Shown here: positions 1 through 64,000 of the stretch, piece by piece
How the letters are laid out: each line of letters starts with the position of its first letter
Position numbering within the stretch: position 1 is the first letter of the stretch
NCBI GenBank assembly: GCA_963745025.1
Contig: CAVUWD010000020.1
Span: forward strand, 207,527 to 271,526
Source of the DNA: an uncultured delta proteobacterium
GTDB lineage: Bacteria; Desulfobacterota; Binatia; JACPRU01
Direction: 5' to 3'
Length of the DNA: 64,000 nucleotides
The notes under the pieces: model-generated
Database searches by the model: none
Seen by the model: only the letters and a program-made list of their open reading frames with translations
What the model was told of the DNA's origin: nothing
Made by a program: the position numbers and the translations under genes

Positions 1-500
1 GTGGATTGCTCCACGCGCCGGAGCTGCTGTTGCTCGACGAGCCGAGCACCGGTCTCGATCCGGGGGCACGCCGCGATTTCGCGCAGCACCTGCGAGCCTT
101 GCGTGACCGTGACGGCGTGACCGTCGTGCTGACCACTCATTACATGGAGGAGGCCGAGCGCGCCGATCGGGTCGCCGTGCTGCACGAGGGTTCCCTGGTG
201 GCGCTGGGTACGCCGGACGAGCTCAAGCGCAGCGTCGGCGGTGACGTCGTCGTGATCGAAGCCGTGTCGCCGCAGGATCTGCGCGACAAGGTCCGGGCGC
301 GATTCGGCCTCGACGCGCAGCTCGTCGACGGCACGCTGCGGGTGGAGAGATCCCGCGGTCACGAGTTCGTGCGCGACGTCGTCGAGGCGTTTCCCGGCGA
401 GGTTCGATCCGTTACGTTCGGGCGGCCGACGCTCGAAGACGTGTTCGTCCATGTCACCGGTCGGCGCTTCTCGGAGGCCAACGGGGGACCGCAGTCGTGA
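1..500 (+). CDS. ABC transporter ATP-binding subunit (DrrA-like), 5' truncated by window
   Basis: Walker B LLLLDEPSTGLDP, H-loop LTTHYMEEA, C-terminal PTLEDVF motif. Confidence 0.9.
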   Translation, partial: GLLHAPELLLLDEPSTGLDPGARRDFAQHLRALRDRDGVTVVLTTHYMEEAERADRVAVLHEGSLVALGTPDELKRSVGGDVVVIEAVSPQDLRDKVRARFGLDAQLVDGTLRVERSRGHEFVRDVVEAFPGEVRSVTFGRPTLEDVFVHVTGRRFSEANGGPQS

Positions 501-1279
501 CCCGCTATTGGCGTCCGGTCATGACCCTCTGGTGGCGCGAAGTCATTCGCTTCGTGCGCCAGCGGAGCCGGCTCTTCGGCTCATTTGCGCAGCCGTTGGT
601 CTTCTGGATGCTGCTCGGCGGCGGAATGAACGCGTCATTTCAACCCGCGGCAGGCGCCGGAGGCACGAGCTACGTCGAGTACTTCTATCCTGGCGTCATG
701 GTCATGGTGTTGCTGTTCACCGCGATCTTCGCGACCATCTCGACGGTCGAGGATCGCCGCGTAGGATTCCTGCAGGGGGTGCTCGTGGCCCCGGTCTCGC
801 GCGCGCAAATCGTGCTGGGCCAGGCGCTCGGCGGCGCCACGCTCGCGCTCGTGCAAGGCGCGCTCTTTCTCGTCCTGGCCCCATTCGCCGGAATCCACCT
901 CGGCGTCGGCGCCGTCGTCGGAGCGGTTTTCGTGATGTTCTTGGTTTCGTTCGCGCTCACCAGCCTCGGGTTGGTGATCGCTTGGAAGATGGAGTCCACG
1001 CAGGGATTTCACGCGGTCATGAATCTGATCCTGATGCCGATCTGGTTCCTCTCCGGCGCCGTATTTCCGGTCTCCGGAGTACCGCGTGTGCTGGGCTGGG
1101 TGATGCGGGCGAATCCGCTCACGTACGGCATGGCGGCGCTTCGCCGTGCACTGTATTCGGGCAATCCAGCGGCGGTGAGCGCGCTGCCCGGGTTGGTTTT
1201 GTCGCTCGCGGTCACCGCGGCATTCGCCGCGCTCTCCTTCTTGGCTGCCGCCGCGATTGCGCGGCGCGCTGCCGCGTAG
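497..1279 (+). CDS. ABC-2 type exporter permease
   Basis: About 6 hydrophobic segments, FLSGAVFP and NPLTY motifs; start overlaps ATPase stop. Confidence 0.9.
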   Translation: MTRYWRPVMTLWWREVIRFVRQRSRLFGSFAQPLVFWMLLGGGMNASFQPAAGAGGTSYVEYFYPGVMVMVLLFTAIFATISTVEDRRVGFLQGVLVAPVSRAQIVLGQALGGATLALVQGALFLVLAPFAGIHLGVGAVVGAVFVMFLVSFALTSLGLVIAWKMESTQGFHAVMNLILMPIWFLSGAVFPVSGVPRVLGWVMRANPLTYGMAALRRALYSGNPAAVSALPGLVLSLAVTAAFAALSFLAAAAIARRAAA

Positions 1280-1382
1280 CGGGGACCTTCTTCACTGGTC
1301 GCCCTTCCCGTGACGCGCCGTTCCGCGACGAACAGGAAGGGACCTATGCCAGTGAGGACGGTCCCGCTCCGCGGGCCGTCCG

Positions 1383-1823
1383 TCAGGCCGCGATCTTCTG
1401 GTAACCGTCGCCGACCTTGCGAACCCGCTTCGCTCGGCTCCACTGCGCAAGACTGATGCCGGCACGTTGACCCGCAAGCTTTCTCACGTCTTCCAACGTG
1501 AAGGTCTTGCCGAGCTTCTGGAAATACTTCTCGGCCTGGGGAGTGCCTCGACGCCGCGTTCTCGCGCGCGCGCGCGTGGGTTTGCCGGGCCGGCCAGCCT
1601 TGCGCGGCCGCCCGGGCCCGCGGCGCTTGCGGACCGGCGCCGCGCCGAAGAGCTCGGATTTGAAGATCCGCTCCTCGCTGACCAGCTTGGCTAACCTCGC
1701 GGTCGTCAGGCGGATTTCGCTCCGGAGAGAATCGAGAGCGCTCTTCGCCGCAGCGCGAGCCTGCCGCACGATTGTCAGCGCGCCGCCGGTCGCCCGTCTC
1801 TGTCTTCGTTGCTTTCTAGGCAT
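1383..1823 (-). CDS. Small basic protein with coiled coil and AT-hook-like motif; putative nucleoid/DNA-binding protein
   Basis: RBS AGAGGAGA upstream of ATG at 1823; KRRGPGRPRKAGRP motif; Arg/Lys-rich. Confidence 0.6.
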   Translation of the reverse strand: MPRKQRRQRRATGGALTIVRQARAAAKSALDSLRSEIRLTTARLAKLVSEERIFKSELFGAAPVRKRRGPGRPRKAGRPGKPTRARARTRRRGTPQAEKYFQKLGKTFTLEDVRKLAGQRAGISLAQWSRAKRVRKVGDGYQKIAA

Positions 1824-1982
1824 GCACTGTTCTCCTCTGTATGGCCGCATCCACCGCGAGCCGGTACATCATCATTGCATGAAGCGCGATCAAATAGCCA
1901 ACTGGCCAGAGCCGACATTTGCGCATATGTGCGGGCATTTGACAAACCTAGCCTCGAAGTAAAAATACTTGAATCCGCTAGA

Positions 1983-2111
1983 GCGTGCCGAGCCCGTACC
2001 CGACTGGGGCGCCACGAGTTGCTTCCTAGACACCTGTCGCGCCTCCACAGACGGCCCCGCCACTCATCAGGCGCTCGCGACGCGCCCCAGTCGGGTGCGG
2101 GCTCGGCACGC
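1983..2111. repeat. 30-bp near-perfect inverted repeat with 69-bp spacer
   Basis: GCGTGCCGAGCCCGTACCCGACTGGGGCGC (1983-2012) vs its reverse complement at 2082-2111, one mismatch. Confidence 0.85.
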
Positions 2112-2291
2112 GTCTTGGCCCAAATTATTTTCGCTTCGAGGTGAATGGCATCCATTGGGTCGGAATTCCCGATCGGGCACCGCCGGCCCTCTGCATTCGG
2201 CGCTCGCCAAGCCTTCTCGACGGCCGAGAGCCGAAAGCCGATGCGGCTGTCGTCCGCGGAGAGTACCTAGACAATCGGTTGCGCTCGAATC

Positions 2292-4967
2292 ATGATCGGC
2301 ACCATGGAATCGACGCAAGATCGCGCCGAGCAGAACGCCGAGATCGATGCTTGGCTGGATACGCTCGAGGGTCTGGCGCGCGAGCGGGGGATGGCGGCGG
2401 CGCGGCGGCTGCTCTCCCGTCTAGTCGAGCACGGCCAACGTATGGGGATCGCGGTCACCGCGCCCCTGAACACGCCCTACGTCAACACCATACCGGTCGA
2501 AGACCAGCCTCCCTATCCGGGCGACCGGGACATCGAGCGCCGGATCAAGAGCCTCATTCGCTGGAATGCCATGGCCATGGTCGTGAAGGCGAACAAGCAT
2601 TCACCGGGCATCGGCGGTCACATCTCGACGTATGCCTCGGCGGCAACGCTTTTCGAAGTCGGCTTCAATCACTTCTTCCGGGGCCGAGACGGCGGCGCGG
2701 GGGATCAAGTCTTCTTCCAGGGGCATGCGTCGCCAGGTGTGTACGCCCGGGCGTTTCTCGAAGGGCGCATCAGCGAGGCGGAGCTCCACGGCTTCCGGCG
2801 CGAGCTCTCCCCGGGCGGCGGGCTGTCGTCCTATCCCCATCCCTGGTTGATGCCTGATTTCTGGCAATTTCCGACCGTATCGATGGGCCTATCACCGATT
2901 GCCGCGATCTATCAGGCGCGCTTCAATCGCTATTTGCACGCGCGGGGCTTGTGCGACACGTCGGACTGTCGGGTCTGGGCGTTTCTCGGCGACGGCGAAA
3001 TGGACGAGCCCGAGAGTCTCGGCGCGATCACACTGGCCGCCCGCGAGCAGCTCGACAACCTGGTGTTCGTCGTCAATTGCAATCTCCAGCGCCTCGACGG
3101 ACCTGTTCGCGGCAATGGCAAGATCATTCAGGAGCTCGAGGCGGCCTTCCGCGGCGCCGGCTGGAACGTGATCAAGGTCGTTTGGGGGGACGACTGGGAT
3201 CCGCTGCTGGCACGCGACGACGAAGGCCTGCTCGTCCGCCGCATGACGGAGGCGCTCGACGGCGATTATCAGAAGTACACGGTCGAATCGGGCGACTACA
3301 TCCGCAAGCGTTTCTTCGGTACGCATCCGACGCTCTTGCAGATGGTCGAGGATTTGACCGACGCGAAGCTGCGCAAGATGCGCCGGGGCGGTCACGACCC
3401 CGAGAAGGTGTATGCCGCCTACAAGGCCGCGGTCGAGCATCGCGGTTCGCCCACGGTGATCCTCGCCAAGACCGTCAAGGGCTGGGGGCTCGGCGAGGTC
3501 GGCGAGGGACGCAACGTCACACACCAGCAGAAGAAGCTCTCCGAGAAGGAGCTGCGCAGCTTCCGTGACCGTTTCGGCATACCGATCGGCGACCGTGAGC
3601 TGCTCCAGACGCCTTTCTACCGCCCGCCCGAAGATAGCGAGGAGGTGCAGTACCTCCTCGAGCGGCGTCGTGAGCTCGGTGGCTTCGTGCCGCATCGTGT
3701 GGCGCAGGCGCCCCCGCTCGAACGACTGCCGGCTTCGCTCTTCGAAGAGTTCCTGCAGTCCAGCGGCGACCGCGAGGTCGCGACGACGATGGTTCTTGTT
3801 CGGTTGCTGCGCCATCTGATGAACGATCCCAAGATCGGCCACTCGATCGTGCCGATCGTTCCGGACGAAGCGCGGACGTTCGGCATGGACGCGCTGTTCC
3901 GCAAGTACGGCATCTACTCGTCGCTCGGACAGCGTTACGAGCCCGCGGACTCCGACGTCGTGGCGTACTATCGAGAGGCCGAAGACGGGCAATTGCTCGA
4001 GGAGGGAATCACCGAAGCAGGCGCGATGGCCTCCTTCATCGCCGCCGGCACCGCCTATGCCACGCACGGTGTGACGACGATTCCCTTTCTCGTCTTCTAT
4101 TCGATGTTCGGCTTTCAGCGCGTCGGTGACCTGATCTGGCAGAATGCGGACTGCCGCGGACGAGGCTTTCTGATTGGCGCCACCGCGGGGCGCACGACGC
4201 TCGCCGGCGAGGGGCTGCAGCACCAAGACGGGCACAGCCATCTACTGGCGAGCGTCGTGCCCACGGTTCGCGCCTATGATCCGGCGTACGCCTACGAGAT
4301 CGCCACGATCGTCCGTGACGGTGTCCGCCGCATGTCGATCGAGCAAGAAGACGTAGTCTATTACCTGACCGTGCAGAACGAAATGTACGCGATGCCGGCG
4401 ATGCCGCCCGGCGTGGAGGACGGGATCCTGCGCGGCATGTATCGTCTCGAGCCCGCCGAGGGGCCGTCCTCCTGGCCGCGCGTGCATTTGCTCGGTAGCG
4501 GCGCGATCCTTCGCGAGGTGCAGCGGGCGCGAGCGCTTCTCGCCGAGCGCGAAGTCGCCGCGACGGTGTGGAGCGTGACCAGCTATAGCGAGCTTCGTCG
4601 CGAGGCGCTCGCAGCCGAGCGCTGGAACCGCCTCCATCCGGAAGAGAAGCCGCGCATGCCGTACGTGAGCCGCCTGCTGGCGGTCGAGCCATGGCCGATC
4701 GTCGCGGCCACGGATTACATGAAGATCGTGGCCGATCAGATCGCGCGCTTCGTGCCTTCGACTTTCCTCGCTCTCGGCACCGATGGCTTCGGTCGCAGTG
4801 ACGATCGAGCGTCTTTGCGGCGCTTTTTCGAGGTCGACGCGGAGTCGATCGCGGTCGCCGCCCTGTCGGAGCTCGTCCGTGCCGGACGGATCGATGCTCC
4901 CCGTGTCGCGACGGCGATCCGCGACTTCGCGATCGATCCGGAGACCCCGGATCCGGTGCGCCGCTGA
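2292..4967 (+). CDS. aceE: Pyruvate dehydrogenase E1 component, homodimeric type
   Basis: GGHISTYAS, FPTVSMGL, TPP motif GDGEMDEPES, NCNLQRLDGPVRGNGK. Confidence 0.97.
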   Translation: MIGTMESTQDRAEQNAEIDAWLDTLEGLARERGMAAARRLLSRLVEHGQRMGIAVTAPLNTPYVNTIPVEDQPPYPGDRDIERRIKSLIRWNAMAMVVKANKHSPGIGGHISTYASAATLFEVGFNHFFRGRDGGAGDQVFFQGHASPGVYARAFLEGRISEAELHGFRRELSPGGGLSSYPHPWLMPDFWQFPTVSMGLSPIAAIYQARFNRYLHARGLCDTSDCRVWAFLGDGEMDEPESLGAITLAAREQLDNLVFVVNCNLQRLDGPVRGNGKIIQELEAAFRGAGWNVIKVVWGDDWDPLLARDDEGLLVRRMTEALDGDYQKYTVESGDYIRKRFFGTHPTLLQMVEDLTDAKLRKMRRGGHDPEKVYAAYKAAVEHRGSPTVILAKTVKGWGLGEVGEGRNVTHQQKKLSEKELRSFRDRFGIPIGDRELLQTPFYRPPEDSEEVQYLLERRRELGGFVPHRVAQAPPLERLPASLFEEFLQSSGDREVATTMVLVRLLRHLMNDPKIGHSIVPIVPDEARTFGMDALFRKYGIYSSLGQRYEPADSDVVAYYREAEDGQLLEEGITEAGAMASFIAAGTAYATHGVTTIPFLVFYSMFGFQRVGDLIWQNADCRGRGFLIGATAGRTTLAGEGLQHQDGHSHLLASVVPTVRAYDPAYAYEIATIVRDGVRRMSIEQEDVVYYLTVQNEMYAMPAMPPGVEDGILRGMYRLEPAEGPSSWPRVHLLGSGAILREVQRARALLAEREVAATVWSVTSYSELRREALAAERWNRLHPEEKPRMPYVSRLLAVEPWPIVAATDYMKIVADQIARFVPSTFLALGTDGFGRSDDRASLRRFFEVDAESIAVAALSELVRAGRIDAPRVATAIRDFAIDPETPDPVRR

Positions 4968-4969
4968 GC

Positions 4970-5599
4970 GTGAAAGTCGGTCCGCTACCGATCTTGATCG
5001 GCCTCCTCGGGGCCGTCGGAATCCTCGCCGCAGGCGGGGTGAGCGTGGCGGTTTGCACGCTCGCGGCGATCACCGGCGGCGTGTTCGCGGATCTCGCTCG
5101 CCGCGCAGGGCGTGAGACGCCCTCGACGGTGAACGACGCCACCGATTTGTGGAGCTCACTCGGCTTCTTCGCGATCTTGGTCGCTGCCGCTTTCGATCTC
5201 GGCCGATCCGCCGCGGAGCGCTCTACGCCACTGGATTGGACGCTGCGCATCGCCGGAACCGCCGTGATCATCCCGGGCGCGATCTTGCGCGGGGTGGCTG
5301 CCCGCTCCCTCGGGGCGAGCTTCGCCGTGCGGCTCGGGACGCGCGAAGATCAGCGCCTCATCGACTCGGGGCCCTATCGCTGGATTCGCCACCCGAGCTA
5401 TGCGGGGCTGCTGCTAGTGGCCCTGGGCACGGCGCTCGGGCTCTGTAGCCCATTCGCGTTCGCCGCGACGGCGGGCTTCTGGCTTCCCATCGTCGTGGTG
5501 CGCATCGCGCGCGAGGAGCGAATGCTGAGCGAGCGCTTCGGGCGCGACTACGCCGACTACCAGAGGCGCACGTGGCGCCTCGTCCCCGGGGTTTACTGA
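4970..5599 (+). CDS. Isoprenylcysteine carboxyl methyltransferase family membrane protein
   Basis: GPYRWIRHPSYAG and REERML..FG..Y..Y motifs. Confidence 0.85.
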   Translation: MKVGPLPILIGLLGAVGILAAGGVSVAVCTLAAITGGVFADLARRAGRETPSTVNDATDLWSSLGFFAILVAAAFDLGRSAAERSTPLDWTLRIAGTAVIIPGAILRGVAARSLGASFAVRLGTREDQRLIDSGPYRWIRHPSYAGLLLVALGTALGLCSPFAFAATAGFWLPIVVVRIAREERMLSERFGRDYADYQRRTWRLVPGVY

Positions 5600-6282
5600 T
5601 GCGCGTCGTCGTCCTGCAGCACGAGTCGATCGAGGGACCTGGGGTATGGGCGGAGACGCTCCTCGAGCACGGGGCGAGCGTCGAGTGCGTTCTCGTGCCG
5701 GCGCGGGGCGTTCCCGAGGCCGCGGAAGGCGCGGACCTCGTGATCTCGATGGGCGGATCGATGAGCGTCAACGATCGCCTGCCGTGGATCGCGGCGGAAA
5801 TCGCGCTGCTCGCCGAGCGCATTCGCTCCGGTGCCCCCGTTCTCGGCGTCTGCTTGGGGTCGCAGCTGATCGCCAAAGCCGCTGGAGGAACCGTCGAGCC
5901 CGGTGACGCTTTCGAGATCGGCGTTCATACGGTCGAGCTCACGAGCGAGGGCATCGCCGATCCCGTGACGGCGGTGCTCCCGCCGCGCTTCGCGGTCCTG
6001 CAGTGGCACGGAGAGATCTCCCGCGACGTCCCAGGCGCCGTGACGCTCGCGCGGTCGACGAGTGTTCCGATGCAAGCCTTTCTCGTCGCTCGCGCCTACG
6101 GGTTGCTCTTCCACCTCGAGGCGACGCTGCATTCGATCGTCGCGATGTCCCGCGCGTTCCCGGACGATCTTCGCCGCGGAGGGCTCGAGCCCCGGGCACT
6201 TGTCGAGCAAGCGCGAGAGCGGCTTCCCGACATCCACGAGCACGCGCGGCGGCTGCTCGGCGCGCTGCTTCGCTTAGAGTAA
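5599..6282 (+). CDS. Class I glutamine amidotransferase (GMP synthase-like, stand-alone)
   Basis: LQH, MGG, nucleophile GVCLGSQL, QWHG, FHLE; start overlaps upstream stop. Confidence 0.88.
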   Translation: MRVVVLQHESIEGPGVWAETLLEHGASVECVLVPARGVPEAAEGADLVISMGGSMSVNDRLPWIAAEIALLAERIRSGAPVLGVCLGSQLIAKAAGGTVEPGDAFEIGVHTVELTSEGIADPVTAVLPPRFAVLQWHGEISRDVPGAVTLARSTSVPMQAFLVARAYGLLFHLEATLHSIVAMSRAFPDDLRRGGLEPRALVEQARERLPDIHEHARRLLGALLRLE

Positions 6283-6402
6283 CACATCCAACGCTCGAAC
6301 GTTCCGCGCTTCGCGCCCCATCCGTGCGAGCATACGTAGGGTGATGTACCGGACACTACGACCGCGACCGGCACGCCCATTCCCGGAAACGCACACGCGG
6401 GC

Positions 6403-7257
6403 TCATGGAGGTTGCGTCGCTTGGAGTTGCCGTTCGAACCGCTCGGCGATTCGGCGGTTCAGCCACGCCGTGAAGCCGGGAGACAGCCGTTTCAGGAAGT
6501 ACGTCACCCAGGCTTCCGGCGAGACCGGCGCCAACGCAGCGTCGCGCGCGACGGCCTTGAGGATCTTCTCGGCGACGAGCTCCGGACCGTAATTTCGCCG
6601 GCGGTAGAACTCGACCATCCGCTCCCGCGCGCCGGGAAGCGCCGCTTTGCCCCGCAGTCGCGCCGCTCCCGTGATCGGCGTGTCTATGATTCCCGGGCAG
6701 ATGGCGGTGACGCCGATGCCGCGGGGCTTGAGCTCGTCACGCAGCGCCTCCGACAGCCCGACGACGGCGAACTTCGTCGTGCTGTAAGCCGACAGCGCCT
6801 CGCTGGCGAGGTAGCCGGCGGCGGATGCCACGTTCACCACGTGTCCGCCGCGTCCGCGCGCGACCATCTTCGGAACGAAGAAATGGCAGCCGTGCACGAT
6901 GCCACAGAGATTGATGCCGATGATCCAGTCCCAATCCTCGAGCGTGGTATCGAGAAAGGCGGCGCCGAGGCCGACGCCGGCGTTGTTGACGAGCACGTCG
7001 ACCGCCTCGACCTCCGCGTGCACCGCATCGGCAAACGCGCGCATGCGCCCGCGATCGGCGACATCGACGAAGTGGCTCGCCGCTTTGCGCCCGAGCGCCC
7101 GGATGTCGTCGGCGGTGCGTGCGCTAGCCGTCTCGTTGACGTCGCACACGACCAGATCCGCGCCGCGCCGGGCGAAGGCGAGCGCGGTTTCCCGGCCGAT
7201 TCCACTGCCCGCGCCCGTGACCAGGACCACCTTGCCGCTGAGGGTGGAGACGTCCAT
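6403..7257 (-). CDS. Short-chain dehydrogenase/reductase
   Basis: TGAGSGIG, NNAG, YSTTK. Confidence 0.93.
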   Translation of the reverse strand: MDVSTLSGKVVLVTGAGSGIGRETALAFARRGADLVVCDVNETASARTADDIRALGRKAASHFVDVADRGRMRAFADAVHAEVEAVDVLVNNAGVGLGAAFLDTTLEDWDWIIGINLCGIVHGCHFFVPKMVARGRGGHVVNVASAAGYLASEALSAYSTTKFAVVGLSEALRDELKPRGIGVTAICPGIIDTPITGAARLRGKAALPGARERMVEFYRRRNYGPELVAEKILKAVARDAALAPVSPEAWVTYFLKRLSPGFTAWLNRRIAERFERQLQATQPP

Positions 7258-7268
7258 GAAGCTCAGGA

Positions 7269-7343
7269 GGCTACCGGCTTCCGGCTACGGGCTTCGAAAA
7301 GACTTCGCGAAGGCCTTTCCTGTAGCCGGTAGCCTGTAGCCGG
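7269..7343. repeat. Heptamer-based palindromic intergenic element (GGCTACC)n...(GGTAGCC)n
   Basis: GGCTACC GGCTTCC GGCTACG ... CTGTAGC CGGTAGC CTGTAGC; related copies at 9399, 14667, 24632. Confidence 0.7.
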
Positions 7344-7347
7344 TCTT

Positions 7348-7716
7348 TCATCTCCGCGTCGGAATCACGTGTCGCACTCCGCCGCGCGGATCGGGGTGAT
7401 CTCCGCGGTAGCGCGGGATCAGATGCCAGTGCGTGTGGCCGATCGACTGTCCGGCGGCGGACCCATCGTTGACGCCGATGTTGAAGCCGTCGGGATGGAA
7501 CTCCGCGACGATCTTGGTGCGTTCCTGCCCGATCAGCGCATAACAATCCCGCACTTCCTCGTGCGTGAGATCGAAGAAGCTCGCGCAGTGCCGCTTTGGG
7601 ATCACCAGGGTGTGGCCCTTGGAGGCCGGTTCCTTGTCCCGCACCGCTGCCGCCAGATCGTTTGCCGCGACGACTCGCGGACCGAGATCGCAGAAGGGAC
7701 AGTTCTCGGAGCTCAT
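7348..7716 (-). CDS. HIT family hydrolase
   Basis: CPFC, GHTLVIPKRH, HTHWHLIPRY triad. Confidence 0.93.
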   Translation of the reverse strand: MSSENCPFCDLGPRVVAANDLAAAVRDKEPASKGHTLVIPKRHCASFFDLTHEEVRDCYALIGQERTKIVAEFHPDGFNIGVNDGSAAGQSIGHTHWHLIPRYRGDHPDPRGGVRHVIPTRR

Positions 7717-7921
7717 TTGCGTCCTCCAGACCCGAAAGAATAAGACCCCGACAGCCTAGGAGAGAAGCGGAGCAGGGTCAATGACCGGCTGCCGGCCGTT
7801 GCTCTTCGGCTATCGGCCGAAGAGCGCATCCTCAAAAGCAGAAAGCCGATGGCCGACAGCGCAAGAACGGCGAGCGGCCCGACGGTTCGGAGAAGGGACC
7901 TTGAGTCTTAAGAAGGCGAAT

Positions 7922-9367
7922 CTAGAACATGGGGCTCGATGGGATGTAGGACTCTCCCATCAAATAAGTATCGAGGCCCCGTGCTGCTTCGCGGCCTTCC
8001 CAGATCGCCCAGACGACCAACGATTGACCCCGGCGAAGATCTCCACAGGCAAATACGCCGGGCACGCTCGACATGTAGCTACGATCGGTCGCCACGTTGC
8101 CGCGCTCGTCGAGCTTCAGGCCAAGGTCGTTGATCGGGCCGGCACGTTCGGGGCCGAGAAAGCCGAGTGCCAGCAATACCAAATCACAATCGAGCTCAAA
8201 ATTGCTGTCGATGATCTCCACCATTCTAGGCTGACCGTTGTCGCCGCGCTTCCACTCGAGGCGGACGGCGTGGAGCTTCTTCACCTTGCCGTTCTCTCCC
8301 GAGAAGCGCTTGGTGTTGATTGAGAAGTCGCGGACGACCCCTTCCTCGTGCGAGCTCGAGGTGCGGAGAATCATCGGCCAATAGGGCCACGGCATGTCGG
8401 CAGTGCGCTTGTCGGGCGGCCGGGGAAGAAGCTCGAACTGATGCACCGAGAGGGCTCCCTGCCGATTCGAGGTGCCCAAGCAGTCGGAGCCCGTGTCGCC
8501 GCCGCCGAGAATGATGACGCGCTTTCCCGCGGCGGTGAGCCGGTTCGGCACCTCGTCGCCGGCGACGAGCTTGTTCTGCTGTGGCAGGAAATCCATCGCG
8601 AAGTGAATGCCGTCCAGTTCCCGGCCCGGGATCGGTAGATCGCGAGGCGCGGTTGCGCCCCCCGCCAGGCAAATGGCATCGAAGGAGCTCCGCAGCTCGG
8701 CGGTCGGCACGTTGGAGCCGACGTTGGCGTTGGTCACGAAGCGGACCCCCTCGGCCTTCATCTGCTCCATCCGGCGGTCGACCAAATGTTTCTCCATCTT
8801 GAAGTCCGGGATGCCGTAGCGGAGCAGGCCGCCGATCCGGTCGGCGCGCTCGAAGACTGTGACGAGATGACCCGCGCGCGCGAGCTGCTGCGCGCAGGCC
8901 AGCCCCGCCGGCCCCGAGCCGACGACCGCGACCGTCTTGCCCGTTCGCCGCGGCGGGGGCTGCGGCGTGATCCAGCCTTCGGCGAAGGCGTGATCGACGA
9001 TCTGCTTCTCGATCTGTTTGATCGTCACCGGGTCGTCGTTGATGTTGAGGACGCACGCCTCTTCGCAGGGCGCGGGACAGACGCGTCCGGTGAATTCGGG
9101 GAAATTGTTGGTCGAATGGAGGCGCCGGATCGCCTCCTTCCAGCGGCCGCGATAGATGAGGTCGTTCCAGTCGGGGATGATGTTCCCGAGCGGGCAGCCC
9201 TTGTGACAGAAGGGGATGCCGCAATCCATGCAGCGCGCGCCCTGCTGGCGGAGCTCGTCCTCCGGCAGCTTGCCCTCGAGTTCGCGCCAATCCTTCAGTC
9301 GCTCCTCGACCGGCCGCCGCTGCGGCAGCTCGCGAGGAATTTCCAAGAATCCAGTGATTTTGCCCAT
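7922..9367 (-). CDS. gltD: Glutamate synthase small subunit
   Basis: [53 protein letters not shown]. Confidence 0.97.
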
Positions 9368-9398
9368 GCGCTCCCGCTCGTGACTCAGTTCATGGATT

Positions 9399-9470
9399 CG
9401 GCTACCGACTACCGGCTTCCGGCAAAGACTTCTCTGAGTCTTTTGCGGTAGCCGGCAGCCGGTGGCCGGC
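9399..9470. repeat. Heptamer palindromic intergenic element between gltB and gltD
   Basis: GGCTACC GACTACC GGCTTCC ... CGGTAGC CGGCAGC CGGTGGC. Confidence 0.7.
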
Positions 9471-9473
9471 TTT

Positions 9474-12400
9474 TCAGATCGACGCCGATTTCGCCGCGTC
9501 GCTGTCCAGGTGCTGCGCCGCCAAGATCTTCCGGTACTCGAGCGGCATCACCTTGACGAATTTCTTGGCGTTCTCCTTCCAGCCCGACAGCACCCGCCAG
9601 GCGACCTGGCTCCCCGTGAGATCGTAATGTCTGCGCACCAGGTCGTGGACGGTCTTCAGATCCCCGTCGTCGAGCGGCTCGAGCCCGACCATTCCCTTGT
9701 TGCAGTTTCGTCCGAAGTGACCGTCGGCGTCGAGCACGTAGGCGACGCCACCGCTCATACCGGCGGCGAAGTTGCGCCCCGTCTTGCCGAGGACGACGAC
9801 GAGCCCCTTGGTCATGTATTCGCAGCCGTGATCGCCGACACCCTCGACGACCGCCGTGGCGCCGCTGTTGCGCACCGCGAAACGCTCGCCGGCCAGCCCG
9901 TGCAGGAACACTTCGCCGCCCGTTGCGCCGTAGAGGGACACGTTGCCGACGATGGAATTGTCTTCGGGGACGAACGTCGACTCGCGCGGTGGCACGACCA
10001 CGATGCGGCCGGCCGACATGCCCTTGGCGAAGTAGTCGTTGGCATCGCCCTCGAGCCGAATCGAGATGCCCGACGCCAAGAACGCGGCGAAGCTCTGGCC
10101 CGCCGAGCCCGCGAAGTGGATCTGGATCGTGTCGGGCGGTAGTCCCTCCGCCCCGTAGCGCCGGGAGATCTCCGCGGAGAGCATCGTCGCGACGGTGCGA
10201 TTGACGTTACGGATCGGGAGCTCGATCCTCGACCGGCTCTCGACGCTCCAACGCCGGGCGTGCGAGCTCGATCAGCTGGTTGTCGAGCGCCTCGTCGAGG
10301 CCGTGGTCCTGGGCCTCGACGCAATGGATCGGCACGTCGGGCGAGACGTCGGGCTTGTGCAGGATCGGAGTCAGATCGAGGCCCTTGGCCTTCCAGTGCT
10401 CGATCGCGTCGCGGGGCTCTAGCATGTCGACCCGGCCGACCATCTCGTCGACGGTCGCGGAAGCCGAGCTCGGCCATGATCTCGCGGAGTTCCTCGGCGA
10501 CGAACATCATGAAGTTGACGACGTGCTCGGGCTTGCCCTCGAACTTCTTGCGCAGCACCGGATCCTGGGTGGCGATGCCGACCGGACAGGTGTTGAGGTG
10601 GCAGACGCGCATCATGATGCAGCCCGAGGCCACCAGCGCAGCGCTCGCGAAGCCGAACTCCTCGGCGCCGAGCAGCGCCGCGATCGCGACGTCGCGCCCG
10701 GTCTTCAGCTGCCCGTCGGTCTCGACGCGAATGCGCCCGCGCAGGTTGTTGATCACCAGCACCTGCTGCGTCTCGGCGAGGCCGAGCTCCCACGGCGTGC
10801 CGGCGTGCTTGATGCGAGGTGAGCGGCGATGCGCCCGTGCCACCCTCGTAGCCGCTGATCAACACCACGTCGGCCTTGGCCTTGCAGACACCCGCGGCCA
10901 CGGTGCCGACGCCGATCTCGCTCACCAGCTTGACGCTGACGCGCGCCCGGTTGTTGGCGTTCTTCAGGTCGTGGATCAGCTGGGCGAGGTCCTCGATCGA
11001 ATAGATGTCGTGGTGCGGCGGTGGCGAGATCAGGCCGACGCCGGGAGTCGAGTAGCGGATCTTGGCGATGTACTCGTCGACCTTGTGGCCCGGCAGCTGG
11101 CCGCCCTCGCCGGGCTTGGCGCCCTGCGCGATCTTGATCTGCAGCTCGTCGGCGTTGACCAGATAGTAGGAGGTGACGCCGAATCGACCCGAAGCCACCT
11201 GCTTGATGGCGCTGCGGCGCAGATCACCGTTGTCGTCGGGGAGGTAGCGTGCCGAATCCTCGCCGCCCTCACCGGTGTTCGACTTGCCGCCGATGCGATT
11301 CATGGCGATCGCCAGGTTCTCGTGCGCTTCGCGGCTGATCGAGCCGAGCGACATCGCACCGGTCTTGAAGCGCTTGACGATCTCGGCAGCCGGCTCCACT
11401 GCTTCGATCGGAATCGGGATGCCGGGCTTGAACTTGAGGAGCCCGCGCAGCGTGCAGAGCTTCTCGCTGTGGTCGTTCGCCAGTGCGGAGTACTGCTTGA
11501 AAAGCTTGTAGCTCCCGCCACGCACCGAGTGCTGGAGCTTGGCGATCGTCTCGGGGTTGTACGCGTGGTACTCGCCTCGCCGCCGCCATTGATACTGGCC
11601 ACCCGGGTCGAGCTCGCCGTCGAGCGACGGCGACACGCGATACGCGTAGTCGTGCCGCGCCTTGACCTCGGCGGCGATCGCGTCGAGGCCGATGCCCTCG
11701 ATCTGTGACGCGGTCCAGGTGAAGTACTTGTCGATCAGTTCTCGGCAGAGTCCCACCGCTTCGAAGATCTGCGCGCCGTGGTAGCTCTGCAGCGTCGAGA
11801 TCCCCATCTTGGACATCACCTTGAGCAGGCCCTTGCCGATCGCCTTGCGGTAGTGCTCGACGGCTTCGTCGGCGGTGACACCCTTGATCACGCCTTCCTC
11901 GACCATGCCCGCCACGGTTTCGTAAGCGAGATAGGGATTGAAGGCACCGGCGCCGTAGCCGACGAGCAGCGCGAAATGGTGAATCTCCCGCGGCTCGCCG
12001 CTCTCGACGATGATGCCGCACTTCGTGCGCGTTCCCTCGCGGATCAAATGGTGGTGCACGGCCGCCACGGCGAGCAGCGAGGGGATCGGCGCATGCTCGT
12101 CGTCGACGCCGCGGTCGGACAGGACGAGGATCGTCGCTCCCGCGGTGATCGCGTCGGAGGCGTTCTGGCAGAGATCGTCGAGCGCTCTGCGGAGCGCGTC
12201 GGCGCCACCTCCGCAGTGGAAGAGCGAGGAGAGCGTGATGGTGCGCAGACCCTCCTGATCGAGCTCCTTGATGCGCTCGAGCTCGTCGTTGCTGAGCGCG
12301 GGCGTCTTCACCTCGAGCTGCCGGCAGTGAAGCGGCGTCTCGTCGAAGAGGTTCTGCTCGGCACCGATCGTCGTCGCGATCGACATCACGAGCTCTTCGC

Positions 12401-14006
12401 GAAGCGGATCGATCGCGGGGTTGGTGACTTGTGCGAAGAGCTGTTTGAAATAGGCGAACAGCAGCTGCGGCCGGTCGGAGAGCACGGCGGGAGGCGTGTC
12501 GGTGCCCATCGAGCCGACGGCCTCCTGACCGTTGATCGCCATCGGCGCCATCAGCATCCTCAGGTCTTCGATCGTGTAGCCGAAGGCCTGCTGCTGCTCG
12601 AGGAGCGTCGCTCTGTCGAATGGCTCCGGGAGCGACGTCGTGGGTGGAAGGCCCCCGAGCTTGACGATGTTCGCGTCGAGCCACTGGCGGTAGGGCCTGC
12701 GCGCGGCCATCCCTTCCTTGATCTCCTCGTCGCCGACGATGCGACCGAGGCTCGTGTCCACCAGGAACATGCGCCCCGGCTGCAAGCGTCCCTTGGCCTC
12801 CACGCGCTCCGGCGGGATGTCGAGCACGCCCACCTCCGAAGCCATGACCACGAGCCCGTCCTTGGTGACGACGTAGCGCGAGGGACGAAGGCCGTTGCGA
12901 TCGAGCACCGCGCCGATGCGCACGCCATCGGTGAAGGCAATCGACGCCGGGCCATCCCACGGCTCCATCAAGCACGAGTGGTACTCGTAGAAGGCGCGCT
13001 TGGTCTCGCTCATCGTCTCGTGGTTCTGCCACGCCTCGGGAATCATCATCATGACGGCGTGGGCGATCGAGCGGCCGGTGAGGGTCAGAAGCTCGAGCGC
13101 GTTGTCGAACTTCGCCGAGTCGCTGCCGCGGGGATTGATGATCGGCCGGATCTTCTCGATGTCCTCGCCGAACAGTGCCGACTGAAACATCTTCTCCCGG
13201 GCGTGCATCCAGTTCTCGTTGCCGCGCAGCGTGTTGATCTCACCGTTGTGCGCGAGAAACCGGTACGGGTGGGCGCGATCCCACGAGGGGAGGGTGTTCG
13301 TGGAGAAGCGCTGGTGGACGAGCGCCAGTGCCGAGTCCATGGCCGGGTCGCGTAGATCTTGGTAGAAGCGCGGGATCTGCCACGAGATCAGCAGTCCCTT
13401 GTACACGATCGTACGGCTCGAGAGGCTCGCGACGTGGAAGCTCTCCGAATCGGGCAGACGCGAAGCGGCCACGCGATTCTCCACGACCTTGCGCACGACG
13501 TAGAGCTTGCGCTCGAGCGTCGCCTGGTCCTTCACGCGACGGCCATCGCGCCCGATGAAGATCTGGCGGATCTCGGGCATCACGGCGCGCGCCTGCGGGC
13601 CGCACTCGGCGGGATCGATCGGCACATGGCGCCAGGCGATGAGCTTGAGCCCCGCTTGGCGAGTCGCGCTCTCGAAGATCTCCAGACACTCGTTTCGCTG
13701 GTTCGTCTCACGCGGCAAGAACACCGTGCCGACGCCGTACTCGCCGGGCTCGGGAAGACGGTGCTTCTGCGCCGCGAGTTCCTTCTTGAAGAACGCGTGC
13801 GGGATCTGCAGCAGGATGCCCGCGCCATCGCCGGTCAGCGGATCACATCCACAGGCGCCACGATGCTCGAGGTTGGCGAGAATGGTCAGACCCTTGTCGA
13901 CGATGTCGCGCGACTTCACGCCGCGCACGTTGACGACGAAGCCGACTCCGCAGGCATCGTGCTCGAAGCGCGGGTCGTAGAGTCCTTGGGGACGGAGGAG
14001 CGTCAT
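9474..14006 (-). CDS. gltB: Glutamate synthase large subunit, split by three apparent frameshifts (about 10815, 10458, 10228; probably assembly errors)
   Basis: HDACGVGF N-terminus, [44 protein letters not shown]; pieces are collinear across four ORFs. Confidence 0.93.
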
Positions 14007-14575
14007 GAGGCGACCCTCGTTCGCGGGGCGCCGTTCCGCCGCGCCTTCTTTTCGACGGTTGGCGGCTCGGCGCCGATCGGTGGGGCAGGCAACTTCGGGA
14101 GCTTCAGTTGCGACCGTTCGGTGTTCGTGGAGAGCACGACCATCGTCTCGGTCTTCTCGACGCCGTCGATCGAGCGTAACCGACTGATCAACGCCTCGAG
14201 CGAGGACGTGTTCGCGGTCTTGATCTTGAGGAGGAGAGTGTAAGCGCCCGTCACGTGATGACACTCGAGAACGTCCTCGATCGCCTGCACCTCGCTCTCG
14301 AAGCGCTCGATGAGACGCGGGTGACTGACGTAGACGCCGATGAAGGCGGTGATGTCCATGCCGAGCCGGCGCGCATCGAGGATCGCGTGGTAGCCGCGAA
14401 TGACGCCGCCGTCCTCGAGTTTTTTCACGCGCTCGATCACCGACGGCGCCGACAGTCCGACCTGCTCGCCGATCTTTGCGAGCGACGTGCGGCAGTTGTC
14501 CTGCAAGATGGCGAGAATACCGAGGTCGATCTCATCGAGCTCGAAGGGCTCGAATGGGTCGCTACCTAATTTCAT
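14003..14575 (-). CDS. Lrp/AsnC family transcriptional regulator
   Basis: LDEIDLGIL...[25 protein letters not shown]; stop overlaps gltB ATG. Confidence 0.93.
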
Positions 14576-14599
14576 AAGGCAAAAACCTCAAACCACCGA

Positions 14600-14661
14600 A
14601 TAGATAGTAAAAAAATCGGTCAGCCGTCAAGCTTTGTTAGGGGATTTGTGTTAGGGGATTT
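14600..14661 (-). promoter_or_regulatory. Putative promoter/operator of lrp-gltBD
   Basis: AT-rich segment; TTGACG and TACTAT-like hexamers on minus strand (spacing 15 across a homopolymer); direct repeat TGTTAGGGGATTT at 14635 and 14649. Confidence 0.4.
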
Positions 14662-14690
14662 TGCATTGCCGGTAGTCGGAAGCCGGTAGC

Positions 14691-15809
14691 CTATTTTCCA
14701 TAGGTGATCCGATACACCCCTCCGGCCTGATCGTCGGAGACGAGGAGCGCGCCGTCGGATGCGACGAGCACGTCGACCGGTCTGCCCCACGCCCGCCCAT
14801 TCGGCTCGAGCCATCCTTCGGCGAAGCTCTCGAGCCGCTTCTCGCCCTGCTCGCCGGGGCGCGCGACGACGACTCGATAACCGATCGGCTTGCTGCGGTT
14901 CCACGACCCGTGTTCCGCGACGAAGATCTGGTTCCGATATTCGTCGGGGAACATCTTGCCGGTGTAGAATCGCATGCCGAGCGCGGCGACGTGTGCCCCG
15001 AGGCCGAGCTCCGGGGGCGTGTACTTCGCGCACTCGTGTCCCGGACCGAACTGCGGGTCGGCGACGTCCTTCGCGTGGCAGTATGGAAACCCGAAGTGCA
15101 TGCCGGCCCGCGGCGCGTGGTCGAGCTCGTCGTCGGGGACGTCGTCGCCCATGTTGTCGCGGCCGTTGTCGGTGAACCAGAGCTCCTTCGTCTTCGGATC
15201 CCAGTCGAAGCCGACGCTGTTGCGCACGCCGCTCGCGAAGACTTCCATGCCGGTTCCGTCGCTCTTCAGGCGTGTGATCGACGCGTACGGGGGATCGCGT
15301 AGGCAGACGTTGCAGGGGGCGCCCACGGGCACGTAGAGGAGCCCGTCGGGGCCGAAGGCGATGAACTTCCAGCCGTGCCAGGCATCGTGCGGATAGCCGT
15401 CGTAGAGAACGATCGGTTTCGGCGGATGCTCGAGGCGATTCTCGATGTCGTCGTAGCGGAGGATTTGCCACGCGTCGGCGACGTAGAGCGCTCCGTCTCG
15501 GAATGCGACGCCGTTCGGCGAGACGAGGCCCGAAGCAATGATCAACCCGTCGTCGCCGACGCCGTCGCGGTTGCGATCGACGATCGCATAGACGACGCCC
15601 GCGCGCTGGGTGCCGACGAAGAGCGTGCCATTCTTTCCGATCGCCATCTCGCGAGCGTTTGCCGCGCCGCCCGCGAAGAGGTTGATGCGGAAGCCGGCCG
15701 GCAGTTCGATCTTGTCGAGCGGATAGCGCTCGTTCGCCGGCTCGGCCCGTGCGACGAGCGGAAGGAGGAAGACGGCCGAGAGGGCGAGCAGGGTTCGACG
15801 CCAGAACAT
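14691..15809 (-). CDS. Secreted glucose/sorbosone dehydrogenase family (PQQ-type beta-propeller) protein
   Basis: Signal peptide, FGPDGLLYV, GVRNSVGFDW, HGSWNR, GRPVDV. Confidence 0.9.
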   Translation of the reverse strand: MFWRRTLLALSAVFLLPLVARAEPANERYPLDKIELPAGFRINLFAGGAANAREMAIGKNGTLFVGTQRAGVVYAIVDRNRDGVGDDGLIIASGLVSPNGVAFRDGALYVADAWQILRYDDIENRLEHPPKPIVLYDGYPHDAWHGWKFIAFGPDGLLYVPVGAPCNVCLRDPPYASITRLKSDGTGMEVFASGVRNSVGFDWDPKTKELWFTDNGRDNMGDDVPDDELDHAPRAGMHFGFPYCHAKDVADPQFGPGHECAKYTPPELGLGAHVAALGMRFYTGKMFPDEYRNQIFVAEHGSWNRSKPIGYRVVVARPGEQGEKRLESFAEGWLEPNGRAWGRPVDVLVASDGALLVSDDQAGGVYRITYGK

Positions 15810-15894
15810 GCGGTGCTTATCTGCTCACGGCTCCCCGCTGTCGGCGATCGGCACCCGTCTTTGCCGAAAAGCGATCGCCGAGAGCGGATCGCCG

Positions 15895-16293
15895 CTATTT
15901 CTTCTTGTCGAGCTCCAGCGCCAGCGAGTTGATGCAGTAGCGCAGATGCGTCGGCGCGGGCCCGTCCTCGAAGACGTGGCCGAGATGCGCGTCGCATCGG
16001 GCGCAGAGCGCCTCGACGCGGTGCATCCCATGGCTCTGGTCGAGCTCGGTCGCGACCGCATCTTCGCCCACCGGTTTCCAGAAGCTCGGCCAGCCGGTGC
16101 CCGAATCGAATTTACTGTCCGAGCCGAAGAGTTCGGCCCCGCAGCAGACGCAGCGGTACGTGCCCTCCTCCTTGCAGTCGCAGTACTCGCCGGTGAACGC
16201 TCGCTCCGTCCCCTTCTGGCGCGTCACCGTGTATTGTTCCGGGGAGAGCTCGCGCTTCCATGCGTCCTCGGGCTTGAATACCTTGTCGCTCAT
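15895..16293 (-). CDS. msrB: Peptide-methionine (R)-S-oxide reductase
   Basis: [35 protein letters not shown]. Confidence 0.97.
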
Positions 16294-16314
16294 GGGTTCC
16301 CTCCTGGCTGCTTC

Positions 16315-17322
16315 CTACAGAACGAGCTCGGCCAACGTGCGCAGCGCGTTTGCGTCGCGGGTGCCGAGCAGCAACGCCTGGACGGGGCTCTCTCGCCATG
16401 CGGCGAGTCGGTCGCGGATGCGCTCGCGGGGGCCGACGAGGGAAATCTCGTCGGCCAGCGCGTCCGGCACGGCCAGAGCCGCCTCGGCTCGCTTGCCTTC
16501 GCGGAAGAGCCTCTGCACCTCCGCGGCCTCGCGCTCGAAGCCGAGGCGCGAGATGAGGTTCAAGTGGAAGTTCTTCTGCTCGGCGCCCATACCGCCGATG
16601 TAGAAGCCGAGCATCCACTTGACCGGCATCAGCGCGGCCGCGACGTCGTCGCTCACCTGAACCTGCACCATGCACGCCACGTCGAAGTCCGGCTTGGCGT
16701 TCTTCAGCGACTCGGCATAGATCGCGGGCGAACGGTACGGCGAGTAGAAGATCGGCAGCCAGCCGTCGGCGATCTCCGCGGCGAGCGCGACGTTCTTCGG
16801 TCCCTCCGCGCCGAGGTAGATCGGGATCGCGCGCCGCCTCGGCTGCATGATGAGCTTCAAAGGCTTGCCGAGGCCGCTCGCTCCGGGCCCGTCGTAGGGC
16901 AGGCGGTAGTGCTTGCCGGGGTAGGTGAGCGGCCCCTCGCGTCGCAGCATGGCGCGCACGAGCTCGACGTACTCGCGGGTCCGCGCCATCGGCCGGGCGA
17001 ACGGCTGCCCGTACCAGCCCTCGACCACTTGGGGGCCCGACACGCCGAGCCCGAGCAGCAATCGCCCGCCGGACAGATGATCGATGGTCGCCGCCGTCAT
17101 TGCCACCGAGGCCGGTGTGCGCGCGGAGATCTGCACGACCGAGGTGCCGAGCTTGATGCGTGCGGTCCGCGCGCCCATCCAGCAAAGCGGCGTGAACGCA
17201 TCGGAGCCGTAGGCCTCGGCGGTCCACACCGAGTCGTAGCCGAGCCGCTCGGCCTCGAGCACGAGCTCGATCGGGTCTTCGGGTCCCTGCATCCAGTAGC
17301 CGAGCATGAGTCCCAGCTTCAT
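16315..17322 (-). CDS. LLM-class F420-dependent oxidoreductase
   Basis: WTAEAYGSDA, LGLGVSGPQVVEGWYG, GAEGPKNV. Confidence 0.9.
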   Translation of the reverse strand: MKLGLMLGYWMQGPEDPIELVLEAERLGYDSVWTAEAYGSDAFTPLCWMGARTARIKLGTSVVQISARTPASVAMTAATIDHLSGGRLLLGLGVSGPQVVEGWYGQPFARPMARTREYVELVRAMLRREGPLTYPGKHYRLPYDGPGASGLGKPLKLIMQPRRRAIPIYLGAEGPKNVALAAEIADGWLPIFYSPYRSPAIYAESLKNAKPDFDVACMVQVQVSDDVAAALMPVKWMLGFYIGGMGAEQKNFHLNLISRLGFEREAAEVQRLFREGKRAEAALAVPDALADEISLVGPRERIRDRLAAWRESPVQALLLGTRDANALRTLAELVL

Positions 17323-17569
17323 CGTCTTGTCGCTTTACGTCATCCGGAGCGACGTTGAAAGCCGGGCTCGGGCAAGCTGCCCGAACTCCCCGAGCTCAAG
17401 AGCGCCATGTGCCGCGCAGACGGCGTGAGTGCGGCGTCGCGATGATCCGAGACGAGCAGCATCGCGCGCACGAACAGACGGCGACCTTTCGCGGCCGCCG
17501 CGGAATCGACTGCCGGCGCCGGGTCCGGAGGGCTTACTTTCGCCGAACGGAGGCGCTAGTGGCAGAGGC

Positions 17570-19105
17570 ATGGCCAACGACGACGGCGCGGCTGCCCGCC
17601 GCTTTCATCAGACCACCAAGCACTCGCGCGAATCGCTGGAGCGTGAGCCGCACGTGCTCGACTGGGAAAACCTGCCGTTGGCGTTCAAGATCTACCGCGG
17701 GCTGCCGGCCTTGGAGCTGCCGATCTCGCGCGTTCCGTCGGGGGTGTCGGCGCTCGATGCGATCACCGGCCGAACCTCGAGGGCGCGCGCCGGCGAGCTC
17801 CCCGATCGCGGCACGCTCGCCCGCCTCCTCCACTTCTCCCTTGGCATCCTGCGCCGGCGGCAGCTCGGCGACGGCCGCTGGCACGACTTCCGGGCGGCGC
17901 CTTGCACGGGGGCGCTCTACCACATCGATGCCTACCTCATCACCGCGGATCTTCTCGACCTCCCGGCGGGCGTGTACCACTTCGACCCGCACGACTCGTC
18001 GCTCCGACGACTGCGCGAAGGTGACCAACGGGCCATCGCAATTGCGGCCACGGGCGCCCACGCCGCCGTCGCCGGGGCTCCCGTCACGGTCGTGCTGGCA
18101 TCGACGTACTGGCGAAACGCCTGGAAGTATCGCCGCCGCGCGTACCGGCACGTCTTCTGGGACGGCGGCACGGTGATCGCGCAATTGCTCGCGCAAGCGA
18201 CGGCAGACGGCTGGCCGGCCGAAGTCGTGCTCGGCTTCGTCGATGGCGAGATCGAACACCTTTGCGCGCTCGACCCCGACCGCGAGGGCGTGGTTTGTCT
18301 GGTGGCGCTCGGCCAGGGCGCAGCCACGGCCCCGCCGGCGGTCCCGCCCCCGGCGGTCCGCTTCGAGACCGCCCCGCTCTCCGGGCGAGAGGTCGAGTAT
18401 CCCGAGATCCGCGACGTGCACGACCGCGGCGCCCTCGAGACTGCCGAGGAGGTCAGGCACTGGCGGTCGAGCGTGCCGTCCGCGCAAGCGCGCATGGCTC
18501 CGACCGTTGGGCCACTCATCGAGCTGCCGAAGCCCGATCCGTGGCAGGATCCGCTCGAGACGGTGATCGCTCGGCGGGGGTCGACGCGACTCTTCCGCCG
18601 CGGCGCGATCTCGCAGGCCGCTCTCGAAGCGCTTCTCGTCTGCGCGAGCGCTCCGCTGGCGGCGGACTACCGTGCGGACAGAAATCGCTCGCTCGTCGAG
18701 CTCTACGTCATCGTCAATGCCGTCGAGGGTCTGGAAGCTGGAGCCTACCGCTGGCATCCGGAAGCGAAGGCGCTCGAGTGCCTCTGCCGTGGAGAGCGCC
18801 GCCGTGAGGCCGGCGTTCTCGCGCTCGGCCAGGCGCTCGGCGCCGATGCCGCGGTCGACGTCTACGCCATCGCCGATCTCGATCGCGTGCTCGGAGCGCT
18901 CGGCAGCCGCGGTTACCGGGCCGCGACGCTCGACGGAGGTGTGGCGGGCGGGCGGCTCTACCTCGCCGCCTACGCGCAGCGGCTCGGCGCGACGGGTCTC
19001 ACGTTTTTCGACGACGACGTGGCATGCTTCTTCGGCCTGGACCCGGACCGGTTCGGAGTGATGTTCCTCGCGGCTGCCGGCGTTCCCCTACGCGCCGCGA
19101 CGTGA
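17570..19105 (+). CDS. SagB/ThcOx-family two-domain nitroreductase-like dehydrogenase
   Basis: HQTTKH, RAAPCTGALY, WKYRRRAYR, RRGSTR, LGATGLTFFDD. Confidence 0.85.
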   Translation: MANDDGAAARRFHQTTKHSRESLEREPHVLDWENLPLAFKIYRGLPALELPISRVPSGVSALDAITGRTSRARAGELPDRGTLARLLHFSLGILRRRQLGDGRWHDFRAAPCTGALYHIDAYLITADLLDLPAGVYHFDPHDSSLRRLREGDQRAIAIAATGAHAAVAGAPVTVVLASTYWRNAWKYRRRAYRHVFWDGGTVIAQLLAQATADGWPAEVVLGFVDGEIEHLCALDPDREGVVCLVALGQGAATAPPAVPPPAVRFETAPLSGREVEYPEIRDVHDRGALETAEEVRHWRSSVPSAQARMAPTVGPLIELPKPDPWQDPLETVIARRGSTRLFRRGAISQAALEALLVCASAPLAADYRADRNRSLVELYVIVNAVEGLEAGAYRWHPEAKALECLCRGERRREAGVLALGQALGADAAVDVYAIADLDRVLGALGSRGYRAATLDGGVAGGRLYLAAYAQRLGATGLTFFDDDVACFFGLDPDRFGVMFLAAAGVPLRAAT

Positions 19106-19279
19106 CGCCTCGGGTCGGTGAATCAGACGCAGCGTCGAGAGGGTCGCTCGGTAGCCGCCCTTCGACCCGCCGGTATCGCCGGTGCCGCGCTCCGGCGCGG
19201 ACCTGTGGTGCAGGCGCCTCCTCTCGCCGGGCGCCTGCTGAGACTCCTCAGCGGCCTTGAACGCCGCGACCGCTTCGTT

Positions 19280-20035
19280 TCAGCGGCTCTCCGCTCTCGC
19301 ATCGCGTGCGAACTGGATGAACGCGCAGAACAGGCGCTGCTGAGCCGGGTCGTCGAGCTGCATCTCGGGGTGCCATTGCACGGCGATCGCGAGCGTATGG
19401 GTTTCGTGCTCGACGGCTTCGATGATTCCGTCTTCCGCCCAGGCGACGGCCTTGAGCCCCGACGCCAGCCGGTCGATCGCTTGGTGATGCCACGAGCAGA
19501 CGGTCACCTCTGTCGAACCCAGCATGTTGGCGAGTCGACTCGCCGGTTCGACCGCCGCCTGGTGGTGTGTATGGAGACGCTCCGGCAAGCGGTGCTCCAC
19601 CGTGCTCGCGCCGAGATCGGGCAGATGTGGATGAAGGTCACCCCCGAGGGCGACGTTCAGCACCTGCATGCCGCGGCAGATGCAGAGGAGCGGAAGTTCT
19701 GGGCGGGCCAGCGCCGCTCGCGCGAGCGCGATCTCGAAGGTGTCGCGTTCTTCCGACACCCCATAAATCGCTTCGTGGCCACGGCCGCCGTAGTACTGTG
19801 GGGCTACGTCACCCCCTCCGGACAGCACGAGCGCGTCGATGCCGTCGAGTAGTCGCGCGGGATCGGGATCGCCGGGCGGCAGGATGACGGGCGATCCGCC
19901 GCCGCCGCGCACGGCGTCGACGTAGCTGGTCGGCAGCGGGTAGACCTCACGGTTGGCGATGCGGGAGTTGAAGCGAGGATAGGAAGAAATGCCGATCAGC
20001 GGACGTCGCGCCCTCACGGAGACGATTCGTAGCAT
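19280..20035 (-). CDS. Gamma-glutamyl-gamma-aminobutyrate hydrolase family (peptidase C26)
   Basis: LSGGGDV, ICRGMQVLNVALGG, HHQAI, VQWHPE; start chosen short of the ORF-track start. Confidence 0.9.
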   Translation of the reverse strand: MLRIVSVRARRPLIGISSYPRFNSRIANREVYPLPTSYVDAVRGGGGSPVILPPGDPDPARLLDGIDALVLSGGGDVAPQYYGGRGHEAIYGVSEERDTFEIALARAALARPELPLLCICRGMQVLNVALGGDLHPHLPDLGASTVEHRLPERLHTHHQAAVEPASRLANMLGSTEVTVCSWHHQAIDRLASGLKAVAWAEDGIIEAVEHETHTLAIAVQWHPEMQLDDPAQQRLFCAFIQFARDARAESR

Positions 20036-20128
20036 CTTCGGCCGGCCCAGCGAAGGCGTTTGACCTGAGCCGCTCTCTAGCCGTATCCTTGGCTCAGAAA
20101 ACATCGATGTTTTCTCTCGAGATAGCGT

Positions 20129-20641
20129 GTGAACGGCGGTTTTCCTAGCACGAGCGCCTGCCGGATCGTCAGCGTCACGCCGCGACAGATCCAGTACCGG
20201 GACGAGATCGGCCTGGTAAAGCCATCGGCCGGCGCGGCGGCGGGTCGCGGCAGCCGACGGCGCTACTCGTTTCTCGACTTGGTTCGCCTCTCGGTGGTGC
20301 GAGCCCTCATCGAGCGTGGCCTGAAGCCGCAAAACATCAGGAGGAGCCTCGCCGCGCTTCGCGACGCGTGCCCGAAGGTGCTCGACCCGCTCGCGCAGTT
20401 GAAGCTCGTGACCGACGGGGAGCGGCTCTTTCTCGTCACCGACGACCGCCGGCGGATCCTCGACGTGCTCGAACGACAGTTCGTGTTCTCGATCGCGCTC
20501 GGACCGCTCGTTCGCGAGTTGCGCGGGCGCGCGGCGCGGCTGTCCCTCGGCGCTCACGCCGCTCATCGCCCGCCTTCGGTGATGCACCGTGGCCGTCGGC
20601 GGCTCGAAGTGGAGCACGCGACGAGGCGGGCTCGGGCATGA
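20129..20641 (+). CDS. MerR-type HTH protein
   Basis: RQIQYRDEIGLVKPS..GRGSRRRYSFLDLV; stop overlaps mutS ATG. Confidence 0.8.
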   Translation: MNGGFPSTSACRIVSVTPRQIQYRDEIGLVKPSAGAAAGRGSRRRYSFLDLVRLSVVRALIERGLKPQNIRRSLAALRDACPKVLDPLAQLKLVTDGERLFLVTDDRRRILDVLERQFVFSIALGPLVRELRGRAARLSLGAHAAHRPPSVMHRGRRRLEVEHATRRARA

Positions 20642-23286
20642 GCGAAGAGCAACCCTTGCGGCTCGGCGGCAAGGAGCCCTCGGTCGTCAAGCTGACGCCG
20701 ATGCTCCAGCAGTACCTGCGGGTCAAGGAGCGCTATCCCGACGCAATCCTCCTCTACCGTCTCGGCGATTTCTACGAGATGTTCTTCGAGGACGCCGAGC
20801 GTGCGAGTCGCCTCCTCGACCTCACGCTCACCTCGCGGAGCAAGGGCGACGATGCGCGGATCCCGCTCTGCGGCGTTCCTCATCACTCGGTTCAGCCCTA
20901 CGTCCAGAAGCTCCTCGAGCACGGCCACAAGGTGGCGATCTGCGAGCAGGTCGAAGACCCGGCGACCGCGAAGGGCATCGTCGAGCGCAAGGTCGTGCGC
21001 GTCATCACGCCCGGTACGGTGCTCGAGGAGGAGAGCCTCGACCCGCGGGCGCCGAGCTACCTTGCCGCGGTGATCACGCGCGCCGGGCGATACGGCTTGG
21101 CGGTCGTCGACCTGTCGACGGGCGAGCTCCGCGCCACGGAGAGCCAGTCGCTCGAGGCGCTCGAGGAGGAGCTCGGTCGGTTGCGGCCGCGCGAAGTGAT
21201 CCTCGCGGCGGGCTTGCTCGGCGCGGCGCCGCTCGCGCGCCTGCCGTCGACGCTGCGGACGAGCGAGCTTCCCGCCGAGGAGTTCTCGCCCGATCGATTG
21301 TCCGACTGGCTCGACAAGCGCGTCAGCACGGAGGCGGTCGAGTCCTGGAGAGCACGGCCGCTGGCGGCGGCGGCGCTCGGGGCGCTGCTCGGCTACCTCG
21401 ATCGGCAGCTCGTCGGCACCGACCACCTTCGCGCCCCCGAGCCCTACCAGATCGAAGAGTTCCTGGTCGTCGACGACACGAGTCGGAGAAACCTCGAGCT
21501 CGTCGAGACCGCCCGCGGTGAGCGCGTGGGCTCGCTTCTCTGGGTGTTGGATCGAACGCAGACTCCGATGGGCGCTCGCGTCCTCCGCCGCTGGCTTCTC
21601 TACCCGCTGCTCGACCCGGCCCGTATCGGCGAGCGACTCGACGTCGTGGAAGAGCTCTCGGACGAGCCCGCCGTCCGCGACGACCTGGCGGCGTCGCTCG
21701 AGGGGCTCGGCGACCTCGAGCGCCTGGCAGGGCGGATCGGCAGTCGCACGGCGTCACCCCGTGACCTCGTGCGCCTGCGTCAGGCACTCGGGCGGGGCGA
21801 AGTCGTGCAAGGCCGGCTCGGGGGGGCCCGCTCGGCGCTGCTTCGCCGTCTCCGGGACGCGATCCGGCCGCTGCCGGCGCTCCGCGACCTCGTGGCGCGC
21901 GCTCTCGTCGACGTCCCGCCGCTCTCGGCTCGGCAAGGAGACCTCGTCCGCGCCGGATACTCGGCCGAGATCGACGAGCTTCGCGCGCTTCGCCACGACG
22001 GCAAGAGCTGGATCTCCGCGCTCGAATCGCGCGAGCGCGCGCGGACGGGCATCGGCTCGCTGAAAGTCCGCTACAATAAGGTCTTCGGCTACTACATCGA
22101 AGTCACCAATCCCAACCTGAAGCTCGTTCCCGCCGACTATCTGCGGCGGCAGACGATCGCCGGAGGGGAGCGCTTCGTCACCCCCGAGCTCAAGGACTAC
22201 GAGTCGAAGGTGCTCGGCGCGGAGGAGCGACTGCGCGCCCTCGAGAGCGGACTCTTCGAGGAGCTGGTGAGAGACGTCGCCCAGCACCTCGCCGAGATCA
22301 TCGCGACCGCGGGCGCTCTCGCGGAGCTCGACGGGCTTTGCTCGCTCGCCGTGGTGGCCCTCGACGGCCGCTACGTGCGCCCGCTGCTCGACCACTCGCC
22401 GGTCGTCGAGATCCGCGAGGGCCGCCATCCGGTGATCGAGCGGATGCTGCCGCCGGGACGATTCGTTCCGAACGATGCCGAGCTCGATCCCGACCGAGCG
22501 CAGATCGTCGTCCTGACCGGCCCCAACATGGCGGGGAAGTCGACGTATCTCCGCCAGACGGCGCTGATCGCGCTGATGGCGCAGATGGGCAGCTTCGTGC
22601 CCGCCGCGCGGGCCCACGTCGGCATCGTCGATCGCGTGTTCACGCGCGTCGGCGCGGCGGACAATCTCGCCGCCGGCGACTCGACGTTCATGGTCGAGAT
22701 GAAGGAGACCGCGCACATCCTCGCGCACCTGACCCCTCGCTCGCTCGTCGTGCTCGACGAGATCGGACGCGGCACGTCGACCTTCGATGGGATCTCGATC
22801 GCCTGGGCGGTCGCCGAGCATCTTCATGCCTCGCCGGCGCGGCCGAAGACGCTGTTCGCGACCCATTTCCACGAGCTCACCGAACTCGCGCTCACCGCGG
22901 AGCGGGTCGTCAACTTTTCGGTGGCCGTGAAGGAGTGGCAGGGCGACGTGGTGTTTCTGCGCCGGATCGTTCCCGGACCGGCGAGCCAGAGTTACGGGAT
23001 CCACGTCGCACGGCTGGCCGGCGTGCCCGACGGCGTCATCGCACGGGCGCGGGAAATCCTTCAGAACCTCGAGAGCGGCGAGCGCAACGAAGTCGGCGAG
23101 CCCCGGCTGGCCGTGCGCGGGGCGCGCTCGGGTCAGCTCGGGCTCTTCGCGGCTCCGTCTGCGGAGGCGGCGTCGATTCTCGAGGCGCTGCGCTCGATCG
23201 AGCCGCTGACGCTGACCCCGATCGAGTCGCTCGGCAAGCTCGCCGATCTCGTCGAGCGCGCCAAGCGGGAGAACGGCAAGCGATGA
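20638..23286 (+). CDS. mutS: DNA mismatch repair protein MutS
   Basis: TPMLQQY, GDFYEMFFEDA, TGPNMAGKST, STFMVEM, DEIGRGTS, SYGIHVA. Confidence 0.98.
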   Translation: MSEEQPLRLGGKEPSVVKLTPMLQQYLRVKERYPDAILLYRLGDFYEMFFEDAERASRLLDLTLTSRSKGDDARIPLCGVPHHSVQPYVQKLLEHGHKVAICEQVEDPATAKGIVERKVVRVITPGTVLEEESLDPRAPSYLAAVITRAGRYGLAVVDLSTGELRATESQSLEALEEELGRLRPREVILAAGLLGAAPLARLPSTLRTSELPAEEFSPDRLSDWLDKRVSTEAVESWRARPLAAAALGALLGYLDRQLVGTDHLRAPEPYQIEEFLVVDDTSRRNLELVETARGERVGSLLWVLDRTQTPMGARVLRRWLLYPLLDPARIGERLDVVEELSDEPAVRDDLAASLEGLGDLERLAGRIGSRTASPRDLVRLRQALGRGEVVQGRLGGARSALLRRLRDAIRPLPALRDLVARALVDVPPLSARQGDLVRAGYSAEIDELRALRHDGKSWISALESRERARTGIGSLKVRYNKVFGYYIEVTNPNLKLVPADYLRRQTIAGGERFVTPELKDYESKVLGAEERLRALESGLFEELVRDVAQHLAEIIATAGALAELDGLCSLAVVALDGRYVRPLLDHSPVVEIREGRHPVIERMLPPGRFVPNDAELDPDRAQIVVLTGPNMAGKSTYLRQTALIALMAQMGSFVPAARAHVGIVDRVFTRVGAADNLAAGDSTFMVEMKETAHILAHLTPRSLVVLDEIGRGTSTFDGISIAWAVAEHLHASPARPKTLFATHFHELTELALTAERVVNFSVAVKEWQGDVVFLRRIVPGPASQSYGIHVARLAGVPDGVIARAREILQNLESGERNEVGEPRLAVRGARSGQLGLFAAPSAEAASILEALRSIEPLTLTPIESLGKLADLVERAKRENGKR

Positions 23287-24704
23287 GACGAGCGCACGTC
23301 GGCCGGATCGCGATGCTGGCGATCGCCGCGCTCGCGGTGACGACGGCTCCGGCGGCGACGCCGAAGGCGGCGTTCGTCGTCGAGCGCATTCGTTACGTCG
23401 GGACCGTGAGCTACAGTCGCGTCGTCGTCGATCTCTCCGGGCCGGCGGAATATCACGTGCTGCCGGTCTCGGCTGACGGCAAGTCGGGGCCGCCGAATCG
23501 GCTGGTGGTCGATGTCGCCGCGGCCAAGGTCGGGCCCGAGGCGCGCGAGCCGCTCGAGATCGGCGATGCGGTGTTGCGCGGCATCCGCACGGGACAGTAC
23601 ACGCTCGACACGGCGCGGATCGTCCTCGACCTCGCGCGCGACGTCGAGGCGCGGACGTTCGTGCTTCCCGACCCGTATCGCCTCGTGATCGACCTCAAGG
23701 GGAAGGCCGGAGCGCTTCCGTCGGACGACACACGGGTGACGCGGATCGACACGGCACGCGCGGGCACGGCGCGCCCCGAACGGCCGCGAGAGCCGTCCGT
23801 TGCAGCTTCACCGAGCGGTGCGGAGCCGGCGGTCGCGGACGCGCGCGAGGCGGTGCGCGCGCGGCGCGGCGACGCGCGACCCGCGGCAAGAGCGGAGCCG
23901 CCGGCCGGGCCGCACGGGTTCAAGGTCGTGATCGATCCGGGTCACGGCGGCAAAGACCCCGGTGCGCACGGCATCCATGGCGTCGACGAGAAGGACGTCG
24001 TGCTGGCGGTGTCGAAGCTCTTGGCCTCGAGTCTCCGCGCGGACGGAATCGAGGTCGTCCTCACCCGCACCGACGATCGGTTCCTCTCGCTCGAAGAAAG
24101 GACCGGCCTCGCCAACGCGCAGGGCGCGGACCTCTTCATCTCCATTCACGCCAATGCGAGCACCAATCCGGGGCTCCGCGGTGTCGAGGTCTACTACCTG
24201 AACAACACCGACAACCGCGGCACGCTGCGGCTGGCCGCCATGGAGAACAACCTGCGTTGGGATCCGCGCAATCCGGAACTCCAATCCGCGATCCCGGATC
24301 TCTCGTACATCTTGAGCGATCTCCGGCAGACCTACAAGGTCGAGGAGTCGAAGCAGCTCGCCGAGGAGCTCCAGCAGTCGGTCGTGTCACGACTCGGAGC
24401 CGACTACGATCGCGTGGACGATCTCGGGGTCAAGGAAGGCCCGTTCTACGTGTTGGTCGGCGCCTACATGCCGTGCGTGCTCGTCGAGGTCTCGTTCCTC
24501 ACCAACCCGGTGGAGGGAACGCGGCTCGGGACGTCCCAATATCGCCGCGCCCTGGCCGAGGGGGTTTACCAAGGGATACGCCGCTACATCGCCCAGACGA
24601 AGCTGGCGAAGACCTGTGAAAGAACGGTCTTCCGGCTACCGACTACCGGCTACCGGAAAAGCAGCTTGACCCCGCCGGGGATGACTGGAGCCCATTCCCT
24701 GTAG
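23283..24704 (+). CDS. N-acetylmuramoyl-L-alanine amidase (AMIN + Amidase_3); true stop may be about 24620
   Basis: Signal peptide, VVIDPGHGGKDPGA, FISIHANA, LVEVSFLTN; C-terminal tail runs into the heptamer repeat. Confidence 0.92.
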   Translation: MRRAHVGRIAMLAIAALAVTTAPAATPKAAFVVERIRYVGTVSYSRVVVDLSGPAEYHVLPVSADGKSGPPNRLVVDVAAAKVGPEAREPLEIGDAVLRGIRTGQYTLDTARIVLDLARDVEARTFVLPDPYRLVIDLKGKAGALPSDDTRVTRIDTARAGTARPERPREPSVAASPSGAEPAVADAREAVRARRGDARPAARAEPPAGPHGFKVVIDPGHGGKDPGAHGIHGVDEKDVVLAVSKLLASSLRADGIEVVLTRTDDRFLSLEERTGLANAQGADLFISIHANASTNPGLRGVEVYYLNNTDNRGTLRLAAMENNLRWDPRNPELQSAIPDLSYILSDLRQTYKVEESKQLAEELQQSVVSRLGADYDRVDDLGVKEGPFYVLVGAYMPCVLVEVSFLTNPVEGTRLGTSQYRRALAEGVYQGIRRYIAQTKLAKTCERTVFRLPTTGYRKSSLTPPGMTGAHSL

Positions 24705-24721
24705 CCGGTAGCCTGTAGCCG
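24632..24721. repeat. Heptamer palindromic intergenic element
   Basis: GGCTACC GACTACC GGCTACC ... CTGTAGC CGGTAGC CTGTAGC. Confidence 0.7.
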
Positions 24722-24726
24722 ATCCC

Positions 24727-27442
24727 ATGAACCTCGCGAATCCCGAAACCGCGCTCGCCTTTTCCGCCGACGAGATCGCGTTCCCGCATGTTGACGGCCG
24801 GCAAGACGACCTCGGGCTCGTCGCAAAGGCGGCTGTCCAGCGGGCGCGGGCGCGGCTCGAAGCCTGGAACGTCGCGGGAGCGAGCGGCGCGCAAGTCGTC
24901 TCGGCGTTCACCGAGGTGATGGACCGCACGGTCCACTTCCTTCACGCGGCGGCGGTGGCCGACTTCGCCCGGCGCAACGCACGCGTCAACCAGAAATGCG
25001 CGGTGTTGGCGCAAGGCGGCTACGGCCGCGCCGAGCTCAACCCGTTTTCCGACATCGACTTGCTCTTTCTCTATCAGTGGAAGGTGAACCCGTTCGTCGA
25101 GAGCGTCGCGGAGAAGATTCTCTACAGCCTCTGGGACACCGGCCTGCAAGTCGGCCACGCGGTGCGCAGCGTGCCGGAGTGCGCTCGCCTCGCCGCGCGG
25201 GACTTCAAGGTGAAGACCTCGCTGCTCGACGCCCGCTTCCTGTGCGGCGATCCCGAGCTCGCCTTGGACTTCGATCGGATCGTCGAGACCGACATCGTGC
25301 GACGCAACCCCGACCGCTTCGTCAAGGAGGCGCTCAAGCAGACCGCAGAGCGGCATGCGCAGTACGGCAGCTCGGTCTACCTCCTCGAGCCGCATATCAA
25401 GGAAGGCGAGGGCGGGCTTCGCGACCTGCACACGGCGCTTTGGATCGCGCGCGTCAAGTTCAAGGTCCGGAGCCTGCGCGAGATCGTGCAGAAGGGGGTC
25501 GTCCCCGAGAGCGAGATCGCCTCGGTGCTCGAATCGCGCGACTTTCTCTGGAAGGTTCGCAACACGCTCCACTTCGCGACCGGCGGCCATCAAGATCAAC
25601 TCACGTTCGAGCATCAGGAGCGCGTGGCGGCGACGCTCGGCTACCGTGACGCGGACGAGCGGCGCGCGGTCGAGCGCTTTCTCCAGCACTACTACCTGCA
25701 CGCGGCCCGGGTGCATCGCTTCGGGACGCTCGTGACCGAGCGCTGCCTCGAATCGCAGAGCCCCTACCGTCGTCTGGGGCGCATCTTCAGCCGGCGGATC
25801 CGACCCGGGATCCGCATCGTCGGCGGCGAGATCGTGATCGAGGACCCGGCGATTCTCGAGGATGCCGCGAGCGTCGTCGAGGTGTTCCTCGAGTCCCAAC
25901 GCCACGGCGTCGAGATCGGCAGCCGCGCGCGAGAGCTCCTCACCCGTGCGACGACCGTTCTCGAGACGGGACGTGCGTTTCCCGTGGTCGTCGAACCGTT
26001 TCTCGAGATCCTGCGCGGGCGGAAGGCGTCTCTACGAGACGCTGCGCACGATGCACGACGTCGGTACGCTCGGTGCGTTGGTGCCGGAGTTCGGACAGCT
26101 TCGCTCGATGGTGATCCGCGATTTTTACCACATCTACACGGTCGACGAGCACACACTGCGGGGCATCATGGAGCTCGAGCATCTCGGCGCCGGAGAGCAT
26201 CGCCAGAGCTCTCCGTTGCTCACGCAGGTGATGCGCGAGATCGACCGCCCGGAGGTGCTCTACCTGGCGATGTTGCTGCACGACGTCGGCAAGGGGCACG
26301 GCCACGACCATTCCGACCGCGGCGCGCGGCTCGCCGAGCACGTCGCGCGGCGCTTGGGCCTCCACGATGACGACGTGGTCCAGGTCGAACGTCTGGTGCG
26401 TCACCATCTGCTGATGTCGCACGTTGCCCAGCACCGCGACCTCCAGGACGACCGCGTGATCTTCGACTTCGCGAGGCACGTCGGCAGCGTCGAGATTCTC
26501 AAGAAGCTCTACGTCATGACCTTCGCGGACATGCGTGCCGTCGCCCCGAAGGTGTGGAACAACTGGCGCGACCTGCTGCTCGCCGAGCTCTACATGCGGA
26601 CCCTCGAGCACTTCGAAAAGGGCGAGTTCGCCGAGGAGGCGCGCGGGGCGCGGGTCGAGCGCGTGAAGGAGCGCCTGCGCCGCGCGCTGGCGGAGCACGA
26701 GGGGGGGCTCCGCCAGGCGCTCGAGACGGTCCTCGCGACCATGCCGGAGAGCTACTTCTTGAGCACGCCCGAGCAGAGCGTCCCGCACCACGCGGAGCTG
26801 CTCCGCGAGTTCCGCGAAGGCGGCGGCTCCTTCGTCTCGTCGGTCCGTCACTTCCCCGATCGCGAGTTCAGCGAGTTCACCATCTGCGCCGCCGATCGAC
26901 CGGGCCTCTTTTCGATGATCGCCGGCGTGCTCGCGGCGCACGGCATGAACATCGTCGGCGCGCAGATCACCACGAGCCACGACGGCGTGGCGCTCGACGT
27001 CTTCCGGCTGTCACACGCCGAATCCACCGAGCGGGTGCTCGACGAGGGGCGCTGGCAGCGCCTGCGCGACAGCCTCGAGTGCGTGCAGCGGGGAGAAACG
27101 TCGGTCGAGGCGCTGGTCGAGCGCTCGCAGCGACCGACCGTGCTCTCGCGCCGTGCGCTGCCGCGCATCCCGACCTCGGTGACGTTCGATCTCCAGGACT
27201 CGGAGCACTACAGCCTGATCGAGGTCTCGACGCAGGACCAGATCGGGCTCCTCTTCGCGATCACCAACACGCTCTACCGCCAGGGCTGCCTGATCCATCT
27301 CGCCAAGATCTCGACCGTGCTGCACCACGTCTACGACGTGTTCTACGTGACCGACGCGTCGGGCCGGAAGATCGAAGACTGGCGGCGCATGCAGGAGATC
27401 TGCGAGGCGGTGCGGCAGCGGGCCGAGGGAAGCAACGGGTGA
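24727..27442 (+). CDS. glnD: [Protein-PII] uridylyltransferase, one apparent frameshift at about 26022
   Basis: GGYGRAELNPFSDIDL, EPHIKEGEGGLRDLH, HIYTVDEHT, LLHDVGKG, two ACT domains. Confidence 0.93.
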
Positions 27443-28380
27443 GCGAATCGGTGGGCTCGGGCGTCTCCCGCCCGCGCGCGACCACGACGCTCGATCGGAG
27501 CGTCGACGCCTACCTGAACTATCTCGCCGCGGGCCGCGGCCTCGCCCGCAACACGCTCGACGCCTACGGACGGGACCTCGCGGTGCTCGTGTCGTTCCTC
27601 TCCGCGCGGGGTCGCACGGCGCCGCAAGGCGTTCGCTCCGAAGATCTCGTCGATTACCTCGGCTGGCTGCGCGACCGAGATCTCAAGGCGGCGAGCGTGG
27701 CCCGCCGCTTCTCGGCCGCGCGCGGCTGGCTGCGCTACCTCGAGTCGGCGGGGACGCTGAAGAGGAATCCCGCGGCGACCGTCCGTTCGTCGAGGCTGCC
27801 GCGGCGCCTGCCGCGCCCCTGGACGCGCGAAGACGTGCGGCTGCTCCTCGATCGTCCGTTCGAAGGGCGATTCGGAGCGCGCGATCGGGCGATGCTGGAG
27901 GCCCTCTACGGCGCGGGGCTCCGCGTGTCCGAGCTGGTCTCGCTCCGGCTCGCGCAGTTGAATCTCGACGGCGGCTACGTCGTCGTCATCGGCAAGGGCA
28001 ACAAGGAGCGTCCGGTGCCGGTGGGGGCGCCCGCGCGCGAGGCGTTGCGCGCCTACCTCGAAGGCCCGCGGGCCGCGCTCCTCCGCGGGCGAGCGAGCCC
28101 CTGCGTGTTCGTCACGCCGCGCGGCCGGCCGATGTCGCGGCAGGGATTCTGGAAGCTGCTTCGCCAGCGAGCGCTCGCACTCGGGCTGCCCGAGGTGAGC
28201 CCGCATCGCTTGCGCCACTCCTTCGCGACGCACCTTCTCGAAGGCGGCGCGGACCTTCGCGCCGTGCAGGCGATGCTCGGGCACGCCGACATCGCCACGA
28301 CCCAGGTCTACACCGACGTCGCGCGAACGAAGCTCCGCGATCTCCATCGTCGCTTCCATCCGCGCTCGAAGCGGCGGTAG
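27439..28380 (+). CDS. xerD: Tyrosine recombinase XerD
   Basis: GLARNTLDAYGRDL, GLRVSEL, GKGNKER, SPHRLRHSFATHLL, LGHADIATTQVY; context upstream of S2P-trpS-scpAB. Confidence 0.88.
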   Translation: MSESVGSGVSRPRATTTLDRSVDAYLNYLAAGRGLARNTLDAYGRDLAVLVSFLSARGRTAPQGVRSEDLVDYLGWLRDRDLKAASVARRFSAARGWLRYLESAGTLKRNPAATVRSSRLPRRLPRPWTREDVRLLLDRPFEGRFGARDRAMLEALYGAGLRVSELVSLRLAQLNLDGGYVVVIGKGNKERPVPVGAPAREALRAYLEGPRAALLRGRASPCVFVTPRGRPMSRQGFWKLLRQRALALGLPEVSPHRLRHSFATHLLEGGADLRAVQAMLGHADIATTQVYTDVARTKLRDLHRRFHPRSKRR

Positions 28381-28423
28381 GGTCGCACGGCGGTAGGGTC
28401 GCAATTGCGGAGGCGGGAAGCGG

Positions 28424-29092
28424 GTGTTACAAATCGCGCACGTGCGCGAGCAGCTCCTGCAGATCTCGCTTTGGATCCTACCGATTCTCGTCGCGGTGGT
28501 CTTTCACGAAGTGGCCCACGGTTACGTCGCGAACTGGTTCGGCGACGATACGGCCAAGCGTGCGGGGCGGCTCACGCTGAATCCGCTGCCGCACATCGAC
28601 CCGCTCGGCAGCGTCTTCCTGCCGCTCCTGCTGCTCGCCACTAACTCCGGATTCCTGTTCGGCTGGGCGAAGCCGGTGCCGGTCGATTTTCGGGCGCTGC
28701 GCCATCCCAAGCGCGACATGGTGTTCGTCGCCGCGGCCGGTCCGCTCACGAATCTTGCCCTCGCTACCGTGAGCGCGCTCGTCTTTCACGAGATCCGGTT
28801 CGCCGCGGCCCACGGCTCGGGCGCTCTCGTCGAGACGGTTTTCTATCCGGTGGCGATGATCGCCCAGCGAAGTGTCTTGATGAACGTCTTTCTCGGCGTC
28901 TTCAACTTGATCCCGATCCCTCCGCTCGACGGTGGGCGAGTGCTCGCCGGGCTCCTGCCGCTCGCGTGGGCGCGCCAGTTCGCCAGGATCGAGCCGTTCG
29001 GCTTCCTCATCCTGATCGTGCTCCTCATGTCCCGTTCCCTCGGCCTGATCGTTCGCCGGCCGATCCAGCTACTGCTCGACGTTCTCCTCTGA
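28424..29092 (+). CDS. Site-2 protease (M50) family protein
   Basis: HEVAH, GRLTLNPL, AAGPLTN, FNLIPIPPLDGG. Confidence 0.93.
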   Translation: MLQIAHVREQLLQISLWILPILVAVVFHEVAHGYVANWFGDDTAKRAGRLTLNPLPHIDPLGSVFLPLLLLATNSGFLFGWAKPVPVDFRALRHPKRDMVFVAAAGPLTNLALATVSALVFHEIRFAAAHGSGALVETVFYPVAMIAQRSVLMNVFLGVFNLIPIPPLDGGRVLAGLLPLAWARQFARIEPFGFLILIVLLMSRSLGLIVRRPIQLLLDVLL

Positions 29093-30105
29093 TGGCTCAA
29101 CCGACGCTGCTGAGCGGCTTCCGGCCCACCGGGCGCCTGCACCTCGGTCACCTGCACGGGACGCTCAAGAACTGGGTGAAGCTGCAGGCGAGCTACCGCT
29201 CGTTCTTCTTCGTCGCCGATTGGCACGCGCTGACGACCAAGTTCGAGGAGATCGACGGGATCGCGGGGAGCACGCGCGAGATGGTCGCCGACTGGCTGGC
29301 GGTCGGGCTCGATCCCGAACGCTCCGTCATCTTTCGCCAGTCCGCGATCCACGAGCACGCCGAGCTCTTCCTGATCTTCGCGATGATCACGCCGACGCCG
29401 TGGCTGCTGCGCAATCCGACCGTCAAGGAGCAGGCGCGCGAGCTCGGGCTCGTTGCGTCGGACGACGAGGCGGAGATGACGAAGATCAACTTCGGCCATC
29501 TCGGCTATCCGGTGCTGCAGGCCGCCGACATCCTCGTCTACAAGGCGAACAAGGTGCCGGTCGGCGCCGATCAGGTGCCGCACGTCGAGCTCGCGCGCGA
29601 GCTCGCGCGGCGCTTCAACCACCTCTATCGTCCGGTGTTTCCCGAGCCGGACGCCTTGCTCAGCGAGGCGCCGAAGATCTCGGGGCTCGACGGGCGCAAG
29701 ATGAGCAAGAGCTACAACAACGCGGTCTTCCTCTCCGAGCCGCCCGCCGACGTCGACGCCAAGCTCTCGCGCATGATGACCGATCCGCGCCGCGCACGGC
29801 GCACCGATCCGGGCGATCCGAAGGACTGCCCGGCCTACCAGAGCTTTCACAAGATCTACTGCACGCCGGACGAGCTCGCGTACGTCGACGAGGGCTGCAA
29901 GAGCGCCTCGATCGGCTGCCTCGACTGCAAGAAGATCATGATCCGCCACGTGCTCGAGGATCTGAAGCCGATCCAGGCGCGCCGGCAGGAGATCGACGCC
30001 AAGCCGTCGCTCGTGACCGAGGTGATCGAGGACGGCAACCGCCGCGCGCGCGCCGTGGCCAGCGAGACGATGCGCGAGGTCCGCGACGCGGTCGGCCTCG
30101 TATGA
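29092..30105 (+). CDS. trpS: Tryptophan--tRNA ligase
   Basis: SGFRPTGRLHLGH, YPVLQAADIL, VPVGADQ, KMSKS. Confidence 0.97.
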   Translation: MAQPTLLSGFRPTGRLHLGHLHGTLKNWVKLQASYRSFFFVADWHALTTKFEEIDGIAGSTREMVADWLAVGLDPERSVIFRQSAIHEHAELFLIFAMITPTPWLLRNPTVKEQARELGLVASDDEAEMTKINFGHLGYPVLQAADILVYKANKVPVGADQVPHVELARELARRFNHLYRPVFPEPDALLSEAPKISGLDGRKMSKSYNNAVFLSEPPADVDAKLSRMMTDPRRARRTDPGDPKDCPAYQSFHKIYCTPDELAYVDEGCKSASIGCLDCKKIMIRHVLEDLKPIQARRQEIDAKPSLVTEVIEDGNRRARAVASETMREVRDAVGLV

Positions 30106-30854
30106 ACCCCCGATTTCAGCTCGACATCTTCGAGGGACCGCTCGATCTCCTGCTGCACCTGATCAAGAAGAACGAGGTCGACGTTCACGACATTCCGATC
30201 GCGCTGATCACCGACCAGTATCTCGCCTACCTCGGTCTCTTCGAGCAGCTGAATCTCGACCTCGCGGGCGAGTATCTGGTGATGGCCGCGACGCTCATGC
30301 AGATCAAGTCGCGGATGCTGCTGCCGGCGGTCGAGGGCGAGCCCGAGGAGGACGAAGACCCGCGAAGTGAGCTCGTACAGCAGCTCGAGGAGTATCAGCG
30401 CTTTCGGGCGGCCGCTGGCCAGCTCGCCGATCGCGACGTCCTCGACCGCGACGTGTTCCGGCGCAGCCCCGAGGAGCCCGAGAGCGAGACGCGGGAGCTG
30501 CCGCGCCTGCGTGAGCTCGAGCTCGCCGATCTCGTCGACGCGCTGCGTGAGGTGCTGAAACGGCTGCCGCAGGACAACCCACACGAGATCCTCGGCGAAC
30601 GCATTCCGATTGCCGACCGGATTCCCGTGATTCTCGAGCGCCTGCGGGAGGGCGACGTGGAGTTCGCGAGCCTCTTCGACGAGCGCTCGTCGCGCCGCGA
30701 GCTGGTCTCGACCTTCCTCGCGCTCCTCGAGCTCGTGAAGATTCGCGCGGTCCGCGCGTTGCAATCGGAGCGCTTCGGACCGATCCTGCTCACCTTGGCC
30801 GTGCCGTGCGACGCCGAAGTATCCCTGGACTTCAAGGACGATTACAAAGGTTGA
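30102..30854 (+). CDS. scpA: Segregation and condensation protein A
   Basis: FEGPLDLLLHLI, EYLVMAATL, TFLALLEL. Confidence 0.96.
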   Translation: MNPRFQLDIFEGPLDLLLHLIKKNEVDVHDIPIALITDQYLAYLGLFEQLNLDLAGEYLVMAATLMQIKSRMLLPAVEGEPEEDEDPRSELVQQLEEYQRFRAAAGQLADRDVLDRDVFRRSPEEPESETRELPRLRELELADLVDALREVLKRLPQDNPHEILGERIPIADRIPVILERLREGDVEFASLFDERSSRRELVSTFLALLELVKIRAVRALQSERFGPILLTLAVPCDAEVSLDFKDDYKG

Positions 30855-30859
30855 AGCCG

Positions 30860-31570
30860 ATGGAAGCAGAAGACGAGGCGAGCCCGCTGGAAGCAGCGGA
30901 CGAAACAACGGATCGAGCGAGCGACGACGCACCGGCCGGAAACGTCTCCAAACGATTGCGCTCGATCCTCGAGAGCCTGCTGTTCGCGGCCGGCGACCCG
31001 GTTCCGCTCGGCAAGCTCGCTCAGGTGCTTCCGGGATACGAGCGACGCGACATCGTGCGAACCCTCAACGAGCTCGGCGAAGAGTATGCGCGGGAGGAGC
31101 GTGGCTTTCGCCTGCAACAAGTGGCGGGCGGCTATCAGCTGCGCACGACGCGCGCCAACGCGGAGTTCGTCAAGGTGCTGCTCGCGCAACGGCCCGTCCG
31201 CCTGACTCGCGCCGCGCTCGAGACGTTGGCGGTCGTCGCCTACCGCCAACCCGTGACGCGGCCCGAGATCGAGGCGATCCGCGGCGTCGACGTCGATGCC
31301 GTGTTGACGACGCTCTCCGAGCGCAGGCTCGTGCGCGTACTCGGCCGGAAGGACGTGGTCGGACGGCCGCTCCTCTACGGAACGACGCCGGAGTTTCTCG
31401 AGACGTTCGGCTTGAAGGACCTCGCGTCACTTCCCACCCTCGAGGAGCTCGGCGCCTCGGCCGATGCGCTCGAGCGCGCCGCGGCGGAGCTGTCGGCCGT
31501 CGCCGAACCGCCTTCGCCAGAGGAAGACGCCGTGCCGCCCTCGGGAACCCGCGAGGAAGCCGAGAGCTGA
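30860..31570 (+). CDS. scpB: Segregation and condensation protein B
   Basis: LETLAVVAYRQPVTRPEIEAIRGV, GRPLLYGTT.EFL. Confidence 0.96.
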   Translation: MEAEDEASPLEAADETTDRASDDAPAGNVSKRLRSILESLLFAAGDPVPLGKLAQVLPGYERRDIVRTLNELGEEYAREERGFRLQQVAGGYQLRTTRANAEFVKVLLAQRPVRLTRAALETLAVVAYRQPVTRPEIEAIRGVDVDAVLTTLSERRLVRVLGRKDVVGRPLLYGTTPEFLETFGLKDLASLPTLEELGASADALERAAAELSAVAEPPSPEEDAVPPSGTREEAES

Positions 31571-31583
31571 CGGCGGAGTGCCG

Positions 31584-32442
<859 letters not shown>

Positions 32443-32461
<19 letters not shown>

Positions 32462-32973
32462 TTTTCAATGGCAAACCCAACGACGCGGGCCGGGTCTATC
32501 CGGCCCGCGACGGTGGCCGGTTCTGACCCATTCGCGGGGGTCAAAACCAGGTCCCCGTCGAGCAAACCGAGGATCATCGTCTTTGCCGTCGGCACGTCCG
32601 TCTTGATGGCCCGCCGTAGCCCCCGCAGGTAGCTCCGCAGGTCCCGGGGGTCGATCGCCGTGGGGGCCCGTACGGCCCGCTTCTCGAACTTCGCTCGCTC
32701 AAGATCGGCGGTAAGGCCCGCGATCTCCTGCTCGACCGCCGCCAGCCGGTCGCGCACGGCGGTGAACGCCTCGCCCCCGCTGCCGATGGCGTCCAGCCAT
32801 CGCTTCTGCTCGGCCTTCGCCTGATCGAGCCGTTCGCGCAGCTCGTCCTCTCGTCCGCTGGTCCGGTCGATCGCCCGTCGAAGCGCGTCGTTGACCGCCG
32901 TCGCGAGCGCCGCGATGTTCTTCCTGGTCATCGCCTCGGCCGCATCGCCGCACCGCAGGAACCCCGTGAGCAA
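32443..32973 (-). pseudogene. Large serine recombinase C-terminal remnant (zinc-ribbon start, internal deletion, coiled coil) ending inside the tRNA
   Basis: YLLTGFLRCG, coiled coil, terminal CGGRI* read antisense on the tRNA T-arm; homologous to 38560-38760. Confidence 0.8.
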
Positions 32974-32977
32974 GTAG

Positions 32978-33329
32978 AGTACTCCACCGAGACCGGAAGA
33001 AAGATTACCGGCTTTGATCGATCGGCGCTTGAGGCCCTGAGGACCTACGGATGGCCGGGGAACGTTCGCGAGCTCGAAAACCGGGTCAAACGAGCGGTGA
33101 TCATGGCGGAACGAAGAAGAGAGTGGCTCCGGCCGACCTCGAGCTCGACTCGCCGTTCGAGAAGTATCAAGGGAAGCGGCTTCGCGAGGCTCGCGAGGCT
33201 CTCGAAAGAGAGATCATCGAGAAAGCGCTTGCGAAGCACGGCGGCAACATCACTCACGCCGCGACCGAGTTGGGAATAAGCCGCCCCACGCTGCATGACC
33301 TGATCAACAAATATTCCATCGTGATTTAG
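32978..33329 (+). pseudogene. C-terminal fragment of sigma54-dependent response regulator (PrsR-like)
   Basis: YGWPGNVRELENRVKRAVIMAE, Fis HTH GNITHAATELGISRPTLHDL; 5' part missing, frameshift at about 33115. Confidence 0.8.
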
Positions 33330-33361
33330 AGAATGGCGACCCGAGCACTTCTGTGCCGAGC

Positions 33362-33583
33362 TGTCGATAATCCTTACAATTCGACATACGTTTCCGAACT
33401 TTAGGATCAAGACAAACGTTTTCGCGCCGTTGCGATTTTGCTCATCTCGGCCAAAGCCCCGTAGGCCCTCGGATCGTCGGAAATCTTTACGGTTACGCTC
33501 ATTCGTACGGGATGATCAATCACGAAAACGTGGGATATTTCCATCATTTCTCGTCCTCGGCTCGACCTGGACCAATTCTTGGA
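33362..33583 (+). promoter_or_regulatory. Putative PEP-CTERM-box enhancer sites and degenerate sigma54 promoter
   Basis: TGT-N11-ACA (TGTCGATAATCCTTACA, 33362), similar CGTCGGAAATCTTTACG (33475), TGGACCAATTCTTGGA (33568). Confidence 0.5.
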
Positions 33584-33620
33584 GGAGAACTCGGGTATGA
33601 TGTCTTCTTAGGAGCGAGGA

Positions 33621-34352
33621 ATGAGACTAGTCAAATTTGTTTCGGCAGGAGCATTCGCGCTGACAATGGCCTTAGGGCTGTCTACGGCCCAGGCCACCGC
33701 GATCACCTTCACCGCGAGCGGCACCGGTTCGGACGGGGCGCTGTCCGCGAGTGCCCTATTCACGACAACTGCCGGCGAGGTCGACGTGACTCTGACGAAC
33801 CTTCTGGGCGCGAACGTGATCCGGAGCGCCGGGCAGGCACTGAGCGACATCACGTTTACCCTGAGCAATACCGCAGGGACGCTCGGTACGACGTCGGCTT
33901 CCGGGCAGCTCGGCAACATCTCGGGTATTGTTCCACCTGGCGGAGGCACGGTGACCTATACGTCCGGCGACCCCACACGCTGGCTGGGTGCTGGGGGCCA
34001 GGGTGACTTTAGCGTCGTTGGAGACACCGTTACGCTTGAGGCGATCGGCGGCGGGAAGCCGAGCCAAATGATCATCCCATTCCAAGTGGATGGAGGCGCG
34101 TACTCGAACGTGAACCCCGGGTTCGACAACTTCAACCCCTACACGATCGGCCCGGCCACCTTCAGTCTCCACCTCTCGGGCGTAACGGCGGCCACGACCA
34201 TCACGTCGGCGACCTTCTCGTTCGGGACCGGGCCTGACACTTTCTTGAGCGGTACGCCTGGGGGAGTGGCGCCCGAGCCAGGGTCGGTATTTCTCCTTGG
34301 GTCAGGTTTAGCGGCACTTGGGTTGTTCCGCTGGCGTCGTCATAGCCCCTGA
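33621..34352 (+). CDS. PEP-CTERM sorting domain protein
   Basis: Signal peptide, Thr/Gly/Ser-rich body, APEPGSVFLLGSGLAALGLFRWRR. Confidence 0.92.
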   Translation: MRLVKFVSAGAFALTMALGLSTAQATAITFTASGTGSDGALSASALFTTTAGEVDVTLTNLLGANVIRSAGQALSDITFTLSNTAGTLGTTSASGQLGNISGIVPPGGGTVTYTSGDPTRWLGAGGQGDFSVVGDTVTLEAIGGGKPSQMIIPFQVDGGAYSNVNPGFDNFNPYTIGPATFSLHLSGVTAATTITSATFSFGTGPDTFLSGTPGGVAPEPGSVFLLGSGLAALGLFRWRRHSP

Positions 34353-34366
34353 AGAGATTGACAAGC

Positions 34367-34775
34367 CTAGCTTGAAGGGGTCACCCGCAGTGCGGGTGAC
34401 CCCTTTTTTTCTCTCCGACTTCTTCGACGCTCCTGGACAGCGCGTCGCACTTGCTCCTCGAGGACGGTCGGGCTCCACGAGCCGTCGGCGTCAGCGCAGG
34501 TGGAGCAGACGCCCAGGCGCTGGAAGAAGCCCTCCGCCCTGGCGGCCTGGACAGGACGGTCCGCGGGGGGTGCGACTTTGGCGAGCTCACGTACCTCGCC
34601 GATTCCCTGCATCAGCTTCGCCACGTACTCCGCCGTGATTGCGAAGTTGAGGTTCTGTCCCGTCTTCAACGACGACGTCGCCACGCGATGACACGTGCGT
34701 TCGCGTCGAGCACCGGCCCGCCGCTGCTCCCAGCGGAAATCGGGGCGGTGATCTGCAAAAGCAACGTGGTTCTTG
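34367..34775 (-). pseudogene. Trypsin-like (S1C) serine protease fragment
   Basis: Manual translation QITAPISAGSSGGPVLDANARVI, then after frameshift VATSSLKTGQNLNFAI. Confidence 0.7.
34375..34410 (+). terminator. Rho-independent terminator
   Basis: AAGGGGTCACCCGCA-G-TGCGGGTGACCCCTT hairpin followed by a T run. Confidence 0.88.
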
Positions 34776-34888
34776 CCGCTCCTCCGCATTGGTTCAGGAG
34801 TTCGTCAGGATTTGCGCCAGCTCGGAGGCTGCGTCACGAATCGCTTCCGTTGGTCGCGATCCCCGCTCCGGCCGCGCCAACTGCCGAG

Positions 34889-35662
34889 CTAGTCTCGGCG
34901 GGAAGTGGTGCCCATCTCCTGCAAATGCCGCCTCAGCGTCTGAAGCGCCTCGAGGACTACCCGATCGTGAAAGCCGGGGTGCGAGAACGCCGCCTGTAGA
35001 CCTTCCAGCGCCTCGATCAGCGGCTGGATGCGTGCCCGTGGATCCGGATCGATCCGATCGCGAACCGCGTTGGCGAGCAATCGGGCGTAGTCGGGCTTCA
35101 AGCGCCCGCCCGCCGGATAGTCTTCGTCCTTTATGCCGAAGTCCAGCTCGCCGAGCCGCTCTGCGATCCGATCGGCCACCACCGCTGGATCCTCGGTCTC
35201 AGCGCGTTGTCGGCTCTGTCGGGTCTTCTCGGCACGCTCGACGATCTCCACGACACGTCGTTCGTCGACAGGTTTGGTCACATAGTCGAACGCTCGCAAC
35301 CGGAGAATTTCGACCGCCAGGTCTTGCGGGCTTGCGCCGGTGACGGCGATCACCTCGGTGGAGGGACTCAGATCGCGGATCCGGGCCAACGTCTCGACGC
35401 CGCTGAGCCCGGGCATTTCTAGGTCGAGGACCACGACGTCGGGCTCCTCGCGTCGCACGATTTCGACTGCCTGTTCGCCGCTCTCCGCAGCGAAGACGCG
35501 AAAGCGCGGTTCGAGCAGAAGCCGCAAAGACTGGCGAACGCCCTCCTCGGCGTCGGCAACGAGCACGGATCCTGGTTTCTCCCCCTCGCTCGTCAGCGGA
35601 TCTCCGTCCGAATAGTACACACTTCGACGAAGGGCAAAAGTCGATCCAAGCCGCTTCGTCAA
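34889..35662 (-). CDS. Response regulator receiver domain protein (start uncertain)
   Basis: VLVADAE, DVVVLDLEMPGLSG, AFDYVTKP. Confidence 0.8.
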   Translation of the reverse strand: MTKRLGSTFALRRSVYYSDGDPLTSEGEKPGSVLVADAEEGVRQSLRLLLEPRFRVFAAESGEQAVEIVRREEPDVVVLDLEMPGLSGVETLARIRDLSPSTEVIAVTGASPQDLAVEILRLRAFDYVTKPVDERRVVEIVERAEKTRQSRQRAETEDPAVVADRIAERLGELDFGIKDEDYPAGGRLKPDYARLLANAVRDRIDPDPRARIQPLIEALEGLQAAFSHPGFHDRVVLEALQTLRRHLQEMGTTSRRD

Positions 35663-36286
35663 ACGGCAGAAGTCGATCCACGCCCGTCAAAAACCTAGAA
35701 TTCTACAACGGGATGGGTTTCCCCATAAAATACGAGTATTTATCGGCTGGATGGGCACTCGGAAGCTCGTCGCGAAACCACCGAACCGCATCGAGGTTGA
35801 ACGAATCGTTCACTCCGATTGAACGCACATCGGTTGGAATTGTGCTGATGCGTAGTACCATCTCACACGACCTGTTGAGGAGTGGACCAGGAATTTCTTC
35901 GAACGGGGTTGGCGGAGCTGAAGCAGGTCAAAACGCACTGCCAAACCGTGAGAACCTGGTCGAACACCCATAGGGCGGGGGCTCCCTTGTCGACGGCGCC
36001 TCCCGCCAGCCAGACGGCGGGATCGGCGGCACGTCAAGGGATCGACATTGCAAGCACCCTCGGTTGCGTCCCGCTACGCTCAGCAGCACGAGTCGGCGGT
36101 GGATGAAAGAGCGGATGAAGGCGTTCTTGCGCGCTGCGGGTCCAGGGCAGGTCCAAGCCAGAGGTCTCACCGGTGAGCGCGCGCCCAGTCCCCTTAACGC
36201 AACAATAATCTTTGTTGTGAATTTCATACCTTGACGGAATCCGAGTGAGGGCGGACTAGTACTCTTCCAACTTCGTACTGGGATCT

Positions 36287-37441
36287 ATGACTACAATGCT
36301 GCTGTCGAGCGTCTTCCCCGTCCTCTATCTCGTTTCGCGCTCGGTCCGCTTCTCTGGCGCTCGAAGGAATCGCGAACGCGTCGTCGTTCTCGGCACCGGG
36401 GTTGGGGCGCGTAAGCTAGCTGCGGTCGTCGAATCCGCTGCTCCTCCCTCCTCCGTGGTGGGATTCGTCGCGGAAGGAAACGGACTTGATCCCACCCTGC
36501 TGAGCTTGACACTTCCCCGCCCGCTGCTCGGCAATCTCTCAGAGTTGAAGGCGATCATCGATTCGGTGCAGCCGGCTCGGATCATCGTGGCGCTCAGCGA
36601 TCGGGGCCGTCGCCCGCCGATTCAGGCGCTTCTCGAGTGCGGGGCATGCGGAGTTGCCATCGAGACCTCGGTCCAAGCCTACGAGCGTCTCAAAGGGAAA
36701 TTCGCCATCGAGAACATGACGCCGAGCTACCTGCTCTTCTCCGGACTCTTCTGCGGATCGATCCGCATAAGGCAGCGCCAGGAAGCAATCGCCCGGGCCG
36801 TCAGCGTCGCGATTGCACTCGTCGGATTGATCATTGCCGCGCCGCTCATCCTGATCGTCGCCGCACTCATCAAAATCGATTCTCCGGGCCCTGCCTTGTT
36901 CGTCCAAGAGCGCATCGGGCTCTTCGGCAAGACCTTCAAGCTTCTCAAGTTCCGAACCATGAAGGTGGGTAAGAAGACGTCGTCCGAGTGGGCACGCGAC
37001 AACGCCGATCGCATCACCCGCGTGGGAGGGTGGGTTCGCAAGTTTTGGCTCGACGAGCTACTCCAGTTCATCAACATTCTTCGCGGCGACATGAACCTGG
37101 TTGGTCCGCGACCGCATCCGGTATCGAACTACGAGCTCTTCTCGAAGAACATTCCCTACTACGGTCTGCGCGGCAGCGTGCGCCCGGGTCTCACTGGCTG
37201 GGCACAGCTCAGAAACGGCTACGCCAACAACCTCGAGGAAGAGACCGAGAAGATGCGGTACGATCTGTACTACATCAAGAACCGGTCGCTCTGGCTCGAC
37301 CTGCGAGTCATCCTCGAAACCGTGAAGGTCGTTCTCTTTGGGCTGAAGGTAAGCCCGCCGCCTCCGGAGCTGTGTTGGCAACCAGTCGCTGATTCGGCCG
37401 TTGCCAACGACCCGAATCAGGAGCTCGGGACCGTAAGCTAG
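36287..37441 (+). CDS. Exopolysaccharide priming polyprenyl-phosphate glycosylphosphotransferase (possibly N-truncated)
   Basis: VVVLGTG, IKIDSPGP, KFRTM, RITRVG, GDMNLVGPRP, PGLTGWAQ, YDLYYIKN. Confidence 0.92.
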   Translation: MTTMLLSSVFPVLYLVSRSVRFSGARRNRERVVVLGTGVGARKLAAVVESAAPPSSVVGFVAEGNGLDPTLLSLTLPRPLLGNLSELKAIIDSVQPARIIVALSDRGRRPPIQALLECGACGVAIETSVQAYERLKGKFAIENMTPSYLLFSGLFCGSIRIRQRQEAIARAVSVAIALVGLIIAAPLILIVAALIKIDSPGPALFVQERIGLFGKTFKLLKFRTMKVGKKTSSEWARDNADRITRVGGWVRKFWLDELLQFINILRGDMNLVGPRPHPVSNYELFSKNIPYYGLRGSVRPGLTGWAQLRNGYANNLEEETEKMRYDLYYIKNRSLWLDLRVILETVKVVLFGLKVSPPPPELCWQPVADSAVANDPNQELGTVS

Positions 37442-37498
37442 CCAAGGCCGAAGGTGAACGGGATCGGAGAAAATTTTTCAACGACTCAACTGTCGAAG

Positions 37499-37850
37499 TT
37501 AGGCTAGCTCGGCCCGTAGCCCGTCCTCATGGCCGCTGGCCCGCACCGCGAACCGTTTCAACTCGTCGTTCACGGCTGCGACCAACGCGGCGACGGGCTT
37601 TCGCTTCATCGCCTCCATCGCGCGGCTCATGAGCCGAGGCTCGATCGCGTCCTTGCGGTAGCGTTTGGTGTGGCCGCAGATCACTTCGCCCTTCGTCTTC
37701 GAGACGGGGCAATATTATAATACCAAGATTGCTGGTAGACCCGGTTCGGCTTCCGTCGCGTCGTGGTGATCGCAACCATCCGCGCCCCGCACGATCCGCA
37801 GCGGAGCATCCCCGTGAGCAGATAGCGATTCGAATGGACGACCCGAGATC
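37499..37850 (-). pseudogene. Large serine recombinase zinc-ribbon fragment fused by deletion to the TerS-like start
   Basis: YLLTGMLRCGSCGARMVAITTTRRKPNRVYQQSWY, matching LLNGLLRCAACGGRMEIITTTRQKNRQTYAQRWY at 56.4 kb. Confidence 0.8.
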
Positions 37851-37871
37851 GGATTCGCTGGGCGCGGCGGC

Positions 37872-37943
37872 GCGTTTTTCTGCCCCCGGCCACGGCACCA
37901 AATATAACGAAAAGCTGCGACTAGCTGCGATCCTCCGGCCTTA
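37872..37943. repeat. Conserved backbone motif, copy 1
   Basis: GGCCACGGCACCAAATATAACGAAAAGCTGCGACTAGCTGCGATCCTCC; copies at about 43712 and 50082. Confidence 0.85.
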
Positions 37944-38371
37944 GTTCGTTCTGTGGACGTTTCACTCGGGCGTCAACGCCCCCCGTAATTTTGGCTGAAT
38001 ATAGTATTCTTGAGCCGCGCCTGCTAGATTTTTTCTGCGGTGACTAGGTTTCCTTTCGCGCCGGCGATGAGGACTACGCGAGCGGCGGTGCGCACGATTG
38101 ACCCGGCGCAATCCAAGGCGCGCGCTGAACATGAAGGGCGGTGTTTCGGAGACCGGGTGTCGCTGTTCATGCGATGCGAGTATTCTACCACCGACAGCGG
38201 GTGCGGACGCACCGGCCCCTCGCCACGCCCGTAGTTGGAGATCGCACGATGCCTGGCGGTCCGGGACCGGCTCCACGCGTGCGATCGTCACACCGCACAA
38301 TCGCGGGCGCGACGCGCGCCCGATTCCCCGCGCGACGGGTGGCGAACCGGCGATCCCGCGTTGCACGTAAC

Positions 38372-38560
38372 CGGTCCCAAACCCGCCGCTATAACCCATG
38401 CCCGGACACCCCTGGGATCGCCCGGAAACGGCCCGTGCGGCCCCGCAACGGCCCCGATCCGGGCCGTAACCATCAACCCGGTAAATCGACCGTGAATTTG
38501 ATGGGTTCCATGGCGATCGCCAACGCGGTCGCCGGTCCATTCGAATCGCGCCCCCGCAAT
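38372..38560. repeat. Element right end plus att core, copy 1
   Basis: Homologous to 55601-55776; ends TTCGAATCGCGCCCCCGCAAT, resembling the tRNA 3' end. Confidence 0.85.
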
Positions 38561-38760
38561 GATCAATCGCACACCCAACAAGGCGGGCCGGGTCTATCCG
38601 GCCCGTCACGTTGGCCGGTTGACCGTCCGTCCCGGGGGTCAAAACTAGGTCGCCGTCGAGCAGCCGCAGGATCATCGCCTTGGCCGTCGGCACGTCCGTT
38701 TTGATCGCCCTCTGCAATCCCCGCACGTAGGACCGTAAGTCCCTGGGCTCGATCGCCGTG
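38560..38760 (-). pseudogene. Large serine recombinase extreme C-terminal remnant
   Basis: RAIKTDVPTAKAMILRLLDGDLVLTP...GRIDPARLVGCAIDHCGG, nearly identical to the 32443 remnant. Confidence 0.8.
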
Positions 38761-38863
38761 GGTGCCCATCACACCCATCACGCGCCCCCGGCCCGCTCCC
38801 GGAGCGGATTTCCCGCGTTTTCACACGGCCCCGGCGGCGACGCCGGGCGAAGAGGAGCACAGC

Positions 38864-39022
38864 ATGACGAAGACGACGACGACACCACCGCCGAAAGTTC
38901 CGCCTCCCGTCGAACCCGCCGAGCCAGTTTTCTGCGCGGTCTGCGGATCGAGCGACCCCTCGTGTCACGTAAATCGAAACGCACCACCACCGCGAAACGA
39001 TGGTGAGAATGATGGGCGCTGA
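38864..39022 (+). CDS. Small Pro-rich CxxC peptide
   Basis: RBS GAGGAG, MTKTTTTPPPK...FCAVCGSSDPSCH; overlaps next gene. Confidence 0.4.
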   Translation: MTKTTTTPPPKVPPPVEPAEPVFCAVCGSSDPSCHVNRNAPPPRNDGENDGR

Positions 39023-39338
39023 CCCAGCCGCCGTCTTTCAACCGGTGGCGGTGTTGCCCGACCCACCGTCGAGGCGGACGACGCCCGAGATTCGCCTGCT
39101 CGTTGCACTCCTCGACGACGCCATCGGCCTCGCGACCGGTCGATACGTCCCGACGGTCGGCGGCGACCACACCTCGCGCGGCCGCGCGAACGCCCAGCGG
39201 CGCGTCATCGAAGAGGCACGCGAGTGGATCACGCGCGGCGACGTCGGCGCGATCACGTTCGACGACACGTGCGGTGCGCTCGGCCTCGACCCGGGCTTGG
39301 TTCGTGCGGCGCTGCTACGGAAAGAGAGGCGTCGATGA
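39009..39338 (+). CDS. Hypothetical helical protein of the element backbone
   Basis: PEIRLLVALLDDAI...EAREWI...TFDDTCGALGLDP; diverged paralog at 47891-48218. Confidence 0.7.
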   Translation: MMGADPAAVFQPVAVLPDPPSRRTTPEIRLLVALLDDAIGLATGRYVPTVGGDHTSRGRANAQRRVIEEAREWITRGDVGAITFDDTCGALGLDPGLVRAALLRKERRR

Positions 39339-39679
39339 AATGCAAGGTATGTGGTGTCCGCCCCGCGAACAGCCGCAGGCACCCCGGGCTTTGTGCCAGG
39401 TGCTCGGTCGCCAACGCAGGGCGTGGACCCGGTCCACGCCGATCCCCGATCGCGCCCGGAGAAATGCGGAGGCGATCCGGGCAAAGATCGGAAAATCTTG
39501 CGATCGCTCTCGCTCTCGCTCGTTCCAACACGCCCAGCAGATGTAACAGGAAATCTTCTCATGAAATTCTCGACCCAATTTTCCACGCTTGCCTCTGGAT
39601 CGATTTTTGTGTCATCTACGCACCGGAGCGCGACCTCTCGAATCGGGAGTGTCACCGAGAGTACATTATATCGGCATGA
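39335..39679 (+). CDS. Putative zinc-finger protein (CxxC...CxxC); C-terminus doubtful
   Basis: ATG overlaps upstream stop; MKCKVCGVRP...GLCARC; duplicated at 48215-48559. Confidence 0.45.
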   Translation: MKCKVCGVRPANSRRHPGLCARCSVANAGRGPGPRRSPIAPGEMRRRSGQRSENLAIALALARSNTPSRCNRKSSHEILDPIFHACLWIDFCVIYAPERDLSNRECHREYIISA

Positions 39680-39772
39680 TCGGCCGAATTGGTGTAAGGG
39701 CTTGATATTTTACCCTGCCGTACACGACACCGCCCCGAGGCAATCGATCTTACGGCGGTTCGACGACAACAG

Positions 39773-40375
39773 ATGCTGAATATGACTGCTCTCTGGAAGC
39801 ATCGGCTGACTCGCGTGGCAGTTTTGGTGAGTTGCTTCAGCGGAGCCGCATCGGAGTTACGCGCGGATCCCCTCACCTTTGAAAGCGCCTTCTTCTTGCT
39901 CAGTTCGTCGGGCGCGCGGCTCGATCTCTTTTCCAACCCGGGCGTCGTCATCGAGCCGAGCACTTACGAGAGAACGATCTTTCCACCCGCGTTTATATTC
40001 TCAACAATTGTCCCCTACGCCGGTGGACCATCAATTACTGACACTATCCGATTCACGTACCAGGAAATGGGCTCCGCACCGGAGGAGTTGCAGCAGTCGT
40101 TCAGCACAGGGATCGATCCGGTGACGCTCGGCTTCGTCGCGAGGTTCGAGCCGATCAGCCACACTGGCATGCTGGTACCGGCAACACTCACCGTTGATCT
40201 GTTGAATAGTGCTCCGGACTTTGTGATCCCAGCCGGACCAGATCAGGGCCAGCTGGTCGATTCGTTCACATATACGTTTTCGACTTTCACGCCTACACCA
40301 GAACCCTCGACATTGCTCCTGCTGGGTACCGGCGTCGCATGCGTGGCGCTAAGACGTTGCCGAAGGCTGACCTGA
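39773..40375 (+). CDS. PEP-CTERM sorting domain protein (copy 1)
   Basis: Signal peptide, TPEPSTLLLLGTGVACVALRRCRR. Confidence 0.9.
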   Translation: MLNMTALWKHRLTRVAVLVSCFSGAASELRADPLTFESAFFLLSSSGARLDLFSNPGVVIEPSTYERTIFPPAFIFSTIVPYAGGPSITDTIRFTYQEMGSAPEELQQSFSTGIDPVTLGFVARFEPISHTGMLVPATLTVDLLNSAPDFVIPAGPDQGQLVDSFTYTFSTFTPTPEPSTLLLLGTGVACVALRRCRRLT

Positions 40376-40786
40376 ACGAACTTCTCCGGTTTACGGTTCC
40401 CGGGTTCTATGCCTCCTCGTTCTGGGGTTAGTATAGGGACTGGCCTTTCCTACAGTTCCTTTCCAGCACGTGGCGGCTCATGCATGTATCCGTGGGGACG
40501 CTGAGGTACGGCACCGAGGAGGAGCGCCGGCAACGCCGGAGGAGGTCCTTTCGCGTCAGAGGCTCGGAGACCAACCGCTCCACCAGATTTTCGGGCACGC
40601 CGATAGGCCAAAGTCTCCACTTCGATTCGCCCTGATTGCGATTCAGCCGCGGCCGGAGGGCCGAGATCAATGCCGTCTCCACGGTGCTTCCGCCCTGTCC
40701 GCTCGGCCTCGGCGGACACCTGAAAGCCAGCCATTAAAGGACGGGTCAAAACCGGCCATTATCGGGGCGGCCGGGACGGGGTTGGT

Positions 40787-41550
40787 CTAGCTGTTCTTGT
40801 CCTCGGTGTTCAAGGATCCGCTGTTCTTTGTTCTCCAGCTTCGTGGCCCGCACTTGAGTACATGACCGTGCTGCGAGCAGGCGATCGAGCATGGCGGCGA
40901 CGGCGGGCGTATCGCCGAGCAGCTTGCCCCAATCCTCCACGGGGCGATTGGAAGTCATCAGCGTGCTGGCCCGCTCGTGCCGACGCATGACGACTTCGAG
41001 GAGATCCTCGGCAGCAGTGGCGGGAAGCTTGCGCATGCCGAGGTCGTCGATGATCAGCAGCGGCACGGACTGTAGCTCGGCGATCTTGTCCTTGCGCGAG
41101 CCGTCGATGGTGGCGTCGGCGAGCTCTTCGAGCAGGAGCGTGCGTCTCGCGGTAGAGCACACGGTGGCCCTGCCGAATGGCAGCCAGGCCGATGGCCTGA
41201 GCGAGGTGACTCTTCCCGGTGCCCGGCGGACCGAGGAAGAGAGCGTCTTCTCGGCGATCGATGAATTGGGCGGTGGCGAGCTCGAAGACCAGGCGGCGAT
41301 TCATCTTCTTGTTGAAGTCGAAATCGAAGGCATCGAGGGTCTTGTCCGGCTCGCGAAACAGAGCGTGCTTGGTACGGCGCTGGAGCAGCCGATCGGCTCG
41401 GATGGTGAGCTCGTCGGAGACGAGCGTGGAAAGGAAATCGATCGGAGCCATGTGAGCGCTCTGCGCTTCGAGGATACGAGGCTCGAGGGCCTGGGCCATG
41501 CCGCCGAGGCGTAGCTGGCGCAGCGACCGTTGCAGCTCGATGAGATTCAT
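40787..41550 (-). CDS. istB: IS21 helper ATPase IstB (apparent frameshifts)
   Basis: FDFDFN, GPPGTGKSHLA, LLIIDDLG, TSNRPVEDW, AMLDRLL. Confidence 0.88.
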
Positions 41551-43113
41551 CCTTCTCCTCCTTGGTGAGATTGTTGATGACGTTTCGGTAGTGGGTGAGC
41601 TCGCGGATGAGAGGATCGATTCTGCGCAGCGAGAGCTGCACGGGCGGATGCCGCTCGAGGTAGCGGCGCACGAAGCGGTACGTGGGGACCGCGAGATCGA
41701 GCGCGGCGGCGCAGGCATCGTCGACGGCGGGAGCTCCGTACTTGCGGGCGAGCGAGAGCACGCCGAGGATGCGCCGCACGCCGTACTCCTTCTCCCGGTC
41801 GTAGATCTCCTTGGCGAGACTTCCGATGTGCTTTCCTGCCCGCTCGGCGCGAAAGAGCAGATCCTGCGTGCCGCGGGGCGTGCGCGACGGCCGATCTTGC
41901 TCCTGCGTGCGGTAGTTTCCCGGCCGGTGCCGCAGGTGCTCGCGCAGCAGCATCCCGCTCTTCGGATCGAGGATCCGCACCTGGAAGTCGTCCCACTGCA
42001 CCCAGACGGCACGGCCGATGTGACCGGGCGGGACGGAGTAGTAGGCGCGGGCGACCTCGACGTGCCCGTCGAGGTGCACGGTGCGATTGCCGTACTGGTA
42101 GAAGCGGAAGGGCTCGACCGGGCAGCGGCCGCAGGAAGGGCTTCTCCTCGGCAAACATCGCCGCGACCTGGCGCTTGGTGGTGCCGTGGATGCGCGTGTC
42201 GGCCCAGTGGGTCTCCCAGCGGTCGAGATAGGCTTGGGCTTCCTCGAGTCTCTCGAAGCGGAGCCCCTTCAGCGGCGTCTTCTGCGTGTGGCCGACACTC
42301 GATTCGACTTTCCCCTTGCGATCGGGATCGCGCACGCGGCACGGCAGCGCCACCACGCCGTAGTGCGCGAGGCAGTCGCGGTAGAGAGGATTGAGCGTCG
42401 GGTCGTAGATGTCGGGCTTGAGCACGCCCTCGCGCAAATTGTCGAGCACGATGACCTTGGGCACCGCGCCGAGTCGGCGGAACGCCTCCTCGTGGAGCTC
42501 CGCCCAGACCCGAGTGCTGGAGTGGAAGACCAGGAGCCGGACGGACTTGCGGCTGTAGCCGAGTGTCAGGACGAAGAGGCGCGTGCGCCGATAGCGTACC
42601 TCCCGTGCCCGGGTGCGCACCATCGGCCCCTCGCCGTAGTCGACCTGCCTTCCTCTCCCGGCTCGGTGAGGATGATGCCGCGGGCTTCGGGCGTCTTCTC
42701 GCCGGCGAGCTTGCGCACGAATCGCTTGACGCTCGCGTAGCCGGCGACGAAGCCGTGGTCATCGACGAGGTCCTGGTAGATGGCCGTGGCATTTCGCCGC
42801 TGCGAAAGCCCGACGCTCGATCAGCTCCCGGTAACGGCTCGCAGGCGCTGGCCTGAGGGCTGCGCGTCGGCACGGCAGTCGCCTCTGGCGCTGCGTTTGC
42901 CGGGCCAGAGTCGGTGGACACCTTAATGGCCGGTTTTGGCTCCGACTGCCGTGGACGCCCCCGGCTACGGATCGCGATCCCCGCCGCGTGCAAATACGCC
43001 CGCGCCGTTTCCCGGCGCACGCCCGTCGACGCTTCGATCCGCCTCAACGGCCAGCCCAGCCGTCCAAGGGCCAGGACTTGCTGTCTCTTCTCTTCGCTCA
43101 AGACGTTGCTCAT
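41547..43113 (-). CDS. istA: IS21 transposase IstA (several apparent frameshifts)
   Basis: MSNVLSEEKRQQV HTH, LFVLTLGYSRKS, DNLREGV, KGKVESSV, RIHGTT. Confidence 0.85.
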
Positions 43114-43432
43114 CCGGCCCCGGGGGTCATCTCCCCAGGACCGCGTCAACGTCCCGTGCGCTTACCTTATTGGCCGGTTTTCAGACGTCCACTAATGGCT
43201 GGTTTTGGGTGTCCGCCGAGGCGCTCGGACCCGAAGGGACCGCAGGCTTCGAGAAGGAACTTGCGGCGTCCAAGGAACGCGGCCAGTAAGCGATTGTGGC
43301 TCGCGGACTGATGCGAGGTCGCCCGCAAGACTCTGCCGCCGTACCCGACGTACTGAGCCTTCCCGTCGAGGTCACGGTAGACGTAAACGAAATGGCGTGT
43401 TCGTTCCATGGCCGTCGTGGTAACGACGGACG

Positions 43433-43732
43433 TCACCAGCCGCCCTTGCCAAAATCGCGCCGCCACTCGCGCAGAAGGCGCGGCGTTATCTTCCAGCGCG
43501 CGCGGGGCTTGCGACGGTCAGTCCGTGACGCGTTGTACAGCTCGACCAGCATCGGGACGAGACCGAAGGAGTCGAGGATGTTCAAGAGGTAGCCGGGATT
43601 CTCCCTGGCGCACATCTCGATGAAATCGCGCTTGCGAGCGGTGCCGGGCCGGAGCGCCGCGCCGAGCATGTTCCGGCGCGGGTCGTGGCCCGCCCTGAAA
43701 TCTCTGCCGCCCGTTTTTCTGCCCCAGGCCAC
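43433..43732 (-). CDS. Conserved 99-aa backbone protein; N-terminus resembles terminase small subunit/DUF5681-type motifs
   Basis: GRKTGGRDFRAGHDPRRN; protein identical to 49803-50102 despite 7 synonymous codon differences. Confidence 0.75.
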   Translation of the reverse strand: MAWGRKTGGRDFRAGHDPRRNMLGAALRPGTARKRDFIEMCARENPGYLLNILDSFGLVPMLVELYNASRTDRRKPRARWKITPRLLREWRRDFGKGGW

Positions 43733-43785
43733 GGCACCAACTATAACGCAAAGCTGCGAGTAGCTGCGACCCTCCGCAAGCTTAG
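43712..43785. repeat. Conserved backbone motif, copy 2
   Basis: GGCCACGGCACCAACTATAACGCAAAGCTGCGAGTAGCTGCGACCCTCC. Confidence 0.85.
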
Positions 43786-43828
43786 CTCGATAAGCGTTCC
43801 GAGCCCCCGCTTGATCTCGCCAGCCACC

Positions 43829-46132
43829 TCAACGCCTGTCGTCGATGATGCCTCCGAAGCGCGAGAGCAGCTTCGGAAAAAATTCACTGTGAACGACGAG
43901 AATTTGTAAGCGCGTGTAGTGGGCAAGCTCTTGGTCACCGAGTGGAATGCGGGACGGCGGTGAAATGAAGCCCGAAAGGTGCGGCGGTACCGGATACTCG
44001 TAGATCAGGATCTCCGTGTCTTCGAGTTTCGCCTTTTCATACGGGATCTCGCCCGTGCTCGACTTGCGTAGTGTGTCAGAAGGGCTAGGCGCTGGTGCGC
44101 CAGAAAGCCCAGGCGTTGGTGTGGGAGAAGGACTCAACGTCGGTGTGTCAGACGGCTGAGGCGTCGGTGTGTCAGACGGCTGAGGCGTCGGCGTGTCAGA
44201 CGGCTGAGGCGTCGGTGTGCCAGTAAGCCGAAGCGTAGGTGCGTCAGAAGGTCCAGTCCTCAGTGCATCAGGAGGGCCAGGGGTCTCTGTGGCAGAAGGG
44301 CCGGACGTCTCTGTGCCAGAAGGGCCCGAAGGTGTCGTTGCGCCAGCTAGAGCTGCCGTCAAAGCGTCTTGATCGATTCCCGGGTCCGTCCCATCGCTCG
44401 CCATGCCTTTGTAGGGGCTGCTCTCAGACAGGCGGTAGTCATCCTTCGCCGAATCGACCCATCCCACCGCGACGTCAGATGGGGGAAAGAAGTTTCCGGA
44501 GGGATAGATGCTCGACAGGCCACCTACCCTCTGGTTGTCGACGATCACGTTGCTCTCAATCAGCAGCCCGGGCCAGCAGGTGGAGCGGGCACCGTCACCG
44601 ATGAAGCAGCTCAGTCCGTACGGGCCGTTGTTGACGATGTTGTCGATGAGCGTGAGATTCTTCGTGGGAAGATTTTCGCCGCCCCCCAGCGACTGGGAAT
44701 TCAGTATGGTGTTGTGGCTGAACACTACATCGTGACCACCGTTGGTCAGAAAGGCCTTCGAGTCCCCGCTCGGACTGATCATTAGATTGTTCTCGATGAC
44801 AACGTTTCCGCTCTGCCCGGTCACCTTCTCGTTGTCTTGGAGCTGGATGCTGAACCCCGGGTCCTTGAAGTTGATCAACTTGTTGTTGCGGAAGGTGAGG
44901 CTGGAGATTTCGACCCAAGGTGAGGAACCATTCTGATTTCTGACCGTTAAGGTGATGTTCGAGGGCGTTTCCGAGGTCACCAGGTTGCCCTCGATGGTGA
45001 CACGGCGGCCGGCTTTGATCTCGATCCAGTTCTTAGGCCCGGACATTGGAAACGTGCTCCACTCGGGGCGCTTGACCATGGTGTTGCCCTTGATCTCCAC
45101 GTCGTGGAGCACCTCGCCTCTCCAGCGCGCTTCGCCGGGTGACATCGGAGGGATGTCGAAACTCTGATATAGAGCCGTGAGCGGTGTATAGCTGATGGTG
45201 TTGCCGTTGATGTCGGTCACTCGGCCCACGCCCCAAATCGGCTGTGTCTCACCCGCAGGCGGGTCGGAAAGTTTGAAGGCCACGAGGTCGCCGACCGCGA
45301 GATCGAGCACTGTGGAGAGCGTGGCCGTCCCGATGGTCTCGGCGTCCGACACGGTCGCCGTGTGCTCGGGGAGCGGCGACGCATCGGCCCCGCCGATGAA
45401 GACGCTCGAATACCATGCCTCGAGGTAGTTGTTGACGACGTGAAGTGGCCCCGGACCCCCGTCCATCAGCACGTCCTCGGAAGCTTCGATGCCGCCGCCG
45501 TTGGGATAGTTACCGGTAAATCCGGCGATGTAAGAGTTGACTATAAACATATCACTCGCATTTGCCGCAAAACCCCGCTCCGCGTAGCGAGTCGTCGCTG
45601 GATCACTGAGATGTGTAGAGCTGATTTCAGGCGGGTGAATGAAGCAGTGATCGAACACGAAGCCTTTCATCGACAAACGCTCCCCCCATCCTGGGTTGTC
45701 ACCAGTGACCGACGACTGACCAAGTAGGATGAGGCTCGGAACAAATGCACCCTCAGTGTTTGAAATGTCGATGCCGATGAACTTCCAGTGGTTCGCTCCG
45801 GTCTTCGTGGAGAGTGGTGGCATGGTGTTCGGCGATACGAGTTTTGCCATTTCTCCTGAGTATTGGGATGGATCAAGCCGTACCCCCGCTGGCGGAAGAC
45901 TCCCGGAGGTCGTCACGGTAACGTAGTCGGAATCTCCACCCGTGCATGTCCCTCCAGGAGCTACCAACACGAACGTCCCCGTGTATGTCGCGCCTGCGTC
46001 CAAGACGAGGGTATCACCGCAGTTCGCGGCGCTTATGAAGGTTTGAAGGTTTGACCCGCTCGGCACGGATATCGTGGCCGCATTGGCAGGTCCCAACAAC
46101 AGGAGGATGAGTGCCGAAACAAGTACCGTCAT
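43829..46132 (-). CDS. Secreted right-handed beta-helix (pectin lyase-like) protein with Pro/Thr-rich tail
   Basis: Signal peptide, LQTFISAANCGDTLVLDAGATY, repeated IEGN/IENN strands, DYRLSESSPYKG..SDGTDPG. Confidence 0.8.
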   Translation of the reverse strand: MTVLVSALILLLLGPANAATISVPSGSNLQTFISAANCGDTLVLDAGATYTGTFVLVAPGGTCTGGDSDYVTVTTSGSLPPAGVRLDPSQYSGEMAKLVSPNTMPPLSTKTGANHWKFIGIDISNTEGAFVPSLILLGQSSVTGDNPGWGERLSMKGFVFDHCFIHPPEISSTHLSDPATTRYAERGFAANASDMFIVNSYIAGFTGNYPNGGGIEASEDVLMDGGPGPLHVVNNYLEAWYSSVFIGGADASPLPEHTATVSDAETIGTATLSTVLDLAVGDLVAFKLSDPPAGETQPIWGVGRVTDINGNTISYTPLTALYQSFDIPPMSPGEARWRGEVLHDVEIKGNTMVKRPEWSTFPMSGPKNWIEIKAGRRVTIEGNLVTSETPSNITLTVRNQNGSSPWVEISSLTFRNNKLINFKDPGFSIQLQDNEKVTGQSGNVVIENNLMISPSGDSKAFLTNGGHDVVFSHNTILNSQSLGGGENLPTKNLTLIDNIVNNGPYGLSCFIGDGARSTCWPGLLIESNVIVDNQRVGGLSSIYPSGNFFPPSDVAVGWVDSAKDDYRLSESSPYKGMASDGTDPGIDQDALTAALAGATTPSGPSGTETSGPSATETPGPPDALRTGPSDAPTLRLTGTPTPQPSDTPTPQPSDTPTPQPSDTPTLSPSPTPTPGLSGAPAPSPSDTLRKSSTGEIPYEKAKLEDTEILIYEYPVPPHLSGFISPPSRIPLGDQELAHYTRLQILVVHSEFFPKLLSRFGGIIDDRR
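44138..44219. repeat. 24-bp coding tandem repeat (QPSDTPTP x3)
   Basis: CGTCGGTGTGTCAGACGGCTGAGG units. Confidence 0.85.
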
Positions 46133-46509
46133 TAGATGTGTTTCCTTGTACGATCGTTTGAACCGTTCGCGGATCCGTGCCTCCTTCCCGAACGCAAACG
46201 CCAGAACGACGGCTAACGGGGCCGAGGCATGTGAGCCGAGCGTGGGCTTGCTCTAGGCTACGCAGTGCGAGGCGCGAACTTACAAGCCTCGCGGCCGATC
46301 GATGCACCGCCAGAGCGCACGCACATTGACAAGGGTGTCAGCTTGGGGATCCGCGGCAACTCTCATCGTGTCCACATCCACCATCCCCGGCCGATCTGCG
46401 CCGCGTCGTTAACACTCTCACGAGCGAGTGTCAATACTGAAGCGGCCCAAAGTTGTGGCAGGGACTGGAGCGTGCTGCGCTTCTCGCCTATCCTGACAAG
46501 CTTTTGAGC

Positions 46510-46730
46510 CTCTTCGAGCCCCATACGGAGGCGATCCGCAAGGGCAAGGCACGTCCATTGCCTTCGGCACTCCTGCGCGACCCACCTGCTCGACGCGGGT
46601 GAGCCGATCGACTTCGTCCAGGATCACCTGGGTCACCGGTCGATCGAGAGCAGTCTGGTCTACGCCCGAGTCTCCGACCGCAGGCGCACCAAAACCAAGG
46701 TCGAAGCCGATCCCGCTGCAATCGGCGTGA
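46510..46730 (+). pseudogene. Tyrosine recombinase C-terminal fragment (absent from ORF track)
   Basis: Manual translation HVHCLRHSCATHLLDAGEPIDFVQDHLGHRSIESSLVY. Confidence 0.8.
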
Positions 46731-46849
46731 TGGGCCTCACGGAGCCGTTGGTGGCGGGCGATTCTTCCCCGCAGGTAGCCGATGAAGTATCTAGGCGTTG
46801 GGGCTGCCCGCCGGGCCGGGTCCGGGAGCGCAGCGTAGGAAGGTGTGGT

Positions 46850-47054
46850 GTGGACGAAACGACGCGACAACGACTCCGCGAGTATCTCGCCGAGGTCAAG
46901 AACCTCCCCAACGAGTCGGCGAAGACCCATTGCTTCTCCGGGTTGGTTGGTCAGCTCTTTCCCGGTTCCGGCGCGACCTATGAAATCGCGAAGGGTACGG
47001 AGAAGACCATCCGCATCGGCAACAAGCTCGGCCGGATCGACGCGTACTACAAAA
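46850..47054 (+). pseudogene. N-terminus of probable type IIG restriction-modification/N6 methylase, truncated by ISL3
   Basis: YLAEVK..NESAK..F..LV..LF...EK.I....GRIDAYY cut at the IS end; family assignment is inference. Confidence 0.45.
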
Positions 47055-47782
47055 GGTTCTTCCGGAATCAGTGTGGGTAGAGATCGAGACCACCACAGTG
47101 GAAGTAGATCGCGGTCTTGAAGTTTTGGCGGTTGCGGAAGCCGCGAGCGGTGTAACGGATCCACTGAATCTTGGAGTTCAGCCCTTCACTGGCGGCGTTG
47201 GTGATCCCGTGGCGCAGATAGCTCAGGACGTTCTCGAGCCTGGTGTGAAGCATCCGCGCCTTTTGCTTGATCGGTTCCAGGCGAGATCGGATCGCCCAGG
47301 AGTACCAGCGGCGGAAGTGGTTCCGCGCGGCGCCGACGTAGCTGTAGTCCCAGAGCGACATGATGGTTTCCTTCAGCGCCCAGGCCCGGGCGACCTTGAG
47401 ATTGCTCCGGCGCAGCGGGCCGAAAGCTTTCCAGGCTTCGTCGGCAAAGGATTCGGGATTGCGTAGCCAAGTGTACTTCGTCCCGACCAGACGTTCGTCG
47501 TGCCGCACCAGCAGCTCTCGATGCTCGGCTCGACGAACTCGATCGACGGCTTCGTTGAGATGCTTGGCGATGTGGAACTTGTCGAAGACGATCTTGTCCT
47601 GGGCGGCGGGAATCCGGGCGAGGGTGGCTTGGACGTAGGGCTCCCACATGTCCATCGCGATGGCCTCGATGCCCTCGCGCTGAGCAGCGCTGAGCCCCAC
47701 CGCCCAGAAGGCCTCCAGGCTCTCTTGCTTGCGATCGTCAGCAACAAACAGGACCCGTGGCCCTTCAAGATCGGTCACGGTG
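47055..47782 (-). mobile_element. ISL3-family remnant (3' third of transposase plus one IR)
   Basis: AIAMDMWEPY, IVFDKFH, ITNAASEGLNSKIQ, ARGFRN, AIYFHCGGLDLYP; end GGTTCTTCC next to AAAA. Confidence 0.9.
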
Positions 47783-47890
47783 TCGCGCCGGGTCAAAGCC
47801 GACAGCCCCGCCCCCCGTCGAGCCCGACCGCTGCCAGATCTGCGGATCGATCGACGCCTCCTGTCACGCGAACCGAAAGCGCGACGGATC

Positions 47891-48218
47891 GTGAACGCTG
47901 ACCCGCTCAACATCTTCGAACCGGTGTCAGTGCTGCCCGACCCGCCGTCGAGGCGCGACACGCCCGAGCTACGATTGCTCATCGCACTCCTCGAAGACGC
48001 GATCGCGCTCTCGACCGGTCGATTACGTTCCGGCGCTCGGCGGCGACCACACCTCGCGCGGCCGCGCGAACGCCCAGCGGTGCGCCGTCGAAGAGGCGCG
48101 GCGGTGGATCGTCGAAGGCGATCGCGGATTGATTTCGTTCGACGATTGCTGCGGTGCGCTCGGCCTCGACCCGGGCTTGGTTCGTGCGGCGCTGCTACGG
48201 AAAGAGAGGCGTCGATGA
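47891..48218 (+). pseudogene. Paralog of 39009-39338 backbone protein, apparent frameshifts
   Basis: NADPLNIFEPVSVLPDPPSRRDTPELRLLIALLEDAI...FDDCCGALGLDP. Confidence 0.7.
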
Positions 48219-48652
48219 AATGCAAGGTATGTGGTGTCCGCCCCGCGAACAGCCGCAGGCACCCCGGGCTTTGTGCCAGGTGCTCGGTCGCCAACGCAGG
48301 GCGTGGACCCGGTCCACGCCGATCCCCGATCGCGCCCGGAGAAATGCGGAGGCGATCCGGGCAAAGATCGGAAAATCTTGCGATCGCTCTCGCTCTCGCT
48401 CGTTCCAACACGCCCAGCAGATGTAACAGGAAATCTTCTCATGAAATTCTCGACCCAATTTTCCACGCTTGCCTCTGGATCGATTTTTGTGTCATCTACG
48501 CACCGGAGCGCGACCTCTCGAATCGGGAGTGTCACCGAGAGTACATTATATCGGCATGATCGGCCGAATTGGTGTAAGGGCTTGATATTTTACCCTGCCG
48601 TACACGACACCGCCCCGAGGCAATCGATCTTACGGCGGTTCGACGACAACAG

Positions 48653-49255
48653 ATGCTGAATATGACTGCTCTCTGGAAGCATCGGCTGACTCGCGTGGCA
48701 GTTTTGGTGAGTTGCTTCAGCGGAGCCGCATCGGAGTTACGCGCGGATCCCCTCACCTTTGAAAGCGCCTTCTTCTTGCTCAGTTCGTCGGGCGCGCGGC
48801 TCGATCTCTTTTCCAACCCGGGCGTCGTCATCGAGCCGAGCACTTACGAGAGAACGATCTTTCCACCCGCGTTTATATTCTCAACAATTGTCCCCTACGC
48901 CGGTGGACCATCAATTACTGACACTATCCGATTCACGTACCAGGAAATGGGCTCCGCACCGGAGGAGTTGCAGCAGTCGTTCAGCACAGGGATCGATCCG
49001 GTGACGCTCGGCTTCGTCGCGAGGTTCGAGCCGATCAGCCACACTGGCATGCTGGTACCGGCAACACTCACCGTTGATCTGTTGAATAGTGCTCCGGACT
49101 TTGTGATCCCAGCCGGACCAGATCAGGGCCAGCTGGTCGATTCGTTCACATATACGTTTTCGACTTTCACGCCTACACCAGAACCCTCGACATTGCTCCT
49201 GCTGGGTACCGGCGTCGCATGCGTGGCGCTAAGACGTTGCCGAAGGCTGACCTGA
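48653..49255 (+). CDS. PEP-CTERM sorting domain protein (copy 2, identical)
   Basis: Same translation as 39773-40375. Confidence 0.9.
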   Translation: MLNMTALWKHRLTRVAVLVSCFSGAASELRADPLTFESAFFLLSSSGARLDLFSNPGVVIEPSTYERTIFPPAFIFSTIVPYAGGPSITDTIRFTYQEMGSAPEELQQSFSTGIDPVTLGFVARFEPISHTGMLVPATLTVDLLNSAPDFVIPAGPDQGQLVDSFTYTFSTFTPTPEPSTLLLLGTGVACVALRRCRRLT

Positions 49256-49307
49256 ACGAACTTCTCCGGTTTACGGTTCCCGGGTTCTATGCCTCCTCGT
49301 TCTGGGG

Positions 49308-49763
49308 TTAGTATAGGGACTGGCCTTTCCTACAGTTCCTTTCCAGCACGTGGCGGCTCATGCATGTATCCGTGGGGACGCTGAGGTACGGCACCGAGGA
49401 GGAGCGCCGGCAACGCCGGAGGAGGTCCTTTCGCGTCAGAGGCTCGGAGACCAACCGCTCCACCAGATTTTCGGGCACGCCGATAGGCCAAAGTCTCCAC
49501 TTCGATTCGCCCTGATTGCGATTCAGCCGCGGCCGGAGGGCCGAGATCAATGCCGTCTCCACGGCGCGCCCTGTCCGCTCGGACCCGAAGGGACCGCAGG
49601 CTTCGAGAAGGAACTTGCGGCGTCCAAGGAACGCGGCCAGTAAGCGATTGTGGCTCGCGGACTGATGCGAGGTCGCCCGCAAAACTCTGCCGCCGTACCC
49701 GACGTACTGAGCCTTCCCGTCGAGGTCACGGTAGACGTAAACGAAATAGCGTGTTCGTTCCAT
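49308..49763 (-). CDS. GIY-YIG (LEM-3-like) nuclease domain protein, possibly C-truncated
   Basis: FVYVY..YVGYG..R..H, VETALI, LNR pattern. Confidence 0.7.
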   Translation of the reverse strand: MERTRYFVYVYRDLDGKAQYVGYGGRVLRATSHQSASHNRLLAAFLGRRKFLLEACGPFGSERTGRAVETALISALRPRLNRNQGESKWRLWPIGVPENLVERLVSEPLTRKDLLRRCRRSSSVPYLSVPTDTCMSRHVLERNCRKGQSLY

Positions 49764-49802
49764 GGCCGTCGGTGCACCGGCAATGCGTCGTAGCGACGGA
49801 CG

Positions 49803-50102
49803 TCACCAGCCGCCCTTGCCAAAATCGCGCCGCCACTCGCGCAGAAGGCGCGGTGTTATCTTCCAGCGCGCGCGGGGCTTGCGACGGTCAGTCCGTGACG
49901 CGTTGTACAGCTCGACCAGCATCGGGACGAGACCAAAGGAGTCGAGGATGTTCAATAAGTAGCCGGGATTTTCCCGGGCGCACATCTCGATGAAGTCGCG
50001 CTTGCGCGCGGTGCCGGGCCGGAGCGCCGCGCCGAGCATGTTCCGGCGCGGGTCGTGGCCCGCCCTGAAATCTCTGCCGCCCGTTTTTCTGCCCCAGGCC
50101 AC
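49803..50102 (-). CDS. Conserved 99-aa backbone protein (TerS-like), copy 2
   Basis: Identical protein to 43433-43732. Confidence 0.75.
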   Translation of the reverse strand: MAWGRKTGGRDFRAGHDPRRNMLGAALRPGTARKRDFIEMCARENPGYLLNILDSFGLVPMLVELYNASRTDRRKPRARWKITPRLLREWRRDFGKGGW

Positions 50103-50170
50103 GGCACCAAATATAACGAAAAGCTGCGACTAGCTGCGATCCTCCAGCCTTACTGTAGTTCGTTCTGACG
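50082..50170. repeat. Conserved backbone motif, copy 3
   Basis: GGCCACGGCACCAAATATAACGAAAAGCTGCGACTAGCTGCGATCCTCC, then TAGTTCGTTCTG as in copy 1. Confidence 0.85.
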
Positions 50171-50304
50171 AAGCTCCGAAGCGAGCTCATCAACCACTAC
50201 GCCCTCAACCTGCCCGACGCGCTGCTCGACGTGCTCGAAGCCCGCGGCAAGATCCCCGCGCTGGTCGAGCGCTACAAGACGCGCGTTCGGCGCGACCCGC
50301 GGCT

Positions 50305-50360
50305 GGCGGATCTGCATGACCTTGTCGCCAACCCGGAAGAGGCGGCTACCGTGGACGATG
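50305..50360 (-). pseudogene. Very short RecD2-like helicase fragment
   Basis: HGSRLFRVGDKVMQIR motif only. Confidence 0.4.
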
Positions 50361-50379
50361 GCAGGGAATGCTCGATGCC

Positions 50380-51162
50380 CTACCTGCCCATTTCCACCTT
50401 GGTTCGGGCGGCTTCTTCGTCGGTGAGGCAGCGGCCGCGTCGAATGACATAGCCGCGCGGGCACGTCCAGTCTCCGACGCTCGCCTCGAATGGCTTCGGC
50501 CGCTTCTCCTCGCGTTCGGCTCGGTCGAACTCTTCGGCGATCCGTTCCGTCATCGCCCGTTGATGTTCTGCTTCCTCCGCAGCACGTCTTTGTTCGGCCG
50601 CCACTCGCTCCGCTTCCGCGCGTTTTTCGGCTTCGAGGACGGCGGCGAGCTCGCGGTCGCGACCCTCGTATCGCAACTCCGCCTTGCGGAGCGCCTTGTT
50701 CCCCGCCCTCCAGATCAACCGGATCGCCGAGTCTGCGTCTAGGTGATCAGCTCCAGGCTCGCCGTCGACCGGGATTCCATAGCGCGAGACGAGCGGAGCG
50801 ATGTGTGCCGACGTCGATGACACCTGAGAGCTCTTGCGCTCGATCTTCTCTCGCCACAGTGTCAGGCTATCGCCGTAGGCGAGACCCGCCTGCGCATAGA
50901 GGAACACGAGCTGACGGTCCTCCTCGCCGTCGACCTTGTCCTTCGCACCGAGAAGCTCGACCGCGAGGATCTTGGCGAGCTCGCTGAAGCGCTCATAGGA
51001 GACACCCCTCACCATCTCGCCCCGCATGGCTCTGGCCGCGCGGTCGAGCGCTGCAAACTTCCGCCGCTCGATCGCGTGGGCCCTCGGCGGCAAGAGGAGC
51101 GCTCCGCAAGCAGTGAGGCCGGCGATTGCGACGATCCATTTGCAAGACGCGCCCGTCGCCAT
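50380..51162 (-). CDS. Hypothetical exported protein with coiled coil
   Basis: Signal-like N-terminus ...LLLPPRAHA, EAEKRAEAER coiled coil, C-terminal WTCPRGYVIRRGRC. Confidence 0.6.
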   Translation of the reverse strand: MATGASCKWIVAIAGLTACGALLLPPRAHAIERRKFAALDRAARAMRGEMVRGVSYERFSELAKILAVELLGAKDKVDGEEDRQLVFLYAQAGLAYGDSLTLWREKIERKSSQVSSTSAHIAPLVSRYGIPVDGEPGADHLDADSAIRLIWRAGNKALRKAELRYEGRDRELAAVLEAEKRAEAERVAAEQRRAAEEAEHQRAMTERIAEEFDRAEREEKRPKPFEASVGDWTCPRGYVIRRGRCLTDEEAARTKVEMGR

Positions 51163-51314
51163 TTCCGCCGCCGTGGTAAGCACCGTCCACCTCCGTGGCA
51201 TAGCGGTCGACCGTCCGCTTCTACCGCATCTGCACATTGAGCTGCGAGCGCTTACGCATGAAGGCGAATTCCCCGGCGTTCCTCCGGTCCGGACGGTTTG
51301 AAACTCGACAACTC

Positions 51315-51495
51315 GGCACGTTTCGAGGTCGTGGTGGAGGATGATGGGCGGGGGATTCCGGCCGAGTTCGACGGCAAGCTCTTTCAGCGGTTCGCCGACG
51401 TCTCGCACCGGCGCGACTCGACGGGGCTCGGCCTCTTCATCGTGAAGTCGATCACGGAGGCCCACGGCAGAAGCGTGTTCGCCGGGAACCGGCGG
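51315..51495 (+). pseudogene. Histidine kinase HATPase_c fragment
   Basis: VEDDGRGIP..LFQRF..STGLGLFIVKSITEAHG. Confidence 0.7.
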
Positions 51496-52178
51496 TCGAC
51501 TACAAGCCGGCCGCGCAGGACCCCCAGCGATGGCGAGGTAGACCGCGATCCTGCAAAGAGATCACGACGGCAGTTTCTCGGCGAGCTTCCCAGACCTAGC
51601 CGGCTGCTCGTCTCGGGAAGGACCTTCGGTGAGACACGCCTCAAGGCGACCAACGCCTTGCGGCTTCGGCTTGAACAGATGGTCGCGGCGGGCAGCGAGA
51701 CTCCCGAAGGCCGAGCGGAGTTGAGAAGCTCGCTGACAGGCCGCCTACCGAGAGTGTGTCGCCTTCCAGGTCGCCGTGGAGGGCTCGCTTCTCCACGCCT
51801 TGAACGAGAAGCGGCGAAGCGGCGAAAAGTAAGTCGTCCGAGTCTCTTACCGCGTCGCCTTGCGTTTGCGAGGCCAGCCCTCGCTCGCGGATAATCTCGC
51901 GCCCCAGCTCGGCGACGCGAAGTAGTGGTTAGCCCCCCCACCTCCGACCGGCGATCAGCCCGGCCATGGGGCTTGATCCAGTCGTTCCCCTTCGCCTTCG
52001 CCCTGGCGGTCTCGATCGCGATCTTTTCGGCCGGCTCGATCTAACGAATTCGGCGAGCTGGGGACCCAAGCTGTCTAAGTTCTCGATGAACGGGACGGTT
52101 TTTGAAAAAGCGTAGTTTGCGGGGCCCGAGTGTGGCCGGCTTCTCGCCTCCAGGCCCGCAGTTCGCGCGACCATCGCC

Positions 52179-54918
52179 TCATCCATTCGCCGACGAGTCG
52201 TTCGCGGTTCGACTGTCCAGGCCCCGGCGCGTGGATCTCTGGGCGAGCGGGTGTCGGGCCAGCCATTTCCGCAATTCTTCGAGAATGAGCATGGCGACGG
52301 CGAAAGGGACGATGAACAGCCACACCGGCCCAACGAGAGGTGATGTAACCGACGAGCACGTTTCCCCAGGGTGTGTAGTTGATGACTAGAATCAGCGCGA
52401 TCTCCAAGGCCACGCCCCACAGGATCAGCGGGTTTCCGAGCAGGCCTGTGGAAAACAACGAGCGCGAGGCGCTGCGGCACAGGAACACGTTCATGATCTG
52501 CATCACGATGATGGCACTCAAGCAGGCGGTGGTCGCCTGGAGATACAGCGGGTCCTGGGGCGCAAGTTCCTGGCCATACTTCCAGCCCCCCGCGTGGAGC
52601 ACGAAGAAGAACGCGGCCATAGCGGCGGCCGCCTCGATAGGTCCGAGGAACAGGTAGGCGCGCCGCGCCAGCGGCCAGTTCATCAAACGTTCGCTTCGGG
52701 CCCGCGGGGGGCGCTGCATGACTCGCGGCGCGGGCCGTTCGACGCCCAGACCCAGAGCGGTCAAGGAATCTGTTCCCATGTCGATGGCCAGGGCCTGGAT
52801 CGGCGTCAGCGCCAGCGGGATCCCGAACAGCGCGAAGCCGAGATAGGGGATCAGCTCAGCAACGTTGTGCACAAGCACATAGGTTAGGAACTTGCGAATG
52901 TTCTCGTAGACTGCCCGTCCCTCTTCGATGGCGTTCACGATACTGGCGAAATTGTCGTCGAGTAGCACCATGTCTGCTGCCTCTTTGGCGACGTCCGTGC
53001 CCGCAATCCCCATCGCGATGCCGACATGCGCACTCTTGAGCGCGGGCGCGTCATTCACGCCGTCGCCGGTGACAGCCACAACCTGGTTCTTGTTCTTCAG
53101 CGCCTCAACGATGCGCCCCTTCTGCTCTGCACTGACCCGGGCAAAGATGACATCGGGAGTGTCCAGCGTCAGCATCAGCTGGGTGTCCGAGAGACTGCGG
53201 ATCTGCTCGCCTGTGATCACAGCCGCATTATCCCCTGTGGCGAGCCCGATTTCGCGGGCAATCGCCCGGGCGGTGCGCGGGTGGTCGCCGGTCACCATGA
53301 TCACCCTGATTCCCGCCTCACGGCACCTGCGCAGCGCTTCCGGCACCTCGGGCCTGGGCGGGTCTTCCAGGCCGACCAGCCCGGCGAAGACCAGATCCTG
53401 TTCTAGACCCTCGCGCTTCCATTGGGTGCCCACCGAGCGGTAGGCAAACGCGAGGACCCGCAGCCCCTGCTCGGCCATTTGTTCGTGAGCTGCGAGGATC
53501 TGCTGTTGCAGTCGGAAGTCCAGGGCGGGCGTGTCACTGTGAAGTAAAAGTCGGCTACACAGCGGAAGAACGGATTCCAGCGCCCCCTTGCAGTACAGTA
53601 CGGGGCCCTCAGGCATCGCGTGCACCGTAGACAGCCGCATGCGGTCCGCGTCGAAGGGGATCTCGTCTAGCCGGGCGCAGGCGGGCGGCTCGGGCAGGAT
53701 CCGGCGAGCCATCTCGATCAGCGCAATCTCCATCGGATCGCCCAGAAGAGCGGTACCGCGGTGCTCTCCCGTTCCCCTGACGTCATGGCACAGCTTGGCC
53801 GTTAGGAAGAAGTGCCGATAGGACTGCGCGAACGCGTTGCTCGGCTCGATCGCAGTTGGAGAATACGTCCCATCCCCGAGGAAGAGCCGTGCGACCGTCA
53901 TGCGGTTCTGAGTCAGCGTTCCGGTCTTGTCGGTACAGATCACCGTGGTCGAGCCGAGCGACTCGACCGATGGCAGGTAGCGGACGAGAACACTGCGCCG
54001 CGCCATGCGCTGGGTGGCAAGCACCAGCGACAGGGTCAGCGTCGGTAGAAGCCCCTCGGGCACCATCGCGACGATGATCCCGATGGCGAAAATGAAGTCC
54101 TTCCAAAAAGTGACTCCGGTCAGCCAGCCGATAGCGAAGAAGATCAGCCCGATCAGGATCGCCAAGAATGCGATCAACCGGCTCAAGCGGGCCAGTTCCT
54201 TTCTCAACGGAGACACGGCTTCGCCGGCCGTTTGGGTAAGCCGCGCGATCTTGCCGAACTCGGTGTGCATGCCGGTCGCGAGCACGACCGCCCGCGCCTG
54301 GCCCGACGTGATCGAGGTGCCGGCCAGCAGGATGTTCTTGGCGCGGATCGGCTCATCGGCGTCGGAAGCAGCCGCCTCGCGCACCAAGGGCATGGACTCA
54401 CCCGTGACTGCGGCGTTGTTGACCCGAACGTCGAACGCCTCGAGGAGCCGGCAATCCGCAGGGATGTTGTCACCCTGCTCAAGCAAAACGATGTCCCCCG
54501 GCACCAGCTGCTCTGCGGATCCCAGAATGACCCTGCCGCCGCGCGTAAGCTTCACCTTCTGCGGCAGCAGTCTGCGTAGCGCGGCCAGAGTCCTTTCGAC
54601 CCGATATTCCTGCCAAAAGGAGAACAGGCCGCTCACCAGGATCACCATCACGATGGCATAGCCAATCTTGGCCATGCCCTGGCCCGGATCGCTCCACTCG
54701 GCCACAAATGCGAGCCCGGCCGCAGCCCAGAGAATCAGCGAAAAGAACTGAATGAACTCTTTGACAAGCCGCAGCCACGCCGGCTCACGCGCAAGTTCCT
54801 GCACGACGTTGGGCCCGTACTCGAGCAGCCGGCGCTCGGCCTCGTCGGGTAACAGCCCCAGAGGAGTGCTATGTAGATGCGCGAGGGCTTCGTCGCTGGA
54901 GAGTTGATGTATCTTCAT
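52179..54918 (-). CDS. Cation-transporting P-type ATPase (type II), apparent frameshift at about 52345
   Basis: TGES, VPEGL, CTDKTGTLT, MVTGD, GDGVNDAPAL. Confidence 0.93.
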
Positions 54919-55065
54919 GTTCGCTGGAGATGACGCGGCGTCCGCCTCCATTGGTCTGATCGGGGGCGTGCTTCCGGGACCGGTTCAGGCCCCATAGCGG
55001 TCTCGAGCCGCAGGCGGTGACGGCGATTTCTTGCCCTGGATGCGAACATGCCGCATCCGAGACGC

Positions 55066-55560
55066 CTATTTCGTTCGGACTCTCGTCTCAGAACATGAGG
55101 TGGGCAATACATGCGGGGAGAACTGCCCAAGGACATTACCGGGCGGATCGTAGTTGCATACCCAAATGTCGGCTCCGGGGCACTGGGCGATGCCACATCC
55201 GATCCGGCTGGTACCAGCCCAGACAACCTGGGTGAAGTGCTTTGTGGCGTGCCGGTACTGACCTCGTCGAAAACTGTAATGCGCGACCTCAGAATACCAC
55301 CTCTGAACAACGGCCTCGGGTGTTAGAGATCCTGAGGGCACAGCGTAAGCGATGTTCTCCCCACAGACGCTATCGGGATTGTGTTGCAGCGGGCAGCCGC
55401 GATCGCGCAGTCGATCCGCCCAGCCCTGAGCGATTGCCGCCAGGGGCGGCGACCACATGATCGCGCGAGCGCAATGCAGGCGACGATAGTGGTTGTGCAC
55501 GGCCACGAGTTCCCTTAACACCTGCGGCGACGCCTCTACCGATGACGTGGTCGCTCCCGC
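55066..55560 (-). pseudogene. CAP/SCP (PR-1-like) domain protein, N-terminus cut by element right end
   Basis: HNHYR, GENIA, WYSE, HFTQVVW, CNYDPPGN. Confidence 0.8.
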
Positions 55561-55561
55561 G

Positions 55562-57270
55562 TTAGCCTCTGACAGGCAACTCTGCGACGGCGCAATCGCG
55601 CGGTCCCAAACCCGCCACGGGACACCCCGGTAATCGACCGGAAACGGGGTGCATGGGCCCCGCCCGTGGCCGGTCGGGGCCGTACCATTCACCCGGGCAA
55701 ATCGACCGTGAATTCGACGGGTTCGATGGCGATCGCCACGGCGGGTGCCGGTCTTTTCGAATCGTGCCCCCGCAATGAACTAGGATCGAATTTCCGGATC
55801 GCAGGGCCTCCTCCTGACCGAGGAGGCCCTCAGCTTTCCAGGCGCCGGTGATCTCGTAGCCCCGCTCGCCGATCTCTGCGGGCAGGGAGCGCAGGCTCAG
55901 GCTGCCTTCCAGGTGGCGGGCGATCTCGATCTTGGCGGCGGCCGGGTTCTTCGCGAGGAGTTGCTGAAGCCGCTCGAGCTTAGCGACGAGCCACTCGCGG
56001 TGGACCTTCGGTGGCAGGGCCTTCGCCCGGCTCGAGGCCGCGGCGAGTTCGGCCTCCGCGATGGCGATCCGCTGCTCGATGCCTCGGAGGCGCTCGCGCA
56101 CGGTCGAGGAGTCGCCCTCAGCGAAGAAGGCGACGAGGTTGTCTGCCTCGGCTCTGAGGCGTGCGATCTCGGCGGTGAGCTTCTTCGGGGTGCCGCGCTC
56201 GTCGCGGAGTGCCCTTTCGACGGCCTTGTTCAAGGCGGCGGCGATGCGGTCGATGAGGGCGTTGTCGCCGCGCGGAACCGTTCGATGAGGTCGGCCTCGA
56301 GGAGGTCGGCACGATAGCGGGCCGAGTGGTCGCAGATGGCCGGCCCCTTGTTGCGGGCGTCGCTGCAAAAATACCAACGCTGTGCGTAGGTCTGCCTGTT
56401 CTTCTGGCGAGTCGTCGTGATGATCTCCATGCGGCCGCCGCAGGCGGCACAGCGAAGGAGGCCGTTGAGCAGGTGCGCCGAGTAGAGGCTGGCGGCGCCG
56501 CGACGGATACCTCTGCGGCCGGCGCCCTCGTAGCGCTCCTCGATCATGCGGATCCGGGCGGCCACGGCGCGCCAGAGCGTGTCGGGGACAATGCGAAGCT
56601 CGGGCTGCTCGGCCGTTGCCCACTCCGCCTTCGGCCGCAGCAGGTAGCGCCGTGTTCCTGTGTCCGGGTCCTTGACCCACTGCCGCTTGTTCCAGATCAC
56701 GCGGCCGACGTAGCGCTCGTTGCGGAGAATCCAGCGGACGGTGACGCGCGACCAGCCCTTCCGCACTCGCTCGCGTCTCGTGCCCTTGGCGGGGAAGGGG
56801 ACGCCGGCGTCGTTCAGGGCGACCGCGATCGCGCGAAGGCTTTTCCCATCTCGGTACTCCTCGAAAATGCGGCGCACGATCGCCGCCTCCGCCTCGTCGA
56901 TCTCGAGGCGCGCCGGCTGCGAATGCTTGCCGGGACGCGCGGCGCCTTCGACCTTGACCGCGCGATAGCCGAAGGTCCTTCCGCCCGTGCTGAGGCCGCG
57001 CGTGTGCGAACCTTGCAGGTCCCGGTGCGTCTTCTCGCGCAAGTCGTCGAGATAGACCTCGTTCATCGCGCCCTTCACGGTCAAGAGGAGCTTCGCACCC
57101 TTCGCGTTCGACGCGACGCCGTCCGAGACGCCGACGATCTCCACGCCGCGCAGACGCAGGCGCGCGTTGGTTCTGAGCAGCTCGGCGGTGTCCCGCGTGA
57201 GGCGCGAAAGGTCCTCCACGAGAATCACGTCGAAGGCCCTCGGCGCGGCGAGTGATACGAGACAGGCCAT
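55562..57270 (-). pseudogene. Large serine recombinase, lacking catalytic N-terminal Y-x-R-x-S segment, frameshift at about 56265
   Basis: VILVEDLSRLTRD, GGRTFGY, EAAIVRRIF, ILRNERYVG, LLNGLLRCAACGG, coiled coil, HCGG at att core. Confidence 0.88.
55601..55776. repeat. Element right end plus att core, copy 2
   Basis: Homologous to 38372-38560; ends TTCGAATCGTGCCCCCGCAAT. Confidence 0.85.
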
Positions 57271-57646
57271 CGGGGCCAGGCCGGATCGAATAGAACTCGA
57301 GGCGCGAGATCACAACGGCAGACTCGGCGGAAGGAGGCTCATGGATCTGGAGCCCGCGATGTAGGCGGAAAGATCGTCTTTCGCTCACTGCACGCCGCCG
57401 AAGCCCGCGTGCTCTCGCGCCCCGCCTCTCGACGGGCGCGAGGCGCCTGTGGTGGAACTTGGGATCGCGAGATGAGGAGGAGGAAACGGTCATGAAGCGA
57501 ACGGTTGAAGCACGCCTCGCCGCCGCCCTCGCCCTAGCGGCGACGCTCCTGCTGCCCCGCGGGGCGATGGCTGCGGGTGGACCAGTCTATAGTATTTCCA
57601 AAGCATTGTCGCGCTGCCAGCGTGCCCGACAAGGAGGAGAGAACGA

Positions 57647-58165
57647 ATGTTGAAAGGTCTGGTGGTTGGATTCATCCTGGGAGTCTTGCTGATTTCCGCG
57701 GGAGTGTATTTTTACTTTGCCGCCGGCCTTGCTCCCGTTGCGGTCACGGATCCGCCCATGCCGTTTGAGAGTTGGCTCGCGCGAATCGGTCTTCACGCCG
57801 TTCTGGACAAGCAGAAACAGACGGAGCCTCCCATCGCGGCGAACGAGGAGACGTATCTGGCCGGCGCGGAGGTGTACAGGAAGAATTGCGCAGTCTGCCA
57901 CGGTTTGCCCGGCGAGCAGCCGACCGCTATCGCTTCGGGCATGTTCCCGAAGCCTCCGGGGCTCTTCCACGGTACGGGCGTGACGGACGACCCCGCGTGG
58001 GAGACCCACTGGAAGGCCGCGAACGGCATCCGCATGACCGGCATGCCCGGGTTCAAGGGTAAACTGAACGACACGCAGCTGTGGCAGGTAAGCCAGTTGC
58101 TCGCGAATGCGGACAAGATCCCCGCCTCCGTGAAGAAGGCACTCGGCGAAAAGGGCTCAGGCTGA
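57647..58165 (+). CDS. Membrane-anchored monoheme cytochrome c
   Basis: RBS AAGGAGGAG, N-terminal TM, CAVCH, NGIRMTGMPGF. Confidence 0.92.
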   Translation: MLKGLVVGFILGVLLISAGVYFYFAAGLAPVAVTDPPMPFESWLARIGLHAVLDKQKQTEPPIAANEETYLAGAEVYRKNCAVCHGLPGEQPTAIASGMFPKPPGLFHGTGVTDDPAWETHWKAANGIRMTGMPGFKGKLNDTQLWQVSQLLANADKIPASVKKALGEKGSG

Positions 58166-58214
58166 GCAAAGTCGATCATTGGGACAAGGTCGCGCCGTCA
58201 GCAGGCTTTCCTCG

Positions 58215-58440
58215 AGGCCGGTGAACGCAAACGAGCCACCGCTCGCGGGGTAGAACAAGCCGAGCGGGAACGGATAACGCTGGCTACCCGGCTGGTCGGA
58301 GTAGTAACCGATGGTCTCCAGCGAGAACATCGCGATGACGCCGCGCTTCTTCGAACACCGCGCATAGCGGCGGCTGCCCATGGCGTCGCTGCGGTAGAAA
58401 GGCGTCTCCTCGTTGGCGAATGCCACGAAGCGCGTGCTGG
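58215..58440 (-). pseudogene. M28 peptidase internal fragment
   Basis: RFVAFANEE.PF...MGS, MFSLETIGYYSD.PGSQRYP. Confidence 0.7.
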
Positions 58441-58449
58441 ATTCGACTC

Positions 58450-58875
58450 TTTGAGCAGGCGTGCGCCGCACTCACCGCAAAACTTCATCCCCGCGGCGTT
58501 CTCGAAGCCGCAACCGGGGCACTTCACGATCGAAGCTCCTGCGCGATCCGGTCGGCGCGGATCGGGGCGTCGATCTCGAGGAACAGACGGTGCGCCTCGC
58601 GGAGCTCGCGCTGTCGTGTGGCTTCATCGCCGCTCAGCCGCGCAAGCTCGGCCCGCTCGATGCGGAGGAAGGGCTCGTAGCTCTTCGCACCAGACATCTC
58701 GATCCAGGCGTCGGCTTCGGCGAGCGTGGCCTCGATCTCTCTCGTTGCCTGGACTCCCTGCGTTTCGCGGAGAGCGCGGATCCGGGTGAGTAGAGCCGAG
58801 AACTCCCAGAATCGGGAGCCGAGCCGCCGGATGAAACCGATCGCTTCTTCCGCGATCGTCAAGGCCCTTGCACGA
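58450..58875 (-). pseudogene. Junction remnant of two tandem cyclase/ATPase genes (C-terminus of one, zinc-ribbon start of next)
   Basis: 58524-58862 closely matches C-terminus of the 60305 ORF; then MKCPGCGFENAAGMKFCGECG. Confidence 0.8.
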
Positions 58876-59052
58876 TCGTCTTTAGCATCCCTCCGGGTGC
58901 GCGCTACCTCATTGGGTGGCTATTCTCCTCTTCCTTCCTTTCTTCTTTGCGACGCCGATCCTCTTCGTGGTCTACTCCATGCCGTGGCCGCTCCTTCGGG
59001 CGTGCAGCATCAACCCCGGGGCTTGAGAGCCGGGGTGCGGAAGGAAATCGAG

Positions 59053-59721
59053 ATGAAAACCCGGGTGATCTGTGTGTCGCGGGCGCTGGCCGCGGGCGGC
59101 GAGGAAATCGGGCACGCGCTGTCGCAGCGGATGGGCTTTCGCTATGCGGACGAAGAGATCGTCGCCACGGCTGCCGAAAGGGAGGGCGTCGACGTCGAGC
59201 TGGTACAGGACGCCGAGCGTCGGCAGACGTTCATCGAGCGCGTACTCAAGTCGTTAGCCGTGGCGACAGCGTCGGAGATAATGGCAATCTCGCCCGGCTC
59301 TCTACATCCGGCCGCGTTCCTGACCGGCGAGGAAATGACCGGCGTCAGGGCGGCCTTTCGGGGCACGGAGTACTTCCGCCAGCTGATCCGCGCAGTCGTC
59401 CGCGACACCGCCCGAGAGGGGAACGTCGTCATCGTCGCTCATGCCGCCGCGATGGCGCTGGCCGGCGAAGAGGGTGTTCTGCGCGTTTTCGTCACCGCCT
59501 CGCCCGAAGTCCGGGCGGAGCGGCTCGCGGCGGCTCGCGGCATTGACGTCGACGAGGCGGCGAGAATGATCAAGGATTCGGACAAGAGCCGTCGCGAGTA
59601 CCTGAAGGCGTTCTACGGCATCGGCGAGGAGCTTCCGGTGCACTACGACATCGTCGTCAACACGGACGTGCTCGCCCTCGAACAGGCCGTCGAAGCGGTC
59701 GTCGCCGCGGCGCAACGGTGA
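59053..59721 (+). CDS. Cytidylate kinase-like family protein
   Basis: VICVSRALAAGGEEIG, GNVVIV, SDKSRREY, YDIVVNT. Confidence 0.85.
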   Translation: MKTRVICVSRALAAGGEEIGHALSQRMGFRYADEEIVATAAEREGVDVELVQDAERRQTFIERVLKSLAVATASEIMAISPGSLHPAAFLTGEEMTGVRAAFRGTEYFRQLIRAVVRDTAREGNVVIVAHAAAMALAGEEGVLRVFVTASPEVRAERLAAARGIDVDEAARMIKDSDKSRREYLKAFYGIGEELPVHYDIVVNTDVLALEQAVEAVVAAAQR

Positions 59722-59744
59722 TGCGCCGAAGATGGCTGCCATAC

Positions 59745-60308
59745 CTTGCGAGCAACGACTCGCACTGGAAGCTGATCCCTTTCTCGACGCGCAGCTCGTT
59801 CGCGTAGCGGTGAAGGTCCTCCTGGAGAGACAGGGCGGCGTAGCAGGCGCGCTGCGCGTGATCCTCGTGGGTGATCGGCGCTCCGAAGAGGGCCATGATC
59901 CCGCCGCCCGTGTACTGGTTCACTGTGCCCTCGAAGCGGTGGATACCGTCGGTGAGGATCTTGAAGAAGCGCTCCAGATCCGGTGCCATTCTTCGGGATC
60001 GATCGACTCGGCGAGATCCATCGACCCCTTCACGTCGGCGAAGAGGACGGTCGCCTGCTTGCGCTCGCCCTCGAGAGCGCCCCGCGAGGTGAGAATCTTC
60101 TCAACGAGGTGCTTCGGCGTATAGGAGCGAGGGTCGGCAGAGCGGGTCGGGGGTGCGCCCGTGACCGGGAACGCACACTCGTCGCAGAATTTGGCTACGG
60201 GGCGAAGCTCGGCACCGCAGCCTGCACACTTGCGTCCGAGCGGACCGCACATTCTTCGCAGAACTTGGCAGCATCCCGGTTCTCATGGCCGCACCCGGGG
60301 CACTTCAT
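59745..60308 (-). pseudogene. Double zinc ribbon + class III adenylate/guanylate cyclase N-terminal remnant
   Basis: MKCPGCGHEN..KFCEEC, GERKQATVLFADVKGS, QYTGGGIMALFGAP..HEDHAQRA; frameshifted and truncated. Confidence 0.85.
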
Positions 60309-62635
60309 CCGGAGAGCTCCTTCGCGACCTGCTCCGCGCGGATCGGCGCCCCGATCTCGAGGAACAGGCGGTGCGCCTCGCGGAGCTCGCGCTGGCGGGT
60401 GGAGTCGTCGCCGTTCAGTTGCGCCAGCTCGGCACGCTCAACGTGGAGGAAGGGCTCGTAGCTCTTCGCGCCCGACATCTCGAGCCAGGAGTCGGCTTCG
60501 GCGAGCGTGGCCTCGATCTCCTTCTTCGCCTTGATGCCGTTGATCTCGCGGAGAGCGCGAATCCGGGTGAGCAGAGCCGAGAACTCCCAGAGTCGGGCGC
60601 CGAGCCGCCGGCAGACGGCGATCGCTTCTTCCACGAGCGTTAAGGCCCTTGGACGATCACCGAGGCCGAGATGCGCCACCGCCATCAACGCAAGCACCCT
60701 GGTTTCGAAGGCCTGCAGCCGTCGCTCCCTTCCGATCGCTAGCGTGTGCTGCAGCACTTCGAGCGCGTCATGCCAAGCGTGGTTCAAGACGTTTGCGATC
60801 CCAAGGGAGAGGTAGCCGAAGATTCGCGCGATGTGGGTGCCTGTGTGCTCGGCGTAATCCACCGCCTCTCGGCCGTGCGCCAGGACAGACGCGGTCTCCC
60901 CCGTGAGCTCGCAGCGATAGACGTGGAAGCTGTGGGAGGCCCAGAGCGGGAACAACTGCTGAGACGTCCGCGCGTGCTCGATCACCCGGTCGAGCTCGGC
61001 TCCGCCTTCCCGAGGACGCCCCATGAGGCTCAGAAGCATGCCATGCAAGGCCGAGAGGGCGAGGCTGGGGCTGAACCCGATTCGATCGACGCCGAGGCCG
61101 ACATCTCCCCGAGCGAGCCCAAGACCCTGATCCACAACGGCAAGGCACTCGCGGAGCCGCCCGGACCAAAAAAGGCTGATACCGAGTCCGTAACGAACGG
61201 CCACTCTCAAGCCGAGATCCTCGGTTTCGTCGGCGCGGTGCATCGATTCGAGAAGCAGATCGCGCGCTTCATCGATGGCCCCAGCTCGCGCGCGGAGCTC
61301 GCCGAAGCCGTTCAGGACCTGGCTGAGAACGTGAGGATCCCCGCTCCGCTGCGCGAGCTCCCGTCCTTCGCGGAAAAGCGAGGTCGCCTGGTCCTCGGGA
61401 TCACCCACACGAGCGAGGTGCGTCATGATCTGGGCGCGCACCTCCGCTCTCTCAGCTAAGTTCTCGGGTGTCTCCGGGAGCGTGTTTAGAAGACCGCGCA
61501 CGCTTCCCCAGTGACGTAATGCTTCAGCAGAATTGTTGCCGCCCACCCACTCGGCTGCCCAGCGATGCCACTTCGCCGCCTCCCGAATCTCGCCTGCACG
61601 CTCCCAGTGGTAGGCGAGAAGCGCTGCACGCTCGCCGAGCTTCCCCGACCCGAGCTCCTCGATCGCACGCGCAACCGCCCCGTGGACGCGCGCTCTTCGC
61701 TCCGCGAGCTGCGAGCCATAGGCGACTTCCTGGGTCAGCGGGTGCTTGAAAGCATACTCGGCCTCCGGATAGAGCGCCTCTTCGTAGAGGAATTCGGCGC
61801 TCGTGAGCCCATGGAGAGCGCCGGGAAGATCTCCGTCGCCGAGGTCCGCCACGCGCCGGAGTATCGGTTCGGAGAACGTCTTGCCGATCACCGACGCGGT
61901 CTGGAGCAGCCGCTTCTCCCGCTCGGGCAGGCGGTCGACCCGTGCTGCGAGTACGCTCTGCACGGTCGCGGGCACGGCGATCTCTTCTGCGGGCTTGACT
62001 AGGCGATACGCACCCCTGGCTCCCGCGACAACGCCCGTCTCGATCAGCGACTGGACGATCTCCTCGATGAAGAACGGATTGCCGCCCGTTCGCTCCTGGA
62101 TGAGCTCGCGGAGTCGGTGGAGCGACGGATCGCTGCCGAGGAGATCGGCGAAGAGCTCCATGATCGCTTCGGGGCCCAGCGGTAGGAGCGGAAGCTGCTG
62201 GTAATAGGACCGCTGCATCCACTGCGCGTGGTACTCCGGGCGGAAGTTAAGGAGCACGAGTGTGCGGTTGCCGGGCGCGATCTCGACCAGGTTCTCGATG
62301 AATTCCTCGCTCGCCTGATCAAACCAGTGAAGGTCCTCGAAGAGAATTACGGCCGGCTCCCTGGCGCTGCGTGCGCGCGAGAGCCGCCGGATCAGGTCAA
62401 GAAGCTGGCGCTGGCGAGCCTCGGGAACGAGCGACGGAGAGGGCCGATCTGGATCAGCCACGCCGAGGAAATCGAACATGAGCGGCAGCCCCTCGGCGAG
62501 CGTCTCATCGAGCAGAAGCATCCGCCCGGCGATCTTCTCGCGCGCGGCGTCGTTGCCGTCCTGCTCGGTAACTCGGAAAACGGCGCGCAACAGCTCCAGG
62601 ATCGGGAGGAACGGGACGCGCTTCGCGTGCGATAA
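60305..62635 (-). pseudogene. AAA-ATPase/TPR portion of cyclase-ATPase protein, N-terminus deleted
   Basis: FEDLHWFD, RTGGNPFFIEE, VPATVQSVLAARVDRL, YAFKHPLTQEVAY, helical repeats. Confidence 0.85.
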
Positions 62636-62639
62636 CCCA

Positions 62640-63122
62640 TCCCGTGCTTGGGCTCGAGCGCATCGTTCAACGTGCGAAGGGCGGCGAGGATCCCGAGCCC
62701 GGCACGCACGGCGCGTTCGGCGTCGTCCTCGTGGGCCTGCGGATAGCCGAAGTACACGAGCAGCCCGTCGCCCAGATACTGGGCGATGTGCCCCGCGTAA
62801 CGGTCGATCGCCCCGGACGCCGCCTCCTGATAGGCGCGCACGACGCTGCGTAGGTCCTCGGCGTCGAGGTGCTGGGAGAGATCGGTCGAGCCCACCAGGT
62901 CGCAGAACATCACCGTGAGCTGGCGCCGCTCGGCGGCTTCGGCCGGGCCGGGTGCCGCCGGTGCCAGTTCAGGTGCAGCGGCTGGCTGCGGCGCGGCCTG
63001 CTCGCTGAGAGGTGCGCCGCACTCGCCGCAGAACCGCTCTCCCGGTTCCGAGCTGGCGCCGCACGAGGGGCAGGTAAGCTCGAGACCGGCGCCGCAATGG
63101 ACGCAGAACCTTCGGCCGGCTC
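62640..63122 (-). pseudogene. Zinc ribbon + cyclase fragment, diverged direct repeat of 63517-63994
   Basis: AERRQLTVMFCDLVGST, YLGDGLLVYFGYPQAHEDDAERA. Confidence 0.85.
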
Positions 63123-64000
63123 AGCACCGTCTGGCCGTCGCGCTCCTGCGCCTGCTCCCAGCGTTCGATCAGCAGCCCCAGCTCCTGGTCGCGGCCGACC
63201 AGCGGAGTGAGCATGCTCGGGTCCACGTCGAGGCGGCTGCGCACGCCGGTGGCCTGCAGCACGGCGTAGGCGCGGATCGGCGTGGCGACGCCCTTGAGCG
63301 GCGGGGTGCCGAGATCCTGCAGCAGGAACATGCCCGGGACGAGCCGCTGCGTGGCGCCGCTGATCACCACCGTGTCCGGCGCGGCCACGGCTTCGAGGCG
63401 CGCGGCGATGTTCGTGGTGTCGCCGAGGGCGAGGGTCTCGCTCTTCGCGCCGCCGCCCATCGCGCCGATCACCACCGGGCCGGTGTGGATGCCGACGCGC
63501 GCCGCCAGACGGAGGCCGTGCTTGGGCTCGAGCGCATCGTTCAACGTGCGCAGCGCGGCGAGGATCTCGAGCCCGGCGCGCACTGCGCGCTCGGCATCGT
63601 CCTCGTGGGCCTGCGGATAGCCGAAGTACACCAGCAGCCCGTCGCCCAGGTACTGGGCGATGTGCCCCGCGTAGCGTTCGATCACCGCGGCCGCCGCCTC
63701 CTGATAGGCGCGCACGACGCTGCGCAGGTCCTCGGCGTCGAGGCGCTGGGAGAGATCGGTCGAGCCCACCAGGTCGCAGAACATCACGGTGAGCTGGCGG
63801 CGCTCGGCGGCTTCGGCCGGGCCGGGTGCCGCCGGTGCCAGTTCAGGTGGAGCGGCTGGCTGCGCCGCGGCCTGCTCGCTGAGAGGTGCGCCGCACTCGC
63901 CGCAGAACCGCTCTCCCGATTCTCGCTCGCGCCGCACGAGGGGCAGGTCGACTCGAGCCTGACGCCGCAATGGACGCAGAATTTTCGGCCGGCTCGATTC
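63120..64000 (-). pseudogene. Zinc ribbon + class III cyclase gene truncated just before Walker A
   Basis: MFCDLVGST, YLGDG, RVGIHTG, GDTTNIAARL, LVGRDQEL...GQTVLS then breaks into the next paralog. Confidence 0.85.

Follow-up and report, generated by a model that had tools for sequence, protein, structure and literature searches.

A probable decayed tandem array of large serine recombinase elements at an initiator-type tRNA-Met gene in an uncultured Binatia genome

The window analysed here is a 64,000-nucleotide stretch of one contig from an uncultured Binatia genome (G000). From position 32442 to at least position 57309, it very probably holds a decayed tandem array of at least four elements, inserted by large serine recombinases (LSRs) at the sole initiator-type tRNA-Met gene found. 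All four LSR genes are dead and nothing in the array can move by itself now.

The integration target is a tRNA-Met(CAT) gene of initiator type, located at 32388..32461 on the plus strand (ARAGORN; Rfam tRNA, 64.4 bits). CCA is not encoded, and the C1xA72 mismatch is present; among the three tRNA-CAT genes of the assembly, this gene is the only one with a 1:72 mismatch. A sequence-only reading of the same DNA had claimed that the end of the tRNA recurs as a 21-nt motif, TTCRAATCNNNCCCCCGCAAT, at 32442, 38540 and 55756. The three copies are exact (0 mismatches), the first being the 3' end of the tRNA gene itself, and none of 100 shuffles of the window reached three matches. No further copy was found in the window with up to two mismatches allowed, and in the whole 5.65-Mb assembly the motif is confined to the same three places. 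The exact 10-bp core noticed within each copy also holds (three observed, against a shuffle mean of 0.12). Junction 1 (32442..32462, plus strand) is attL-like and comprises the T-loop and acceptor end of the tRNA with the core CCCCCGCAAT (32453-32462). An Rfam scan of 30000-64000, with E up to 0.1, returned nothing besides the tRNA; hence, the arms contain no known RNA.

Remnants of four LSR genes, all on the minus strand, were delineated by alignment to intact homologues of 533-602 aa. As had been proposed, the 3' end of such a gene adjoins each copy of the motif: the C-termini identified with seven intact homologues (tblastn) at 32943-32446, 38762-38544 and 56254-55760 each run into the core. 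LSR1 (32443..32990; translation, tblastn) retains the C-terminal ~150 codons and a stub of the zinc-ribbon start, the ribbon itself being deleted. It shows 82% amino acid identity to residues 390-525 of homologue P0078 (tblastn), and its frame ends in ...ENCGGRI*, with the stop at 32443, 19 nt within the tRNA gene. LSR2 (38561..38767; translation, tblastn) is reduced to the last ~70 codons, with 89% amino acid identity to residues 483-526 of P0078 (tblastn). The fourth remnant, previously placed at 37499, was recovered as LSR4 (37490..37860; tblastn), a zinc-ribbon region corresponding to residues ~315-436, cut off at both ends and with a frameshift near 37715. It overlaps the protein part retained by LSR1, with 59% identity over 39 aa in the shared part, and is therefore a separate copy.

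LSR3 (55777..57309; tblastn and frame analysis) is a pseudogene split between two frames, at 57309-56251 for residues ~48-401 and at 56254-55802 for residues 402-557. Among 188 stop-to-stop frames of the Pfam scan, only 56233-57309, which belongs to LSR3, carries LSR domains, and it combines Resolvase (PF00239, E 3.1e-12), Recombinase (PF07508, E 7e-25) and a zinc beta-ribbon (Zn_ribbon_recom, PF13408, E 5.8e-12). The Resolvase match covers profile positions 56-143 and thus begins at position 56 of 145, in agreement with the earlier statement that the window holds no intact recombinase. Its catalytic N-terminus has degenerated: ~25 codons are deleted and a stop interrupts the frame. Homologue residues 1-47 have no in-frame counterpart; the upstream frames hold a degenerate motif, the deletion and the stop. 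LSR1, LSR2 and LSR4 align to the corresponding parts of intact homologues (tblastn), their N-terminal half being entirely absent. As the catalytic serine and the N-terminal motif of an active enzyme are lacking, the four genes are LSRs by descent, not active ones. No intact LSR was found in the whole assembly, where the three matches are the LSR3 gene, the fragment at 37.5 kb and one weak, unrelated match.

Junction 1 is made of the tRNA and an LSR-side arm, whereas junctions 2 and 3 consist of a right-end arm, the core and an LSR-side arm. The right-end (P) arms (38404..38562 and 55620..55778, plus strand) contain mimics of the tRNA end, TTCGAATCGCGCCCCCGCAAT (38540-38560) and TTCGAATCGTGCCCCCGCAAT (55756-55776), respectively. 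They are 80% identical over 162 nt, or 76% over 170 nt, so that the homologous right end of about 180 bp described before the second and third motif copies stands with a length of ~160 bp. LSR-side arms are common to junctions 1 and 2 (81-82% nucleotide identity between the LSR1 and LSR2 tails), and right-end arms to junctions 2 and 3 (80%). Direct core repeats, LSRs in the same place and orientation at each, and hybrid junctions are present, as a tandem array would have, and the G+C content is level across the joints. Homologues of the junction 2 arm occur in the related genomes G001 (80%) and G006 (contig 4, 73%). The LSR frame remains open for 66 codons past junction 3 and for 199 codons past junction 2. 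In a comparison of four right arms (two from G000, one each from G001 and G006), all reading frames look equally conserved; a conserved C-terminal extension of the LSR into the right arm was rejected, the four arms sharing only CGG.IR at the protein level. A terminal attR (right arm, core and original downstream flank) was not found in the window or the assembly, neither of which holds a fourth copy of the motif or of the arm; this counts against the array. However, window position 64000 is where the contig stops, so that attR may lie beyond this point or may be deleted.

The array contains a mixture of cargo, insertion sequences and fragments. A truncated sigma-54 activator fragment (32977..33326, plus strand; AAA lid and Fis-type HTH in two frames, Pfam PF25601 and PF02954) abuts the truncated LSR1 and marks a deletion or rearrangement joint. 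Cargo-like genes (Pfam) encode a PEP-CTERM protein (33612-34349, plus strand), a response regulator (34892-35686, minus strand) and a sugar transferase (36260-37438, plus strand). A 2.4-kb block, composed of parts A and B, is present twice. Copy 1 of block A (38890..40706, plus strand; Pfam), with the N-terminal part of an ISL3 transposase and a PEP-CTERM gene (39698-40372), is 94% identical to 47798-49582; copy 1 of block B (43222..43775, plus strand) is 94% identical to 49576-50145. In copy 2 (47798..50145, plus strand), which carries a PEP-CTERM gene at 48578-49252, A and B are contiguous. Copy 1 is interrupted by an IS21-family element (40707..43221, minus strand; Pfam rve, Mu-transpos_C_2 and IstB_IS21) with terminal inverted repeats, clean borders and a 7-bp target duplication (40700-40706 / 43222-43228); its istA and istB are each split over frames. 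An ISL3-family transposase frame lies at 47071..48438 on the minus strand (Pfam PF01610, E 7.6e-63), and IS21 and ISL3 account for part of the length of element 2. A C-terminal tyrosine integrase fragment (46508..47077, plus strand; Pfam PF00589, profile positions 127-170 of 172 only) is the trace of another kind of element. Further cargo (Pfam) comprises a P-type cation ATPase (52078-54984, minus strand), with 83% nucleotide identity to a gene of the G001 island, and a CAP-domain protein (55069-55692, minus strand). GC3-based gene calling discriminates poorly within the island.

A repeat of 71-92 nt at 37867, 43706 and 50076 had been taken for an element backbone. The three copies are real, but two of them, at 43706 in copy 1 of block B (motif copy 2) and at 50076 in copy 2 of the duplication (motif copy 3), are ends of the duplicated block. 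The remaining one (37867..37953, plus strand), the third copy of the sequence-only reading, is a fragment of the block B end. The repeat thus reflects mostly the 2.4-kb internal duplication.

Comparison with close relatives showed LSR scars beside the tRNA in several genomes. In G001, which belongs to the same genus, an LSR pseudogene is found at the tRNA together with another junction of this layout, and G006 and G005 carry shorter LSR scars. In G004 (same family, 65% complete), the tRNA is followed by a canonical terminator (hairpin and T-run) and no LSR was detected by tblastn; the downstream genes have no syntenic counterpart in G000, where only scattered paralogues (31-44% identity) are present. 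The flanks of G001, G006, G005 and G004 match other contigs or nothing (blastn). The region beyond the tRNA is not syntenic among G001 and G004-G006. G001 has nothing equivalent to junction 3 or LSR3, and none of the relatives independently supports junction 3, which counts against the array. At the nucleotide level, the LSR remnant of G000 is 72.5% identical to that of G001, compared with 84.6% for the flanking gene, and 74.5% identical to that of G006, compared with 78.0%. The LSR1 tail is closer to G006 than to G001; these figures are compatible with descent or with separate acquisition. Because an LSR scar lies beside the tRNA in four of the five family relatives examined, the array may in part be an old inheritance that was not built in the G000 lineage.

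The same arrangement is frequent among 80 related loci from many phyla, which were retrieved with an LSR peptide pattern. In 58 loci, the 3' end of the LSR gene adjoins an initiator-type tRNA-Met gene in antisense orientation, and seven more have the tRNA-end motif only; at least four of the remaining 15 stop at a contig end before the tRNA would be reached, as judged from locus lengths. The LSR clade targets the initiator tRNA. In 56 of the 58 loci, an LSR open frame with a length of 450 aa or more extends over the edge of the tRNA gene, with its stop 44 nt inside (47 loci), 22 nt (seven loci), 43 nt (one locus) or 148 nt (one locus), the last frame traversing the entire tRNA. Junction 1 of the window fits the clade, with an antisense LSR that directly abuts the tRNA and a frame that stops inside it. 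Tandem cases are seen elsewhere: locus L052 has two LSRs, and in L028 a 48-nt copy of the tRNA accompanies the LSR, and the true tRNA gene is 8 kb away. According to sequence record titles, cultured Dyella, Rubrivivax, Alcaligenes and Polynucleobacter also carry the clade. Cargo upstream of the LSR in ten loci is mixed, and no shared backbone was found in the 45 of 91 selected frames that were scanned. Cargo of these relatives includes an S24 repressor, DUF3854/DUF5906 primase-like genes, a SinI restriction-modification pair and an AAA_25 protein.

In the arrangement we propose, the LSR gene of every element stood next to the tRNA and ran antisense to it, and the attachment site fell within the last LSR codons; hence, the LSR frame of the inserted state would end within the tRNA. 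The far end was formed by a ~160-bp arm that terminates in the 21-nt sequence resembling the tRNA end. Successive use of one target then produced the observed junctions of right arm, core and LSR tail. The insertions would be separate recombination events, whose separateness and order we infer. Later inactivation and shortening of the elements came about by deletions, the internal 2.4-kb duplication, the IS21 insertion and the ISL3 copy. The earlier proposal of at least four related elements, inserted successively at one site and then shortened by deletions, is supported by the junction anatomy, the arm homologies, the distinct LSRs and the habit of the clade, but loses its backbone, which is mostly duplication. 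LSRs normally recombine attP only with attB. Given this strict habit, reuse of an occupied site needs explaining, a point that counts against the array.

One or two elements might instead have inserted once, the extra junctions and LSR fragments arising in place by segmental duplication, unequal crossing-over or gene conversion. The 2.4-kb segmental duplication (94% identity) does sit inside the array, and the tails of LSR1 and LSR2 are 82% identical as compared to 71% for LSR1 and the same-position copy of G001, which would fit concerted evolution. However, identity between LSR3 and the LSR1 type is only ~28-33% over the C-terminal region and 46-47% over the body, LSR4 and LSR1 share 59% in their overlap, and the right arms are 80% alike. 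These divergences far exceed the 6% of the known internal duplication; the four LSR copies are distinct, and we consider such duplication in place unlikely. Intact and identical att cores would also suit a cassette site still in use, similar to that of SCC, where LSR-less units between att copies are excised or added by an LSR supplied in trans. This is improbable, since no intact clade member was found in the assembly, estimated at 92.65% completeness, deletions have taken away arms and scrambled the units, and neither a circular junction nor a restored attB was seen among the short contig pieces listed for four runs.

The contig could also be a chimera of a metagenome bin, joining similar att-bearing fragments from several strains or species. 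The estimated contamination of 7.6% and the repeat-rich nature of the locus point in this direction. A run search with 33000-40700 gave 20 runs from 17 studies (best word share 0.36), all as contigs. Contig pieces from four public runs on 37000-56999 measured 150-480 nt, and none of those listed bridges junction 2 (38560) or junction 3 (55776), which again would fit a chimera; at the listed contig joints, the short sides of 20-58 nt fall in IS or ATPase sequence that other organisms also have. On the other hand, many of these pieces are identical to the window, with 100% matches to many parts of the array, homology to the independent assemblies of G001 and G006 is continuous across junction 1, and a junction of right arm, core and LSR tail exists in G001 and in contig 4 of G006. 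Together with the even G+C over the joints, this makes an artefact highly improbable. The decayed tandem array is our preferred reading.

A GC-rich hairpin (32484..32509, plus strand; RNAalifold, family-wide stability test) is located ~25-50 nt past the tRNA end, within the LSR tail codons, and equivalent hairpins follow junctions 2 and 3. Compensatory changes affect 7 of the 15 hairpin pairs in seven junction tails (RNAalifold). From this conservation of structure, the terminator-like hairpin of each LSR tail probably ends tRNA transcription after insertion. We tentatively suggest, as one possible joint reading, that the locus shows the exhausted final stage of an LSR lineage that spans phyla and has specialised on the single initiator tRNA gene, with an LSR end supplied by the tRNA, a built-in tRNA terminator and an occupied site that could be reused. 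As the attachment site lies within the last LSR codons, the inserted LSR gene would take its last 7-14 codons and its stop from the tRNA. In the free form, the frame would continue into the other arm, where the window has TTCGAATC in place of the stop-giving tRNA sequence TTCAAATC. With an intrinsic tRNA terminator built into the penultimate LSR codons, read-through of tRNA-fMet, which would run antisense to the integrase, would be tied to the element's state. Since the right arm resembles the tRNA end, the occupied site would stay a target, which may yield SCC-like stacks despite the strict attP x attB rule of the model enzymes.

SCC and SCCmec elements, moved by Ccr LSRs, are stacked at the rlmH 3' end with repeated copies of the insertion site between units. 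The window array is likewise a tandem stack of LSR elements at the 3' end of a single conserved gene; in SCC, however, the target is a protein gene and ccr lies inside the element, whereas here the target is a tRNA and the LSR gene extends across the attachment site. The phiC31, Bxb1, A118 and SPbeta SprA integrases recognise short attP and attB sites that have little sequence in common, and most of their targets are protein genes. The window LSRs have the same domain order (Resolvase, Recombinase, zinc ribbon, coiled-coil region; Pfam), but their attP and attB share 21 nt on one side (48 nt in L028) and the integrase gene itself contains the attachment site in its final codons.

Tandem tRNA islands with integrase remnants and serine-recombinase islands at tRNA-Met are already known. 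Tycheposons of Prochlorococcus lie side by side at one tRNA with a partial tRNA copy between them, which their authors read as successive integrations; remnants show fragmented integrases and extra partial tRNAs, a minority of elements has a large serine recombinase, 910 of 937 have tyrosine recombinases, and tRNA-Met is absent from the main text (bioRxiv 10.1101/2020.12.28.424599). In contrast, the four integrases of the window all belong to a single LSR clade and are all dead, and their target is the initiator tRNA. In Mesorhizobium, a C089B-type nickel island and serine-recombinase IMEs occupy tRNA-Met; these islands are single, measure 53-172 kb and carry mobilisation genes, and the overlap of recombinase frame and tRNA seen in the window is not reported for them in the available text of these papers (PMC10990125, PMC8627217). 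In our literature search, serine recombinases at tRNA-Met were found only for Mesorhizobium; the TIGER/Islander resource may hold such islands. No paper was found pairing 'tRNA-fMet' with 'serine recombinase', and 'serine integrase' with 'initiator tRNA' gave one unrelated review.

Overall, the window array is a real, decayed and fairly ordinary genomic island. In this genome, it accounts for a hypervariable stretch of at least 25 kb next to an essential gene and, as no recombinase is left, it is now fixed in place. With this locus, the many-phyla LSR clade of initiator tRNAs gains a large-genome lineage of soil or wetland type, and the stacked hybrid junctions raise the question of how strictly these LSRs keep to attP x attB. 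Since the target is nearly universal and highly conserved, intact members of the clade could be broad-host-range integration tools.

The integration target is a tRNA-Met(CAT) at 32388-32461, the sole tRNA found here with ARAGORN and Rfam. It starts with a C facing an A (C1xA72 mismatch) and has the sequence of bacterial initiator tRNAs. Among the three tRNA-CAT genes of the assembly, it alone carries this mismatch. The 21-nt motif of the tRNA end is present at 32442, 38540 and 55756 without any mismatch, as the sequence-only reading had indicated, and no further copy appeared when up to two mismatches were allowed. Three matches were reached in none of 100 shuffles, and the whole 5.65-Mb assembly contains the motif at those three places only.

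Alignment of the three sites, together with a self-comparison of the window, revealed the two arm homologies that stacked elements predict. The core and the arm on the side of the large serine recombinase (LSR) match at 81% between 32442-32669 and 38540-38767, while the other arm and the core match at 80% between 38404-38562 and 55620-55778. Hence, junction 1 is composed of the tRNA and an LSR-side arm, and junctions 2 and 3 of a right arm, the core and an LSR-side arm. This is exactly the pattern left by repeated insertion at one site. At all three junctions, the LSR frame passes through the core. At the tRNA, it terminates in ...CGGRI*, with the T-loop TTCAAATC supplying the stop; the right-arm mimic of the tRNA end carries TTCGAATC, encoding Arg, and the frame remains open there. 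Each junction would mark a separate insertion.

Four LSR remnants, all on the minus strand, were placed by tblastn with seven intact homologues (339-602 aa). LSR3 covers residues ~48-401 at 57309-56251 and residues 402-557, in another frame, at 56254-55802. Among 188 stop-to-stop frames (90 aa or longer) scanned with Pfam between 31.4 and 63.1 kb, just one, the minus-strand frame 56233-57309, contains LSR domains: Resolvase (matched from profile position 56), Recombinase and zinc ribbon. The 5' region of LSR3 has a degenerate catalytic motif, a loss of about 25 codons and an in-frame stop, so that the death of the gene does not depend on one indel, a possible sequencing error. LSR1 (32943-32446, residues ~390 to the end) and LSR2 (38762-38561, residues ~483 to the end) are 82% and 89% identical, respectively, to P0078, one of the intact query homologues. 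LSR1 has lost its zinc ribbon by internal deletion; near 32975 it adjoins a truncated gene for a sigma-54 activator. Finally, the frameshifted LSR4 (37860-37490, residues ~315-436) shares 39 residues with LSR1 at 59% identity, which makes it a distinct copy, as had been proposed. Overall, three truncated or frameshifted pieces and a broken LSR3 agree with the earlier statement that no recombinase is intact, and the assembly (92.65% complete, 7.6% contaminated) contains no further LSR copy.

Element 2 (38561-55776) was enlarged by an IS21-family element, an ISL3 transposase frame (47071-48438, Pfam) and a 2.4-kb duplicate. The IS21-family element (40707-43221) is bordered by clean inverted ends and flanked by a 7-bp target duplication; since istA and istB are both split over frames, it is probably dead too. 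It sits within copy 1 of the 2.4-kb block, whose two copies (38890-40706 plus 43222-43775, and 47798-50145) are 94% identical in the self-comparison. A PEP-CTERM gene lies in the block, as does the N-terminal part of an ISL3 transposase. The DDE part of the transposase is reached in copy 2 only, indicating that copy 1 was cut inside the IS. The “backbone motif” of the sequence-only reading does recur, but it mostly corresponds to the terminal part of this block, with a single 87-nt piece next to LSR4. Pfam also identified part of a tyrosine integrase (46508-47077) and cargo-like genes encoding two PEP-CTERM proteins, a sugar transferase, a response regulator, a P-type ATPase and a CAP-domain protein. 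Two truncated regulatory genes, a sigma-54 activator C-terminus (32977-33326) and a histidine-kinase ATPase fragment (51262-51891), lie in the island near the PEP-CTERM genes and may derive from a PEP-CTERM regulatory pair. Two direct repeats (58498-58877/60279-60658, 84%; 62642-63122/63516-63995, 93%) are located right of the array, among zinc-ribbon proteins and an adenylate-cyclase-like gene. An AAA_16/TPR protein encoded there (60308-62968, minus strand) belongs to a large paralogous family; the homologous region of G001, a genome of the same genus, matches more than 30 places over many contigs of the assembly under study.

The feature is real, and its reading as tandem elements inserted at a tRNA and later decayed is correct. 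The anatomy, the loss of function of the four LSR genes, the later IS and duplication events and the target of the clade are all shown. As for the direction of growth, the same junctions would result whether new elements entered next to the tRNA, the route proposed for tycheposons, or at the distal site, whose arm is a mimic of the tRNA end. LSR3 is the most complete remnant, the most distal one and absent from G001, which fits distal growth without proving it. A whole-assembly motif search showed that the terminal attR is absent from the assembly; the contig ends at 64000.

In G001, the flank, the tRNA and the LSR are in the same order. This LSR has its full span, but its N-terminal motif is unusual and the reading frame is broken twice close to the end. 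At a distance of 4.7 kb, a homologous arm leads into a second core, after which come some 20 codons of an LSR, fused to part of a DNA-ligase gene. The P-type ATPase is common to both genomes (83%). At the protein level, LSR1 has 64% identity to the G001 copy and 82% to a metagenomic protein, while in its tail it is nearer to G006 than to G001. G006, a genome of another genus, retains some 130 codons of a broken LSR at the tRNA and has a type-2 junction on a different contig. In G005, also of this family, only a stub of ~15-50 nt is found at the tRNA. In the family member G004 (65% complete), the tRNA is followed by a canonical hairpin and T-run (L025 on contig C26, about 15100-15250), with neither LSR match nor scar, making this locus a candidate empty site; it has GCAAC where occupied sites have GCAAT. 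In G004, an additional 0.75 kb resembling contig 19 of the genome under study separates the tRNA from the gene that flanks it upstream. No synteny was observed beyond the tRNA among these genomes.

The target of the recombinase clade is the initiator tRNA. When 5.8 billion proteins were searched, 751 matches (E<=1e-20) were obtained among 8000 scored candidates, and many full-length matches (~560-575 aa) have C-termini corresponding to antisense readings of a tRNA end, such as ...AGAGFEPATFGL or ...CGGRI. Scanning species-representative genomes with a peptide pattern of the LSR body yielded 80 loci from Rokubacteria, Alpha-, Beta- and Gammaproteobacteria, Nitrospira and others. An antisense tRNA-Met(CAT) is present at the LSR 3' end in 58 loci, and the tRNA-end motif alone in 7 more. 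All 58 tRNAs start with (C/T)GCG and have an unpaired 1:72 position, with C opposite A, or T opposite T or C. C1xA72 was scored in 35 of them; four further C-A tRNAs, missed because of ARAGORN end offsets, were seen in the sequences. In 56 of the 58 loci, a frame of 450 aa or more extends without interruption over the edge of the tRNA. In 47 of them, the stop is located 44 nt inside the tRNA, where it is the antisense of U33 and of anticodon bases one and two. It lies in the T-loop, at 22 nt, in 7 loci, at 43 nt in one, and at 148 nt, beyond the entire tRNA, in one. Two loci, one from a Rokubacteria and one from a Gammaproteobacteria genome, are tandem at the initiator tRNA. In L052, two LSRs (10001-11551 and 18792-20279) are 8.8 kb apart. 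In L028, an LSR lies beside an exact 48-nt copy of the tRNA 3' half (12453-12500), identical to the true tRNA (20380-20456, 8 kb off) from the anticodon stem through CCA. Cargo 5' of the LSR, scanned in 10 loci (45 of 91 selected frames), is heterogeneous. In L093, the tRNA beside the recombinase (11625-11708; ARAGORN tRNA-??? (cata)) contains NN and a repeated word of the anticodon loop; masking or misassembly is the probable cause.

A hairpin 25-50 nt past the tRNA end is common to the LSR-side arms of seven junctions (three in the genome under study, two each in G001 and G006), with compensatory changes in 7 of its 15 pairs. In the array, these terminator-like hairpins fall in the last LSR codons (32484-32509, ~38582-38607 and ~55800-55830); they are also seen just past the tRNA in the clade loci (L026-L105), many of the 58 having a hairpin and a T-run. 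In these 58 loci, the mean folding energy of the first 60 nt past the tRNA is -25.0 kcal/mol, against -16.5 to -21.5 kcal/mol for the next six windows of the same gene, despite their higher G+C. This first window is the most stable of the seven in 28 loci (about 8 expected by chance). The hairpin probably serves as a terminator for the tRNA, carried in by the element.

In the tycheposon preprint (bioRxiv 10.1101/2020.12.28.424599), adjacent elements parted by a partial tRNA are interpreted as successive integrations, and integrases are fragmented. The array likewise has side-by-side elements and broken integrases; in contrast to its LSRs, tycheposons mostly use tyrosine recombinases (910 of 937 elements, LSRs in the remainder). 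A Mesorhizobium nickel island (PMC10990125, PMC8627217) resembles the array in having a serine recombinase at a tRNA-Met 3' end, with a 14-bp repeat. Our literature search found no paper joining tRNA-fMet with a serine recombinase; the query on serine integrases and initiator tRNA returned nothing relevant, merely an unrelated review. The available part of the TIGER/Islander pipeline paper does not treat LSR islands at the initiator tRNA. The array is the dead remainder of an already described kind of island and is of value as context for a recombinase clade of wide occurrence, sparsely covered in the literature, whose target is the initiator tRNA.

Follow-up and report, generated by a model that had tools for sequence, protein, structure and literature searches.

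In the tandem arrays described in PMC4383910, islands come after a full tRNA gene, each ends at a displaced 3' fragment of that tRNA in the same orientation, and the tRNA is restored by the island. Table 1 of that survey, for tRNA/tmRNA genes, counts 125 tandems of at least two islands and four of at least three, and the survey gives tDNA targeting as then known only for tyrosine integrases. Large serine recombinases (LSRs) are described in other small islands, such as the PLE of Vibrio cholerae, an LSR-bearing phage satellite whose excision needs a small directionality factor (PMC6002521). The directionality factors of LSRs (RDFs) are characterized in PMC12286644 as small, without sequence conservation and without fixed synteny to the integrase gene. 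Integrative mobilizable elements and minimal hitcher islands are likewise described as small, carrying an integrase without transfer machinery (PMC5704250, bioRxiv 10.64898/2026.01.13.699239).

Our analysis of a 64,000-nt window from an uncultured delta proteobacterium indicates, with a probability of roughly 70%, that about 32.4-57.3 kb of it is a tandem array, now decayed, of small integrative islands, which were once LSR-borne and targeted the 3' part of a tRNA-Met gene. The locus resembles the tRNA/tmRNA arrays as PMC4383910 presents them, since the full tRNA is followed by islands with displaced 3' fragments. It differs from those arrays in that the integrase is an LSR whose ORF terminates within the tRNA, the displaced tRNA pieces are degenerate and short, as they should be if little identity between att sites suffices, and all the integrases are remnants. 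The anchor of the array is a tRNA-Met (CAT) gene at 32388-32461 on the plus strand (ARAGORN; Rfam tRNA, 64.4 bits). LSR remnant 1 (32443-32973, minus; ORF list) retains the C-terminal 176 codons, and its stop codon lies inside the tRNA-Met 3' end with an overlap of 19 nt; it shares 64-65% identity with residues 327-454 of the LSR in the sister genome G001. A frameshifted internal LSR fragment at 37499-37893 (minus), comprising the zinc ribbon and the start of the coiled coil (Pfam Zn_ribbon_recom, E 5e-7), was aligned by tblastn in two frames to residues 255-361 of the same G001 protein, and the alignment shows it fused at 37867 with the first nine codons of a 99-aa gene.

Two internal junctions follow, each running from an R block (~140 nt) through a degenerate tRNA 3' end into an LSR C-terminus. 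The attP-like junction 2 (38404-38562) consists of the right end sequence R (38404-38539) and the degenerate tRNA end (38540-38562), and is 80% identical to 55620-55778. It is followed by LSR remnant 2 (38563-38767, minus), recognized by its sequence matches to remnant 1, being 83% identical to 32453-32669 in DNA and 71% in protein. The initial annotation had placed an LSR at the left end of a repeated unit; what is present there is only this remnant of ~70 C-terminal codons, and 37499-37893 is a separate internal fragment. Junction 3, found by alignment at 55620-55778, is the second R copy with a degenerate tRNA 3' end, a 158-nt R block plus tRNA-like end running into the gene of LSR remnant 3 (55779-57270, minus). 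Domain matches identify Recombinase and Zn-ribbon domains in this remnant, while its Resolvase match starts only at profile position 57 and a frameshift lies near 56250. The two junction regions, 38404-38767 and the one starting at 55620, can be aligned to one another and to a copy in the genome G006, and further copies of R plus the tRNA-like end are present in G001 and G006. In all, the array holds four LSR remnants and no intact LSR in the reported span. Because every LSR copy in the window is truncated or broken, the islands in the window are unable to move on their own. Like the integrative mobilizable elements and minimal hitchers outlined in PMC5704250 and bioRxiv 10.64898/2026.01.13.699239, small integrase islands of this kind would need another element for cell-to-cell movement; unlike the former, no relaxase was identified here. 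On its right side, no border of the array was found.

The same tRNA-Met locus is present in seven of the eight genomes of the bacterial family. Downstream of the tRNA, tblastn detects an LSR or a C-terminal piece of one in G000, G001 and G006. The same is seen in G007 (a 54-nt blastn match, 94%) and in G003, the latter judged by eye only; G004 and G005 have a hairpin after the tRNA and lack an LSR there. Of the LSR islands seen in the family, the G001 element is the most complete. Two genomes of another family in the same class, G180 and G186, have intact LSRs (559 and 560 aa, all three Pfam domains present) whose genes extend 44 nt into tRNA-Met.

Read from the anatomy of the array, the LSR would insert an island within the 3' portion of tRNA-Met, and the element would bring a replacement tRNA 3' end overlapping the LSR gene at its end. 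If the element does supply this replacement, each new insertion into the rebuilt tRNA would displace the older island rightward, probably leaving behind a junction composed of the newer island's right end, the old tRNA 3' end and the C-terminus of the older island's LSR.

Within the array a module of ~2.3 kb occurs twice, so the repeated backbone proposed in the initial annotation exists. It comprises a CxxC ORF, a 112-aa ORF, a Zn-finger ORF, a PEP-CTERM protein, a GIY-YIG-like ORF, the 99-aa ORF and a 77-nt motif; copy 1 occupies 38.8-43.8 kb and is split by an IS21, and copy 2 occupies 47.8-50.15 kb. The gene order that had been reconstructed from the att site is right for copy 1, but copy 2 lacks both an att site and an LSR. 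The CxxC ORFs (38762-39022 and 47757-47894, both plus; ORF list) have the motif C..CGS.D.SCH.NR in common although their DNA has diverged. The 112-aa protein is intact in copy 1 (39000-39338, plus; ORF list) and frameshifted near 48025 in copy 2 (47885-48215, plus; two matches in different frames). It is predicted to have four main helices (AlphaFold pLDDT 81.5) and belongs to a large chromosomal family of the lineage; in G001 a homolog adjoins the LSR at the same tRNA-Met. The Zn-finger ORF with its N-terminal CxxC...CxxC (39332-39679, plus; ORF list) gave no family match in copy 1, and its counterpart at 48212-48559 (plus) lies within a block 100% identical to copy 1. The stretch that had been taken as a first cargo slot holds the same gene in both copies, for a 200-aa PEP-CTERM protein (39773-40375 and 48653-49255, plus) with identical translations; the domain scan was done on copy 2 (Pfam PEP-CTERM, E 4e-7; TIGR02595).

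That slot also contains the GIY-YIG-like ORF, which had been overlooked. It is intact in copy 2 (49308-49763, minus, 151 aa), with a Pfam GIY-YIG match of E 0.081 that is below the cut-off. In copy 1 it is divided into a 5' part (43222-43409, minus; repeat alignment) and a 3' part (40428-40706, minus; matching the intact copy's residues 51-151 at 88% identity) by a 2515-bp IS21-family insertion (40707-43221, minus; IstA rve domain and IstB, Pfam rve and IstB_IS21; inverted ends), which is flanked by a 7-bp target duplication, CGCTCGG. Among the several frameshifts of this IS21, the reading-frame breaks at 42835 and 41135 each coincide with one base fewer in short-read contigs. Some frameshifts may therefore be assembly errors, and the single-base breaks in LSR remnant 3 and the copy 2 112-aa ORF are poor evidence for decay; this caveat does not touch the large truncations. 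Between the module copies lies a gene for a 767-aa protein that combines a right-handed beta-helix with a linker rich in Pro and Thr (43829-46132, minus; Pfam Beta_helix E 1e-4, below the cut-off), and a truncated ISL3 transposase with the DDE domain only (47068-47901, minus; Pfam DDE_Tnp_ISL3, E 2e-63) abuts copy 2 on its left.

Two alignments connect the module copies, 39017-40706 with 47896-49582 (96.8% over 1697 nt) and 43222-43775 with 49576-50145 (94.6% over 570 nt), and within the first of them 39316-40706 equals 48196-49582 at 100%, with flanks 76-95% identical. We consider the copies most likely to be the remains of two related tandem islands, the backbone being an accessory module of such islands, with the junction between them lost beside the ISL3 insertion. 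The central 1.39 kb would later have been homogenised by gene conversion, and the IS21 would have split one copy after that; the identical core could instead be an artefact of assembly or polishing. A simple duplication of the segment in situ, within one old island, which would make the backbone meaningless as a mobility unit, would fit the absence of an own att and LSR from copy 2, the shared PEP-CTERM gene with the perfect 1.39-kb identity and the presence of only two module copies in the genome. It seems unlikely to us, however, because the 5-24% divergence of the flanks and a dS of 0.10 between the 99-aa copies indicate that the copies are old or come from different sources. Moreover, the first island holds a third relic of the junction between the 99-aa gene and its paralog (37867-37960), and the loss of the junction can be explained by the truncated ISL3 that borders copy 2.

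The 99-aa ORFs (43433-43732 and 49803-50102, both minus; ORF list) differ at seven codons (8 nt), all seven synonymous, and encode identical proteins, as had been noted. Because dN/dS is 0.13 against the 85%-identical G006 ortholog (dS 0.52-0.54), this is a real gene under purifying selection. A 5'-truncated paralog, from about residue 31, lies head to head with copy 2 (50159-50452, plus). The conserved motif of the initial annotation is a real repeat, of 77 nt, occurring three times, and its 21-nt core gave three matches versus none in 100 shuffles, but it consists of the first nine codons of the 99-aa gene and about 50 nt upstream. Motif copy 1 (43706-43782, minus) has a tandem TCGCAGCT repeat, a TATAGT box and a GTG start; the box reads TATATT in motif copy 2 (50076-50152, minus; alignment) and in the relic of the 99-aa start and upstream region (37867-37943, minus; alignment), which has ~10 further nt in common with the right flank of copy 2. 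The upstream block is kept in four of five aligned copies, and the upstream edge of the unit meets four different flanks (copy 1; copy 2 with the 37867 relic; the metagenome contig L019; G006).

Credible relatives of the 99-aa protein number about ten among 1.84 billion representatives. Two genomes hold the family, G000 and G006, and LSR/att remnants adjoin it in both; in G006 the gene and its paralog are on either side of an LSR remnant plus an R/att copy. The earlier suggestion that the module is part of integrative elements linked with an LSR and tRNA-Met is thus supported. The G001 element lacks the gene, and so do the examined regions around the G180 and G186 LSRs, where the 112-aa gene is not found either; the 99-aa gene is therefore no universal part of the islands. 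Its product is a small, basic, mainly helical protein, putatively one that binds DNA and acts as an accessory or regulatory factor for the island, and it could be an excision/directionality factor or the partner of the downstream GIY-YIG-like nuclease gene. Being small, an orphan and associated with LSR islands, it fits the picture of RDFs given in PMC12286644; since these are defined by binding and switching their cognate integrase, it is at most a candidate.

The 99-aa and GIY-YIG-like genes might also form a selfish two-gene cassette that persists by addiction or by its own spread, independent of the LSR islands; it could consist of an antitoxin-like protein that binds DNA and a toxin that is a nuclease, or be a free-standing homing-endonuclease-type unit. 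The GIY-YIG-like ORF follows the 99-aa ORF at 39 nt in both window copies and in L019, both families are rare, and the tandem repeat directly upstream is as in autoregulated operons. Purifying selection has been maintained on the 99-aa gene while the LSRs decay, and the four different flanks at the upstream edge point the same way. We nevertheless regard such a cassette as improbable: G006 lacks the GIY-YIG-like gene though the 99-aa gene and paralog are present, the GIY-YIG match is under the Pfam cut-off, and PADLOC gave no match.

The initial annotation had read each module copy as a very small helper-dependent phage satellite with an integrase, a TerS-like 99-aa packaging redirector and cell-surface cargo. 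A PLE has genes for replication and for phage interference, and it responds to a known helper. Compared with PLE, which is also a small chromosomal island using an LSR, we found no such genes or helper and confirmed no relative in viral contigs, and the target here is a tRNA gene. The elements are indeed small (~4.6 kb in G001 from the tRNA to the next R/att), no conjugation or replication genes were found among the ORFs scanned, and LSR-bearing satellites are known, as PMC6002521 describes for PLE. The lack of capsid, primase, relaxase and T4SS domains among the scanned ORFs agrees with the annotation, but it extends to the portal and regulator genes of the satellite type. The Gly/Arg-rich N-terminus of the 99-aa protein, likened there to DUF5681-type starts, resembles them loosely at best. 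None of 12 family members matches DUF5681 or any terminase in Pfam at E<=10. The protein has no match in Pfam, PHROG, NCBIfam or PADLOC, nothing in PHROGs falls below E 0.19 (that best match being of unknown function), and PDB sequences gave no match at E<=10. Its AlphaFold model is weak (pLDDT 60.9), Foldseek returned no match for it, the best Z was 4.2, and no relative was confirmed in viral contigs. Because the co-occurrence with LSRs holds, the satellite idea is not refuted by the test that the annotation attached to it, but its distinctive part, the packaging redirector, is without evidence in Pfam, PHROGs, structure search or viral contigs. Given that the 99-aa gene is also lacking in the G001 element and near the intact LSRs of G180 and G186, we judge a satellite very improbable and do not think that the 99-aa protein has a terminase-like packaging role.

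The decayed tandem array thus remains our preferred reading of the locus, and the more notable point is a clade of LSRs whose gene ends inside tRNA-Met and which is intact in two other genomes.

The sole tRNA gene of the window is a tRNA-Met (32388-32461), and an Rfam search of 31-58 kb returned tRNA only. The C-terminal 176 codons of a large serine recombinase (LSR) lie on the minus strand at 32443-32973 and end 19 nt inside this tRNA-Met. The other LSR remnants are a frameshifted zinc ribbon (37499-37893), a piece of about 70 codons (38563-38767) and LSR3 (55779-57270). LSR3 is also frameshifted; it keeps the Recombinase and Zn-ribbon domains in its part at 56230-57270, the Resolvase domain is matched only from profile position 57, and its N-terminal region has stops in all frames, while the other three copies are fragments. 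At 38404-38767, and again from 55620 into LSR3, we found three-part junctions consisting of a segment of about 140 nt (R), a degenerate tRNA 3' end and an LSR C-terminus. The degenerate ends (...TTCGAATC..GCCCCCGCAATGA) occupy 38540-38562 and 55756-55778, have the orientation of the intact tDNA and are each followed by the LSR C-terminus. The window thus contains a tDNA and displaced 3' ends beside an integrase gene, the combination by which an island array is recognized. The same three-part junction was observed in the sister species (G001) and in another genome of the same bacterial family (G006). Repeated insertion into a rebuilt tRNA would produce it, by placing the right end of a newer island next to the displaced tRNA end of the older island, followed by the older LSR.

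The first island (33051-37441) carries genes reminiscent of exopolysaccharide/PEP-CTERM loci, including a second PEP-CTERM protein (243 aa), a response regulator, a Bac_transf sugar transferase and a 92-aa ORF that by eye is like the C-terminal HTH of sigma-54 activators. A search for the right border of the array, using the flanks that lie downstream in four relatives, recovered no syntenic counterpart in the host genome. A P-type ATPase gene within the array (52075-54951) is 84% identical to positions 7151-9829 of a contig of the sister species (L049), where its orientation relative to the tRNA-Met flank is opposite, showing that the region has been rearranged by an inversion. To the right of the array there are direct repeats (58498-58877 and 60279-60658, 84%; 62642-63122 and 63516-63995, 93%) within large ORFs, by eye paralogous regulator or cyclase-type genes.

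Of eight genomes of the bacterial family, seven yielded the tRNA-Met locus. By tblastn, the tRNA-Met is followed by an LSR, or by what is left of its C-terminus, in the host genome, the sister species and G006; G007 retains 54 nt of an LSR3-type gene (94% identity), and G003 a remnant of about 20 residues, seen by eye only. In G004 and G005, which belong to other genera and for which downstream synteny was not recovered, the tRNA-Met is followed by a hairpin with no LSR within 1.5 kb, that is, an empty site. In the sister species the LSR frame is open for 459 codons but is missing the first ~47 Resolvase positions; a gene transcribed divergently from it encodes a 98-aa protein homologous to the 112-aa protein described below, and the distance from the tRNA to R and the next att is about 4.6 kb. 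When this LSR was searched against 301 genomes of the class, six genomes matched at E≤1e-40. We examined four of the more distant LSR loci, one each in G180 and G186, which belong to another family of the class, and two in G061. Neither of the G061 loci has a tRNA within 1.5 kb. The G180 and G186 LSRs (559 and 560 aa; contigs L067, 17525-19237, and L068, 4879-6594) have all three Pfam domains (Resolvase, Recombinase, Zn_ribbon_recom) complete, and both genes run 44 nt into tRNA-Met. In the window, G180 and G186 alike, the LSR gene is antisense to the 3' part of the tRNA-Met. A clade of LSRs is therefore tied to tRNA-Met across these relatives, with intact members in G180 and G186. Overall, at least five genomes have the LSR stop codon of this clade inside tRNA-Met, and the short remnants raise the number to seven.

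Within this array, in contig C20 of the 5.6-Mb host draft genome, whose GC content is high in the window (~58-73%), lies a module present twice. Self-comparison aligned 39017-40706 with 47896-49582 (96.8% over 1697 nt) and, for the right arm, 43222-43775 with 49576-50145 (94.6% over 570 nt), both as direct repeats. Leaving aside an IS21 element, the gene order is alike in both copies: a small CxxC ORF (+), a 112-aa ORF (+; 39000-39338 in copy 1), a Zn-finger ORF (+), a 200-aa PEP-CTERM protein (+), a 151-aa GIY-YIG-like ORF (−), a 99-aa ORF (−) and a 77-nt motif. The PEP-CTERM C-terminal domain was identified above the cut-offs of both PF07589 (30.2 bits, cut-off 20.7) and TIGR02595 (26.1 bits, cut-off 16). 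The GIY-YIG match in Pfam is under the cut-off (E 0.081; 13.7 bits, cut-off 22.6); by eye, YVY...YVGYG...R...H...E motifs are found in this ORF and in a protein match, P0021. Each copy has one damaged gene, the GIY-YIG-like ORF being split by IS21 in copy 1 and the 112-aa ORF being frameshifted near 48025 in copy 2. The initial annotation, which read 37872-50170 as a repeated backbone starting from an att and an LSR, was right about the two copies; as for a working integrase, the span holds only the ~70-codon remnant and one internal LSR fragment, and copy 2 has none. Between the copies, a 248-aa minus-strand ORF (46418-47164) has no family match, and by eye the plus-strand frame 46727-47080 seems the more protein-like, either strand being a candidate for the coding one.

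The identity of the two copies is mosaic. The 1.39 kb at 39316-40706 and 48196-49582 are 100% identical, the 300 nt to the left of this block are 76-94% identical per 50-nt window (64% in one window), and the right arm is ~95% identical, so that both flanks of the identical block are 5-24% diverged. This pattern fits two diverged homologs that would have undergone recent gene conversion in the middle of the module, or else an artefact of assembly or polishing. The IS21-family element (40707-43221, 2515 bp) fills the gap in copy 1; it encodes IstA (rve) and IstB_IS21 by Pfam, has inverted ends of 56 nt at 84% and a 7-bp target duplication (CGCTCGG), and its frames are broken at several places. 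On its left, copy 2 abuts a truncated ISL3 transposase, and an ISL3-linked deletion could have taken out an island junction there. Short-read contigs of public runs are one base short at 41135 and 42835, the very positions at which the IS21 frames are interrupted, so single-base frameshifts in the assembly may be errors; the same contigs have a 6-nt in-frame deletion variant at 39504 and a single-base deletion at 50230. The contigs of four public DNA runs cover the stretch in short pieces only and bridge no repeat junction, and no RNA run holding the stretch is listed among the public runs.

The 99-aa ORF is a genuine gene kept by purifying selection, as had been proposed from the synonymous differences between its copies. 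The host genome has two copies, and their proteins are identical, with seven codons (8 nt) differing, all synonymously; dN/dS is 0.13 against an 85%-identical ortholog in G006 (dS 0.52-0.54) and ~0.1 against a metagenome contig (L019). The family is rare. It was detected in 2 of 61 relatives including the host; samples of 401 genomes each gave two carriers for the class and one, the host itself, for the phylum. A collection of 5.8 billion clusters holds four clusters of it, and 1.84 billion representatives gave 14 matches at E≤0.001, of which three (P0008, P0015 and P0017), repeat proteins, look spurious by sequence; two more are pieces of the C-terminus joined to other sequence. With the family profile, 66 pattern-matching stretches in genome contigs yielded one confirmed member, 147 in metagenome contigs also one (L019, 1,055 bp), and 35 in viral contigs none. 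A paralogous subfamily with ~45% identity shares the start MAWG.K.GG.DF..G.DPRR.

The N-terminus of the 99-aa protein had been likened to terminase small subunit/DUF5681-type starts, and we found no evidence for a terminase-like nature: none of 12 family members matched a DUF5681 or terminase profile in Pfam at E≤10, and the protein alone had no Pfam match at E≤0.1. The best PHROGs match (E 0.19) is a product of unknown function; NCBIfam and PDB sequences gave nothing, the ESM Atlas no usable match, and PADLOC no match for eight proteins including this one. At pLDDT 60.9, the AlphaFold model is too weak for a verdict on a TerS-like fold: residues 1-29 score below 50, and a three-helix core (34-71) scores ~80. 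With this model, Foldseek returned no matches at E≤0.001, and VIA-align reached Z 4.2 at best, against unrelated helical proteins. Complex prediction of the 99-aa protein with the C-terminal LSR fragment at 32443-32973 gave a score of 0.02, which speaks neither for nor against binding.

The 77-nt motif consists of codons 1-9 of the 99-aa gene and ~50 nt upstream. It holds a tandem TCGCAGCT repeat and, 7-8 nt ahead of the GTG start, a TATATT box (TATAGT in copy 1); a promoter scan of copy 2 found no sigma-70-type site. The 21-nt core of the motif occurs three times in the window and not once in 100 shuffles. The third motif copy (37867-37943) is a relic joined to the internal LSR fragment. A 5'-truncated paralog of the 99-aa gene (50159-50452, +) stands head to head with copy 2, and the relic (37867-37960) keeps the 99-aa/paralog junction as at copy 2. 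The conserved upstream block of the 99-aa gene meets four different flanks, in copy 1, in copy 2 with the relic, in L019 and in G006.

In G006, a stretch of 1.7 kb contains the 99-aa gene together with its paralog, an LSR remnant that keeps the recombinase domain and the C-terminus, and a pseudo-tRNA end with R; on a second contig of that genome, fragments of the paralog and of the 99-aa gene occur with R in ~3.3 kb. The expected co-occurrence of the family with LSR/att sites was thus borne out in both genomes with readable context, which links it to the islands and their ends. It did not hold for the family as a constant part of the islands, since G001, G180 and G186 lack the 99-aa gene; the G180 and G186 regions examined (20 kb and 8 kb) have neither a 99-aa nor a 112-aa homolog. 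In our reading, the 99-aa protein is a small accessory factor of the islands that would bind DNA and act as a directionality factor, a regulator or a partner of the GIY-YIG-like protein. LSR directionality factors, as described in passages of PMC12286644, are defined by function and have no sequence or fold signature.

The span had initially been annotated as a helper-dependent phage satellite, in which the 99-aa protein redirects packaging. The nearest satellite analogue is PLE, which also bears an LSR, although no other feature of PLE, as described in parts of PMC6002521, was seen here. Set against phage satellites of the PICI, P4 or PLE kind, the span lacks a working integrase, the 99-aa gene bears no packaging signature, and in the most complete relatives this gene is absent altogether. 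As the initial annotation had also remarked for capsid and primase, no capsid, portal, terminase, replication module (primase/replicase) or helper-responsive regulator was found among the scanned ORFs of at least 40 aa at 37.8-51.5 kb. The satellite reading is therefore not supported. By analogy with small integrase-only islands, as portrayed in excerpts of the literature on them, a conjugative helper may be equally possible.

The 112-aa family has a different distribution from the 99-aa family. Relatives with 30-47% identity were found in 20 of the 21 genomes searched, and the host genome alone has ~18 loci (for example C12:24193-24642, C13:397397-397831 and C20:114994-115377), none of which adjoins an LSR except the locus in the window. 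Judging from these loci, the 112-aa protein is not island-specific. The family consists of proteins of 100-170 aa, with many copies per genome, that share the pattern ...P.ILP.QF...E.RL..AVLEDA...EAE.WI....W.FSF.N.C..LG.DP...R.GL. Neither the 112-aa nor the Zn-finger ORF has a Pfam, PHROG or NCBIfam match, and no Pfam or NCBIfam model matches the 112-aa relatives; the nearest Atlas clusters are hypothetical proteins, commonest in Candidatus Binatota. The predicted structure (pLDDT 81.5) has four main helices; Foldseek gave no matches at E≤0.001, VIA-align generic helical matches only (best Z 5.4), and PDB sequences a best E of 0.32. As for a conserved partner, no PEP-CTERM ORF was found within 1.5 kb of the 112-aa genes in 11 loci, no conserved zinc-finger partner was found, and no common neighbour was seen by eye in seven host loci.

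Tandem islands at tRNA genes are well known for tyrosine integrases, which classically target these genes. The 2014 Islander paper (PMC4383910) states that serine integrases were not then known to do so. In Durrant et al. 2022 the word 'tRNA' does not appear in the main text, the 2025 TIGER/Islander note has no breakdown of targets by integrase type, and the same is true of passages of the Integrase-On-Demand paper. The papers searched yielded nothing later on the question, for or against, and such a case may be in print.

The window may preserve the remains of an undescribed family of very small islands (~4.6 kb upward), in which the recombinase gene of an LSR clade at tRNA-Met itself supplies the replacement tRNA 3' end, the 99-aa/paralog family at the island ends acts as a directionality or mobilisation factor, and transfer would for that reason depend on a phage or conjugative helper; we give this reading a probability of roughly one in five. 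With the satellite hypothesis unsupported, the finding that remains, a modest one, is an LSR clade at tRNA-Met with tandem-array junctions and two empty-site relatives. The 99-aa and 112-aa proteins represent two families without annotation in a poorly known lineage, the latter with a confident helical model. The intact LSRs of G180 and G186 are directly testable as site-specific integrases that would act on a conserved, ubiquitous target.
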